From Chiloscyllium plagiosum (taxonomy: Eukaryota), in contig NC_057718.1 of NCBI RefSeq assembly GCF_004010195.1, positions 44,045,809-44,109,808 on the forward strand: 64,000 bases of DNA, read 5' to 3'. The notes beneath the pieces were generated by a model. The model made no database searches, had not been told where the DNA came from, and saw nothing but the letters and a program-made list of their open reading frames with translations. Shown here one piece after another: positions 1-64,000 of the stretch (position 1 is the first letter of the stretch; every line of letters begins with the position of its first letter). The translations under genes and the position numbers were made by a program.

Positions 1-3000
1 CTGATGCTTATTTACACATTTCAGCTTTAGTTTCAGATTTCCAATTAAGTATTCCAATCCCATTCTCCTACTTTATTCCCATTCTCCTCAATATTCCTCC
101 TTTGCAATCAAATATTTCATTTCTCGTTTAAAGGAATTTAGGAGTGTGACATCAAGAATGATCTCTGACAGCGAAGTCCACATTTCAATCATTATACCTC
201 TCCCTCCAATCTCCCTTTTGTGCGTGATGATCAAATTTTTGTATACCCTTCCATTGACTAGTTAAAATAATCTATCATGATTTAACCTGCTATATCCTAT
301 TCCCTACTACATCCTCCTTCTGTAAGCCTTTCCTTCCCTTTGATACTGTCTTGTATATTATTTACTCTATGTTTTTATCTCTTTACTTATGTCCACCACT
401 GTTGGTCTCTTAAACTATTTTCAGTCTTTTCTTGTATGTCTCTGCCTGTCTCTTTTTTTTCCCCTCCAACCTATAAATTATTTTGGTACTATTGACATGT
501 CAGTAAATACAGTGAAGAATTACATAATTTTATGTTGTTGCTGGTAAACTGCTCATGATGCAATGAAACTTCAAAAGCTGTTAAGTCTTATTGCAGCATG
601 ACAGTGCAAAGCTGCCTGTTATGTAGCAGACAGTTTGCTACAAGGAACATCAGACACAAACAAAGTGGCCAGTTGTGAGCAAGGTAAGAATCTACTTATT
701 TCCCTTTATCACTGGTCTCACCATCTGTGCCTATACAAAATGGGTGCTCAGTTCAGCTCAGATATTCCAAAATATTATAGATACTAGCTATAGATACTAG
801 TATGTTAAAGTCCAGAGTAAGAGTGTGCAAGTTATTATGCTCATCATCTGGACCAGGATGCACTTGATATCCTAAATCAGGCCACTGCTGTGGAGAAACA
901 AGTACTTGATACACTGAAGCTGTCATATAATCAGCTGATGGTGTCCCGCATTATGCTAATATTAAAAAATGAAGGCTGATGGCCCTATTTCAGAGCATAA
1001 GTGTATTAAATGCTGATATATTGCTGTCACACTGTATAATTCCTGGGATCCTGAATATCATTTTAAATGTAAACTCTGGGTGGAATCTTACAGGAAGCTG
1101 ATTGACGTCAACCATGATGAGATATCTGACAGAGTCAGACAAGATGCCTCGCAAGGTTTATCTCAATAAAACAAGCAACTTGAACCATCTTTTATGGTTT
1201 ACCCAAGTGGCATTGCAAGATTGTTGCCAGGCAGTGGTCAGTTGCCATTTGATGGTGATTATTGCTTGTTAAAGACATTGTCAATGGCATAACTCTTACC
1301 AAACCTGCATAACAAGCTCACCATTGGGAAAATCCAACATAGAAAGCAACTACGATAACTCAGCTTGTTGCTTGCTCTGGACAATCTCTATGTTGCCTGC
1401 AACCAAACTGCAGTTCCAGGCATGATCCAAGGGCACCTTTCACCCACAGATATTGGCATGTGGCATCTGACAACTCCTCATGACTATCTTGGCACCTTTC
1501 CAGTGCACTGCCAGTATGCTCTAGAAGTACAGATGTGCACTGTAGGTGCAGCAGCCACCAGCATTAAAAGGATGCAACTTGGATACTGTGCACACAAGAG
1601 CAGGCACCCAGCTCATGGACTGGATCAGGCGACATCTTAGGGCTTGCACTCTTAGTGCCTACTAGCATGCCTGCAACATGCATGCCTTCCCTTACTTTAC
1701 CAATTAGCTCTGTTACACAGTAGGCAGCTTGCCTTGCTGCTCATCTGTCTTCAGAGTAGAGGGTGCACATGTGCAGCACCATGCTACTTCAAGTTCACAC
1801 CCGAACCAAGTGTCTGCAGTTTCTTTTAAAACCACACAGCATGTGTAGCAAACAAACAGGCACATCTCAAAGTCTTAGGGGAGTAATCCTTACTGAAGTC
1901 CATGGAGACACCTGCCAGTCAGAGGGTGTTTCAGTGGATACTCACATCCCTTACACTAATTACCCCAAGTCAGTGAATGGTCAGGGGACAGGAAGGTGTG
2001 ACTACGAGTGAGGCAGATAGAGGGATCCAGGAGGTGGTGGTGAAGGAGTCCCAGCCCTTAACCCTGCCTAACAAGTTTGAGATTCTTGCTCCCTGCATGG
2101 ATAAGAGTGGGGGTGCAGGGAGGATGAGCAAGCTGACCATGGCACTGTGTTACAGCGAGCCATTCAAGAGGCGGTAGAAAAGACAAATGTAGTTGTAATT
2201 GGGGATAGCATAGTCTGGCAAATAGACACTGTTCTCTGTAGCCAGGATTGAGAGTCTCAAAGGCTGTGTTGCCTGCCTAGTGCCTGGGTTCAGGAAATCT
2301 CATCTGGGTTGCAGAGGAACTTGGAGTGGAAGGGGAAAGATCCCAGTTGTCATGGTCCACGTAGGTTACAATGACATAGATAAGAAGTTTTGCTCAGGGA
2401 CTATGAGCAGCTAGGGCGGAAAATATAAAGCAGAACCAGAAAGGTAATGATCTCTGGATTACTAACTGAGCCACAAGTAAATTGGCATAGGGTCAACAAG
2501 ATTAGAGATAAACAAGTGTCTCAAAGATTGTTGTGGGAGAAACAGGCTTGAATTCGTGGGGAACAGGCAGCAGTTCTGTGGATGGAGGGAACTGTTCCAA
2601 TGGGGCAGGTTGCACTTGAATCAGGCTAGGTTCAGAGTCCTGGTGAATCACAAAACTAGGGCTGTGGATAGGGCTTTCAACTAAAGAGTGTGTGTATGGG
2701 TGGGGAGTCCAGGGTTCAGTTGCCTGGAAAATTATGGAAAAAGCCAGAGGGAGGAGGGCTCAGCAGAAGTTATGAAAGTTTTCAGATTAAATAATAGGAC
2801 AGAGAGGATGGAAAAGGCTTGGAATCTAACTTCAGGAACAGTAAATGAGGAGACAACAATGAGAAGAGGCCAGTCCCTGCAGGATTAGAGGTATTGTACT
2901 TAAATGCACACAATATATGAAACAAGGTAAATGAGCTCATAGCACAGATTGAAACTGGTAGGTACGATGCCACAGAGATGTGCCTGCAAGTTGATGAGGG

Positions 3001-3507
3001 CTGGGAACTAAACTTCCAAGGATACAGGTCTATACAAAGGACAGGTATGTGGGCAGAGACAATAGAGCTGCCTTATTAGTAAGAAATGAAATTAAATCAA
3101 TAGCAAAAAGTGATGTATAGTTGTAAGGCATAGAATCTGTGTGGATAGAGTTAAGAAACTTCAAAGGACAAATGACCCCAGTGGGAGTTATGTACAGGCC
3201 TCCTAACAATAATCAGGATGTCGGGAAGAATATCAATCAAGAGATAGAAAAGACATGTAGGAAAGGCACTATTCCAATAATCATGGGGAACTTCAAAAAA
3301 CATGTGGACTGGGACAGTTAGGTTGGTCACGGATCTGAAGAAAAGGAATTCTTGGAATGGATATGAGATGAGCAGCTTGTGGTAGAGCCCACTAAAAATT
3401 CTGGATTTGGTGATGTGTAATGAGGCAGACTTGATAAGGGAGTTTATGGTGAAGGAAACCTGCAGTTTGAGAGGGGGAAGCTGGAATCAGATGTAACAAT
3501 ATTACAA

Positions 3508-3660
3508 GTGGGATGTAAAGCAGGGTAAAGAGCTATGGCTGGTAGGCAGGATAGTGGAGTAGAGACAGGATAAGATCAGCCATAATCATGTTAAATTATG
3601 GAGTGGTCTCAAAGGGCTGAATTGCCTACTCCCACTCTTAATTCTTATGTTCCTATGTTT
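3508..3660 (+). mobile_element. Short CR1 3'-end fragment nested inside the larger LINE
   Basis: CR1 3'UTR wording (gatcagccat...aagggctgaattgcctactccc) and a ttcttatgttcctatgtt tail interrupt ORF2. Confidence 0.7.
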
Positions 3661-4280
3661 GTACAAAGACATGAGGGAGGAGCTGGCCAGAGCTGATTGG
3701 GAGGGGAGCTGGACAGAGAAGACAGTCGAGCAGCAATGACAGGAGTTTCTGGGGGTAATTCAGGAGGCACAGCAGAAATTCATCCTAAAGAATAAGAAAC
3801 ATAATAAGGGAGGACAAGGCAACCATGGCTGACAGGGGAAGGCAAGGACAGCGTAAAATCAAAAGAAAAAGCATACAATGTGTTGAAGATTAGTGGGAAG
3901 CTAGAGGATTGGGAAGTCTTTAAAAACCAGCAGAGGAAACTTAAAAAAACAATAAGGGGGTGGAGGGGAGAAGATGAAATATGAGAGTAAACTAGTTAGT
4001 TACACAAAAGAAGATTGCAAGAGTTGTTTCCAAATGGCCATTGACATGGTGCCTCACAGGAGACTCCTAAATAATACTCAAGCCCATGGCATTCAGGGCG
4101 TGGTACTGACATGGAGAGAGGATTGGCTGACTGTCAGAAGGCAGGAAGTAGGCATTAAGGGATTTTTCAGGATGGCAGCCAGTGGCTAGTGGAGTTCTGC
4201 AAGGGCCCATGTTGAGACCACAACTATTCACATTATACATTACCAATGTGGATGAAGAAACTGACAGCATTGTTGCTAAG

Positions 4281-4449
4281 GAGACAGTGAGGTCTGCTGA
4301 TACTGGAGATCAGAGTTGAGAGTGTGTTGCTGGAAAAGCACAGCAGTTCAGGTAGCATCAGGAATGATGAAGGGCTCTGGTCCGAAACATCAATTTTCTT
4401 GCTCCTCGGATGCTGCCTGACCTGCTGTGCTTTTCCAGCAACACGCTCT
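4281..4449. mobile_element. Short Penelope-derived fold-back insert
   Basis: Inverted arms gagagtgtgttgctggaaaagcacagcag / ctgctgtgcttttccagcaacacgctctc. 16-bp TSD cagcatt(g/a)ttgctaag at 4265-4280 and 4450-4465. Confidence 0.85.
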
Positions 4450-5643
4450 CAGCATTATTGCTAAGTTTGAAGATGATGCAAAGGTAAGTGGAGGGGTAGG
4501 TAGTGTTGAGGAAGCGGGGAGGCTGCAGAAAGACTTGGACAGGCTCAAGAGTGGACAAAGAAGTGGCAGTAGGAATATAATGTGGGAAAGTGTTAGATTG
4601 TGTACTTTGGTAGGATTATTTTCTAAATGGGAAAAGGCTTCAAAATCTGAAGCACAAAGGGACTTGGGATTCCTAGTTCAGGATTGTCTTAATGCTAGCA
4701 CACAGTTTCAGTTAATGTTTAGGAAGGCAAATGCAGTGTTACCATTCATTGCAAGAGGACTAGAATATAAGAGCAGGGATGTACTGCTGAGGCTAAGGGT
4801 CTAGTCAGACCACATTCGAAATATTATGACCAGTTTAGGGCCCTGTATCTAAGTGAGGGTGCCAGGAGGAGGTTTACAAGGGCGAAGGGAGAAGACAGGT
4901 GATTGGGGTTGAGAAACATATTAACCATAATTGATTAACTTAAAGGCCTTATTCTGCTCCTTTGTTCTGTGCATTTATGGTCTTATGGTCTTGGCGCAGT
5001 AAATCAAGGGCAGCTACTGATACCAATCCAGGTGATTGACCACTCAGGCAACCAATCAGTATTTTATTGGTCAAAGGGCCATGCCTCCACAGTCTGGAGA
5101 CCAGGTCATAGTCAGTGGTTTGGCTCCTTAGCAACCAGTAGTCAGGTAGATGTATAAGCACCCGCTAGAGGTTTGGGCAGGTCTTGACCAGGGCTAACTG
5201 ATTGTAGTGGTCACATGAGTGGTCCATGATCAATCCATTAGGTCCATCCACAGAAAATAAGAGGAAGAGGAAGTTATGTGCAGGGGGTGGGTTTGTGCAG
5301 CCACAGCTGTGAAACTGAGCGTCAGCAGGTTACTTTTTAACACTAGGGCCTTCAGGCTCTGGGACAGGGAGGAGTACAATTGTGAAGGGGGTGTCAGCAG
5401 GATATGTAAGGGGGGAATTACAGTAAAGCATGGCTGGGATGAGCGTCAGGATATCAGCCACTGTCAGGAGCACCTTGGCTTCTATTGGGGGGAAGCATGG
5501 CAAGCAGTGAATGACCACACCTAGTGTGGTCACTTCATAGGCCAGGGGCTGAGTGGGAAAGGTAGACAGGTGTTGGCACATATACACAGATTAGATAGGG
5601 ACTAGGCGAAGGGTTTAGCTAGTGGAGTTTATGGTATGGGCTC

Positions 5644-5772
5644 CTAGCAAGGGGATGTGGATGTTTGTGAGGTCTCTGGTTTACTCAGTTCTCCAGTGAA
5701 TAGGATACTTCTCCGCTGGACCACCTCATCCACCAGCACCAACAAGTCCCTTTGAAAGAATAACGGTGCCAT
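5644..5772 (-). mobile_element. Myb/SANT-like DNA-binding-domain relic, probably from a Harbinger/PIF transposon
   Basis: Reads MAPLFFQRDLLVLVDEVVQRRSILFTGELSKPETSQTSTSPC*E, resembling the APxFs..dL.vLvdeV..rr.vLF...W motif of Harbinger Myb/SANT proteins, with the Trp position as TAG. Confidence 0.5.
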
Positions 5773-6674
5773 CTTCCCCTTGTTCGTTATATTCCAAATA
5801 TGTCTGTTAGTAAGCAGGTTAGCTTTGGAATTTCAGTGGTCTGCCAGGTGCTGGCACAAATACAAGGAATACTGGCCTTTTGGTGGCTATCTACTGTTGT
5901 TTAGGGAACAGTACATGGTGAGATGATGTGGAAATCGGATATGAGATGTGGCTTAGGGTGTAGTAGGTAATTAATGCGGTGAGTTTGATAAGATATGGCA
6001 AGAAAATCCATTAGACTTCCTGGTAAAATCCTCTGTAAGGAACCCAATACAACACGGACTGAGTCAAAAAAAACATGGGACTTGTTTCTGACACTCTGTG
6101 GCGTGGTGATTTGCAGAAACATCTTTGGAGCCCAGTTGTACATTTTTGAAATTTTTCTGCTGTTGTCACATAATTTCAATTTCTTTAAAATTTTACAGTC
6201 TTGAAACTTTGCTTTTTCCCTCTCATAATTTAACAAAGATTTATTTATTTATAAGGACCAGTTATTTGAACTGATTAATTTCATTGCTAAAATAGAGTTG
6301 AGAGAAATTGCCGCTGAATGCACCGAACATTTGTACGGTCATATTCTGCAATGCAATTTCAGGGCCATCAGGTTTCAAATTATATTGGCCAAATATCACG
6401 ATCTGATTTAATGGAATTGCATTCCCAGTGGAAAGCTGAGTCTGCTGGAGTTCATTTTATAAATCACGGGCATGGTCCCCACAACGTTCTGTAAATTATG
6501 TTAAAATCACACTCTGAAAAAAAATTTGTCATGACATTTTATCTGCTAATTTAATCGATGTGTTATTTGCAGTATGACATCTCTATTCAAGTAACTGATA
6601 AAGGAATTTCATATGATATAGTAAGCAAAAATATTCGACATCACTAATACACTGTAATATTAAACATTTTTAAT

Positions 6675-7925
6675 TTTTTGTCATTCTCTTCTGGATGTGA
6701 GCATTGCTGGATGGCCAGCATTTATTGACTGACCCTAGCTGCTCTTGAGAAGGTGGTGCTACTGAACTGCCTCCTTGAATCACTGCAGACCTTGTAGGTA
6801 TATCCAGAATGCTGTTAGGGAGGGAACTCCAGTAATTAGCCCACCAACAGTAAAGAAACAGTAATGTATTTCCAAGTCAAGACAGTGAGGGGAACTTCCT
6901 GAAACTGGTGTTCCTATGTATTTGTTGTCTCTCTCCTTCAGATCAAAGTGGTTATGGGTTTGGAAGGTGCTGAAAAATGTGTTGCTGGAAAAGCGCAGCA
7001 GGTCAGGCAGCATCCAAAGAGCAGGAGAATCGACGTTTCGGGCATAAACCCTTCTTCATGCCCGAAACATTGATTCTCCTGCTCCTTGGATGCTGCCTGA
7101 CCTGCTGCGCTTTTCCAGCAACACATCTTTCAGCTCTGATCTCCAGCATCTGCAGTCCTCACTTTCTCCCAGTTTGGAAGGTGCTGTCTAGAATCTTTGG
7201 TGTATTTCTGCTGTGCATCTTGTAAATATACACTGCTACTGCAGAGCATTGGTGATTGAGGTGTTTGTGAATGTGATATCAATGAAGAAGTCTGCTTTGC
7301 TTAGATGGTGTCAAGTTTCTTGAGTGTTGTTGGAGCTGCACTCAACCAGGCATGTGGGGAGTGTTCTATTATACTCCTAGCGTTTGCCTAGTAGATGGTA
7401 GATAGATTCTGGGGAGTCAGGAGATGAGTTACTCGGTATGTACTCCTGGTTTCTGACCTGCTCTTGTAGCCACTGTTTTCATATGGTGAGTCCAGTTGAG
7501 TTTTAGGTCAATGGTAACTCTTAAGGACATTTCTATTGCGGGATTCAGTGCTGATCAAGCTATTGAATGTCAAGGGACATTGGTTAGATTGTTTCTTATT
7601 GAAGATTGTCATTGTTTGGCTTTTTTGTGGCCTTCATATTATTTGCCACTTGTCAGCCCTCGATATTGTCTAGATCATTTTGCATTGGAATATGGACTGC
7701 TTCAATGTCTGAGGAGTGTAATCATTAGCAAACATCCTCACTTTTAATCTTATGATGGAGAGAAAGATATTGATGAAGCAGCTGAAGATGGTTGTGCCTA
7801 GAACACTACCCTGAGGAAGCAGAGCCATCCTCAACCTGAGATGACTGATCTCCAACAACTACAACCATCCTAGTTTGTGTCAGGTATGACCATTGACCAG
7901 TCTTGTAGGGGTTCCTTGATACCAC
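6675..7925 (-). mobile_element. Old CR1/L2-like LINE 3' portion
   Basis: LPQGSVLGTTIFSCFIN...VRMFAND RT motif (ORF 7670-7858). The 3' end (gctgg..ggccagcatttattg) recurs at ~44330, 50860, 52380, 54920 and 56180. Confidence 0.8.
6973..7171. mobile_element. Short Penelope-derived fold-back insert
   Basis: Near-perfect palindrome (both strands translate as MCCWKSAAGQAASKEQEN). Perfect 15-bp TSD gtttggaaggtgctg at 6958-6972 and 7172-7186. Confidence 0.9.
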
Positions 7926-10900
7926 ACTTATTTTGAAATTACAACTTGCATTTATGTAATGCCTTCAATGTATAAAATGTTGCATAATTCTTTAAAGCAA
8001 CATAATCAGACATAATTGGATGCTGATATTGTACAAATCAGGAGATACTGGCTGGCATGGTCAAAACATGATCAAGTAGGGCTTTTGTCAAGGAGAGAAG
8101 AGTTGGGAAGCAGAAGGATTCAGGGAGGGATTCATGGCAGAATTTCATATAAGGGATCACAGCTAGTTTTGGGTCCAATAGTTGAACCAAGAAAGTGAAG
8201 CTATACAAAACTGCCAGACTCTGAGGAATGGAAAGTTTGTGGCAGAATATGGGCAGTTGGTGAGGTCGTGAGGGCCAGGGCCATGAATGGCTTTAAGCAT
8301 GACAAGGATAATCTTAATTCAGATGAAATGTAGGGGTTTGCCCTCCCATATTCCCTAACCTAAGCTCAATTGCAGGGTCTCTGAAAGGCTGCAGTGTCTT
8401 TTTCCGCACAGTCCCAACTAATCACAGAGGTGTGTCAGCTCTAAATTCACCTGCGAGACAAGCCAAAAGAAATAACAAAATGTGTAGAATCTCCTCGAAG
8501 GCCTGCATATGAGAGCAATTACTGAAAACTCCCAGGGTGCTTTATTTGCCCTTTGCATGATCAGTCTTGAGAATGGGCTGGCTTCTAGCATGACACATCT
8601 TTAGACTTGTGCAAAGAATTATGGAACTTCAGCTGCACTGGACATAATTTTCCCTTAAAATCCAACTATCTTTTGGATGGTTTATGCCATTTTGGGCCCA
8701 TTACGCCATTAATCTACAAAACCAAGCAGAAATCCTGTCACAAAATCTCCAGACATGCCAATTTGATTTTAACTTTTATTTTATTTTAATGACAGCTTTC
8801 TCTACAAAACATTGTCAGCCGTGATTGACTTGTATGTAAACTTGAATCAAGGAAATGTACATATTCAAACAGCAGATGCTTCTTTATAATTTGACTTGTA
8901 CTAGTGCCAGATTTAGGGGTATACGATTCCCCTGAGGATATCACTGAATACATTTACATATTTAATTAATACATTTGAAAATTATACACAATATCATCCT
9001 AAAATGTACTGCACTATATTTATCAGTAATATATTTAAATTGTAATGAAGATTTCAGTATTGTCTAATTCTTTCTTGGATTGAGGGAAGCAGTTAAAACC
9101 TTTCAAAGGGAAAATTGATTTTTCCGCTTAATGTTAAATACATTTAAATGTGACACTGATCAAAACAATGTATTCAGAGGGTCAAGCCATGAGGAAATTG
9201 AATGACTTATTTGAGTTTCTATAAAATTGGCCATAAGTACTGAAGTAAACAAAGATTTGAGATTGTATTTGTTTCTTTCTTATATTGCATAAGTTAATAC
9301 ATTCATATAGAATTCTGATGTGTACTATCTTCATTCGGTTTTGACAATTTCAAACAATCTTGCTGATGACTATTTATTCAGGGGATTTTGACCATCCTGA
9401 TCAAAATAGTATCCAGTGGAATTTTTTAATCAGTATAAAAAATATGTTTTTATACACAATTATAACCTATTATTTAAATCGACAGTAATGAATCAAAAAC
9501 GTTATATCCCAGTTCAAATTCCCTTAAAAAGGCAATAGTCTGTGCTTCAGGCAGTCTTTCTGACACACCATTCAAGGTTACACCTAGGAATTACCTCTTA
9601 CCTTCTATCCTTACTCCCTTTACAGCAATTTGAAATTGATGTAACTTCATTAGTGAATTTTCCTCCTGAGAAATAGACTCAGAATTTCATAGCCTGTCTG
9701 CTTCCATTGCTGTAACTTCAGCAGAGCTGGAATACAGGTCTCTTTTATGTATAATCAAGTTTGCTGTGATACATTAGGAAAATCAACAGCAAGGAATTGG
9801 GAGCTTCACGTGGAAATTATCAGCCAAAGGTTTTCATTTTAGCCTGGAAGGAATTTTGTGAAGGCTGGGCATGGATTTAATGTAAACTGCACTTACTAGT
9901 CCATACAGCAATTTAACATTCCCTCCCAATTGGGTTTGGGTTGGAGGAGTTCAAGGGACAATAAAAAAATCCAAGGGACAATCTGCCAGCTGCCCACATG
10001 CCTGTGCCTCCCTCTGGCAGTATTATACCAGTGGTGTGGTCAAAGTCAGGCAGCCTGCTCACAACCAGGCCAATTTAAGCTTTAAGCTTGCAACTACTTG
10101 CCATTTAAATATCTCCATCCTGCTGTCACTGGAATTTAACTAGTGGTAGGAGAAATCCCGAATGAAAAACCGAGCAGGTTTATTATTGCAGGGCTGCAGG
10201 TAGCGTACAGACCATCACTAGCAGGTCCCAAAAGCCAATTGGAAAGAACCCAAAAATTTAACCCCTAACCATCATTGGCCTTTCCTGTAATGGCCTCTCA
10301 AACCCCAGTGCCCACACTGCCATGTTGGCACCTGACAAGATCCCAAAACACTGACCAAATTCCTGATCCAAAGCTGAACACTGGATTGCAGCACTGCCCT
10401 TCTGATGCACCCCCTGCCCCCCCATCCCCTTAAGGTTTAGCCATGACAGATGGCCGTGGGACAGAGAATCCAGCCCCTTGAAGAATTCAGCCTCATATTT
10501 GACATTCAACGTTTCTGCTGGCCATTAGCTGCTGGCTGCTGGCTGCTGGACTGGGGAGAAGGTTTAAGCCAGCAGAGGATGCCAATTAGCCAGTAATAAG
10601 GGAAGGCTTGTAAATTAACAGTGGATCATGGGGAGGGTACTCACTGAACATCTTACAAGAGGAAAGGTGAGGGGGTATTTGTGACTTTCCTTATTGGTCC
10701 CAGTGCAGCATGCCTGTTCCTCTCGCTCTCATGAAGGAAATGCTTACCTTGAAGATTGTCTCTCTTGTTCATACACCCATTACATTCACAGTCAAACTAT
10801 GTCACCTCCTTATCCAAGCCTGCTTTAAAATGCAATGTGGGTTCCTTTGATGAGAAGACACCCAATTTGCATGAATTCATGTCCTCATCTGCTTTAGATG

Positions 10901-13479
10901 GACATTTCAGCTATCTGCTAATGAAAGTAGGAAACGTTCTAGCAGCTAACTAACCTGCACATACTTAATTCCATTTTCAACACTTTACAGATATGGCATG
11001 GTCAAAATCAAGTGCATAAAACCTTTCCTGACTCAACCCATGAAACACCATCAACACTTCAAACCTTACATTTCGTCCATGTTTTGCTTCTGACATGTCT
11101 CAATTAACCTATCTCTCGAATCTGTCATTTGGCTTGAATTTTCTTTTTGGCAGAGACATAGCAACAAAATGGGAGAGGCCTCAAGAATTCCCAGGCCCGT
11201 GTCTTTCTAGCATGTGTATAATTCTGCCCATTAACCCACTACTTTTTCAACTTGAACAACTTTTTGGATTTGTGCTCCTCAGCTGTGAACAGTATTGACT
11301 GCTTGGAAGCATTTCTAAAAACCTTCACTGATCTGTGCAGTAACCAGTTATTAAAATTCTTAGAAAGGACATTTCTCATTCCAAACAGGATAGAAAGGAG
11401 GCAGGACAACAAAGCAGTGGTTAAAAAAAACCTTCTTGCCTTCTCCACCTTTTGTGATTTTACACAGCATCAAACCCATGCCTATGAAGTACCTAACTCA
11501 ACTCACCTGGGCCATTATAAAACTCTGCATCTAAATTAAGCAAGTTTTTTATATTTTTCCAATACATTTCTAATGTAACAGTTCATCAAACATCTACATG
11601 GACTATTCCTAACATTATCTATTCAATTAATAAATTTCTCAAAAATGTTGTTATTTTTAGACAGAGGATATCTCGAGCTATTTTATTTTATCTCCAGCTA
11701 TTACCTTGAGTCAAAAGATATAAATAAAGATAACAAAAAGGTATTTGTACATGTAGAGATATAACTTCTCACATGTTCTTGACACAAAATGTAGGTAAGA
11801 TTGCTTGCACATGCACTGAACGTAACTGTTGAACCATATAAGCCAATTGCCAACACCAATAGTGTGTGAAGAAAGAAGGGAGAATCAGATTGTCCTTCAA
11901 TTGAGACTTGTTTACATAGTACTATGGAGACTGAGTTTCAAATATTGAGTTCCACAATGGATAGCAAGAGGTCATATTTACTCCCCTCGAGATGCTATTA
12001 CTGTATTTGTAAAGGGTGCATGAATAAATATTTACATTTTTGCCTGTGTTGCTTTTTGGGAATTATTGCCATCAAAATAAATAAATTCTGTCAGGAATCT
12101 AACCTACATGACCCACCCGCTTAACGTCTCTTATGGCAATTCTATTATTCTGTCAACCATAATAATTTTATTTGCCTGTCTTTTCAAAATTTGTTGAGAG
12201 ACCCAACTGGTAGTAACTATAACAGAAAGATTAATATTATCATGATATATATGTTTCATCTTATAGTGTACCAACCATTTTCTACAGAATGTGTATGTTT
12301 CACAATTTCCCTATAATAGGATAGATTTTCTGATGAGGTAAACACTTTGTAGAATCAGGTCTCTGACCTTGTGTGCTGTGTTTTTCTTTTGCTAGATTTT
12401 CTGATGACCTTTTCTCATGGAAATGGTGGGCCTTGACTTGCATGTGCTCAACCTGCTTCACAAGTAAAAATTATGCAAAGTATGCCCATGCTACGAACAC
12501 TAACTTTGGCATCCCATTTGAACCATAACATACAGCCACAGTCATTTCACAGCTTAAAAAAATCGCTTTGAAGATTCATTTTAAAGGTGTCTTGGTCCAG
12601 TTTGCAGCGTAGCTACTTCATATTGATGTCTGTGATTGATCAGTTCATGAGCAACTTATATTGGTTTTTGGTCATTCTTTCAAAAAAGTCTGTGGTTTTG
12701 TCTCCAACAGGGTTCAATTATATTTGTGAAGCAACTCAGTTTTTTTTTTGTTGCAGTAAATATGCTACATCAATGGAATTTGTGTTTTGTTATTGTTAGA
12801 TCTCTTATCTAGAGAGATCACCATAACTGGAAGAACGAAATTTTGCAAATTACATTTGGTTTCTGAATATTGTGGTCAACTTGATAGGAGGATGTGCATT
12901 CTTTTGGTTAGCCTATTGAATTTAAATAACTGGATGTAAAGTGCTAATTTATTAGGTCAAACCATTTGCAAGATGTGAAAAATTTGTTATTTGGCTTGAC
13001 CAGTTCATTTTCATTGTGGATTGCAGCCTCTCTATATCTCCATTAGCCACCAGAATGGTATGAGGGACCTCCACTTCCTCGTTAGCTTGCACTTTCATCC
13101 CTTTGCTCACTTAATCATTCACATCTTCCACCCCAGATGAGACCTTCTCCCATTCTTTCTTCTTCACTTTTCCATGCTTTAATACCTGCTTTAAGTCTTG
13201 TATACCCTTCATGATCACCAGCTGTGATATAAAGTCATCAACCTGAAATGACTCTTTCTCCAAAAATGCCGCTTGACATGTTGAAAATGTTTGTATCCGA
13301 ATCCCAATTGAATATTCAACTAAACTTGAATTTTGAGCTTCAGCTTTAGATACAGTTGAGAAGTTGTTTTTAAAATGCAGATGGAATTGTACTCATTAGT
13401 TTGAGTTTAAAAGTTTCACTAAATAATTTGCATAATCACAAGTGCAATATCTTCATGAACCAACACAACTGGCAAATTA

Positions 13480-13555
13480 ATTGAAGTTTAATGTTTCTTT
13501 TTCTTCTATTAACACATTGAAGTTTAATGTTTCTTTTTCTTCTATTAACACATTG
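13480..13555. repeat. Perfect 36-bp tandem duplication
   Basis: attgaagtttaatgtttctttttcttctattaacac occurs twice, followed by attg. Confidence 0.95.
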
Positions 13556-13611
13556 CAAAGTTGCCGCAGTTTTATTAATACAGTTAAAAAGAGGTTTACC
13601 AGCAAACATAA

Positions 13612-13901
13612 GTGGCGCAGTGGGTCAGTGGTTAGTGACTGCTACCTCACAGCACAAGGGTCCCAGATTCAATTCCAACCTTGGGCAACTGTCTGTGTGG
13701 AGTTTGCACATTCTCCCCGTGGTCTGTGTGGGTTTCCTTTGGGTGCTCCGGTTTCCTCCCACAATCCAAAGATGGTGAATTAGCCATGCTAAATTGCCCA
13801 TAGTGTTAGGTGCATTAGTCAGAAGGAAATGGGTCTGGGTGGGTTACTCTTCGGAGGGACATTGTGGACTGGTTGGGCCACACTGTAGGAAATCTAATCT
13901 A
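13612..13901 (+). mobile_element. HE1-type tRNA-derived SINE
   Basis: Degenerate A and B boxes, body ctgtgtggagtttgcacattctcccc, and an (AATCT)n tail. Confidence 0.9.
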
Positions 13902-14499
13902 AGTAAAGCCACCAGTAAGTAAAATAATCTAAAATAAGAGAAAATGAATTTTAAACAAACTATATTGAAGTGTCTGATAGTTTCATTGGTGTATATTAAT
14001 ACATTCCTTAACATATTGAATGAGGTTTGATAGGAAGAAGCTATTACAATATGTTTCCTTCTGTGTGTTCATCTAAGAAAGTCGATTTAATTTGAAGAAC
14101 CAGCACAATTGATGTATTCTTCCAATTTTCATCTGGGGAAGTGATCATTTGTATGGACAGGACATGATCTGAGTAAATTAAATTGTCAACCAGAGTAAAA
14201 GCAGAAAATTAGAGTAAGTAATTTTAGGTGTAACTTTCATACTTAAAATTTCTCACTCTTCGGTGTCTATTTAGTTGATTCCACCCAGATTGCACTGATA
14301 TAACTAACAGAAACAATCAGAGATGTAGTTCCATTAAGTGGTCATTTATGTCACGTTCTTTGTGACAGCTTCTTATGTACAATTTGATCATTGCATCTCC
14401 TTATAATACAACAGGTTACCATATTCCAAATAAATTATTTGGATGAGAAGGGTTTGGGAATGTCATCAAAATTGTTATAGAATTGTGCTTTTTTTTTCC

Positions 14500-14912
14500 A
14501 ACCATGTTCCCAAACTAAACTAGTCCCACCTGTCTACACTTGGTCCACATCCCTACAAACCTTCCTATTCATGAATTTATCCAAATGTCCTTTAACTATT
14601 GTAACTGTATCTGCATCCACCACTTTCTCTGGCAATTCATCCCACACACGAACCTCGCTTTGTATAAAAAATTTGAACTCATGTCCTTTTTATATCTTTC
14701 TCCTCTCAATGTGGAAATATGCCCCCTAGTTTTGATCTTTGCCACCCTAGGGAAAAGACCATTGTTGATCATCTCATTTATGCTCCTTTTGATTTTAAAA
14801 ATCTCTATGAAACCCTTTTGTAAAACCTTCAATCTCCTATGCTCCAGTGAAAAAGGTCTTAGCCTACCAAGCCTGTCCTTATAACCCAAACCCTCCAGTG
14901 CTGGCAACATTC
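14500..14912 (-). mobile_element. CR1 LINE 3' fragment
   Basis: LEGLGYKDRLGRLRPFSLEHRRL...TRGH, the CR1 ORF2 C-terminus. Confidence 0.88.
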
Positions 14913-15512
14913 TGATTCATTCAGTTTTTTTCTCAGATTCCATCCAAGTTTGTGACAAAATAACCAATGTTGTACTGCCAAGTCCAGTTACATCTACTGC
15001 TTTGATATTTCCTATCCTACTGAGCAAATAAATCTCGCAATGGTTGTTTGACTGAAAATATCACAGCTGAAATTCATAACAAAATAGAACATATTCACTA
15101 TCAACTCATTGCTAATATTCCATCCTTGAGACGCCTGCCCTAGCATTCTGGTCAAAAACTGATCATACTCATCTCATTTGTGCTAGGGAGGTCTAAGCAT
15201 CTGTTAGATTTAGGATCTGAACCTGCAGTGTCAGGTTTGTTAAGCGAGCATTTCCATAACTCATATTTGCAGTTATATTTATTTACTTTGTGTTTTGTGT
15301 ATAATAATGTGTACTACTGCCACAATGATTTAGGTTTTCTCAGCATTTAAAATAGTGGAGTGAAATAAATATAAATGTTTTGATAAAGATATTGCTTCTT
15401 TGAGAACAATCTGGCATTAAAACTGACAGTTGCTGCACTGTAAAATAAGTTTATATTTCACTGACGTGTATGAAAGACTTTATCAATGTGAGTTGGTGTA
15501 ACTTCTTTGCAG

Positions 15513-15845
15513 GTTACTTGGCAAGCTCCTTTGATGATAAATTGTGAAATCCTTCTTTTTGAAATTTCACATGCCTGATCCACACATCAGAATTGTGAAT
15601 ACCTCATAGTATGCTGCAATACATTGGGCTGGATCTATTCCCTTTTACCAATTATTCAGTAATGATTGTTATTTGCACCAGTGGTGGAGATTTGTAGGTG
15701 GTTGCACTGAAAGTTTGCCAACTGGAGTGATTACTCACCCCACAGTTCCTCAGGGTATTAGCTCTTTGGTTGTAAACCCTGTTAATGAGTCATTCATTAG
15801 TGTTTCATGGCAGCATCTCACAGGGCCAAATGGACCTAATATAAG
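15513..15845 (+). pseudogene. USH2A: USH2A exon (about human exon 42), three frameshifts
   Basis: Acceptor cttctttgcAG (15511-12). Reads VTWQAPLMINCEILLFEI / HMPDPHIRIVNTS / SMLQYIGLDLFPFTNYSVMIVICTSGG / FVGGCTESLPTGVITHPTVPQGISSLVVNPVNESFISVSWQHLTGPNGPNIR across three frame switches. Recalled human sequence: VTWKPPLIQNGDILSYEIHMPDPH...PFTNYSV...GGCTESLPTYVTTHPTVPQ...SWQPPSKPNGPNLR. The expected donor reads AG|GCATT. Confidence 0.93.
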
Positions 15846-17882
15846 GCATTATTTTACCACCCATTCATGCGGGTTCTTGAGAATTGTCCGATTAATATTT
15901 CAAAGCAATATTTTCAGAGCCATATTTGAATGATTCTGCTTTTTCTAAAAAAAACCTCAAATGTCATCAATCATAAGAGATGACCAATAGATCAAGAGAT
16001 ACAATGGAGAAAATTTTAATCTGAATGGTCTTATAACAGGCAAACTGCACTTGCCACTTGGCTATCATCATCCTCATGAGGCTTTACTTATTTTGAAGCC
16101 TGAACCTCAAACAAGAGTGGCCTCGAGCACTGTACATGTCACTCCTGTTGCTTTTGCTGAGTGCTGTGAGTCAAATGTTTGTACTGAGCTGGGTTTTCAT
16201 CCTACAGGCAAGTTGTGACAATTGGAAGTTTCCAGCCTTAGTCTATCAGCCTCAGGAGAAAGCTCCTGCAAAGTGGGGTTGTCATTCTGTGGATATGGAG
16301 GTATATTGGGATCAGTTCCTGAATAGAATTCACTTGACAGCCATAGGGGCTATTAGGTGCAGAGGCTCTGCTCAAAATTGGTTTGAGACTTTGTCCCGTC
16401 AGACTTTGTCATCCATTACACAGTTCCTCTGACCCTTTATGATGACCAGTGTTCCTCCCATGGCTCCTCATTCTCTTGATGCCAATCACTGTAAGATGAA
16501 TCCTCACCACAGCTCACCATGTTGTATGAACATTCTGGTAGATTTGCTGTCACCATGCGTCTTTTTTGGCATGGATTGACATGGCTTGTTTGTTCCAACG
16601 TGGTAGAGAAAAATTATTTAGTATTCTGACAAGAGTTTCTGTCATAACTACATGTAGCTTATTACATGATATTTGTAATGTGCAATTTAATTTAATATGA
16701 TAGATCATCTTTACATGGAGTATGAGGTAGACCCAGATAGCAGGTCTTTTTCCTTTGAGAACCTAAGTTATTTTCCCAATAAGTCCATATGACATTATCA
16801 TTTTAAAGGAACCCTTTGGCATTAACCCTTTCAGAGGCCTATGGCACTCTTCAACATTAATTCTTTCAGACTTCTAACCCTTATACAATGTTAACAAATG
16901 ATATTTCCATATCCATCCAGCCAGTATACATTCTGTACAGAAACTTCTGGTAACAATGTCTTGTGTGCTAAAGCATTATGAAAAATCATTCATTCATAAC
17001 TTTCTGGGAAAAAGAAAACTGCTTTTACTACAGCCCTGTAAAAAATTGTCAATCCAGCAGACCCTTAAAATATTTATAGCAGACACTGCAAACACTTGAC
17101 ACCCTTATCTTGTGTAAGCAACCACTGAGCAATGCAGAAATAGATCAAAGAGAAAAATCTATCAAATAAGCAATGATTTTCCTTGTTTTCTCAATCGGCT
17201 AATGAAAGTCTGGGCTGTGAGTTAAGAATGCATAACTAGCCTTTAATTAATTTAGAGATGTTTTGCATTATCCATAAATGTTCCAAATGTGCACCAGTAA
17301 GAACTTTGGTACAAACTGAAGTGCAAATTCAGATACAATTTATTTCAACATCAGGATTACAGTGATAGAAAGATGAGAAACTCAGATTAACCTCAGTTTA
17401 ACCAGTAAAAAATATTTTACTGGTCCTTGTCTAGTTATCCAGGATTGTCAGGCTTATATTGATGGGTTCAGTCCTTCAAGCAGTCAGATAAGTGCTCTAG
17501 CAAGTTCATTAAACAAACATGACTGAGGGTTGAAATAAAGCTCTCTGGGTTTCAAACCTTTGACTGCAATGGTAGAATATAAGGCTTTTAGCTTGGGATC
17601 ATCCAGCTGTGCTTTAAGAATGTTCATTGCTTTATGGAGTTCATATTTGCATTTTTAACATTATAGTTTTATGTAATATCAATAAAAATAACCTATGTAA
17701 TATAACATATGCATAATTAAAACCTAAATATTTTGTTAATACTATTCTGATACATAAAATTAAAGTTACAATTTAAAAAGAAAACAAAAATAAAATGTGT
17801 TAAATTTATATTTTTCTAACAATTATCAGTTGTTAGGAGCATTGGGTTTAATAATCATATTGTACAACCTGTGGTTTTTCAG

Positions 17883-18005
17883 ATATGAGTTGCTAAGGCA
17901 CAAATCCGAACAACCACTTGCATCAAATCCCCCTGAAGATTTAAATCTTTAGCTGAATATTTACTCAGGGACACAATTGTACTATGAAGATAAAGGTCTT
18001 AACAG
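17883..18005 (+). pseudogene. USH2A: USH2A exon (about human exon 43), in-frame TAG
   Basis: tttttcAG|...|GTtag, 123 nt. Reads YELLRHKSEQPLASNPPEDLNL*LNIYSGTQLYYEDKGLNR versus recalled human YELLRRKIQQPLASNPPEDLNRWHNIYSGTQWLYEDKGLSR. TAG at 17950-17952 replaces Trp. Confidence 0.95.
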
Positions 18006-21000
18006 GTTAGATTAAACTACATCAGCTTCAAACAAATTATGATTTGATTAGCAAATTAGTTAATAAGTACTGGGTTTCTGCTTTTCAGCATTTGTAATGT
18101 TTTGAACAACTACTTGTTGTATAAATGTATTTGGATTAAAATTAAACTGATCGACGTTTGTTTGCTGTTCTTAGAAGCTATCCTCACCTTACAATGATTT
18201 TGTTTTCCAGCCATATTCCATTATGAAACAATTTATTTGTATATAAGCAAAGTATGTTGTATTTTGAAACTAACAAACATCAAATATATGCAACGTGTCT
18301 TTTTGTTCCACATCATCACATTAAAATATAATTTAAATGCAACACACTCATGTTTTATGGATCTGTTAACACGATATGGGATGAATACTTGCAATGCTAG
18401 GCAACAGTCATTGAATACAACTTACTTCAAATTAATTTATGTTACAAGAAGAGTGGAAAATGTAAAGTCCTTTTCCCCTTCGTTGGCTTTAAATCAAACT
18501 GATGTATAATGTTTCTTAAACAATGGTAGCACGGATAGTTAAAAAGGGAAGAACTCCTGAAAAATAGAGATCTGACAATTCCAAATAGCCCTTTAGAAAA
18601 TGAGTGCATGGAAATCCTTTTTGTTGAATTATTATTTCTGTTACTAGGACATTACTAGGAGAATGTTGCTGACTGTGGTTAACAGAAGATGAACTAGAAT
18701 TCCATCAATCAATGTGTTGTGGCCAGAAATGTGACAAATTTCTGATAATTGTTGAGATTCAGCTCTGATTTCATATAACCAAACTTCCCCTGTTGCTCCA
18801 ATTAAAGTTATTCTTAGAACTGAAGCTTATCATCCACATTGTTAATGAGGTGTGTCATTGTAAACTGCTTTTCATTATTTGGGTAAGCATTTGCAATCTA
18901 TTTTCACTTTACAAGTTGATGATTATTAAAGGATAGAACTGCAGAAGTTAATCATCTAATAAAAAGGACTTTGGTAAAAGGAATATGTTTTCATTGCAGT
19001 CATTCATATATTATAAATCCTACATCCCAATTATGAATTAGATCATGATTCTATTTTGTTTTTGTGCTATATGGAGATTCCTACAAGTTAGAATGGAAGA
19101 ATTTAACTATAAGTTTTCAAAATTTGATTGTCAGTATTTCCTTCAAATTCCAAATAGTTATACAGAATTATCATTTTCTTTAGCATCTGTTTATTTATTT
19201 CTCTTTTTTTCATGTATCTTTTCCAATATATATGCTGTAACGCAATTTAGGTTTGTCAGTCAGGCTTATAGTATAGCACACTTGTGCATATTGGGAGCTA
19301 CATATCTTAATACGCAGAGGCTTATTCTTTGTAGACAGAAAGAACATGCAATTACATTGTGCCTGTTTCAATGTAACCACAGAGGCAACAGCCATTCTTC
19401 CGTTTATTCCTCAAGACAATGTTTTAGCCAATTAGTGTCAACTTGATTTTTAAAGAAATCTTGGAAATTAACTGCCAATTATCATATAAATGGTACATTC
19501 TCCATTGGCTGTACCAATGAGAGTCACTTCACATCCAATGGCACCCTGTTCTCATACAACATAACAAAATGATTTCCCTCTTTATATTAGTATCCTTGTA
19601 AACTATCCAGATCAGCATAAGACGAAAACTATAATCAAGCTCTGTGCTACTAAACAACTACTTGTTTCAGCAAATTTTAAAAATGTTACAATTGGCATTT
19701 GTAAATTTGTTTTTTTTTGCTCTTCTTTCAATCATCTTTCTGCCCTCTTCATTTCTCTTTTTGGTGTCATTGGCTGGACCAGAATTTATTGCCCTTGCAA
19801 ATGTGGTGGAGACCTGCCTGTTGGACCACTGCATTCCATGTGCTGAGGTATACCCACTGTCACTGGGGAGGGAATTTCAGGATTTTAACCCAAATATGTT
19901 ATGCAATTGCGATTGCACTTTTCCCTGTTAAAATTATCTCCCTAATTTTGGACTTATTTTCTCTACCTTTGCCTTTTTAGCTATTTAGTCTATCAAACTT
20001 CAGTCTTAGCATTTAGAAAATACATTTGCCCTTCATAGGACTTGCACATTTGCTAGGGCAATAACATTCTTAGGTTCCTTTTGAAATAATAGTTAACCTA
20101 TTTGTTTCTTCCTCTGCAAGTTTAGGTATATTTACATGCTGATTTTGCTAATCAATCAGCTTTGACATTCTTTTTAATATTATTAATTTCTTACATACTT
20201 TTTCTTAGCTACATAAGTTTTCATTGGAAATTTTTCATTGAAAAATTAATTGGGCCAGTAAGCTGTCAGAATAACTTTCTGTCATAAAAGACAGGGGGAA
20301 AGTATTATTATCCCCACTAACTGAGGCAATATTATTCTGACTCAGAAGTGATTTATCCGCTGAGATGCCACAATCAGTAAAGCCTGTTATTACTCAATAG
20401 ACAGTGGCTTATTAATTTCTTTAAGTAAATAAGTTTATTATATATATCTGACCAGAAGAAGAGAAAAAATATCACTCTTTAAAAAGAATTCTGATATTGG
20501 GTACCCTTGCTTTTCATGAGATTTAATACATTGGGCTCTTATGCTATTTGATTTAATGATCATAATTAAAGCAAATATTTATTTATCTGTCAAACGATAA
20601 CTAAGCAAATATTAATGGGGATTGCCTATTGTTGTTTTCATAGTAGGATATTTAATTTTGATTTTTTAATTTGAACGATCACTGAAAAGCAGTTCATTAT
20701 TAAGGTACTTTATAATTATAATGTGTTTAAAACATTCACAATTATTTTACTTTCTGCATTATTTATGAACTAAAAATTGTCAGTTGTAAGTTAATTTATT
20801 TACTTTAACACTAATATTCCTCTTTTCTGAGTTTGAACTGAATTCCAGTTCTATACAGATAATAGGCATTCTCATCCAAGTGGATCACCTTCAAATTTGA
20901 ACCTATTTCAGAAGGCTAGTCGATAAGAAGACCATTCTGTCATAGACCATGTATTCCGAGTCCAAACTTTAGCTGCCCCAACTGGAATTAGCTAACTGAA

Positions 21001-21289
21001 ATTGACCAGGGTTGGTTTCCTGATGCTGCTGTTCTTCACATCCCAAGTCCTCAGTATGAAAATTTGCCTTTGGAGCACAAGTATCCATTTTGTACAGAAC
21101 AATTAATCTAAAGACTGAGTTACAAGGGAGTCAGTAGCACATCCAATGGCGCCGATGATGATATAAATTGCTAGACTGAAGCTTAAGCAGCTTAATGCCA
21201 AGCTTGACATATCGGAACATGAGCAGTTCATTGAGTCTGCTTCATCATTCATTGCCCAATATCTCTTAATGCCTTTGAATAGAAACATT

Positions 21290-21585
21290 CCCAGATTTAA
21301 CATTCACAAGTGATTGAACATCCAAACTTATGCCAACTTTTCTGGGTAGAAATGTTTCCTAATTTGAGTCCTGCATGGTCTACCTGAAATGCTTGAACAA
21401 AACCACTTATTCTAGCATCGACAACTGGTGGAAATAATTTAGCTCTATCTATCATATCGCTTTTCTTTAATAGCTTGAAACTTTCAATCAAATAAGACCA
21501 TAAAATCTTAAAATGTGGGAGCAGAATTCAGGCATTTGGCCCATTGAGTCTGCTCCACTATGTAATCATGGCTGATAAGTTTCTC
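21290..21585 (-). mobile_element. Old CR1 3' fragments
   Basis: IESFKLLK..D.IDRAKLFP (ORF 21297-21491) and an adjacent 3'UTR/tail piece (21495-21585). Confidence 0.65.
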
Positions 21586-21586
21586 A

Positions 21587-22370
21587 GTCGAGATGTACTG
21601 CTGGAAAAGCAGGTCAAGCAGCATCCAGGGAGCTGGAGAATCGACCTTTCAGGTATAAGCCCTTCATCAGGAATGAAGCTTGTGGACCGGGGGNNNNNNN
21701 NNNNNNGTCGGAGAGGAGGGTGGAGTAGATAGGTAGGAAGGAAGATGGACAGGAGGACAAGTCAAGAGGATGATGCTGAGTTGGAAGGTTGGGACTGGGA
21801 TAAGGTGGGGACAGGGAAATGAGGAAACTGGTGAAATCCATATTCATCCTGGTGTGGTCGCAGGGTCCCAAGGTGGATGATGAGATGTTCTTCCTCCAGG
21901 CGTCGGATGATTAGGGTTTGGCAATGGAGGAGGCCCAGATCTGCAGTGTCCTTGGTGGAGTGGGAGGGGGAATTACAGTGTTGGGTCACTGGTGGAGTTT
22001 GTTGGTGCGGGTGTCCCAGAGATGTTCTTTGAAATAATCCACAAGTTGGCGTCCTGTCTCACCGATGTAGAGGAGACCCCATCGGGAGTAATGGATATAG
22101 TAGATGACGTGTGTGGAAGTACAGATAAATTTCTGTCGGATGTGGCAGGATCCTTTGGGGCCTTGGACAGAGGTGAGGGGGGAGGTGTGGGTACAGATTT
22201 TGCACTTCTTGCGGTTGCAGTGGAAGGTGCCGGGAGTGGGGTATGAGCTGGTGGAGGCGCGTGGATCTGACAAGGGAGAGAATGGTCACTCTAAAATGCA
22301 GATAGGGGTGGGGAGGGAAACATATCTCTCCCCACATATGGTGGGGTCTGTTTGTAGGTGGCAGAAGTGA
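21587..22370 (-). mobile_element. Penelope-like element 3' part: GIY-YIG endonuclease plus terminal repeat; contains a small N gap
   Basis: PGTFHCNRKKCKIC...FICTSTHVIYYI..SRWGLLYIGETGRQL...KEHL followed by RRLEEEHLIIHLGTLRP. The terminus matches the fold-back inserts at 4281, 6973 and 61525. Confidence 0.93.
21638..21675 (-). ncRNA. Minimal hammerhead ribozyme motif (mutated) in the Penelope terminus
   Basis: Minus strand cattc-CTGATGA-A-GGGC-ttat-ACCT-GAAA-GGTC-gattc. Confidence 0.65.
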
Positions 22371-22389
22371 CTTTGATGGTCAGCAGGGT

Positions 22390-23338
22390 TTTGTGCAGGG
22401 AGGTCTTGTGGAAAAATGTGAGTTTTTGCAGCTTGACAGGAATAACAGATTAACTGAACATTGGTTCAATGGGAAGAGACAGCAAAAAGCAGCAACACAG
22501 AGGGATTTTGGGGTTCTTCATGGATGGATCACAAAAATCTATAATCTAAATTCAAGGGATTATAAATGGACTCTTGGCCTTTATTTCAAAGGGAATGTAG
22601 TATGAAAGCAGGGAAGTGTTTCTCAAACAAGGCACATGACACAACACAGTTGAAATATCATGATCAGTTTTGGTCCCCTTATCTAAGGAAAGGTATTATT
22701 TCCATTGAAGGCAGTCCAAAGATTAAGCACGTTGAACCTGCTGATAGAGAGATCTTCTTATGAGGTTGGGTCTGCACTCACTAAAGTTTAGGAGAGTGGA
22801 GATAAGGGTTGTATGATTCTTAGAAAATTTCACAGAGTAAATGCAAAGATGTTGTTTACTTTTGTGGGTCTCTAGGACCAGAGGATATAACCTAAGAGTA
22901 AGGGGTCAGCCAGTTAAGTCAGAGATGAGGAGGATTTTTTTTTCTCTCAGTATATAGTCAATCTGTGAAATTCTTTACCACAGAGGGTTGACCTGGCAGT
23001 AACTCTGTGGTTACTGTTCCTGTCACCTACCAGCTCACCCTGTAGCCTGGCTATAATACAATGGGCTGCAGGCCAGACTCAAGCACCCTGCCTAACTTTG
23101 AACCAATGGAAGCCCTTTACTGGCCAATTAATGCCCACTGTCCACCTGACTGCTGTTTCTCAGCATATTAAAGGCTGAGATAGATATTTAATCAGTATGA
23201 GAATCAATGGTTATGGGAATAAGCAGGAAAGTGGACTTGAGGATTGTCAGACCAGCCATGATCACATCAAAAGGTGAAGCAGACTCAGTGAGCTGTATGA
23301 CCTACTTCTGTTTCTCTGCCTTATAGCCTTATGGTTTG
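22390..23338 (+). mobile_element. Old CR1 3' portion, interrupted by a 164-bp insert
   Basis: VEKCE, QRDFGVL and QFWSPYLRK motifs, then a 3'UTR and cttatagccttatgg tail. Confidence 0.82.
23001..23164 (+). repeat. 164-bp direct duplication, copy 1 (the inserted copy)
   Basis: Ungapped match to 24191-24354 with 7 mismatches by eye. Confidence 0.95.
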
Positions 23339-24142
23339 AGTGATGTGGAGTAAAAGATTAACTATACCTTTTTGTCTAATAATTGCTACTGACCATGTGC
23401 CTAAGGAGTTATGTCATAATGATATTAACTTACTTGGAACTGGGACCCAAGACTGTAGTGCTCATGAGATATCCTCAGTTATCACCCCACATGTACGTCA
23501 GTGCATAATAAACCCTACTCATGTCTACTTGCCTGAATGCAGTCTTGATCTTACTGGAGCCTTGGACTCAGCAAATAATAGTGGCCTGAGCAAAGCATAC
23601 TATATATCAGCAAGCTACCTTGACCGTTCTCCTCCACCTCTTCCTCTCCCCACCTACCAACCTCAAAATTCTGGAATTTGTTCATATTTAGTAACTTGCA
23701 TGTAACACTGCAGCTAGAGTTTCCCAATTTCTGTTCCATACGGATCTATTTATTTGGTAGTTTACAAGCTTCCAGAAGAGGGCATATTTAAATTAAAGTA
23801 CTTTCCCCTAATTACTCTGTATCCATGAAGGATATTGCTGATGCAAAGGCCAGTTTATGTTCATATGTGCATATAATGTAAAACAGTGTAACAAATATTT
23901 TAGAGTAGCTTGTAATCCTTTTTAAATTAAATAATTAATCCAATATTTAATTTAGAACCAAAGGGGATAGAAATAATGGATAAAATATAAGATGAAAGAA
24001 CCTCCTTAATAATCTGGCAAAGCTCCATGGAGTCATAATCCTCGAACACAATCTCCAAAGAGCCATAAGTTATATAATTCTATGAATATGGTTTGACTTA
24101 GCTTGAAATAAAATGATGTTGTATTTGATAGATACAAAGCAT

Positions 24143-24618
24143 TGGACAGAATTTCTGGTCCCCTGGTATGCCAGTAGAAAGGGCCTATAAAACTCTGTGG
24201 TTACAGTTCCTGTCACCTACCAGCTCACCCCCTAGCCTGGCTATAATACAATGGGCTGCAGGTCAGACTCAAGCACCCTGCCTAACTTTGCACCAATGGA
24301 AGCCCTTTACTGGCCAATTAATGCCCACTGTCTACCTGGCTGCTGTTTCTCAGCCTGATGTTTGAGGTCAACAATGGAATGCAATTCTGGAAAGTAGGTC
24401 AGCTCGGGCCTTGAGTACGAAAGGGAGGAGTGTTTCCTTCAAGTGTTATTTGCCATTCAGATGCCTACTGGCCTCTCCCCTCCCCCCAACTGTTCCCACA
24501 TCCACGTCTTTTCTCTCCCAGGTGTGGTCTCCACATCAGACCTGTTTATCCTGATTCCTGCTCCCCATCATTCAGTGCTCAAAGCAAGAAACCCCAGCCC
24601 CTGTCAAATCCTGCCCAT
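24143..24618. mobile_element. Possible old MITE-like element
   Basis: Imperfect terminal inverted repeats tggacagaattt / aaatcctgccca around a GC-richer body. Confidence 0.4.
24191..24354 (+). repeat. 164-bp direct duplication, copy 2 (the likely source)
   Basis: Matches 23001-23164 and lies inside a longer old repeat. Confidence 0.95.
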
Positions 24619-24763
24619 TGTTTAACTTAGATGCTTACAGTTAAAATTTTATGAACAAAATACAATCTTCTTTGCTATTTTTAGTAAATGTTAATTACTC
24701 TATGAGGGCTAGTCAGCCTTGATCGTTTATCAAATGTCATTTTTTGCTCTTTTTAAATTAAAG

Positions 24764-24966
24764 CTTTGTGAGAATTGGAAGGAAATGTGGAATATTACAT
24801 CCTGTATATCAATTCAACTTCCTATCGAGACTTTGTGTTATCCAGCTGATGTGAACCATCCTTTGATCGATGATTTGCATTCAAATGCAGATATTTTTCA
24901 CTGAGGTCTTCAATGGAATCCATAGTGCTATGAGCAAGGTGGTGCAGGGGACAATGTCTGATGGGG
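24764..24966 (+). pseudogene. USH2A: USH2A exon (about human exon 45), nonsense codon plus two frameshifts
   Basis: AG at 24762-63, donor GTtagt at 24967. Reads L*ELEGNVEYYILYINSTSYRD / YPADVNHPLIDDLHSNAD / IFFTEVFNGIHSAMSKVVQGTMSDG versus recalled human VQDLQGEVEYYTLF...PDVNSHVIGHLKPN...IFISVFNGVHSINSAGLHATTCDG. TGA at 24769-24771. Confidence 0.9.
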
Positions 24967-25822
24967 GTTAGTAAAATCACTGATGTTCAAAACTGTTTAA
25001 AATCTGAGAATAAATGTGATTGATTTTTGTGGAGGTTGAAATCAGTCATCCATCCATAATAAAATTTCCTGTTATTGAAGGAAAATAGCTAAAACGCTAA
25101 AATCCTTAAGTGCTGTTGTCATCAAGTGATGGATCAATAAGGGTCCCAGTGAGACAGTTGCAGATAGCTCTAATAGAGTATATTAGCACAGTTTGTTCAG
25201 ATCTTCCCTTGTGTGCCAGTGTATATCCACACTGCTGTTCGGAAAATACAATATGCTCTGTCAATAAATGGGAGAATATAAAAACGATTAATATTTTAAG
25301 TGATTTCTTCTACAGCTTTTAGGCAGGCGAATGTGGAGAGTTGATGTTTGAACATTTCTACAAAATAAATCTTCTTCTGAGGTTTTCAACCTGCCTCCAC
25401 GTGCCTGTGGAGAGGGAAAGGCTCGGGTGAGCATCTGCATTAAAAAGCCTTGTCTTGCCAACTTGAGAATGTAAGAAGTAAAGCAGAATGATGGACTTTG
25501 TGGCTAGGAATGAACCAGATAGCTTTGTACCTATCCCATTATACAAGTTTGCAGGTAGTCATTTGCAGAAGTCTCTGCTCTGGCTGGTGGTGAGTTTGGA
25601 GGTAGGAATCTGTATTTAGACTGGTGGTGGTTGACCTAAACCTCACCACCCTCCCACATCTACCAGAATTAAGTTCTGGATGGGATAATCCATGACAATT
25701 GTCTTACCCACTGTCAATAAATGATCAAGTAATGGTCACATGCATGTCTTATTCCACTGCTGCAGGAATTACCACAGCTACAGTTGGCCCTGTCACTTTG
25801 TGGTTGCAAGGCGGCTATGCCA

Positions 25823-26013
25823 GAGACAAAAAAACCTGCAAATGCTGGAATCCAACGTAGACAAGCAGAAGGCTGCAAGAACACAGCAATCCAGGCAACA
25901 TCAGAAGGTGAAGCGGTCAACATTTCGGGTGTAACCCTTCTTCAGGGCAGGTGTAACTGAACATGGGTTGCACCCGAAACGTTGACTTCTCCACCTCCCG
26001 ATGCTACCTGGCT
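25823..26013. mobile_element. Penelope-derived fold-back insert (second family) with two opposed hammerhead-like cores
   Basis: Minus 25916-25948: gcc-CTGAAGA-A-GGGT-tac-ACCC-GAAA-TGTT-gac. Plus 25957-25986: CTGAACA-T-GGGT-tgc-ACCC-GAAAC-GTT-gac. Confidence 0.75.
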
Positions 26014-26769
26014 GAAACTATGAAGCCAACCTGTGACAATTGATGGAGATCCCTTGATCAAAGTCACAATGGAGAGACAGGATATTGGGAGAGGGAAGTG
26101 CTGCTAAATGAGAGGTGATCTCATTGAAACATAGAAAATTGTTAGAGGGCTTAAAATGCTAGATATTGTTTGCATTTTTTAAAGAGTTTAGAACTGGAGG
26201 TCTTTTGAAAGGTGATGTCACACTAATAATATCAATATTAATCCAGAGGCCAGGCTTGCATCCTGGGATGCAGTGTTCAAATCCCCTATGGCAGCTGGTG
26301 GAATTTAACTTCAATTAATTAATTCAATAAAAACTTAGTCATGATAATTTGGTGTAATGGTACCATGGAACTGTCGTCAATTGGTGCTAAATCCAATCTG
26401 GTTCACTGATAGCCTTCAATGAAGATACCTGCCATCTTTACCTGGATGTGATACTAGGCCCACTGTACGGTAGCACATTCTTAAATGCTTCCTGAAATGA
26501 CCTCACAAGCCAACAAGTTATACCAAACCATTACACAGTGTAATTGTAAAAAGGTGAATTGCAGTGGCCCAAAAAGGCTCACCAGCACCTTCTTAAAGAC
26601 AAATAGGGATATGCAACAAAAGCTAGCCTTTTCAGTTATGCCCAAACCCCATGAAAATGTTATGATTGTAACGAGGTCAGCCAGCTGGATCTCATAGAAT
26701 ATGAGTTACCTGATTAGTGCTGTTAATCTGGTCCAATCAGGAAGCCCTGATTGATAAAAAGAGGAGTGC

Positions 26770-27140
26770 CCATAAACAAGTCCAGGCAGCGGGCCGTAGA
26801 AGGGGTCGTTAGGGCTGATTGCCTGCCCCTCTTCCGTGGTTATGTTAGAGCCTGGTTGTCTCTGGAGAAGGAGCACGCGGTGTCTACCAACACCCTGTTC
26901 AGGGAAAGGTGGGCACCGCAGGGAGTGGAGTGTTTTATTTCCCTCTCCAACTCTATTTTGATTTAATCCCTGCCCTCTCCTTCACTGTTTGACCATGCAG
27001 CATTGCCTTTTGATGAGAAGGGCACTGCTTGTCACAGGCCACTCGGGTGTTTCCTTTCTTCTTGGTGGTGGAAAATTGAATAATGATTTGCACACTTTGT
27101 GTTTTTCACTTTGTACCACACCTGCACACACACATTAAAA
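26770..27140 (+). mobile_element. Tx1-like non-LTR retrotransposon 3' end, copy 1
   Basis: INKSRQRAVEGVVRADCLPLFRGYVRAWLSLEKEHAVSTNTL..FRERWAPQG, then a 3'UTR and A-rich end. Confidence 0.75.
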
Positions 27141-27213
27141 AAAACCAGAAGTGTCAAACATCCTGTTCACACTGAAAATAAAGAAAATAAAGAAAAAGCA
27201 AGAAAAGAGGAGA

Positions 27214-27620
27214 GCCAGCCAAACTGGCCATAACCAGGTCCAGGCAGCGGGCCATGGAGGAGGTCATTAGGGATGATTGCCTACCCCTTTTCTGCGGTTA
27301 TGTCAGAGCCCGGGTGTCTCTGGAGAAGGACCATGCTGTGTCTACCAACACCCTCAAGATTTTTAGGGAAAGGTAGGCACCGCAGGGAGTGGAGTGTATT
27401 ATTTCCCCCTCCAACTGTATTTTGATTTAATCCCTGCCCTCCCCTTCACTGTTTGATCACGTAGCATTGCCCTTTGAGAAGGGCACTGCTTGTCACTGGC
27501 CACTTGGGTGTTTCCTTTCTGCCTGGTGGTGGAATATAAATAAAGATTTACACACTTGTTGTCCTTCACTGTGTCCGACATCTGCACACACATGACATGG
27601 GTGCTGGGGAAAAATAAGCA
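27214..27620 (+). mobile_element. Tx1-like non-LTR retrotransposon 3' end, copy 2
   Basis: Homologous to 26770-27140 (AKLAITRSRQRAMEEV...SLEKDHAVSTNTL), with aataaa and an A-rich end. Confidence 0.75.
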
Positions 27621-27829
27621 AACTGGAATGAAGAGTTTTTTTTTCCTTTACTGAGTTGCTCCTAATCTGTTTCCAGTTTATGATGCTTTATCCAGCTTTA
27701 ATGCTATTTTCTGTGCACTGTAAACCAAAAACAAATGAGCAATGGTCTTCCCCTTTGAGTACATTATTGGCATTTCTTATTGTCCAAAGTTCAGCGCAAC
27801 TGAATGTCTTGCTAGGCCACATCCGAGAA

Positions 27830-27917
27830 AAGTGAGGACTGCAGCCAAAATGTCGATTCTCCTGCTCCTCGGATGCTGCCTGACCTGCTGTGATTTTCCA
27901 GCACCACACTCTCGACT
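27830..27917. mobile_element. Very short Penelope-derived insert
   Basis: Same family as 6973-7171. 12-bp TSD cacatc(c/a)gagaa at 27818-27829 and 27918-27929. Confidence 0.8.
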
Positions 27918-28376
27918 CACATCAGAGAACAGTTAAGAGAGATTAGGAGTTTATCTTTTCCGAAAGATATTTGTGAACCAGTTGAGATCTAACCACAATC
28001 TGACTCTTTATGCTCATTTTCACTGATGGCAACTTTTTAGTTCTAAATTGTGATAGTGAATTCTATAGTTTCTAGCTGCCATCTGGATCACTCATGCTGA
28101 TACAGATTCTCTGTAGCACTGCATTACAATGCCACCACCATTAGCCAGACCCAAGCATCACCACTGCACTCCCACCCAGAAACTCATTGCTTATAGTTCC
28201 ATTTAATCTGTTTTGGAATCTCGGGACATTATTTGTGACCTCCTCCTAAAAATGCATTATTTTATGCAAAAAGACCTTTGATGACAACATGTTTTGACTA
28301 AGTAGAATTTAACACATTAATCAATTTGAATATTTATAAACACTAAAGACCAAAGTATTCTGATGGTTGGCTGTTG

Positions 28377-28645
28377 AATCATAGAATCCCTACACTGAAG
28401 AAGCAGGCCATTCAGCACACTGACCCTCCAAAGAGCATCATATCCAGACCCACCCCAAAACCTTGCATTTCCCATGGCTAATCCACCTAATGTGCACTTG
28501 TTTGGACTGTGGGACAAAACCAGAGGACCCAGAGGAAACCCATGCAGGCACAAGGGAGAATGTGTAAACTCCACACAGACATTTGCCTGAGGGTAGAATC
28601 AAATCCAGGTCCCTGGCACTGTAAGGCAGCAGTGCTAACCACTGT
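28377..28645 (-). mobile_element. HE1-type SINE
   Basis: Reverse complement of cagtggttagcactgctgcc...tgtgtggagtttacacattctccc, with a tail at the left end. Confidence 0.9.
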
Positions 28646-29794
28646 TAATTATAGAGTATAATTTCATTTTTCTCTGGGAACTAAAAGCATACCAAAGGAT
28701 TCCAAAATAGAATAAATTCCTTCCATAAAAATAGCTGTGGCAAAAAAAGAAAAGCAGTTTAATGCTACATTAATTGGACAGTTTAGAACAAGTTAAAAAT
28801 TTTAGAAGCTTAGCATATATGCTAGTTAGAATCTCATTGTATGTGAATAATGAGGTGTTAACTGACCCATGTAGATGAACGATTAATAGATCAGCGTTTG
28901 CAAGAATGGGAAAGGGGATCATTAATCTGTTGTTTAAGTGCGCAATTTGTGTATAGACTGCAAAACTATACACTTAAATGAAAATTGCTATTATTATGTA
29001 CACTTGACAGAGCAGATTCCTAGAAAAACAGATGGGAGGAGGTATGTTAGTTTAAAATAAACTTAAATAGGTTACATAATTAAGAGAACCAAGCTACCTA
29101 AATTTAAGTGTCTGCTCTTTATCAAATTATTCTATTTTATAAGAGCTTTTTTCTACCTTTTAACTAAATTTTCTCCCTCTGTGCCTATATAGAGAGAAAA
29201 TTGACCTTTTTGTGAAACTAGTTGGTCAGACATACACAAGAGCTGTCAGACCGAACTCTAACATTTTCCATTGAAAAAACATTTGAAGTCTGGAAAGTCT
29301 ACCATTCCCACATTCATAATGTAAAGACTGGCATGGTCGGACAGTGGAAGAAATACAACCCAAAAACATATCTTTATCAAGGTGCTCCAATGCAATTTAC
29401 TATGCCAGTGCACCTAACAATTATTCATTTTTGTGCAATTAACATAATTAGATTAATAACAATAATAGGCCATCATTTAGGTTGAACATAAACTCCAAAA
29501 TGCTTCCGTAAACTATATTTTTTCATATGCACTGTGGCTAAAGAACAGCTCAGAATATTTAGAGTATGGGTAATAGTAAGGTAGAAATTTTGATAAAATG
29601 AGATAAAAGCAGAAAATGTTGCAAATACACAGGTGCATCAACACCTAAAAAGAGAATTGGTAAATTAAAACCTCAGTTTAAAGATGTCTTATCAGAGAGG
29701 AAAGAGGATGGAAATTAATTGGTTGGACTAAAAACATAAGTCTTATCCAAAAATACATGAAAATGCCAGAGGAAGTACGTAGATTAACTTCACT

Positions 29795-31549
29795 GGGGCT
29801 ATCAAAGACACTATTGAGTGTCCTTGATAAGTATGTACCCGTCAGGCAGGGAGGAAAGGGTCGTGTGAGGGAGCTGTGGTTTAATAAGGAATTGGAATCC
29901 CTTGTTAAATGGAAGAGGGCGGCCTATGTAAAGATGAGGCGTGAAGATTCAATTGGGGCGATTGAGAGTTATAAGGTAGCCAGGAAGGACCTGAAGAGAG
30001 AGCTAAGAGCAGCAAGAAGGGGACATGAGAAGTCCTTAGTTGGTAGGATTAGGGAAAACCCTAAGGCTTTCTACAGGTATGTCAGGAATAAAAGAATGAC
30101 TAGGGTAGGAATAGGTCCAGTCAAGGATAGTAGGGGGAAGTTGCGTGAGGAGGCGGAAGAGATTGGGGAGACACTGAATGAATACTTTTCGTCAGTATTC
30201 AATCAGGAACAGGACATTATTGTCAATGTGAATACTGAGTCACAATTAAGTAGAATGGATGGCTTTGAGGTATGTAGAGAAGAGGTGTTGGAAATTCTGG
30301 AAAGGGTGAAAAAAGATAAGTCCCCTGGGCCTGATGGCATTTATCCTAGGATTCTCTGGGAAGCAAGGGAGGAGATTGCAGAGCCATTGGCCTTGAATTT
30401 TATNNNNNNNNNNNNNNNNNNNNNNNNNNNNNNNNNNNNNNNNNNNNNNNNNNNNNNNNNNNNNNNNNNNNNNNNNNNNNNNNNNNNNNNNNNNNNNNNN
30501 NNNNNNNNNNNNNNNNNNNNNNNNNNNNNNNNNNNNNNNNNNNNNNNNNNNNNNNNNNNNNNNNNNNNNNNNNNNNNNNNNNNNNNNNNNNNNNNNNNNN
30601 NNNNNNNNNNNNNNNNNNNNNNNNNNNNNNNNNNNNNNNNNNNNNNNNNNNNNNNNNNNNNNNNNNNNNNNNNNNNNNNNNNNNNNNNNNNNNNNNNNNN
30701 NNNNNNNNNNNNNNNNNNNNNNNNNNNNNNNNNNNNNNNNNNNNNNNNNNNNNNNNNNNNNNNNNNNNNNNNNNNNNNNNNNNNNNNNNNNNNNNNNNNN
30801 NNNNNNNNNNNNNNNNNNNNNNNNNNNNNNNNNNNNNNNNNNNNNNNNNNNNNNNNNNNNNNNNNNNNNNNNNNNNNNNNNNNNNNNNNNNNNNNNNNNN
30901 NNNNNNNNNNNNNNNNNNNNNNNNNNNNNNNNNNNNNNNNNNNNNNNNNNNNNNNNNNNNNNNNNNNNNNNNNNNNNNNNNNNNNNNNNNNNNNNNNNNN
31001 NNNNNNNNNNNNNNNNNNNNNNNNNNNNNNNNNNNNNNNNNNNNNNNNNNNNNNNNNNNNNNNNNNNNNNNNNNNNNNNNNNNNNNNNNNNNNNNNNNNN
31101 NNNNNNNNNNNNNNNNNNNNNNNNNNNNNNNNNTATGAGGACAGGCTGAGGCACTTGGGGTTGTTTTCATTGGAGAAAGGAAGGTTTAGGGGTGACTTGA
31201 TAGAGGTGTATAAGATGATTAGGGGTTTAGATAGGGTCGACAGTGAGAATCTTTTTCCACGTATGGAGTCAGCTATTGCAAGGGGGCATAGCTTTAAATT
31301 AAGGGGGGGGTAGGTATAGGACAGATGTTAGGGGTAGGTTCTTTACTCAGCGAGTCGTGAGTTCATGGAATGCCCTGCCAGTAGCAGTGGTGGACTCTCC
31401 CTCATTCTGGGCATTTAAGCAGGCATTGGATAGGCATATGGAGGATAGTGGGCTAGTGTAGGTTAGGTGGGCTTGGATCGACGCAACATCGAGGGCCGAA
31501 TGGCCTGTACTGCGCTGTATTCTTCTATGTTCTATGTTCTATGTTCTAT
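29795..31549 (+). mobile_element. Young 5'-truncated CR1 LINE (ORF2) spanning an assembly gap
   Basis: Open frame ...ENPKAFYRYV...LNEYFSSVF...KSPGPDGIYPRIL, then the N gap, then YEDRLRHLGLFSLEKGRFRGDLIEVYK, a 3'UTR and a (TTCTATG)n tail. Confidence 0.95.
30404..31133. other. Assembly gap
   Basis: Run of N. Confidence 1.
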
Positions 31550-32089
31550 GATATGGCATCTGCTACTTCTCACTTTTTTTCTCTTTATTAACACTGCATC
31601 ACAGACTAACAAACACATTGATTGATTATTTATCCCAGTATTTGATATGTTTGAGCTGCTGACGTCATTTGTGGTTTCACCTTCCCTCCTTATTTTGGAT
31701 AATCATGGATAATCCAGCAGAAAAGGTGTTAGCATGGCCCATTAGGGATATAACAATGCTCATTCATCAGCTGAACTTTCATCCACTATACTGTCACAAA
31801 CAGAAGGTAGAAAATGCAGGAAGGTTGAGGAGAGATGTGTGCCATCACATCCCACACTGGATTTCATTTGTACTCAAGATCCAACCAGAAAGGCCAGCAG
31901 CTGCACTTTCACCAGTCCATCACATGTAAGTGATGGCCATGAGCCTAAACTAAATGTCTCACTTCCCACTGTTGGCCTTGCCAACTTCAATGAACACCAG
32001 GAGAAAAGTGGGTTGCAGAACCTGAGGTGGCAATTTGAAGCTCCCAATTTTGCCTTCAATAAGATTCCCCCCAATTACTTCACATAGTT

Positions 32090-32520
32090 GAGAATCATAA
32101 TTTGACAATACAGGAAGACATTCAGTCCATCATGCCTGTCCCAACTCCTTGAAAGATCTGCCCAGTTGAACCTGCTCTCCTGTCCTTTCCCAGTGTCCTA
32201 AAAAAAATTGTCTTTCAAAGATATATCAATTTCCCTTTTGAAAGTTATTATGGAATCTGCTCCATGTAAGGCAGAATGTTCCAGTTAATATCTTCCATGT
32301 TAAAACAAAAATCACTTCATTTTTTTTCTGTTTTTTCTGTCCATGACTTTAAATTTATTGTCTCCTGTCAGTTCAAACAAAGAAAAGAATGCAAACTATC
32401 AAAATCCCTCATAATTCTGAACTTGTCTATTTACTCTTCCCTTAATATCCTCAATTCTAAGGAAAACAACTCCAGTTTCTCCAACCTCAGCGTACAGTCA
32501 AGCCCCTCATCCTTGTTAAG
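32090..32520 (-). mobile_element. Ancient CR1-like 3' fragment
   Basis: Degenerate similarity to the other CR1 3' ends (aaaatccctcataattctgaac...aaggaaaacaactccag). Confidence 0.55.
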
Positions 32521-33031
32521 GTAATGGTTATGACATGGATTGCTGCATTTGTGAAAAATATACTGCACTCTTTGCAGCTCTGCATTTCACTTTAAATGGG
32601 GCCCCTGTTTTTCTGGCACTGTTATATATCCCATTCTAGCACTGATGATTCTGTCAGAGATAATACTGAGAGCCCGCACTGTATAAGTAATACAATGTGA
32701 GATGAAAGCTCAACAAGGGTCATGAAAGGATCAATGTACCAGAGGTGATGGGATTAGGAAAATCCAGTATCTTTATAATCGTCCCTTTATGATACTCCCA
32801 TACCCATTTCTGTTAATTTTAACAAATAATTGTCCATTTCTTTTAGATAGCACCATAGTCAATGCCTTAATAGTTGCTTGTCGTCAAATATTTTATGATC
32901 GCATATGGAAAAAGAATTCTGGCTGCCCGCTTTCATTTTCAATTATTTATCCAAATTTGATATCTTCCTGTTGCCAATTTGACAACTAATGAAACCAAAT
33001 TTTCTTTTCATGTCCTCATAAAGCCTTGAAT

Positions 33032-33371
33032 AGGGCAGCATTATGGTTCAGTGGTTAGCACTGCTACCTCACAGCCCGGGGACCAGGTTCAATTCCAGCC
33101 TCAAGTGTGGAGCTTGCATTTTCTCCCCATGTCTGTGTGTGTTTCCTCCAGGTGTTCCGGTTTCCTCCCACAATCCAAAGATGGGCAGGTCAGGTGAATT
33201 GGCCATGATGAATTGCCCATAGTGTTCAGGGATGTGTGAGTTAGGGGCATTAGTTACGAGTGAATGTAGAGTAATAGGGTTGGGGAATGGGTCTGGGTGG
33301 GTTACTCTTCGGAGGGTCAGTGTGGATTTGTTGGGCCAAAATGGCCTGTTTTCATACTGTAGGGATTCTAT
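33032..33371 (+). mobile_element. HE1-type SINE
   Basis: A box tggttcagtgg, B box ggttcaattcc and a conserved body. Confidence 0.92.
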
Positions 33372-34509
33372 AAATAACTTAGGAAACATTTGTTAGGTCC
33401 TTTAGATTCTCATTCCAATAAGGAAAGACTAAATTTGTCAAATATTTCTTCATGACAATAGATAGACTGAGTTTTCCCAGCTGCTGAGAGTTGTGGGCTA
33501 TGATGAGTCCATTGGAAATATATGGTGAAATTATAAAAAAAAGATCCTTGATGTCAACGAAAGAAGTCCAATTTTCCACCCAAGATTTGAACAGTGAGGT
33601 GAGAATTTCACTAGATAGCATTTGCATCTTAATGATACTTTATCTCATCTCATATATACGTAGTTTATTACTTTCTCATGCAGTGGACAGAAATTAGATG
33701 GTGAAAATGGTGAACAGCAAAGTCAGAGCATATACCTGGAAGATCAGGTCTGCCACATGCTCCTCTGAACCCTCATCTTATGCTGCAGTCACCAATATCT
33801 CAAGGCATGCTTAATGGGCCACGATAGCCTGCAGACCCAGTTGACAGATGTCAGCATTGGGCGTTCACAAGCATCACCCACATTTTCATATTTCTAACTA
33901 ACCTAAAAATGGCCTTCCAGTTAAGGCTGTACTGTGGACACTATGGATTGTAATGTTTAATACTGCTGCCAGGCTATTTTGACCACAGGGGCAAACATCC
34001 ATCTCATGCATTGGAGTTGTGTGCTTTTCAAAGCCTTTCGCTTGCTCATTTTAGCTCTCAGTCATTTCTGGGCTACTGGATGTTCACATCATCCCTGTCT
34101 TGCCTTGCCCTTTTGTGCTTTGCTGCTTCATTCAGAACTCAGAACTTTCAGAATAGCGACACTGTTAACTATTGTAAAAATTGATCTGGTCCACTCAGAA
34201 GGAAATCTGCCAGCCTTTCCTGGCCTTGCCTATATTGGACTCCAGACCCACAGAAATACAGTTGATTCTAAAACATGTTTTGAAATGGCCTAGCAAGCCA
34301 TGCAGCTCAAGGGCAATATAAGAAAAAGCAATAACTGCTGGCTAAAGAAAGTCTGTCAACAGTCAGGGGCATTCCCAGAGTTAATTAACAGCAGTAGTGA
34401 GACCAGCTTGGACTTGACCAGTTAGCATGTTCAGTATCAGAGATTTATATCACTGTGCTCCAAGGAAAACTCAACTGTTAGTCCAACAGATCCTGTCTAC
34501 TCAGTCTAG

Positions 34510-34845
34510 GGCTAGCATTAAGGCAGAAGTGGCCAGGTGCCAACTCAAAGACACCTTCTCCTACCACCCCCTTGACCATGACCTCACCCCAACCCCCCCA
34601 CCCCCATCACCAAACCATCATACCCCAGGCCATACACAACCTCATCACCTCAGGGGACCTCCCATCCACAGCTTCCAACTTCATAGTTCAGGAACACTAC
34701 ACCACCCAATTCTACCTCCTACCTAAGATCCACAAGCCTGACTACCACGGCCGACTCATTGTCTCAGCCTGCTCCTGCCCCACCGAATTCATCTCCACCT
34801 ACCTCGATACTGTCCTATCCCCCCTGGTCCAGGAACTCCCCATGT
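34510..34845 (+). mobile_element. Penelope-like reverse transcriptase N-terminal fragment
   Basis: HQTII.QAIHNLITSGDLPSTAS...FYLLPKIHKPDYHGRLIVSACSCPTEFISTYLDTVLSPLV, the YxLPKIHK..GRPIVS motif of Penelope RTs. Confidence 0.9.
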
Positions 34846-37800
34846 GTTCCAAGAGCTGCCTGCTTTACATGGATTGGGCCTGGAAGACAACTCCTTGGCA
34901 ACTCCTGACCTTCTTATAAACCATTGACTGAAGCTGTTTGTAGATATAATGTAGCTCATTTTTCTACCAGAGCCACGGCACAGCAGATTATAGGTGTATA
35001 TATTATAGATGGGTCCTCAAGGGCTGCAAAGTCAGAGTCTTGGTTTGGGGGGCTGCAATTGAGATAAGTATATGGTCAATTTAATTGTTACACAGGAGTT
35101 ATACTATCTTTTAAAAGTCTAAATTTTCCTGCGTAATTATTTTACTTAATTTCACCATAACCATCCAAAGTCTTTGATTTTAATGGAAACTTTTGAAGGG
35201 TTACAAACATTGTGGAATTATCCAGCGGTAAATTCAGTTTCCTGGGTAATTCCTTCAGCGAATACTACGGTGGGGATTGTGCAGTGTTCCCATATGTAAA
35301 TTCATCCATATCTGCATGACAACCACCTGACAAGGGGAAAATCTACCACATTTCTTAATGAATTCTTAGTATAATGAATGTGCTCTGAACATTTCAAATC
35401 ATATTATAAACTAATCATTACATTTCCTTAAAAGAGTAGAATTTTATATCTCTTAATATGTTTTTTTATTGGCGTTTAAGTTGTTTACACATGAGACGGG
35501 TGGAGGAAATCAAGTTTACTGAAAAAATATCTTGGTTCTGATTAATTTTGTTCATATTTGCAACAGTGAAGGTGCTAAAATGTTTTAACACCAAATAATA
35601 AACTGCAAATGCAGTGTAGCAAACTTGTTTTAGAAGTGTTAATTTATATAACAGAATTGTTTTGAGATTGTAGAGTGCTGGACCAATGCAGCATCAGCTT
35701 TGTCATCTTTTACAGCAATCATTAATTGCGTAATGGGTGGAAAGACTACAAAAGCTTAAGTAGCACTTATCTATCATGCATGAGCAGTCTGATTACACAC
35801 AGCAAGCTTTTAGGGAGATCTGGGGACCAACATGCATATGTTTAAAAGAGACTCATTGTCTTTGGGTAGATATCTTTACCTCCTACTCCACCAAGCAGAT
35901 AAACATTTCATGAAGTCAGATCCTGGCAGCTCCAGCACCTAGTGACCTAAGCATTTTCCACTGTCCACCGGTTCAGTTCCCACTAGATAGACAATGTTAA
36001 CATTTCCCTGCATAAATGAAGTCAGTGAGGATGAGCCAACACTTTCTAGAGTCATTATGATATCAACAATATTCAAATGCACTAATCAAGTGACTTTACC
36101 CTCTGCCCAATTTCTTAAGTATGAGATAATAGGAATTATTTCCTCAGCCAAGTGAACCAAGACAATCTACTGAACATATAATCTATATGAATTCATTCAT
36201 TTCCTAAAGCACTCTAAAGTAAATTGCATTGAGGTGGCTGTTACATTAAATATATCAGTCCGAACAAAATGGGTTTTGCAGTTGAATCTAATGAAATGGA
36301 TTTAGGGACACACTTGTAATACTGGACCTATGCATTATTTTATAAGAAAAATGACTTAAACTAGTTAGCTTTATTAACCGTTTTTTCAATAAGTTGCCTT
36401 CACAACATAATCCAGGATTTTTCTGTGATAGATTTAAAATACCTTCCATAATTATTCAAGTTATCCACTCCTCTTTCTTCTAGTATTTCAGGTTTGTGAG
36501 AACTGGCTTTAATTCTCATTAACGTCATAAACAATCAAAACAATATTGTAAATATATATATTTAAATTATCATATTTTATGAGCATGAGTACTTGATAAT
36601 TAAAACTTTACCTTAATATAAGCACATTTTCTTAGGACAATGCAAGACTTCCTTATTCATCAAAAGTTACTTCTAAATTATCAATTTTTCTTCAATATTA
36701 CAAATATTATTTTCTAAAACCTTCTTGAAATTGATTTTAAAAATCTTAAAATTATGTTTTATCAGGGAATTATCAATTATCTTAAATCATCTTGACAACT
36801 GATATTATGACACCTGGAACTACCTGGTGCAGAATTCAGACATCATTTGTAGGTCACTACTAATTACTGAATATAATAAATTCTTGTCCTTGATACTCTC
36901 CTGAAAATGTTAAATAAGTAACTCAATTTTGCCTTCTCATGTACTTAACAGCCTTTATGGGACCAACTAATGAAGACACTATAAATATTCCCCAACATAA
37001 TATTGGTCCAGAAATTCTGATGGCCAGATAATCAGTTCTTCAAGGTGGATTGGAGTTGCCCAGCAGAACCATGCAGAAATTGTCTCAGGCAATTGCATGG
37101 CACCTGGAACTCTCAAAAAAAATGTCTTTGAGTCAGGGAGATTACAAATTGGTTCCTGACCTACTTAAGTTCAATAGTATTCAGGAGAAGTTAATAGGAA
37201 TAAAAACCTACTGGAAAACAATAAGCTGAAACCTCAAATTGTTACTGATCCCTCAACAACTGCAACATCTGACCCAGACACCCCTGAACACAAGAAACTC
37301 AATTCCCTGACCTAACCATACCTTCCTGACCAAGTCCCACCAGACTTGACACTCACCTCTCAATCTATCTTGAGCTCTCATCCCCTATCTGACACCTGCA
37401 TGCTCAGTGACCAGGCACCCTAGCCCCTGTCACCTACCTGACAATGATAACCATCTAATCCATTTACAAACTTAACCCCTCACCCACACAGCTCCTTATC
37501 CAACTCCTCATCCAATAGTAGCCTAAACCCACCCTTGCCTTACCTTCTCCCAGCTGCTGTCATTTAAACTACACAATGCAGCACTTTTACTGCTGAAAGG
37601 GTGGGAGAAAGGGAAATGGTTTCCACGCTGATCCACTCAGTGTCTGGGTATAATGTTTCCTGGATTGCTCTCCCTGCTCTTTCATAACAGGATGCTCTTG
37701 TCCAAAACATTCCAAGGCAGAACTGATTGAAAGAGAGGTGTGTAGGATTTTTGGTAATGATTTTGAATTTCTGGGCTAATATTGGCCAGTACTATCTTGC

Positions 37801-37969
37801 CTGGGCCAATCTACTATGGGGGTTGCAATAGATGTCGAGGATGATGATTGAACAAAACCTTTCCTATAAATTTGCGCAAAATGTTCCAACGAATAAAAAA
37901 AAATTAAATAGGGACCAGATTACTATGTCTGGAAGAAACTCAGTACCTTGAGCACATTTCCTTGTTTAA

Positions 37970-38362
37970 GCATAGAACATAGAACTTTACAGCACAGTAC
38001 AGGTCCTTCGGCCCTCGATGTTGCACTGATCTGCAAAATTAATCTGATGCCCATCTAACCTACACTGTTCCGTTATTGTCCACATGCCTATCCAATGGCC
38101 ATTGAAATGCCCTTAACGTCAGCAAGTCTACTACTCTTACAGGCAGGCCGTTCTATGCCCCTACTACTCTCTGAGTAAAGAAACTACCCCTAATATCTGT
38201 CCTAAATCTATCACCCCTCAAGTTAAAGCTATGTCCCTTCATGGTAATCTTCACCATCCAAGGAAAAAGGCTCACACTGTCCACCCTATCTAACCCTCTG
38301 ATTATCTTAAATGTCTCGATTAAGTCACCTCTCAACCTTCTTCTCTCCAATGAAAACAGTCT
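37970..38362 (-). mobile_element. CR1 LINE 3' fragment
   Basis: ERRRLRGDLIETFKIIRGLDRVD...FFTQRVVGA, with a catagaa-repeat tail. Confidence 0.92.
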
Positions 38363-38924
38363 TCATTCCAGTTTTCATCCAAGTCCTATTCTAATTAATT
38401 GCACCTGAATGTCAATTGGCTAATTCCCAGCTATGATGGACAAGTCGGTGGTGCACACTCATTTTCCAAGTTCACATTTGGGGAGGTGCTACCACAATGA
38501 AACTGTCCCCCAGTGTGATCAAAATCTTCCAAAGAGATGGGAAGTAGACGTGGGGAAAATATACTTTAAAAATATTTAGGTTATTTTTCATCTACACTGA
38601 AGTTCTGAAAACAGTTCAGAAATGATGATGGCAATTTACTTTGTCATTTATAATCACCACGAACGTGAGTTCCAAGTTATCACACCAATGTATGCACAAA
38701 ACAATGCTGACCAGTGAGGTAACTCACAAGATATTTCAAATCAGTAAGGGCTGCATAGACTAATGGAGAAATTATAACACAGAAAGTGTGTTCGGCATAT
38801 CAAGTTAAACTTGAGGTATCCTTTGTACTCTTCCCATATGCCTGCTGGGTTTCCACATCCCCTATCTCCCCTTCCCACCAATGGTCTAACTAACCTATCC
38901 TAAAATGTTGTTAAGGGCCAGGAC

Positions 38925-39356
38925 TGTGTCATCATTCTACGAATGGAGTGTTAACTGAGTCAGCTCCATAGAGTAGGCCCGACAAATTCAAGTTCTTATC
39001 CCGGCTCTTATAAGTGGCCACCTTCCCCATAATTGCAACCACCAGTGACTGACGGTCCACCCTCTGAGAACTACCAAACAATTAGTCGTTCCACAAGGTC
39101 CCACACTTGTGAACTGCCAAAGGGATAGGAAACACATCTTGCCCTGATTTAATCCATGAGCTGTGACTAAATTGTGGTGGGTTTATGGAAAACTGGTATA
39201 ATTGGGCCATTAATGAGCCTAACTGACACCACACCATTGGAGACTAGGTACCCACTGTCAGCTCCTTCTGCACTCTAACTTAATCAGGAGTAGCTATATC
39301 ACTGACATAGGGCCTCTCCTATGATTAATTGACCACGCCGCCAATTATCCCCCACA
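38925..39356. mobile_element. Possible solo LTR
   Basis: About 430 bp, compositionally distinct, bounded by TG...CA. No TSD was found. Confidence 0.3.
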
Positions 39357-40385
39357 ATAAGCTGCATCATATCCAGAGCTTAACCTTCACCTGAATTATT
39401 AGAGTTGACAAGGGATAACAGATCTTGAATGATTCATAACTATCCTCAAATGAATATAATTGACTACTGCTTTGTACTGCAATAATAGGACCTTTGGTGG
39501 TGGCAGAAAAGAAGAAGTGATAGAGGAGCCGCCTGTTACATATTTTTCTGAATATTCCTTTCCATTTGAAGTTGACCGAGCAAGATGTTTGATAGGCAGC
39601 CCATCCATAACCACTTGTTTTCCACTATTGCCAATAATTAAAATTAACACTAATGTTTCTTCAGAGATCTTTTCTGATATATTAATGAAAATCAATTCTA
39701 CATGTTTGAAGCAAAATTGGGAGAAATGTGGAACTCATTTTTTAGTCGCTGCAACAAAGAAATAAAGTGTAACTTTTTTGTTTCCCACACTCTATTCACA
39801 GCAAGGCGAGATTTGCATGTAACATTATTTGGAGATATAAGGTTACATATTTTCATCTGATGGTGAGCATTATTGGTGAAATTCTGGATTGGATTTTACA
39901 GTCAGCTACTGGTAGATTCAATTGATTGGAAGGAGCCAAATTACAAAATGCACAGTGCTGCCTGCACATACCTTCTTGCCCTGTCTCTCGCTCTCAATCT
40001 ATTTTCTAATTTCCTTCCAACAGGGGGCAGTGGAGGTGTCAGGCTCTCCTGGGTTTGTCGACACCCTTCCACATGACCAATAAAGTGGGTCATCATACTA
40101 CTGCCACTGTGTGACTCACAGCAATGTAGACCCGCACTAAATGGGGAGCCTGGCAGCTTTCACTGGGAAGGCTGATGACAGACAAGGGAGGAATATTCTT
40201 TCGGGATCTCTTGTGCCCGTCAGAGGCCCCTCCATCCACAGTCATACCTGCAACCCACTGAACCCTCCACCTGGTTTGTCTCTCAAACCCAGTCCCCATC
40301 CTGATACACCCCCTCAATGGGATCTGTCAGCCAGGTCCTGCCAATATCCTGGACATCCCTTAGGCCCAGCCTCCATGATTTCTTC

Positions 40386-40570
40386 TTAGAGTCATAGAGA
40401 CATATAGCATGGAAACAGACCCTCTGGTCCAATTTGTCCACGCTGACTAGATATCCCAATCCATATAGTCCCACTTGCCAGCACCTGGCCCATCTCCCTT
40501 CAAACCCTTCCTGTTCATATAACCATCCAGATGCCTTTAAAAATGTTGCAATTGTACTAGCCACCACCAA
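40386..40570 (-). mobile_element. CR1 3' terminus
   Basis: CR1 3'UTR and a ctatgactctaa tail on the minus strand. Confidence 0.85.
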
Positions 40571-41760
40571 AAGGATAGACCAGATCTAAAAGTTGAAGTT
40601 ATAAATTGGAGAAAGGACAATTTTGACGGTGTTAGGCAAGAACTTTCAAAAGCTGATTGGAGGCAGATGTTCGCAGGTAGAGGGACGGCTGGAAAATGGG
40701 AAGCGTTCATAAATGAGATAAGGAGAATCCAGAGAAAGTATATTCCTGTTAGGGTGAAATGAAAGGCTGGTAGGTATAGGGAATGCTGGTTGGGTAAAGA
40801 AATTGAAGTTTTGGTTAAGAAAAAGAAGGAAGCATATGTCAGGGATATACAGGAGAAATCAAGTGAAGCCTTAGAAGAGTATAAAGGCAGTAGGAGTATA
40901 CTTAAGAGGGAAATCAGGAGGGCAAAAAGGGGGCATGAGATAGCTTTGGTAAAGAGAATTAAGGAGAATCCAAAGGGTTTTTACAAATACATTAAGAACA
41001 AAAGGGTAACTAGGGAGAAAAAAGGGCCCATCAAAGATCAGCAAGGCGGCCTTTGTGTGGAGCCACAGAAAATGGGGGAGATACTAAATGAGTATTTTGC
41101 ATCAGTATTTACTGTGGAAAAGGACATGGAAGATATAGAATGTAGGGAAATAGATGGTGACATGTTGAAAAATGTCCATATTACAGAGGGGGAAGTGCTG
41201 GGTGTCTTGAAACGCATAAAGGTGGATAAATTCCCCAGGACCTGATCAGGTGTACCCTAGAACTCTGTGGGAAGCTAGGGAAGTGATTGCTGAGCCTCTT
41301 GCTGAGATATTTGTATCATTAATAATCATAGGTGAGGTGCCAGATGACTGGAGGTTGGCTAACATGGTGTCACTGTTTACAAAGGGTGGTAAGAACAAGC
41401 CAGGGAACTATAGACCAGTGAGCCTGACATCGGTGGTGGGCAATTTGTTGGAGGGAATCCTGAGGGACAGGGTGTACATGTATTTGGAAAGGCAAGGACT
41501 GATTAGGGATAGTCAACATGGCTTTGTGCATGGGAAATCATGTCTCACAAATTTGATTGAGTTTTTTGCAGAAGTAACAAAGAGGATTGATGAGGGCAGA
41601 GCAGTAAATGAGATCTATATGGACTTCGGTAAGGCATTCGACAAGGTTCCCCATGGGAGACTGGTTAGCGAGGTTAGATCTCATGGAACACAGGGAGAAC
41701 TAGCCAGAACTGGATACAGAACTGGCTCATAGGTAGAAGACAGAAGGTGGTGGTGGAGGA
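40571..41760 (+). mobile_element. CR1 ORF2 internal segment (linker plus RT N-terminal half)
   Basis: ENPKGFYKYI...LNEYFASVFT; PGNYRPVSLTS...SQHGF..GKSCLTNLIEFF...YMDFGKAFDKVPH. Confidence 0.95.
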
Positions 41761-41799
41761 TATCTACCTGCGACTGGATTCTCGTTATCTCAGAGCAGG

Positions 41800-41915
41800 C
41801 TCAACAAGTCCACACTGACCCTCTGAAGAGCAACCCACCCAGATCCATTCCCCTACATCTAGCCCTTCACCTAACACTATGGGCAAGTTAGCATGGCCAA
41901 TTCACCTAACCTGTA
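41800..41915 (-). mobile_element. HE1 SINE 3' fragment
   Basis: caacaagtccacactgacc...tagcatggccaattcacctaacctg matches the HE1 body. Confidence 0.8.
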
Positions 41916-43380
41916 CAGCCAACAATGGCCTAACCAATGTCCTATGTAGCTGCAACATGACCTCCTTACTCCTGTGCTCAACACTCTGACCAATAAAGGA
42001 AAGCAAACCAAATACCTTCTTCACTATCCTAACTACCTGTGACTCCACTTTCATGGAGCTATGAACCTGCACTCCAAGGTCTCTTTGTTCAACAACACTC
42101 CCCAGAACCTTACCATTAAATGTACAAGTCCTGCTAAAATTTGTTTTCACAAAATGCAGCACCTCGCATTTATCTGAATTATATACCATCTGACACTTCT
42201 CAGCCCATTGGCCCATCTGATCAAGATTCCGTTGTAACCTAAGGTAACCCCTCCTCTCTTGCCTCCCTTTCTATCCTTCCTGATAGCATTTGTATCCTGG
42301 AACATTAAGCTGCCAGTCCTGTCCATCCCTGAGCCATGTTTCCGTAATTGCTATGATATCCCAGTCCCATGTTCGTAACCATGCCCTGAGTTCATCTGCC
42401 TTCCCTGTCAGGTCCCTTGCATTGAAATAAATGTAGTTTAATTTATCACACCTACCTTGTTCTCTGCTTTATCCCTGCCTGCCCTGACTGTTTGACTTGC
42501 TTCTATTGTCAACTGTACCAGTCTCAGGTTGATCTCTTTCCTCACTATCTCCTTAAGTCCCACCCTTCCCCCCACCTTACTAGTTTAAATCATCCTGAGA
42601 AGCTCTAGCAAATCTCCCTGCCGGTATATTAGTCCCCTTCCAATTTAGGTGCAATCCGTCCTTTTTGTACAGGTCACTTCTACCCCAAAAGAGATTCCAG
42701 TGATCCAAAAATGTGAATCCTTCTCCCATACATCAGCTCCTCAGCCATGCATTCATCTGCTCTATCCTCCTATTCCTGCCCTCAGTAGCTCGTAGTACCT
42801 GGAGAAATCCAGATATTACTACTCTCGAGGACCTCCTTTTTAAATTCCTGCCTAACTCTCTGTAATCCCCCTTCAGAATCTTAACCTTTTCCCTCCCTAT
42901 GTCGTTGGTTCCAATGTGGACAATGACTTCCTGCTGGCCCCCCTCCACCTTGAGAACATTCTGCATCCTCTCTGAGACATCCTTGTTCCTGACACCAGCA
43001 AAACACCATTCTGGTTTTTCATTGCTGGCCACAGAAACGTCTGTCTATACCTCAGGCTAGAGAATCCCCTAACACAATCAATCTCTTGGAACCCAATGTA
43101 CCTCTCATTGTATTAGAGCCAGTCTCAGTACCAGAAGCTTGGCTTTTCGTGTTACGTTCCCCTGAGAATCCATCACCCCTTACATTTTCTAAAACAGCAT
43201 ACCTGTTTGAAATAGGGATAGCCACAGAAGACTTCTGCATTAACTGCCTACCTCTATGACCGTTCTGGGAGTTAACCCATCTATGTGACTGTATCTGCGA
43301 TGTTTCCCCCTTCCTATAACTGCTATCCACCACATCCCCTTGCTCTTGTAAATTCTTCATTGCCTCTAACTGTCTCTTGT
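41916..43380 (-). mobile_element. Internally deleted CR1 LINE (ORF1 esterase, ORF2 start, RT C-terminal piece)
   Basis: IPISNRYAVL, LIVLGDSLA and VIVHIGTNDIG...VVISGFL (SGNH); an endonuclease start near 42430; then WAEKCQM.YNSDKCEVLHF...QRDLGVQVH. Confidence 0.92.
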
Positions 43381-44247
43381 TCAGTGACTGATTGAAGTTC
43401 CAGTAGAAACCACCATTCAAAGCTAGTACTGCTGAGGCTCCAGAATGGCTGGACAGACAAATAAGGTCAACTCAGAAAAAAACAAGTTAAAATACCGGAG
43501 GCTCTCAGTTTAAAACATTGTAGACATGGTAGCCATGGAAGCTGTGTGAGTATTCTGTCAAATGCATTAAGTATAAACTTCGAAATCCTTCTAGCATATG
43601 CCAGTGACAGGCAATAATGGAAGCAGAGATTCCTTATCAGCCTTGTGTTGGAAAGAAATTGGAGTTCTTACTGTCACTATCCATAGCTGCAGGCCACAAT
43701 ATTCATGTTAAATTCAATGCTTCCACAGCAACTCAGAATCCTTGAAGGGCCAATTGGTTCAGTTGACTGGATAGTTGGTGAGGAACAGATTGATGACAGT
43801 TGTGGGGGGAGAGGGTTGATTTTTGTTCCAGCTGGAATGGACTTGGGCTCTGCCCCTTCATCCTACTTGTAGTAGACTCTGTGGACTTGTGGGTCAGACC
43901 TATCTTCAGTGACAGAACTCAAATCTCAAACAAGCAGCATCAGTAAGAATAATGGGCTAGTGGAACGCATTCACATTTCTTATAAAGATGCACAAAATAT
44001 TGCAACATAAGGGGTTAAGTATTTGATGAACCAATATCCAAACACATCCTTTTGTGTTTTCTTTGAATGTTTAGACTAATCAGATTCTTTTTAAATGCAG
44101 GCTGAAGTACAATCTCCCAATTAACTTGAGAGTGGTTGGAAGTAGTGGTAGTGAACAGGTATTGATGTACATTAGAAGAATACATGAATACATATTCTAA
44201 AATTCATCAGGAAATTTGTAAAATTAAACTTAGTGACTTAAGTTTAG

Positions 44248-44366
44248 TGCAGATGGACTGCAGCGGTTCAAGAAGGCAGCTAATCACCACCTTCTTAGGG
44301 AACTAAGGATGGGCAGTAAATACTGGCCAACCAGCGATGCCCACTTCTCAGAAATGAATAAAAATA
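44248..44366 (+). mobile_element. LINE 3' terminus fragment (same family as 6675-7925)
   Basis: ggactgcagcggttcaagaaggcagct..caccaccttct...gggcagtaaatactggcc...gaatgaataaaa. Confidence 0.75.
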
Positions 44367-44789
44367 TTGACTGTTGTAAAGTAGGCATAGAGCAAGTTGC
44401 AAATAGCTTACTAAAATAATATTCTTTAAAATATCCATATTGATGCCTGATTCACATGAATCCAATGAAAGGATTTGAAAACCCAATAACTGAAAAGTGC
44501 GAACATAGTTGTAGTTTATTTGATTTAGTTGATAAATATTTGATTTAGTTGAGAAATATTTCTCTCAGAGAAATATTGTCTTATTAAGATTGACTTTACT
44601 AATTTAGGCTACTAATGTGTCTTCTCTGACTCTGACTTGAACATTCTCTTTTTGGTTTCATACATATTTCAGTAAAATAACCAGATATGCATTGAACCAT
44701 TTTTAAGTTTAAATGCTCACTCATATTTCATTAACTAACTGGTTTTGGTGACAGCTGGAATTTAGACTGTTTTTCCTCTTCATTTATAG

Positions 44790-44992
44790 AGCCTGAAGGC
44801 ATACTACCTCCAGAGGTCAATGTGATCAATAGTACAGCTGTTCATGTCATCTGGACATCACCATCAAAACCAAACAGTCTTGTCACCGAATATTCTATTC
44901 ATGTGAATAAAAAGCAGCATAATACAGATATGCATTTACCCGGGCCTTTTATATTGACAGACCTTTATCCATTTACTGTATATAAGATAAAG
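44790..44992 (+). pseudogene. USH2A: USH2A exon (about human exon 46), reading frame open
   Basis: tttatAG|...|GTagga, 203 nt. Reads (E)PEGILPPEVNVINSTAVHVIWTSPSKPNSLVTEYSIHVNKKQHNTDMHLPGPFILTDLYPFTVYKIK versus recalled human EPQGMLPPEVVIINSTAVRVIWTSPSNPNGVVTEYSIYVN...LSPFTIYDIQ. Confidence 0.95.
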
Positions 44993-45641
44993 GTAGGAGT
45001 GATTCTTTTAATATATCAAACAATATTACAGATCAGGTATTTCATGCTTTCCAGGTCTTCTCCATGTGCATTTTAATATTTTACCTTTTTTTCTATTTCA
45101 GGATTTTAGACTTGTCATACCATGCATTTTGCATTGATATAAAGCACTTTGAATTTTGACTTAGTTTTCACAGTGTAGTACAACTCTGACATGCAGTCAC
45201 CAATATCTAATGCAGGCAGACAAAGTTAGACTACCACATGGTAGTGCACTCATACCAGCTTGATTCTACATCAGATACAATATTAGTCCAACTGATGTGA
45301 TGCAAAATTTTAAAAGCTGTACAATAGTCTAATAGATTGCCCAAAAAGTTTAAAAGTTCATTTTAACCTGTTTGTCTGAAGGTTAGCGATCTTATTTGTG
45401 TGAAGAATTACAGTTTCCTTAAATGGATAGCAAACAGCATCCAGCAGGATAAGTCGAACCTTCCCTTCCAGTCATTACCAGCTTCAACTACATCATTCTA
45501 AACATCAATTATATGTGTATTTTAACCAGATTTTCATTTCTCAGTACTTATTTTTGCCTTCTGGTTTGTTATATTACTTTTGGATCTTTTTAAATATCTC
45601 TTTACAGAAGAATGACTCATCAAAATAAATAGTTTACCGTG

Positions 45642-45786
45642 GATGTAGGTTTGCTCGCTGAGCTGGAAGGTTGATTTTCAGATGTTTCATCACCATACTA
45701 GGGAACATCTTCAGTGAACCTCTGGACAGTGAGCAAACCTACATCCAGAACCTCAACCTGAGCTACAAATCTTCTTAAAGCTTATT
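45642..45786. mobile_element. Penelope-derived fold-back insert (third family)
   Basis: 20-bp inverted arms at 45641-45660 and 45727-45746 (1 mismatch). Perfect 14-bp TSD aatagtttaccgtg at 45628-45641 and 45787-45800. Confidence 0.85.
45677..45718 (-). ncRNA. Minimal type-I hammerhead ribozyme motif
   Basis: Minus strand TTCA-CTGAAGA-T-GTTCCC-tagtat-GGTGAT-GAAAC-ATC-TGAA. Stem I (TTCA/TGAA) and the core are intact; stem II is imperfect. Confidence 0.7.
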
Positions 45787-46179
45787 AATAGTTTACCGTG
45801 TTTACTGAACTTACTTTGTTCAGTCCAAGCAGCCATTAATTCTGCCCAGTAATTAAAAATAAGTATTCCTGGCACAAGTTGTTGTTTCCTACATCTCTGA
45901 TACAAAATCCAATACATTGTTGCCTTTAGCGACTGGCTCAGTTGGTACACATTTCTGAATGAAAAAAACTTTATCAGAATTTGAGCATAGAATTCTGAGG
46001 ACCACTTCAGTGTATCAGTGACAAAGTGTTGTATAGTCAGAATTTGTCTTTCAACCTGCCTATTTGAATGGATATAAAATGTGACCCTGTTCAGAGAACA
46101 GAAGAATACCAGACATCATACACATCTGTGCAAACATACTACAGAGTGTATGTTTGCTTCTCCAAAAGACAGGAAGTAT

Positions 46180-46313
46180 TTTGTTCGGTTAATCAAATTC
46201 CGGATAATTGAATGCTGGATAACATAATTTAACTGAGCATTGGGACTTTGCGATCTTGCCAGATAATCCAATATTCAGATAATCAAATGCTGGATAATCG
46301 AGGTTCCTCTGTA
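46180..46313. mobile_element. Tc1/mariner (Tigger/pogo-like) MITE end
   Basis: Internally repetitive ggataatc units end in gataatcgaggttcctctg-TA, typical of a pogo-type terminus. The opposite terminal repeat is not clear. Confidence 0.5.
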
Positions 46314-46845
46314 GTTAGAAGCAGGCGTACACTATTTGGCCCTCAAGCACACTTCACCATTTAATAACACCTTAGTGATTAATAGTAATAGTGATCTGAT
46401 TGTGGCCTCAACTCCATTTTACTATCGCCTTTGACTCCTTTGATGGTCAAGAGTCCATCTACCCTTGGTAATGGCTCTGCCACCACCATACTCTGGGGAA
46501 AATAATTCTTCAGACTCATGGTTCACTGAAAGAAAAGAGACACTCCTCATCTCCAACTTAAATGGAATTCCCTTATGTCTCCGAGTTCTAGTCTCCCCAC
46601 AATGGGAAACATCCTTTCAACATCAACCCTGTCAAATCCCCTCAGATCTTAAAAATCTTATCTGTTTCAGTAAGATCATCTCTCAACCTCCTAACTCCAA
46701 ATGATATGCACTCAAGCTGTCTAACCTTTCCTCAAAGGATAATCCCCTCATCGCAAGAATCAGTTGAGTGAATCTTCTCTGAACAGCTTTGAATAAAATT
46801 ATATCCTTTCTGAAACAAAGAGACCAAATCTGTAGTACTCTGGGT
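46314..46845 (-). mobile_element. Old CR1 3' fragment
   Basis: QIWSLCFRKDIILFKAVQRRFTQLI..MRGLSFEERL. Confidence 0.85.
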
Positions 46846-47476
46846 GTGCTATCCTTGCTAAATTTTAAACTAAATGTTTGCACATATTTATACTCAATGT
46901 TTTGGCATATTGTTTTTGCAACTTGCAGTCCTTTGTTTATGTATCAGCACAAGGAAAAGACTGAATCTATCCTGTTCTACAATATTCCACATCCCGTTAG
47001 GCAAATAGGCAATAGTACTTGTGTCATCAATAGATCTGCCTGCAGACAGTGGCACCTGCTTTCTGCTTGAAGTTGTACATGTTGAACCAGGACGCAGTGG
47101 GCAATCCCACAATGAATAATTGCAAAGAAATCTACAAATCACTAAAGGATATAAAACTGGTGATTATTATGAATGACTGCTATCTGTTATGTACTATTTT
47201 ATATTTTCCAGTCATTCATTTTTTGAAAAGGCAGTTTTTCATGTTTAATCATGAATCCTCCATGACTCAAAGAAAGTAGAAAGAATAAGACATTATGAAT
47301 TTCCTTGGTTGTATATCAACGGCTGGAATGTATAATTTGCATGCTTTCCATTTGCTTCTGAAAGTAAGAATAAGATGCATGCTTGTTGGGTTTGATTTAA
47401 CGCAAACAAATTCAAATTTTATTCAGGAATTTTTGAAAAGGTAATGCATTTTTTGTGATCTTTTATACATAATTAG

Positions 47477-47589
47477 ATTGAGGTATGCATACTATATGGC
47501 TACACTAAAAGCAACAATACCCAAGTCACCACCCTTGAACATAAACCATTTAATATAGCTGCACCTCATATACATGTCATGAAGTCAAG
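47477..47589 (+). pseudogene. USH2A: USH2A exon (about human exon 47), reading frame open
   Basis: aattAG|...|GTaagt, 113 nt. Reads IEVCILYGYTKSNNTQVTTLEHKPFNIAAPHIHVMKSR versus recalled human VEVCTIYACVKSNGTQITTVEDTPSDIPTPTIRGITSR. Confidence 0.92.
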
Positions 47590-48291
47590 GTAAGTAAAAT
47601 TTCCTATATTCAAAAAAAATTGCCATAACAATGATTTGGATTTAAACTGCAGTTTACCTTTTACGGAATGTAAGTGCTGTCCCCTTAGCTGTATTTGTTG
47701 CCATTACCAAATTTGAGGGCCAAATCCTCAAACAACAGATTGTGTAAAAACCTTCTCAAGAGTAATTGGAGAAAGGCACCAAATGCTGGCCTTTCCAGCA
47801 ATACTCACATTCCATGAGAGAATACATTAACCTTCCAGATAGGCAGCTATCGTAACTTGTAGACATGATTTCAGAGATGTGTTGCACTTTAGTGGCTGGG
47901 CAGAATGACATAGATGCATCAAGTTCCCCTCCAAACGGAAAAACCTGCTCTGTGATTTATGTGTGGGTCATAGTCTGAAGGGAAAACCTACATTTTCTTA
48001 TAACTGCTTCCGTTGGCCTGCAGAAATAGTTCTGACATTTCTTTGTAAGAGATTATCCTTATTACCCACTGCATTTAACTGATCAGAGCATTCAGAGTAT
48101 CCCTGCAAGTGATGTGTCTTTCATGCTGCCACAAACTACACCCAAAGGCACTTACAGCAATGATTATAGCAAGCTAGCCAGTACAGTTCATACAATTACA
48201 TTTTTCCAAACACTCACTTGTCATAAAATAACAAAAAATGTATTTGCTATTATTTACAGTTACAAATAATGCAGTGTACCCAGCACCTTAT

Positions 48292-48842
48292 CCTAAGATA
48301 TTGGAACAGAACTAGACAATTCAGCCCATCAGGTCCTCTTTGCCTTTCAATGAGATTATGGCTGATCTAATACTCTTCAACTCCACTTTCCTGTCTTATA
48401 CCTAAAATACTTGATTCCCTCACTAATTACAAAACAGTCTACTTCAGCCTTGAATAATGACTTAGTGACATTGCCTCGACAGCCCTTTGCAGTAAGGAAT
48501 TTCACAGACTGACTACTGTCTGAGAGAAAAAAATCTCTCCTCATCTTAAGTAGGCAAACCTTTACTGTGAGATTATGCCATTTTGTCTCAAATCTCCCCA
48601 CAAGGGGAATAAGACATGTCTGCATCTACCTTGTCAAGTCCTCTAAGAATCTGATATGTTTCAAAAAGATTTCCTCTCATACTTCTAAACTCCAATGAAT
48701 AGAACCTAAATCTGCTCAACCTATTGTTTTAGGAAAAATCTTCCATTCGTGGGATCAACCTAGTGAAACTTTTCTGAACTACCTCTCAGACCTGTATATC
48801 TTTCCTTAGATAAGGGGACCAAAATTGTTCACAGTACTCTAG
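48292..48842 (-). mobile_element. Old CR1 3' fragment
   Basis: QFWSPYLRKDI on the minus strand (~48800-48830), PLVGRFETKWHNL, and a 3'UTR. Confidence 0.85.
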
Positions 48843-49539
48843 ATCATGGTCACGAGCACACATTTAATTAAGAAAAAGCTACCAATTAATTAGTTACATT
48901 GACACTTTCCTTTCACTTTATATTCTATTTAATTACACCTAAGCTGAGTTATTCCCATTTGATGTGTCATTTCCTTGTCTCTTAGTGGGCCACCCAATTA
49001 GTTTCCACACTATCTGATTCAGGAGCTCAGGAGGAACCTTTCTAAACTAAAATTGTGATATCCTTAAAACAGAAATTAAGTATTACCACTTCAGTGACCT
49101 GCCAAGTCACGTGTCTAAGTCTCAATACCCCTATTGCTGCCTCCATTGTCTCTTGACATGTTTGACTAGGGCAGGAGCCAGCTGTACAGGAGAAAGAGAA
49201 GGAACATAGCAGCACTTTCTCTTCTTGTCAGGCTTTACCCCATCCTATTTATTCCAGCAATCTTGGATATGGTGACCAAGACAGTTGCAGTGGAACTAGA
49301 AAATTTGGGTATGTTTTCTTGACAAAGGGTTCTTATGTGGCCCAAATATCTGACAGGCAAGGGCTCTTAGCAGTCTTTCCTGAACACTTGTAAAGGCTAT
49401 TAGGGATGTGACCCAGGTTGTAATAACACAATGTCTCAATTCATCACAGTGCATTATTATATTGTTGTAAACTCTCAATGCGCTATGGACTAATAATGTG
49501 TTCCCGTAAGCTGTACAGCTTTGCGTGTGCAGCTATTCC

Positions 49540-50130
49540 AATGTTCCAGCAGCCAATCTGCATGTCAACATGAATTGCATCATTGACTTCCAGTTCCAGA
49601 AGTTACTGCCACGCCAGAAGTCCATGTGGAAGAAAAACAAATTAGAGGAAACACTGCACTGATATCTGGAGCCCTTTCAGAAAGTAGTTCTTGAAATGTG
49701 GAGAGTCACAGTATTCAACTCAATCCAGGTCTTCTCTCTACATTGACCAGGTCTTCCAATAACAGCCATGAAGCCTCTCTGCAAATACTTGGGGAATTAT
49801 TTGGTACTGACTAATCCCTGGTGGAAATCGATTGTTCTTTCTCTAGTTCATCCTCCAGAGCAGAACTTTGGTATAGTGTTCCAGTTCACTTCCAGTTCTC
49901 CAAAGAGGATCTGTTTAAAATCATCTCTCTCCAAATCTGGATGTGAGATTCTGAGCATTTCCCATTTTGGCAACAGGAGGAGGATGTTGCATCTTATATC
50001 TAATGTAATATCCAGTTCTTCTCTCAAGGCCCTAAGACATAGGTAACAAGGGTCTATTTGTGCTTGAGGACTCTTTTTCCTGCTCACTTCTAAACATAAG
50101 TCGCTTGCACTGCCAGCTTAGTTGACTAGT
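49540..50130 (-). mobile_element. Ancient RTE-like LINE relic
   Basis: CLRA...LDIR and KQILFGEL motifs (ORF 49848-50087); heavily decayed. Confidence 0.4.
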
Positions 50131-50824
50131 GCCATTCTACTCGAAAGAACGGCAATGTTGGACATGAAGCTTATAACAAAGACCACAAATTTTATGCCCA
50201 GAATGACATTTGATGCAGAAAAGCTAAAGAGCTGATGATTAGCATGAAAAGATAATGATATTTTGGAGGGAAAGAAAGGGCTTAGTTCTCCAGTCAGCAA
50301 GTAACCTGGACTTTTCTTACAGGGCTGAGGCTGCAAAGCATTCATCACCAATTTGATCTTGGTGGCAAGAGCTTTAATTCTCTTGACATTTAATTGATGG
50401 TAGCTTTATTTATTCCTAATGTCAAATTGAAGTAATTGTTATCAAGCTGCCCAGTAGTCAATCATATGAGAGAATTTTCATGCACAGCCAACCAGGAAAT
50501 AAAGAAGCTGCTTTTTATAAAGTTTTACTGACACCATCATAAATAATGCATTGGACAGATGGGGTTAAAATAGAAGCTGAAATATTAAGAACAAACTTAG
50601 AAGAGAATTGTTTAGAAATCCAGTTTAAAATACACAAATTGGAGACATTGAAAAACATCCCACCCTATAACATGATATTTCAGTGACCAATCAGCTGTTT
50701 ATATACAGATTATCACTAAAATACCAGTTATGTAGAATAAGACACTTTTTGTAGGTCTTGTTACAGTGATACTAAAGCAGAAAAGGGGCTGTTCTTACTA
50801 AACCTGTTGATTTTATTGAAAGGT

Positions 50825-51480
50825 GCTTTTTAAATTTGTTCATGTGACGTGGACATTGCTGGCTAGGCCAGTATACATTTTCGATACCTAATTCCTCTTG
50901 AGGAGGTAGTAGTGAGGTGCCTACTGTACTACTGTAATATTACAATCCACACACGATGCTGTTAGGAGGGGAGCTCCAGGATTTTGACACCATGATATTG
51001 AATGAACGGCAACATAGTTCCAAGCCAGGATAGTTTGTAGCTTGAATGGAAATTTTGAGGTGGTCATGCTCCAATGGATCTGCTGCCTTTGCCCTTCAAG
51101 AGGATCAAATTTGTGGGAAGTGTTCCTGCCAATTTTTTGTTTTGCTTCTGAACTTCTGAGTTTTATGCACAGCAGCAATTTCCAGAACTATCAATGCTGT
51201 GTTCAACGTTGACATGCTGAAAGTCATGCATGGAATGTTGGAGTGACTGTCTATGTATGCAGTTGCACAGCTTAAGGGGAACATTGGTTTGGGTCGACAT
51301 GGTGTACCCTTTGGTGGCAAAGTAAATGACAGGCCACACTTCAGAGTTTCTATGTTGATCTACACTGGGGCTAAGTTGTGAGGTTGAGGTTAGATTCAGT
51401 GGGTAGTTGAGAACTAGCTTGATGTAATTGAGAAACAGACTGAGACCACAGACAGGATGAATAGAACGGTCACCATTATA
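50825..51480 (-). mobile_element. Old CR1/L2-like LINE fragments
   Basis: The 3' terminus matches 6675 and 54900; decayed internal sequence follows. Confidence 0.6.
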
Positions 51481-51514
51481 AAACTCAAAAAGACTAACAT
51501 ATGAATCTGATCCC

Positions 51515-51990
51515 CAAAACTTAAATAAAGCAATCAAGAGAAAATACTACCCTTTACGCACATTGAAGATGTGATAGAGGAGATGTCTAATGAAAAGTCT
51601 TCTCAGTGTTGGATGCAAACCTAAGACTTTGGAAATTCAACTTTATGATGAAAGCTGCAAACCTTTGAACCATGAGAACACTATTTGGAAGATTTAGATC
51701 CAAAAGCCTACCAAGGGAGCTGCATCCAACAACTCCAGAAGTGTTCCAGAAGTGCATCACTTAAAGGCTGATAGGTCAGGAAACAGTTGTAAACATTATA
51801 GATGTGATGCTCATTTGGGGAGAAAACACAGAGCATGATAACAAGAGACTGAAGAACTTCTCAACAGAATCAGAAAATGTGATTTGAAATTGAACAGGAC
51901 AAATGCAAGATTGGGATGAAAGAGATCAGTTACATCAGATACATGTTAACTGCAGAAGTCCTGAAACCAGACAAAGACAAAGAAAAGTAC
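51515..51990 (+). mobile_element. Ty3/Gypsy reverse transcriptase relic
   Basis: Frameshifted AIKR..Y, IEDVI, TLFGRFR, PEVFQK, MLIWGE, and KCKIGMKEISYIRYMLTAEVLKPDKDK. Confidence 0.8.
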
Positions 51991-52009
51991 TGGGAAAGGA
52001 AACCATTCT

Positions 52010-52432
52010 CCTCACTTGGCCTGGCCAATATATGCCTCCAGACCCCCAGCTACTGCCCTGACTTGCACACAATGTCCCAGATCAACACCATTACATCCAA
52101 CACAACTTGCAACCTCACAATCTGGGAAATTCCCTTTTACGTTTAAAGAAGCATCAGGAACAACAAAGGCAGCAGATACATGGGAACACCACCATCTGCA
52201 AATTCCCATCCCAAGCCACTGGCCATCCTCTTTTGGAAGTTTATCACCTTCACTGTTGCTAGTTCAAAATTGTGGAAATCCCCCCCCAAAGGGCATTGTA
52301 GGCCAACCTACAACACGAGAATTGCAGTGGCTCAAGAAGGCAGCTCACCACCATGTTCCCAAGGGCAACTAACGACAGGCAATAAATGCTGGACAGCCAG
52401 CAACGCCCACACATAGAATTGAATAAAAAGAA
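52010..52432 (+). mobile_element. Old CR1/L2-like LINE 3' fragment
   Basis: gcagcagatacatgggaacaccacc...cagtggctcaagaaggcagctcacc...caataaatgctgg terminus. Confidence 0.75.
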
Positions 52433-52578
52433 TCACAGCAAACCTCAAGCATCATCATTTAAAAACACTCACAGTCAGGGCTCTTATTTCATAGTTGGGA
52501 GACATTTTGTTCTTTTTTCTTTACTTTATGCTTTTCTTAATTGTCATATTATTATCTTTTCCTGCAGTTTCCTAATAG

Positions 52579-52700
52579 ATCACTAAAGATTGATCAATTG
52601 CCCCAACATTTCTGGCCATGGCCTACATGTGCCCTGAGTAGTTCATTTATTTGCCATGGTAGATTTGTTAGAGTGGAATTTAATCAATAGATAATTCATT
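52579..52700 (+). pseudogene. USH2A: Possible degraded remnant of the next USH2A exon (about human exon 48); end uncertain
   Basis: A long pyrimidine tract ends in taatAG (52577-78) with the correct phase, then (R)SLKIDQLPQHFWPWPTCA versus recalled human RSLQIDW...WKTWYPCA. The match is short and would need an internal deletion. Confidence 0.45.
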
Positions 52701-53842
52701 ATTTTAAGCACAGAGACCCAGTTCAAAACTCTTATCATGGTTACAGTTTTGACTGAAATATGCCTTAGCTGATCAGTTTAGCTAGGCTTGCAGTGAATAT
52801 GAAATTATCTAATTTTTATGAATGATTCAGTGGAAAATTGATTCAACATAAAATAATGTAATTAAGCAACAGTTTAATAGTTGAACTGTTACTGCTGGTG
52901 AAAATTGATTCAGTAAAAATATCCAAATTAAAAACGATGAGATGAATCATCTCTGTGTAATCAAAGCAAACTCTTGTTTTATGGAGATTATGAGTATTTG
53001 CTGGATTTATATCACAGTCATAGGTTCTTTGGCAGAATGGTGATCTTCAGTGAATCTAGACTCTATATATACACAAGGCATGACTTCTTTCTCACTGGTA
53101 TTGATGAGAAGTGCAAATAATTGGGAAAATTGGTCATGGAGAGATGCTCTTCCCCTTCTCACCACCTCAGTAATTTATCCTGTCACTATAGATCTTCATC
53201 AGTGGGATTTCTTTCTTTTCACTCAGTTTGTCCCATTGATTAGTCTCTTTTGGCTCTGCCAGAATGAACAGAATCTGTGGATGGACATGGGATGTATCTT
53301 TCAGCAGAAGATAGTTTCCCTATTGCATTCAACTATGGAGGTTTGCCAAACAAAGCAGCTTCTTTTCTATGCTGACCATATGGAATTGTTAACTTACTGC
53401 AATATTCCTTGATCTGTAGGCCAGCCTGTAACCTTGTCTGAAAATGGGTCCCACTCCACTCTTCTTCATGGCAATGTGAAATGTATTAACCTTGCATCCT
53501 GGTAGAAATGATTTGTGATTCTTGACCCCAAACTGTAGCATACAATAAAATAGACAGTTAACAACAAACCCAATGTTTCTCAATACCTTTCTGTGACTAT
53601 GAGAGACTCTGGGCTGAACTTTACAGGAGAACTTAATGCTCATCACACCTATCAGAAGAAACATGGATTGCAAACTGACCAAGTTTAGAAAAGGTTTCCC
53701 TATTGCAGTAATAGTCAGGGAAAAGTAATGATGAGGAGATGATAGGGCTTCCATGTCTCAGAGAAAGGATATCCTGCCCATGAATGCAGTTGAGCAATTT
53801 GATCGGACAGTAGCTGGGTAATCCTAGCATGTCCCTGGGAAT

Positions 53843-54333
53843 ATAGAACATAGAACATAGAAGAATACAGCACAGTACAGGCCCTTTGGCCCTCGATGTT
53901 GCATCGATCCAAGCCCACCTAACGTACACTAGCCCACTATCCAATGCCCGCTTAAAGGCCCATAAAGAGAGAGTCCACCACTGCTACTGGCAGGCATTCC
54001 ATGAACTCACGAAGTAAAGAACCTACCCCTAACATCTGTCCTATACCTACCACCCCTTAATTTAAAGCTATGCCCCCTCATAATAGCTGACTCCATACGT
54101 GGAAAAAGGTTCTTACGGTCAACCCTATCTAAACCCTTCACCGCACTATTTACCTGGGTGGCAACTTTCAAAGATCTGTGTACGTGGACACCAAGATCCC
54201 TCTGCTCATCCACACTACCAAGTATCCGACCATTAGCCCAGTACCCCATCTTTTTGTTACTCTTACCAAAGTGAATCACTTCACACTTAGTTCCATTGAA
54301 CTCCATTTGCCACCTTTCTGCCCAGTTCTGCAG
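53843..54333 (-). mobile_element. Young CR1 3' fragment with internal deletions
   Basis: LQNWAERWQMEFNGTKCEVIHFG...QVNSAVK joined directly to GLDRVD; (catagaa)n tail; 3' end closely similar to 31134-31549. Confidence 0.93.
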
Positions 54334-54889
54334 AAAATATGAACTGTCCCAAAGAGAAGGAAAGTGGATGCCCAATTGAAAGGTGGGATCTTGGAGTTTT
54401 TGGATGGTGGTGGATGGGAGCAATGGTAAAGTCAGGCATTGGAGGCCAACAGGAGGACTCAACAAAGGGGAGAGGTGTTTGTTGGTGGTGATGGACATAG
54501 GTCATATCCTCAAAAGCAAGTGTCAGGTCCTTCCTGTCTTTTTTCCTGATCCTCTCATGCTACCAACTAAAGTTCCACATATACTGTTGCAGAACAGATC
54601 TTTATTGGCCTTCAACTAGCTACTAATTGGCAATTAAAAGCCTCAGTAGGAGACAGCGTGGTTGGACAGAGTGAAGCCTTACCTACCTCATGTGTTTTGA
54701 GCAACAGCTTATGGGAATATGCAGAAATGCTGTGTCTAGCCACCATGCTGTATTCTGTATTGTTTTAACTACATTCCACCTACTCACTTTATAATGTGCA
54801 TTCAAGTTTAGCTCTCATGATTTTGTTACTTAAAACAGAGTAGTGGTAAGCAAATAAAACTCTGGATTGCGATATTAACTTTAAATATT

Positions 54890-55120
54890 TTTTAAAAATT
54901 TATACTTTAGTGGGATGTGCAGGCTAGGCCACCATTTGTTGCCCATTCCTACTTAGCCTTGAGATAATTTTGGTAGAGAGCCATTTCCTTGAATCACTGC
55001 AGTCCATGTGGTGCAGGTATACCCACAGTGCTGTTAGAAAGGAAATTCCAGGATTTTTATTCAGCAATAGTGAAGACATTGTGAAACATCTCCAAGCTGG
55101 GATAGTATGTGCTTTGCAGG
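54890..55120 (-). mobile_element. Old LINE 3' terminus fragment
   Basis: Same terminus family as 6675. Confidence 0.65.
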
Positions 55121-55330
55121 AGAAGAAATCCATAAGACACAGAACAAAATAAAGATTTTCAAGATTCTAAAGTTAGCACTTAAAGATTATTATCCTTTCC
55201 GAAGATGTAGACAGTCAGTCAGTCACTAGCTGAAACACAATGACTAAAAGCAAGAGAAAGAAACAATCGTAGAAGGGGCCAAAAGGCAAACACGATGAGT
55301 ACGAAATGCAACTGCACAGCTCAGTGAAAC

Positions 55331-55651
55331 GGCGGCACGGTGGCACAGTGGTTAGCACTGCTGCCTCACAGCGCCAGAGACCCGGGTTCAATTCCCCCCT
55401 CAGGCGACTGACTGTGTGGAGTTTGCACGTTCTCTCCGTGTCTGCGTGGGTTTCCTCCGGGTGCTCCGGTTTCCTCCCACAGTCCAAAGATGTGCAGGTC
55501 AGGTGAGTTGGCCACGCTAAATTGCCCGTAGTGTTAGGTAAGGGGTAAATGGAGGTGTATGGGTGGGTTGCGCTTCGGCGGGGCGGTGTGGACTTGTTGG
55601 GCCGAAGGGCCTGTTTCCACACTGTAAATAATCTAATCTAATCTAATCTAA
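55331..55651 (+). mobile_element. Full-length young HE1 SINE
   Basis: A box TGGCACAGTGG, B box GGTTCAATTCC, CpGs retained, (AATCT)4 tail. Confidence 0.96.
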
Positions 55652-56149
55652 ATCACAAAAGACATTTAGATCATGTCTACAGAATTAGCAAGGTCTGAGC
55701 ATCTATATAAACAGATATAAGTAAATTTAAGGGAATCTAATGAAAGAGTCTAGCAGAAGAAGAAAAGTCAGAAAAAGTTGGAGATTTTAAAGAACTGGGA
55801 ATCAGTAATTAAGTACAATTTTGTTGGGCAGATTTAGCAGCCAGAGAACATTATTTGATGATTCGTGTCGAAAAGTGCACTGGGAAAACTGAAAAATGTT
55901 CATAATATCTGAGAAGAAGTGGGAAAACTCAATTTTCACAGGGGAAGGTGGTCAACAGCTAAAGAAACTGGTAGTCACAATTTTGATAATTAGAAATTGC
56001 AGGAAATATTTTAAAAAAGTGGGAAAACTCAGTATAGAGTACAGAGATACAACATTACAAAATAATTATGAGCTTTATATGCATTAATTTACCAGAGAAT
56101 AGTCAGTGACATAATTTAAAGGTCTATTGATGAATTCAATACAATTTTT

Positions 56150-57545
56150 AAAAATGTATTCATGGGAAATGAGTGTCGCTGGCTGGGCCAGCATTTATTG
56201 CCCATTCCTAGTTGCCCTCGAGAAGGCAGAGCTAGCTGACAGGGAGGCAGTTCCAGGACTTTGATCACACTGAAGGAATGATGATATATTTCCATGTCAC
56301 GATTGGGAGTGGCTTGCAGGGGAAGGTGTTCTCATCCTGCTCTTTTGCTTCATAATGCGTGTGGTCATGAGTTTAGAAGGTGTCCTCTAATGAGCCTTGG
56401 TGAATTTCTGCATTGCATCTTGATATTGTATACATTACTGCTATTTACTGTCGTTGATCGAGGGAATAAATAATGGCAAATGTGCTGCCCATCAAGCAGA
56501 AAGCTTTATACTGGATACTGTCAAACCTTTTGAGTGTTGCTGGGATTGCACTAATCCAGGTAAGTGGGAGTATTCCATCACACACATGACCTGTGCCCCT
56601 TAGATCAGGTGTAGCCTTTAGGGAGTCAGGGGGCAAGTTACTCACTCAAGGATGCTTAACTTCTGACCTCCTCTCATAGTTGCAGTATTTATATGGCTCG
56701 GCCAGTCATTTTCTGGTCAATAGTAATCCCCATCTAGACAGGTTATTGATGGGGGTTTCAGTGATAGAATGTCATAGAATCATAGCATCGCTACAGCGTG
56801 AAAGTAGGACATTCAGCCCATTGAGTCCACACCGACCCTCTGAAGACCATCCCACTAGACTCCTCCTCCTACCCCATCCCTGTAACCCTGCATTTCCCAT
56901 AGATAATCCACCGAGCCTGCACATCACTAAACACTTGGGCAATTTAGCATGGCCAATCCATCTAATCTGCACATTGTGGACTGTGGGAGGAAACTAGAGC
57001 ACCTAAAGGAAATCCATGCAGACACAGGGAGAATGTGCAAACTTCACACAGCCAGTTGTCCGAGAATGGAATCGAATGTGGGTCCCTGGCACTCTGAGAC
57101 AGCAGTGCTGACCACTGAGCCATTATACCACCCTATGATTCTATGTCGAGGGGCATTGGTTAGATTCTCCCGTATTGGATATGATCATTACTTGGTACTT
57201 GTATTGGATGAATGTTATTTGTCATGTATCAGCCCAATACTGAATGTTTTCTAGGCCTTGCTGCATAGGACATGGATTGCTTCAGTATCTGAAAAGTCAT
57301 GAAGGATGCTAAACATTGTACAATCATCAGTGAACATCCCCAATTCTGATTTTATGATAGAGGAAGGACGTTCATAAAGCAGCTAAAGCTGTTCGGAGGA
57401 CATTATCCTGAGGAACTTCTACAGAAATGTCATGGGGCTGAGCTGATAAATCACCAACAAACAAAACCATCCTCCTTTTTGAAAGCTGTTACTTCAAAGG
57501 TTGTCCCATTAACTCCTGCTTCGCTAGAGCTTCTTGATGTCATAT
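56150..57545 (-). mobile_element. Old CR1/L2-like LINE 3' portion, split by a SINE
   Basis: Collinear with 6675-7925; ILPLTWISAIPATLKRFDSIQYKAFCL; MFTDDCTMF motif at ~57310-57340. Confidence 0.8.
56771..57135 (-). mobile_element. Older HE1-type SINE nested in a LINE
   Basis: Reverse-complement HE1 head at the right, tail at the left. Confidence 0.88.
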
Positions 57546-57569
57546 ATGTTTGCATGCTTCCTTCATGTC

Positions 57570-58610
57570 AAGGGCTTCCACTCTTTGCCCGAGTATTACA
57601 GGGTTCCAGTTTGTGTTTGAAATCACTGTAATTGCAGGTCATTTCACGTTCACCCATGGTTTCTGTGATAGTCAGACAGCTAACCATGTCAGCCACTTTG
57701 TTGAGTGTCCCTGCAATGTAATCAACCTCGAAGTTGAACTGATGGAGACAGTAAAACCATTTGTACATGCAACAGAGTCAATGATGCTGATATGGCTAAC
57801 AATGCAGTCAGTGCTTGGTGATCAGTCCAGAAAGCAGACTTTCTGCCATAAAGGCACATCGGCTAATATTCATTCGCATGGATAAAATCTAGTTCTTCCC
57901 ACTCAGTTTCCTACAATGGTTTGTCAGTGATTTGTTGTCTGTTTCCTTCAATACACTGAGAGAGTATTGTTTAAGTCATATTTCCTAACGTATCAGTTGT
58001 GACATGCACTTCCACATGAAAATATACTGGAAATGCTATCTTTGCCTTTAATTTGTCAAATGCTGTTTGCTGTGTGATTGCCCATTTCCAGTGTGCCTCC
58101 TTGCACTGCAGCTTCTGAAAAGTTCCACAATATCTACATTTTAGGAATAGGTTTGTAACAAAATTTAGTAGCAGTAAGGGACATTGCCAATTCCTACCCG
58201 TTACATGGGTTCAGAAGCAAATGAATGGCTTTGATGTAGTTATGTGTAAGCTTCAATTCTGCCAATTCTATGCCCCAGAAAGGCAATCATTATTGTCATG
58301 AATGTGAAATTTCCTTGTTGAGTTTAAAATTGTGTTATTCAAGTCACATGAGCATTGCTGATAACTATTGATCATACTCTGCTTTCTTCTTTTCAAGGGA
58401 AACAACCTTGTCAAGTAGGTTAAATGTCTCCTGAAAATCTGACAAGACTAAAGAAATTATCTTGTAGAATTTGTTAGCTGCTGAACTTAGTCCATAGGGC
58501 ATTCTGTAATACTGACACACACCTTTATGACTAATAAAGGCTTTGCTCCATTAATGGTTTTGAAAGTATTTCTGTCACGTGTACACCTCATGAAGACTGT
58601 AGATTCTTAG
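57570..58610 (-). mobile_element. Ty3/Gypsy pol relic (RT, RNase H)
   Basis: CQYYRMPYGLSSAA (~58480-58520), HWKWAITQQTAFDKLKAKI (~58040-58095), KWFYCLHQFNFEVDYIAGTLNKVADMVS (ORF 57568-57768). Confidence 0.8.
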
Positions 58611-58624
58611 GCAGAGTCAGAAGT

Positions 58625-58850
58625 CAGAAGTCACATGACACTGCATTCTAGCCCAACAGGTTTTTTTAAAATCACAAGCTTTCAGAGCACTGCTCCTTCG
58701 TCAGGGGAAGTGGAGAGATGCACATAGGCAAAGAATATATAGGCGGAGAGATAATGGCAAGGTAGCTCCAGGTAATTAAGAGCATCAACAGATAAATACT
58801 AGTAGTGTGAATAGCATGTCAACAGTCTGAATAACAAGTCTTTGTGAGTG
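58625..58850. mobile_element. Penelope-like terminal fragment (fourth family) with a hammerhead motif at 58672-58708 (minus)
   Basis: Minus strand ccc-CTGACGA-A-GGAGC-agt-GCTCT-GAAAGCTT-gtg. Confidence 0.65.
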
Positions 58851-58903
58851 GTTCCACATTAAGGATGAGTCAAACAAGGGGCAAGGCATTATGAGTCATA
58901 TTA

Positions 58904-59228
58904 TAGATTAGATAGATTATTTACAGTGTGGAAACAGGCCTTTCGGCCCAACAAGTCCACACCGACCCGTTGAAGCGCAACCCACCCAGACCCATTCCCC
59001 TACATTTACCCCTTCACCTAACACTACGGGCAATTTAGCATGGCCAATTCACCTAACCTGCACATTTTTTTTGGATTGTGGGAGGAAACCAGAGCACCCG
59101 GAGGAAACCCACGCAGACACGGGGAGAATGTGCAAACTCCACACAGTCAATTGCCTGAGGCGGGAATTGAACCCAGGTCTCTGGCGCTGTGAGGCAACAC
59201 TGCTAACCACTGTGCCACCGTTCCGCCC
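58904..59228 (-). mobile_element. Full-length young HE1 SINE
   Basis: Reverse complement is nearly identical to 55331-55651. Confidence 0.96.
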
Positions 59229-60061
59229 ACTAGACAGTGGTGAATTCTGGAATAATGTTCCCCTTTTTTCAACTTTCAATTGACCATATCAGCATGTAAT
59301 TTAGACATTGAGTATTTTTGTCCTTTGAGCACTGAGACTTTCCAGAATAGGCACACATCAGGCATTCTCATAAGTCTAAATACTTGCCCAGAAGCTGTAC
59401 AGAACCTAAGCATTTTAAAAAAGGATATGAATTCGAAGCTTTTCATCTTGTACTCATCGGGATTAGGATGCAATATACTGGATTTGGAAAACAGAACACC
59501 AATTTCTATAACACAAGAAGAGGGTGCTGATTGGTTGTGCTACCATTGGCATAGAGAAACAGCAGAAATGATTGACTGATAATCTTGAGTGTCAGTGCAG
59601 CCAGATAGACTCTGATTGGCCAAGGAGTTGCTATGTGGATTACAGCAGAGTTTGGCTGTATTCAGCACCCTTATCCCAATGAAAGAAAGTCTAATATATG
59701 TTTGAAGTACTTTTATCAACATAAACAGGATTCTTTGTGTTCACATATGTAAATTTTAGCAATCAAAAATGTATCACACTGCAAACCTAATCTTAAATTA
59801 GCTTCTGGTGTAATTTTTTGCGCAGTCTTGTTTGTTTAGTAAGTGTTGTCCAACAGTAGAATTACATTTAATTTTGGACTTGGTGACTTGCAAAAGACTT
59901 GCAAGCATGATCTAGCTGAGCATGATTGGTGCACTGCCCATTGCAAATTATGAAACAAATGTATTGTTTGATACAATCTGTCAATCATTGGGATGTGCAT
60001 CTTTTTACCTGGTGTCACACATGCACAAACATTCATATTCACAAACATTCACAAACATTGT

Positions 60062-60363
60062 GGGCGGCACGGTGGCACAGTGGTTAGCACTGCTGCCTCA
60101 CAGTGCCAGAGACCCGGGTTCAATTCCCGCCTCAGGTGACTGTGTGGAGTTTGCACGTTTTCCCCGTGTCTGCATGGGTTTCCTTTGGGTGCTCCGGTTT
60201 CCTTCCACAGTCCAAAGATGTGCAGGTGGCCATGCTAAATTGCCTGTAGTGTTAGGTAAGGGGTAACTGTAGGGGTATGGGTGGGTTGTGCTTCGGCAGG
60301 GCGGTGTGGACTTGTTGGGTCGAAGGGCCTGTTTCCACACTGTAAGTAATCTAATCTAATCTA
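60062..60363 (+). mobile_element. HE1 SINE with small internal deletions
   Basis: A and B boxes, HE1 body and (AATCT)n tail. Confidence 0.95.
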
Positions 60364-61524
60364 AATATGTGCGGTGCATAGAACCTCTCCTTGGTTTGAT
60401 GGCAGAATCCTATTCGGAAAGAAAAGCATTTCTGCATTGCCTGCAATGAGCAGTATGAGACAGTTGACTTCACCTGTTCTTCAAACTTTGTGGCATCTTC
60501 CCCTTCCAGGGTAACATGACACTGACTAAGCAACATTAAAGCCAAAAGTAGTCTCTGTAGGCCTTTCATGTGTTGATTTGATACACAATGTAAGTAATCT
60601 AATCTAATCATACAATGTCCTAGTCCTCGTCAGTTCAAATGAGAAAAAAATGTTTATATTCTCTACACCCAAAATGCGAATGCAAAAACACTCATATTTA
60701 CATAGGTCTTATACAAATGGAAAATTATGACACTTAAATATGTTTCATGTACTTCAATTTTATAAAGAATTGAAAAAGTCACTTCTATTGTCAGTCCTCA
60801 CGACCATAGTTGAAAATGTTTTTAGCCTGAGTTTATCTCTTTGTTTGTTGATAACCTGGGTGGTTGAAAGTTTCTGGTCATAAACTCACAGTGATGTACA
60901 CAAAGCAGTTACCAGCTTCTGCTTATGTCCCCAGTCAAAATTATGATTCAGTCCCTTTAGTAAAAGTAGGTGAAACAAATTCACTCCACTTCTCTGTCTG
61001 TGGCAGAGTTTCTCGGGCAGTTTGTTTCTTTTTGCTAGAAGAGACAGTTTCTATGCATGGCCTTTGACTTCCCAGAAGTATATAATGAACATGAAAAAGA
61101 TGCCCTGACTCTCCTGGAGTCTATCATATCAAGAACATTTGTCCATATTCCATGTTACTTTTAAAAGTAAAATATCCTGTTCATGGGTTCACAGGCTTAG
61201 TCATCAATGAGCACTTACACTATTTGGGCACATGGATGAGCCCAAATCTGACCATGTTGATGAGATTGCTGAGGTCTACTTGTCCATTATCTTTGCACTT
61301 CGGCTGTTGAAAAAACCGTGTCTCCAAATTTGTGCTGAAGGGTCCATCCCTTTATAACCTTTTGAATATAACATGACTGATTCAATGTGAATTGCCAAGG
61401 TCATGGCTTTTTCCAAAGATGAATCATTATCCTCAATGAAGAGGCTTTCCTGAATTTATGGAATTGAAGTATATTCAATTAATTGGTAATGAATTAGTTA
61501 TTTAGTTTGTCACTTACATGAGAA

Positions 61525-61703
61525 AATGAGAGTGTTGTGCTGGAAAAGCACAGCAGCACAGGCAGCATCCGAGAAGCAGGAAAATCAGGAAGGGCTTTTG
61601 CCCGAAACATCGATTTTCCTGCTCCTTGGATGCTGCTTGCCCTGCTGTGCATTTCCACAATCTCGACTCTAATCTCCAGCATCAACAGTACTCACTGTCG
61701 CCT
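61525..61703. mobile_element. Short Penelope-derived fold-back insert
   Basis: Same family as 6973-7171. TSD-like actta(c/t)atgag at 61512-61522 and 61704-61714. Retains AGGGC-tttt-GCCC-GAAACATC. Confidence 0.85.
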
Positions 61704-62847
61704 ACTTATATGAGGAAGCCATTTGTTGCAACACTGTCACATAATTTTTAAAGGTTTCGCCATTTTCCTAACACGTCTGATGGAAAATACATATGTGTGT
61801 GTGCGTGTGTGTATAAGTTGCATTATTACATGCCTTATTATGCATGTCTATTTGGCAGCTCACTGGAGGATTGTTCACACTGCTGGAAAACACTGTTGAC
61901 TTTGCTGAAGTTACATCTTTATATGGTCATATTGTTATTATTTTCTGTGGTCACTTCTGTCAACATCTCAACTTCTTGCAAAAGATTAAGAGTTGTGAAG
62001 TGCTTAAAACCTATGTACTAATAAATTGAAGGTCTGTTTAATTGATTGCTTCTGTAGGGTTTATAAGCACCTGCTTTTCTCTCAAATGATTATGAATGGA
62101 TTTTCTTTTTCCTCTAGCAACTTGATACATGCCAGTGTTACTATAGGGTTCACCATATCTATATAAGGTGTAAATGAGCACAGAGGTACCATTAATTGGC
62201 ATGCAGTGTATAAGGGGTAATTTGGTCTGGGTGTGGTATGAGTTGTCATTGAGCTGGTATGGGAGATTTAAGGTACAGTTAGAGTAATAGGGTGGAAGGT
62301 GTGTGATGGACTGATATTGGGAGTGCTAGAGGGACTTAAATGTGAGCAAAAGACCAGATCAAAGTCCCCTGTGGCTACTTCCAACTGCTTCTGAAATGCA
62401 CTGACCCCTCCAATCCAAGGATCCCAAGATTTGGTATAACAGTGAGGAATTACTTCCAGCATTTCCACTGATCTTTCAGAAAGATTATTGGAGGAGAATG
62501 GGAGAATATTGCAGTCATTCAAAGCCAGAGATATGTTGCTACAAAATGAATGCATAGTTCTAAAATCCAAGCTTACTGTTTGCATAATATGATGGAAATC
62601 AAATTATCCCTATAATCCATACTAACTTTGAACTAAAAGACTAACTAAATTCTTTCTTTTTTATGTATGTTCCTTCATTGTATCAACTTTAGACTCACCT
62701 TTAAATGTGTTTATGATATATGCAAGAAATATTGTTTCAAGTGAAAGAAATTTTAAATTCAACCAAAATTTACCCTGAGAACAATAGCATATGATTTACA
62801 CATTACAACATTTTTTTAAGATATCTATGTGTGTCATTTAGACTAAA

Positions 62848-63345
62848 ACATAGAACATAGAACAGTACAGCACAGAACAGGCCCTTCAGCCCATGATGTT
62901 GCGCCGACCATTAATCCTCATATCAGGTAAACCTAATGTACGAACCCTCAAATTTCTGTGACCATATGCATATCCAGCAGTCTCTTAAATGTCCCCAATG
63001 ACCTCGCTTCCACAACTGCTGCTGGCAACGCATTCCATGCTCTCACAACTCTCTGTGTAAAGAACCCGCCTCTGACATCCCCTCTATACTTTCCGCCAAA
63101 CCGCTTAAAACTATGACTCCTCGTGTTAACAATTTCTGCCCTGGGAAAAAGTCTCTGGCTATCAACTCTATCTATGACTCTCATTATCTTGTTCATCTCA
63201 ATTAGGTCCCCTCTCTTCCTTCTTTATTCTAATGAAAAAAGTCCGAGCTCAGTCAATCTCTCTTCGTAAAATAAGCCCTCCATTCCAGGCAGCATCCTGG
63301 TAAACCTCCTCTGAACTCTCTCCAAAGCATCCACATCTTTCCTAT
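62848..63345 (-). mobile_element. CR1 LINE 3' fragment
   Basis: KIMRVIDRVDSQRLFPR...TRSHSFK...FFTQRVVRAWNALP and a catagaa tail. Confidence 0.93.
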
Positions 63346-64000
63346 TAGTTAGTTTACAATAGATAACAGCCAATCTATTTAAAGCATCAGCATTAGGCAT
63401 GCCTTAAAAGTAGTTTTTTTTTTAATATCAGGTAATAATTATAATGCATTTTCAGCCATCAGTTGGTTGAGCAAAGCCCATGTGTGCAGTTTCAACCATA
63501 TTGGGAATCAATTGTCACTTGAGAACATAACCCATTCTGGCATAAGCAGAGTCTATAAAGTAGTGGTTTATTTCTCCCAAAAGCCACTGTTGGAATTATT
63601 TACTCGTTCTACTAAAAAAGTGAAGTAGAAATAGGATAAATGACTTGTCAGCAGTGGTTTACTAAAAAATAAGTCATGTGGCATTGTGATTATATCACAC
63701 TCTTACCCTTTGATCTTTTGGATTGTGGTGTTTGGTATTGATGGCTACTCTCTATTAACAGCGTGTTTGAGAGTATTATGATTTCTAATTAAACAACCAA
63801 TAATATTTTTATTGTTGTGGCACAATTCTCCTGCTGATTCTTTACATATGCAGTCAGAAGTTTGCAATAATTCAATACACTTCTAGCTTGAATCTCATAA
63901 CTGCCATATTTAAACAACATATCACCAATCCCCCTGTATGCAATCTCTTTGTTTCAGGCACAATTTGAGCAGAAGGATTTCTAGAAGGCTTGAAAATCCA

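Follow-up and report, generated by a model that had tools for sequence, protein, structure and literature searches.

USH2A as a probable old unitary pseudogene in a galeomorph shark lineage

Introduction

Loss of USH2A leads to the commonest form of human deaf-blindness, and no gene is more often mutated in Usher syndrome and recessive retinitis pigmentosa. The mouse Ush2a knockout reportedly shows progressive photoreceptor loss together with moderate hearing loss. USH2A gene models are found from cnidarians to mammals, and among cartilaginous fishes intact usherins are available from Scyliorhinus canicula, S. torazame, Mustelus asterias, Cetorhinus maximus, Carcharodon carcharias, Heterodontus francisci, Pristiophorus japonicus, Heptranchias perlo and Callorhinchus milii, with gene models of 5,200-6,050 residues and presumably open frames. 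Lineage-specific losses of cone opsins and other visual genes have been described in sharks and rays in the available portions of two comparative studies (PMC11886822, PMC12361510). Our literature search found no report of USH2A loss in sharks, and none of the shark papers that it returned names usherin. The only other vertebrate relaxation of the gene that it found is in blind burrowing mammals: in the accessible text of Prudent et al. 2016 (PMC4948712), USH2A is one of the genes whose divergence is raised in these subterranean species. No usherin model from a ray or skate was among the best 120 matches of a search for usherins.

Here we analyse part of the USH2A locus of a galeomorph shark, contained in a window of 64,000 nucleotides (the whole stretch of DNA under study, to which positions refer unless a contig is named). 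The locus resembles the intact cartilaginous-fish usherins in being collinear with them, in combining laminin N-terminal and laminin-EGF parts with FN3 repeats, and apparently in its position next to an ERR-type gene, whereas it differs from their presumably open frames in carrying at least 33 stops and frameshifts. Like the opsin losses, this is a case of sensory-gene loss in cartilaginous fishes found by comparative genomics; as far as the available text of those studies goes, the opsins are phototransduction receptors, whereas usherin is a structural extracellular protein of photoreceptors and hair cells. With the subterranean mammals the shark shares relaxed constraint on USH2A in one vertebrate lineage, but those mammals have degenerate eyes and, in the accessible text, raised divergence only, whereas the shark gene is thoroughly broken. 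Both the knockout mouse and this shark, as read from its genome alone, would be without usherin, the former through an engineered null and the latter through a fixed natural loss, and the shark lineage must therefore tolerate or compensate for it. This lineage is not, to our knowledge, known to be blind.

Results

Usherin exon remnants in the window

Using tblastn with a catshark usherin fragment (P0001) and with sawshark, chimaera and alligator usherins as queries, we found five usherin exon remnants in the window, all on the + strand and in protein order, with E-values from 5e-28 to 4e-9 (Table 1). Lesions were called from frameshift-aware alignments and plain translations. Exon A carries three frameshifts, near 15567 (+1), 15604-15607 (+4) and 15689 (-1). 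Exon B has a TAG codon at 17950-17952, where all orthologues compared have Trp. In exon C a TGA lies at 24769-24771 (Gln in orthologues) and frameshifts lie near 24838 and 24893; this TGA is a lesion only with the acceptor AG at 24762-24763, as use of an alternative AG at 24771-24772 would leave it in the intron. The count is the same as in the original prediction: five frameshifts and two nonsense codons, spread over three of the five exons. No site among these seven lies in a homopolymer of more than five bases, the longest being five T beside the frameshift near 24893.

Table 1 USH2A exon remnants and the intron interval between exons B and C, in window coordinates
Feature	Positions	Strand	Observation
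USH2A exon remnant A	15513..15845	+	part of FN3 repeat; catshark P0001 ~308-417
USH2A exon remnant B	17883..18005	+	39/42 residues match sawshark usherin
Intron interval, exons B-C	18006..24763	+	expected exon for P0001 residues 459-515 not detectable
USH2A exon remnant C	24764..24966	+	TGA and two frameshifts
USH2A exon remnant D	44790..44992	+	open frame; FN3 repeat; single genome match
USH2A exon remnant E	47477..47589	+	open frame; donor GTAAGT

Exon order and most splice sites had been said to persist, and they do: nine of the ten splice dinucleotides are canonical (acceptor AG in 5/5, donor GT in 4/5), the exception being a GC donor at 15846-15847 of exon A, whose acceptor AG is at 15511-15512. 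Exon D scores 33.2 bits against the Pfam fn3 model, for which the cut-off is 25; its conserved PNG motif reads PNS here. In exon E, VCILYGY stands in place of the VCTVY.C of the catshark and sawshark references, so that the second Cys of the motif is replaced.

In the intron interval that separates exons B and C, a repeat of very high copy number occupies ~21500-23400, and there are 13 N at 21694-21706. The best matches in this interval to the missing exon for P0001 residues 459-515 scored 27-36 and fell within the repeat, and a search of the assembly gave no match either (best E 0.21). Usherin had been proposed to extend over 15513..52700; the remnants bear this out as far as 47589, whereas 47590-52700 contains nothing usherin-like, the best match being 14 residues long (51568-51609; score 35-46) and at noise level. 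Residues 3154-3219 of S. canicula usherin had no matching exon in 47590-64000; the exon or exons that encode them may lie beyond the window. A search of the window against Rfam gave no matches.

Genomic neighbourhood and copy number

The neighbourhood of USH2A comprises ESRRG on one side and KCTD3 on the other. Two exons encoding an ERR-type DNA-binding domain, matched best in PDB by EsRRA, ERR gamma and ERR2, lie on the window's contig (C9) at C9:43,210,224 and 43,212,606, on the same strand as USH2A and ~200 kb upstream of it. NCBIfam, a prokaryote-oriented library, assigned no family to these exons. Linkage of ESRRG and USH2A in other vertebrates is described in the accessible part of PMC7617844. 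The locus thus appears to occupy its ancestral chromosomal place beside an ERR-type gene, as expected for ESRRG-USH2A synteny. Of the two neighbours named in the original prediction, the KCTD3 side did not emerge: no Pfam BTB_2 match was found near the 3' end of the locus, where the domain may be split over small exons.

We found no second copy of USH2A in the 3.56-Gb assembly. Eleven of the 29 genome matches to P0001 lie off C9, and these are only 25-34% identical; an N-terminal search placed all USH2A-like exons on C9 but one, which sits on an unplaced contig and marks the assembly as imperfect at the locus. All other genome matches are to FN3 or laminin-type genes at 25-49% identity. The locus could in principle be a dead duplicate of a functional USH2A that lies elsewhere, unassembled or too diverged for detection, since the long-query genome searches used a stricter first filter that could miss a diverged second copy and the assembly may not contain the whole genome. 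This reading is very unlikely given that the locus has kept its introns and its place beside the ERR-type gene, that exons searched singly match this locus or nothing, that sequencing run X1 shows no alternative letters in the exons despite the admission of contigs at >=85% likeness, and that lesions at the locus are common to a related organism (below).

Decay along the whole gene

Along contig C9 we aligned 25 exon remnants, the five in the window and 20 outside it, spread over ~884 kb and collinear with residues 10-4628 of S. canicula usherin (2,162 aligned codons); the locus spans at least C9:43,412,977-44,296,453. These exons, taken from ~3-kb loci returned by the genome searches, are about one third of the total, which is roughly 72 in the human gene. 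The N-terminal exons match the laminin-type region of sawshark usherin, upstream of the FN3 arrays, as expected from the domain make-up of the protein. Introns of 2-20 kb with AG/GT boundaries lie between the remnants. Introns, splice boundaries and the ~884 kb span rule out a processed (retrocopied) pseudogene.

The earlier reading of USH2A as a decaying pseudogene holds for the gene at large, with 33 disabling lesions (15 frameshifts and 18 stops) in 17 of the 25 exon remnants, a count that leaves out six events near alignment ends and one stop at codon 12 (single reference) and makes no use of the stop flags of the genome searches. The ATG exon has one frameshift and two stops, the laminin N-terminal and laminin-EGF exons are also broken, and the large 3' exon has both stops and shifts. 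The original prediction had left it open whether the long isoform or the whole gene was lost, and these exons point to the whole gene. A protected short isoform is ruled out by the broken N-terminal exons.

Lesion-free exons number eight of 25, against 8.7 expected under uniform decay, and no sub-isoform therefore looks protected. Use of the locus in a reduced form, for example through a short product from the N- or C-terminal end or through non-coding transcription, would fit the eight open remnants, the canonical splice dinucleotides in the window and one exon in which a pair of shifts restores the frame after 64 bases. We consider it even less probable than a duplicate, since the open exons are no more numerous than chance predicts, the ATG exon and the large 3' exon are both disabled, and conserved Gly, Cys and Trp residues have been lost in open exons too.

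Loss of constraint and phylogenetic placement

At columns invariant in nine intact full-length orthologues, the remnant is changed at 148 of 636 (23.3%), whereas four intact sharks put to the same test are changed at 1.7-2.8% of such columns. Replaced residues in the remnant include 10 of 53 invariant Cys and six of 27 invariant Trp. Over 2,010 columns, identity between intact sharks from different orders is 84-88%, in contrast to 68-70% between the remnant and these sharks. In the tree the remnant falls among galeomorph sharks, at the position that the accepted phylogeny of this group gives to carpet sharks (Orectolobiformes), which narrows the earlier assignment to a shark or ray. Its terminal branch of 0.343 substitutions per site is three to five times longer than those of sister lineages from the same node (0.063-0.107). 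Taken together, these comparisons indicate that purifying selection on USH2A has probably been lost in this shark lineage.

Independent contigs and related organisms

Read support was assessed from contig summaries. Contigs from run X1, which may be the sample that was assembled, cover exons A-C, and none of the listed X1 differences is exonic; one further substitution and one deleted letter lie at unlisted positions between 15400 and 19792, and for exon C the contig covers 24329-25000 with 0 gaps. For exon B, a contig from run X5 (the same organism, another study) covers 17611-18111 with 0 differing letters, so the stop is present there as well. These independent contigs keep the lesions and do not show open frames.

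Comparison with related organisms pointed the same way. A contig from organism C (run X17) spans 15551-16334 with only one extra letter; therefore two +1 shifts in exon A, and hence at least two of its frameshifts, are common to both organisms. Organism B lacks 23 letters at unlisted positions within 15400-16397. Organisms B and C each have one extra letter at an unlisted position somewhere in ~24330-25000. In these two organisms the individual lesions are confirmed only in part. Within the limits of the contig summaries, the lesions are real and fixed, and are neither assembly errors nor rare alleles.

The remaining explanation, in which the gene is intact and its frameshifts and stops are mistakes of assembly or sequencing, is the least likely of all and close to refuted. 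An assembly of 101,977 contigs does have local flaws, such as the USH2A exon that sits on an unplaced contig and an A-rich intron tract at ~17770-17795 whose length differs by 12 letters from that in the read contigs. But errors do not account for 18 point stop codons or for changes at 23% of the invariant residues, the lesion sites in the window avoid long homopolymers, the window agrees with contigs from two studies and from another organism, and the same assembly elsewhere holds a 5,734-residue open frame (17 kb).

Discussion

We conclude, with a probability of roughly 0.9, that the window is part of a galeomorph shark's one orthologous USH2A locus and that this locus is an old unitary pseudogene that no longer encodes usherin. 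In the history that we propose, the coding sequence would have drifted without constraint for most of the lineage's separate existence, so that neither the long transmembrane nor the short secreted isoform would now be encodable. Exon order, introns and most splice signals would still be recognisable in the dead locus because sharks change slowly. The loss would be older than the lineage's divergence from one related organism at least and, by branch-length reasoning, probably dates from the early history of this shark order. An annotation warning follows: gene predictors may patch the broken locus into a "low quality" usherin model.

A broader proposal, to which we give somewhat less than even odds, places the loss of usherin over 100 million years back, on the stem lineage of the whole shark order, so that all living members would lack usherin and keep its partner ADGRV1. 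An ADGRV1-like locus at C2:47.48-47.75 Mb has eight Calx-beta matches and one EPTP match on one strand within 270 kb. Eight of its nine sampled domain matches are free of stops, a measure of intactness that consists solely of genome-search stop flags, which are noisy, as matches overrun exon ends and about a quarter of 7tm_2 matches are flagged. ADGRV1 is one large gene with many Calx-beta repeats and an EPTP/EAR region that ends in an adhesion-GPCR 7TM domain; none of the 147 7tm_2 matches listed lies near this cluster.

These sharks would build the photoreceptor periciliary and hair-bundle links without usherin, and the lineage would be a natural USH2A knockout with working eyes and hair cells. 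If so, vertebrate photoreceptors and hair cells can last for life without the protein. Comparison with catsharks, which have kept the gene, could show what compensates, whether the ADGRV1-like gene or another matrix protein, and such compensation is directly relevant to ideas for treating USH2A disease. If the loss did occur in the stem of the order, every living member would therefore build its periciliary complex and hair-bundle links without usherin, which would mean that a major vertebrate lineage either does not need usherin or has another protein in its place. The members of the order have functional eyes, ears, lateral line and electroreceptors, and the order would then offer a natural model for a USH2 complex that works without usherin.

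Usherin exons in the window

Used as a query, the open frame at 44771–44995 matched an incomplete usherin from the catshark Scyliorhinus torazame (P0001) at 72% identity. Using tblastn with this protein, and then with sawshark, chimaera and alligator usherins, we located five exon remnants (A–E) in protein order within the window, which is C9:44,045,809–44,109,808 in an assembly of 3.56 Gb and 101,977 contigs. Exons were called with a purpose-written frameshift-aware protein-to-DNA aligner and plain three-frame translations. Exons A–C are broken and exons D and E are open, the Pfam fn3 match for exon D passing. All five splice acceptors are AG and four of the five donors are GT (exon A has GC), i.e., nine of ten splice dinucleotides are canonical. 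The damaged usherin exons of the original prediction were thus recovered, with the reservation that the TGA of exon C is exonic only if the upstream one of two neighbouring AGs is the acceptor. No homopolymer at the seven window lesion sites exceeds five bases, the longest being five T adjoining the frameshift near 24893. An exon for residues 459–515 of P0001, expected between B and C, was undetectable there and across the assembly.

Features of the USH2A locus, the window and other regions (window coordinates unless a contig is named)
Feature	Location	Strand	Observation
Exon A	15513–15845	+	Frameshifts near 15567, 15604–15607, 15689
Exon B	17883–18005	+	39/42 residues as in sawshark usherin; TAG 17950–17952 where Trp expected
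Exon C	24764–24966	+	TGA 24769–24771 for Gln; frameshifts near 24838, 24893
Exon D	44790–44992	+	Open; conserved Gly lost (PNG to PNS)
Exon E	47477–47589	+	Open; conserved Cys lost
ATG exon			One frameshift, two stops
Laminin N-terminal exons			Three stops in one, one stop in another
Laminin-EGF exon			Broken
Large 3′ exon (L024)	C9:44,295,174–44,296,453		Broken; +1 and +2 shifts 64 bases apart restore frame in an exon that otherwise bears stops
Cysteine-rich exon remnant (L008)	C9:44,130,032–44,130,253		3′ part continues into a (TG)n microsatellite, translated CVCVCVCVC
Exon remnant (L037)	G000:C96568:17790–17999	−	Sawshark residues ~339–408; lesion-free
ADGRV1-like domains	C2:47.48–47.75 Mb	one strand	Eight Calx-beta matches, one EPTP match
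FN3-rich region	G000:C7:43,017,919–43,061,154		Holds an uninterrupted open frame of 5,734 residues; 25–30% identical to usherin FN3 repeats
Very high-copy repeat	21500–23400		Summed contig depth ≥10^5 in 4/4 runs, ~20–40 in flanks
N run	21694–21706		13 bases
LINE-like open frame	29682–31313		Contains the 730-base N run
N run	30404–31133		730 bases
Retroelement fragment	40763–41732	+	Head to head with next; RVT_1, 39.5 bits (Pfam)
Retroelement fragment	41902–43471	−	
Open frame	42733–43044	−	Resembles GDSL-type esterase (25.8 bits) and OSK (24.7 bits), both under curated cut-offs

Among the other elements of the window, the longer N run lies inside an open frame and may therefore stand for withheld sequence instead of a gap in the assembly. 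The first ORFs of some LINEs bear an esterase, cf. the minus-strand frame at 42733–43044.

Support from read contigs

Sampled words of 15400–25000 occur at half or more in eight runs of the source shark (organism A) from two studies, and at 30–44% in twelve runs of two other organisms (B and C). Contigs of four runs were compared with the window at a likeness threshold of 85%. Those of run X1 (organism A) differ from the window by 7 substitutions and 13 gap letters over 15400–19792 and by 2 substitutions, without gaps, over 24329–25000; no difference with a known position is exonic, one substitution and one deleted letter having no stated position. Twelve of the gap letters agree with a 12-letter length difference seen within 17611–18111 in X5 (organism A, other study), which probably sits in the A-rich intron tract 17770–17795. 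X5 spans exon B without a differing letter and therefore confirms the TAG independently. Because X17 (organism C, 3.3% diverged) spans 15551–16334 with only one extra letter, both +1 frameshifts of exon A must be present in organism C as well, whether or not the −1 shift is; at least two lesions are common to the source shark and a related organism. In X9 (organism B), 23 missing letters within 15400–16397 are unplaced and thus uninformative for exon A. Of the 29 substitutions in that interval, exon A with its 333 bases carries at least 10, an indication from sequence comparison that the exon may be conserved no better than its flanking introns in organism B. The exon C region has one unplaced extra letter in organism B and one in organism C.

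The locus beyond the window

P0001 matches the assembly 29 times, with 18 matches in protein order on contig C9 within 44,006,394–44,296,378. A search with residues 1–679 of sawshark usherin locates the 5′ exons on C9, starting at 43,412,977, so the locus covers at least 884 kb. This N-terminal query also matches one exon (L037) found only on an unplaced contig; therefore, either the C9 locus has a hole or a haplotig has split away. Aligned to S. canicula usherin, the five window exons and 20 remnants outside the window comprise 2,162 codons. After exclusion of the events at poorly aligned ends (5 frameshifts, 1 stop) and of a codon-12 stop supported by one reference only, 17 of the 25 remnants carry lesions, namely 15 frameshifts and 18 stops. 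With the ATG, laminin N-terminal, laminin-EGF and large 3′ exons all broken, the proposal that USH2A is a pseudogene is borne out. Lesion-free exons number 8, vs. 8.7 expected for an evenly spread 0.0153 lesions per codon, and thus neither the short nor the long isoform looks protected.

The locus might instead be a dead duplicate of USH2A. Several observations argue against this: (i) Introns are kept. (ii) No other USH2A-like locus, intact or otherwise, was found in the assembly, where the remaining 11 P0001 matches are to FN3 genes just 25–34% identical. (iii) X1 contigs have no alternative letters in exons despite the 85% threshold. (iv) Two exons of an ERR-type (estrogen-related-receptor-like) nuclear receptor, closest in the PDB to EsRRA, ERR gamma and ERR2, are found ~200 kb upstream and share the strand of the locus. 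A paper on ERR genes states that in jawed vertebrates ERR gamma has USH2A, a single-copy gene, as a direct neighbour (PMC7617844). The arrangement is consistent with the expected synteny on this side; KCTD3, the other expected neighbour, was undetected in a Pfam BTB_2 search of the 3′ side. General assembly error is argued against by the uninterrupted frame on C7, used solely as an assembly-quality control, and by point stops and replaced invariant residues, unlike the signature of indel errors.

Relaxed constraint and age of the loss

In the 2,010 alignment columns in which the remnant, i.e., the concatenated USH2A coding sequence left in the source shark, has a residue, intact usherins from sharks of four to five orders are 84–88% identical pairwise, vs. 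68–70% for the remnant and each of them. The remnant is changed at 148 of 636 columns (23.3%) that are invariant across nine intact full-length orthologues (four sharks, gar, paddlefish, chicken, frog and axolotl), including 10 of 53 Cys and 6 of 27 Trp; the same leave-one-out test gives 1.7–2.8% for the four intact sharks.

In a maximum-likelihood tree (LG+G4), the sister group of the remnant consists of basking shark and a smooth-hound–catshark clade (ultrafast bootstrap 97), and horn shark falls outside (support 100). This is the position of carpet sharks in the galeomorph tree. The remnant would then belong to the carpet-shark order, although a long branch can mislead placement. The terminal branch of the remnant has a length of 0.343 substitutions per site, vs. 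0.063–0.107 for its sisters from the same node, a ratio of 3.2–5.5. Assuming a normal usherin dN/dS of ~0.2–0.3, a ratio near 4 suggests that constraint was absent over about 70–100% of the branch, in which case the loss would be ancient and should be common to most of the order.

Discussion

Named usherin models exist for the chimaera Callorhinchus and for sharks of five orders: Carcharhiniformes (Scyliorhinus, Mustelus), Lamniformes (Cetorhinus, Carcharodon), Heterodontiformes (Heterodontus), Pristiophoriformes (Pristiophorus) and Hexanchiformes (Heptranchias). The best 120 of 290 matches include no carpet-shark, ray or skate model, a weak and annotation-dependent negative, though the database does contain a PTPRQ model from a sawfish. 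The missing batoid models may reflect ranking or annotation, or batoids may merit the same check. In openly accessible full-text papers, we found no report of USH2A loss in sharks; the nearest precedent there is USH2A among the raised-divergence genes of blind mammals (Table 1 of PMC4948712).

The Calx-beta and EPTP matches on C2 are the domain combination of ADGRV1, and the locus is therefore called ADGRV1-like. Eight of the nine domain matches are without a stop, in open frames of 80–297 residues, and none of the 147 7tm_2 matches listed lies near the cluster. This small sample of nine shows no sign of decay, and a working ADGRV1 may be retained.

Given the lesions, at least two of them shared with a related organism, the lack of a second copy in the assembly, the relaxed constraint and an ERR-type gene as neighbour, we consider it highly probable (about 0.9) that USH2A is a real unitary pseudogene in this galeomorph shark, one that is old, thoroughly decayed and still at its ancestral position. 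These animals would appear to manage without usherin. As lineage-specific gene loss the event is of an ordinary kind; it is noteworthy for which gene was lost.

Follow-up and report, generated by a model that had tools for sequence, protein, structure and literature searches.

Does a USH2A gene whose reading frame is broken three times within one exon still encode the long form of usherin? The question is raised by positions 15513–15845 (+ strand) of the 64-kb stretch of DNA analysed here (the window), which lies inside USH2A, with both ends of the gene outside it. An earlier note on this DNA had described three separate frameshifts in a single USH2A exon and had preferred prolonged neutral decay to sequencing error as their cause. 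Our analysis bears out the frameshifts and favors the same cause, and we conclude with high confidence that the inactivation of long usherin is real, old, and shared; the locus is most likely a unitary pseudogene.

The exon was characterized using tblastn, a frameshift-aware alignment, an alignment of 14 orthologues, and its splice sites. It is a spliced USH2A (usherin) exon of 333 nt that ends at 15845, with an AG acceptor preceding 15513; it is colinear with residues 308–417 of catshark usherin (81 of 114 aligned positions are identical) and contains parts of two fibronectin type III (FN3) repeats. We designate it the exon 42 equivalent, applying to the exons in the window the numbers that we take to be those of human exons 42–47. 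The pieces of the broken exon have no match in Pfam. The number of residues over the exon is the same in all eight of the chondrichthyan orthologues that were aligned, sharks and a chimaera included, and each has an intact frame; from the equal residue counts, the expected length of the exon is 329 nt. The marmoset, chicken, and turtle proteins have two additional residues over the exon, which fits the 335 nt given for the human exon. The earlier note had set 333 nt against 335 nt for human; its count and its statement that the frame is not restored are correct, but the proper baseline is 329 nt. The net change is thus +4 nt, that is, the frame is unrestored whichever baseline is used, and compensating frameshifts are rejected for this reason.

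The alignment with catshark usherin identifies the frameshifts as +1, +4, and −1, with the switches in frame near 15565, 15607, and 15690 and the stops at the positions previously reported. The first (15564–15567; this and the following features are on the + strand unless otherwise stated) is an extra T, at about 15565–15567, that extends a run of two T's to three; reading from the start of the exon, the first stop is the TGA at 15576–15578. The second (15607–15616) adds 4 nt at about 15607–15614, where a TAG is located at 15607–15609; 7 nt are present where the orthologues hold one codon, the result of either a single +4 event or two +2 events. The third (15689–15690) removes 1 nt from a glycine codon, and the TAG at 15695–15697 is located in the frame that is abandoned. 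The TGA at 15576 and the TAG at 15607 are the first stops of frames 1 and 2, and the TAG at 15695 is in the third frame. None of the indels is located within a run of four or more identical bases (such runs occur at 15556, 15643, and 15738), in agreement with the earlier claim that long homopolymers are not involved.

Two points are to be added to the earlier note: the second frameshift amounts to +4 nt, and, as the note had overlooked, the splice donor at 15846–15847 in the window sequence is a noncanonical GC (GCATTA) instead of GT. We infer that the ancestral donor of the exon 42 equivalent was GT. In a related species (organism B, ~2.8% diverged), the first base of the donor is A (15846 G>A), so no usable donor is present there. 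A transcript that splices in the exon 42 equivalent meets a stop after 21 codons. Three other readings were considered and rejected: the 107-residue open frame at 15610–15933 is not a gene, its start being out of the usherin frame and its end entering the intron; the sole stop-free GT that could serve as a cryptic donor gives 31 nt and the wrong phase; and skipping of the exon 42 equivalent alone (329 nt) breaks the frame.

Contigs from four sequencing runs were compared with the window over positions 15300–18200; two of the runs, designated X5 and X13, cover the indels. The other two, X2 (the same organism) and X19 (a third organism, C), have no contig over the exon, which carries no weight either way since contigs can be filtered out. 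In X5 (the same organism, from another study), one contig covers 15525–16041 with no gaps and two substitutions. In X13 (organism B), one contig spans 15300–18200; 81 of 2,901 bases differ from those in the window, and all 36 gap letters are outside the exon (at 15947, 16048–16060, 16208, 16334, and 17710). All three indel sites are ungapped in both runs, and no run that covers them lacks the indels; reads without the indels were what the earlier note had named as contrary evidence. Because a separate study of the same organism and a second species both show the three indels, the indels are not sequencing errors, and they predate the split from organism B. Their presence in two species points to fixation, though contigs hide rare alleles. 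Two other observations were made over this region: at 17710 the window is without 12 intronic bases that are present in X5 and X13 (either deleted in this sequence alone or lost in its assembly), and a short dispersed repeat at 16489–16556 drew many contigs in all four runs.

The damage is not confined to one exon. Five colinear exons on the + strand, spread over 32 kb, match residues 308–686 of catshark usherin; two of the four found in addition to the exon 42 equivalent contain lesions, and one more exon was not found. Counted over the window, the lesions are five frameshifts, two stops at orthologous codons, the GC donor, and the exon that was not found. The exon 43 equivalent (17883–18005, 123 nt; alignments and splice sites) has a premature TAG at 17950–17952 that replaces a Trp conserved in all 14 of the orthologues aligned. 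The exon 45 equivalent (24764–24966) is 203 nt instead of the expected 210 nt, with a TGA at 24769–24771 and deletions of 2 nt near 24838 and 5 nt near 24893. In both the exon 46 equivalent (44790–44992, 203 nt) and the exon 47 equivalent (47477–47589, 113 nt), the frame is open and the splice sites are canonical; the former matches Pfam fn3 and is 77% identical to other sharks (85% among them), and the latter is diverged (63% vs 85%), with one invariant Cys altered. The lengths of 123, 203, and 113 nt are those that we take human exons 43, 46, and 47 to have. The exon 44 equivalent (54 residues) is expected in the interval 18006–24763, where neither tblastn with six orthologous segments nor an HMM scan gave a match; with a 13-N assembly gap (21694–21706) in this interval, the loss of the exon is a possibility. 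Tblastn with orthologous segments and an HMM scan detected no further usherin exons in the window.

The orthology of these exons is indicated by best matches that are to usherin and not to other FN3 proteins and by the conservation of exon order, lengths, and phases. The two database matches of the exon 46 equivalent (among six candidates) are both usherin-type (75% and 63%), one a catshark protein and the other a mammalian usherin; in the PDB, it has no usherin match, and the best matches are weak ones to other FN3 proteins (E 7e-5 or worse). A processed pseudogene was rejected, the exons being separated by introns of 2–20 kb with splice sites. Other features of the window include a 164-nt direct repeat whose copies (23001–23164 and 24191–24354) lie 1,190 nt apart and are 96% identical, within the interval expected to hold the exon 44 equivalent; two intronic LINE-like fragments, one at 41220–41732 (+ strand) with a piece of a reverse transcriptase (Pfam RVT_1) and the other at 42733–43044 (− strand) with an esterase-like piece (Lipase_GDSL_2 and OSK, below the cut-off); other repeat-like frames, seven of the nine tested having no Pfam match; and, in addition to the 13-N gap, a gap of 730 N at 30404–31133.

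The translation obtained by reading through the lesions was compared with intact usherins over 312 columns free of gaps. This read-through is 71–75% identical to seven sharks, which are 84–95% identical among themselves, and 69–75% identical to chondrichthyan usherins overall. All 17 of the relative-rate comparisons show an excess of change in the window (p of 0.01 or less), and 39 of 198 residues that are invariant in chondrichthyans are changed in the read-through, vs 2–10 of 200–208 in leave-one-out controls with intact sharks. The amino acid branch leading to the window is 0.251 substitutions per site, compared with 0.086 on average for five galeomorphs whose usherin is intact. The decay is uneven. 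Taken exon by exon, the excess reaches significance in three (p values of 0.013, 0.00008, and 0.004), including the exon 47 equivalent (9 vs 0 unique changes, p 0.004), and not significant in the exon 43 equivalent (2 vs 1) and the exon 46 equivalent (9 vs 4, p 0.27); for the exon 43 equivalent, identity to other sharks is 92%, against 94% among those sharks. That exon is well kept despite its stop, with 1 of its 33 invariant residues changed, a matter of chance or of a second constraint on the DNA.

In the exon 42 equivalent, the window differs from organism B by 9 listed changes (up to 11) in 333 nt, and in the rest of the compared stretch, which includes one 123-nt exon, by 72 (70) in 2,568 nt (Fisher p 1.0 (0.48)); the divergence is 2.7–3.3% in the exon and 2.7–2.8% in the flanking DNA. 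The nine listed changes are six nonsynonymous and three synonymous (pN/pS 0.60–0.74), a count that is compatible with an omega of 1 and rejects an omega of 0.1 (p of 0.01 or less) but not of 0.2–0.3 (p 0.055–0.25). As a rough estimate that depends on the assumed omega and a constant rate, the neutral period is ~5–8 times as long as the period that has elapsed since organism B diverged. Taken together, the lesions in neighboring exons, the approximately threefold longer branch, and an exon that diverges at the rate of its flanks support prolonged neutral decay; with the indels present in a second species, the preference in the earlier note for decay over sequencing error is upheld.

In which lineage did this occur? 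In a tree that contains no sequence from a ray or carpet shark, the read-through is located, on a long branch, among the galeomorphs, with the best position as sister to mackerel and ground sharks. The AU test retains three galeomorph placements (p 0.92, 0.135, and 0.135) and rejects positions as sister to all sharks (p 0.008), with the squalomorphs (p 0.008), and with the chimaera (p 1.5e-5); the SH test does not reject the first two of these (0.10). The host is most likely a galeomorph and probably a carpet shark. Models of full-length usherin (5,221–5,330 residues) are present in seven species of cartilaginous fish, i.e., Cetorhinus maximus (P0084), Carcharodon carcharias (P0199), Mustelus asterias (P0085), Scyliorhinus canicula (P0086), S. 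torazame (P0206), Heptranchias perlo (P0211), and Callorhinchus milii (P0209); a partial model from Pristiophorus japonicus (P0006) is intact over the region. These usherins have the same exons in the same order as the window; however, the reading frame is uninterrupted in them and broken in the window.

Usherin is conserved in animals as far apart as sea anemone, molluscs, and mammals; among 81 matches, the best 120 of 271, and 22 cluster members, none is a long usherin of carpet sharks, bullhead sharks, rays, or skates. A sawfish protein of another family does occur in the collection that was searched. For rays, skates, and bullhead sharks, long usherin was unseen though other cartilaginous fishes top the lists; further losses are possible. 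Outside the cartilaginous fishes, the usherin of the Pyrenean desman (Galemys pyrenaicus, P0002) appears degenerate: it contains insertions of unrelated sequence and departs from other vertebrates at conserved positions. Either the gene model is poor, or this mammal of weak eyesight may carry a pseudogene.

The explanation that we favor is that the USH2A locus would no longer encode the long (transmembrane, about 5,200-residue) usherin. In an ancestor of the shark represented by the window, one earlier inactivating event would have relieved the locus of selection; the three indels, the change in the donor, and the stops in neighboring exons would then have accumulated as late neutral damage, with the indels older than the split from organism B and the period of decay perhaps 5–8 times older than that split. 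Three marks of a unitary pseudogene are present, i.e., inactivating mutations in two species, intact orthologues in seven species, and a long amino acid branch.

Other explanations were weighed. The window is not free of defects: it contains N gaps and, at 17710, differs from X5 and X13, so the indels might be sequencing or assembly errors; however, two independent runs, one of them from another species, match the exon gap-free across all three sites, where no long homopolymer is found, and the probability of such an artefact is practically nil. It is very unlikely that the window contains a dead duplicate of a USH2A gene that is intact elsewhere in the genome. An intact copy less than 85% alike, or one removed by a filter, would escape the comparison of contigs, but a single contig per run was found on the exon in both X5 and X13, the five exons are colinear and separated by long introns, and the searches described above returned no long usherin from a carpet shark. 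In frame skipping of the damaged exons to give an internally shortened usherin is attractive for a modular protein built of FN3 repeats, and joint skipping of the exon 42–46 equivalents (1,029 nt) does preserve the frame; it is nevertheless highly improbable, since skipping of exon 42 alone or of exons 42–43, 42–44, or 42–45 is out of frame (with lengths for exons 44 and 45 that we presume from the protein alignment), and the exon in which translation would resume, the exon 47 equivalent, is itself strongly diverged.

A further alternative refines the pseudogene explanation instead of opposing it: only the middle of the gene would be dead, and a short secreted isoform (human exons 1–21) and/or a tail-only membrane protein that binds whirlin and PDZD7 would survive. 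A short secreted isoform is described in mammals (PMC8417766), and the cytoplasmic tail of usherin alone is reported to bind whirlin and PDZD7 and to form condensates with whirlin in vitro (PMC10039067); the in vitro binding makes a tail-only remnant plausible. With the C-terminal 267 residues of catshark usherin as the query, 136 matches were obtained, of which 10 were looked up. For the whale shark (Rhincodon typus, a carpet shark), only a short C-terminal model was found, a 134-residue ‘usherin’ (P0221) annotated on a 92.6-Mb contig, that retains the transmembrane segment and the C-terminal DTQL motif; it fits a loss of the long form, although it covers a part of the gene other than that in the window and may also stem from a failure of annotation. 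We regard it as sequence evidence that may weakly support a tail-only remnant. However, ~70 residues of the cytoplasmic tail are missing from this model, and it changes faster than intact sharks (over 108 columns, lineage-specific changes of 14 vs 4, 10 vs 4, and 9 vs 2) and may therefore represent the longest frame still open in a relic. On balance, survival of the gene ends is possible but is not what we expect. The ‘usherin-like isoform X2’ of the caecilian Rhinatrema bivittatum (P0219, 222 residues) has only the membrane segment and tail, which may mean that the ectodomain was lost independently or that the annotation is split; USH2A transcripts are reported in caecilian jaw tissue (PMC12771924). 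A broader proposal, speculative and in our judgment doubtful, is that the carpet sharks as a whole lost the giant ectodomain and kept a small membrane-anchored tail with a PDZ-binding motif that would still scaffold whirlin and PDZD7, with the same reduction perhaps independent in the caecilian and with rays perhaps also lacking long usherin. If true, it would amount to a naturally occurring minimal usherin in animals with sight and hearing.

Long usherin is described at the ankle links of hair cells and the periciliary membrane of photoreceptors together with ADGRV1, whirlin, and PDZD7, and truncation of the protein gives rise to Usher syndrome type 2A, an inherited deaf-blindness, in people and to defects of the retina and of hearing in zebrafish (PMC8417766). 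Human truncating alleles and ush2a null lines of zebrafish lose long usherin by premature stops, as the shark appears to have done; however, as described in the same source, the loss in these species leads to retinal degeneration and hearing defects, whereas the loss in the shark appears fixed in wild species. In the cavefish Sinocyclocheilus anshuiensis, Ush2a is described in the context of hearing with two amino acid changes and not with shared frameshifts like those in the shark (PMC4698820). The reported losses of noggin1 in elasmobranchs (PMC10869764) and a shortwave opsin in cartilaginous fishes (PMC12361510) involve different genes and belong to the same class, i.e., an orthologue that is dead in one lineage with lesions shared by relatives. 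We found no report in the literature of a loss of USH2A in sharks, although the supplementary gene-loss tables of shark genome papers could list one, and no paper on USH2A in the whale shark; in the paper on the sensory genome of the catshark (PMC11979771), USH2A is absent from the main text. The loss of USH2A in sharks thus seems unreported; pseudogenization itself is an ordinary mechanism.

Judged from the published function of usherin, the lineage would have no usherin ectodomain at the ankle links of its hair cells or at the periciliary membrane of its photoreceptors and would build its hair bundles and photoreceptors without the long form. A shark lineage of at least two species without long usherin would be a natural knockout, with catsharks and mackerel sharks as intact controls. 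It would make testable whether the ankle links and the periciliary membrane complex can be formed without usherin and whether ADGRV1, whirlin, and PDZD7 have decayed with it; and, by indicating which part of usherin is truly needed, it may bear on the design of mini-gene and exon-skipping therapies.
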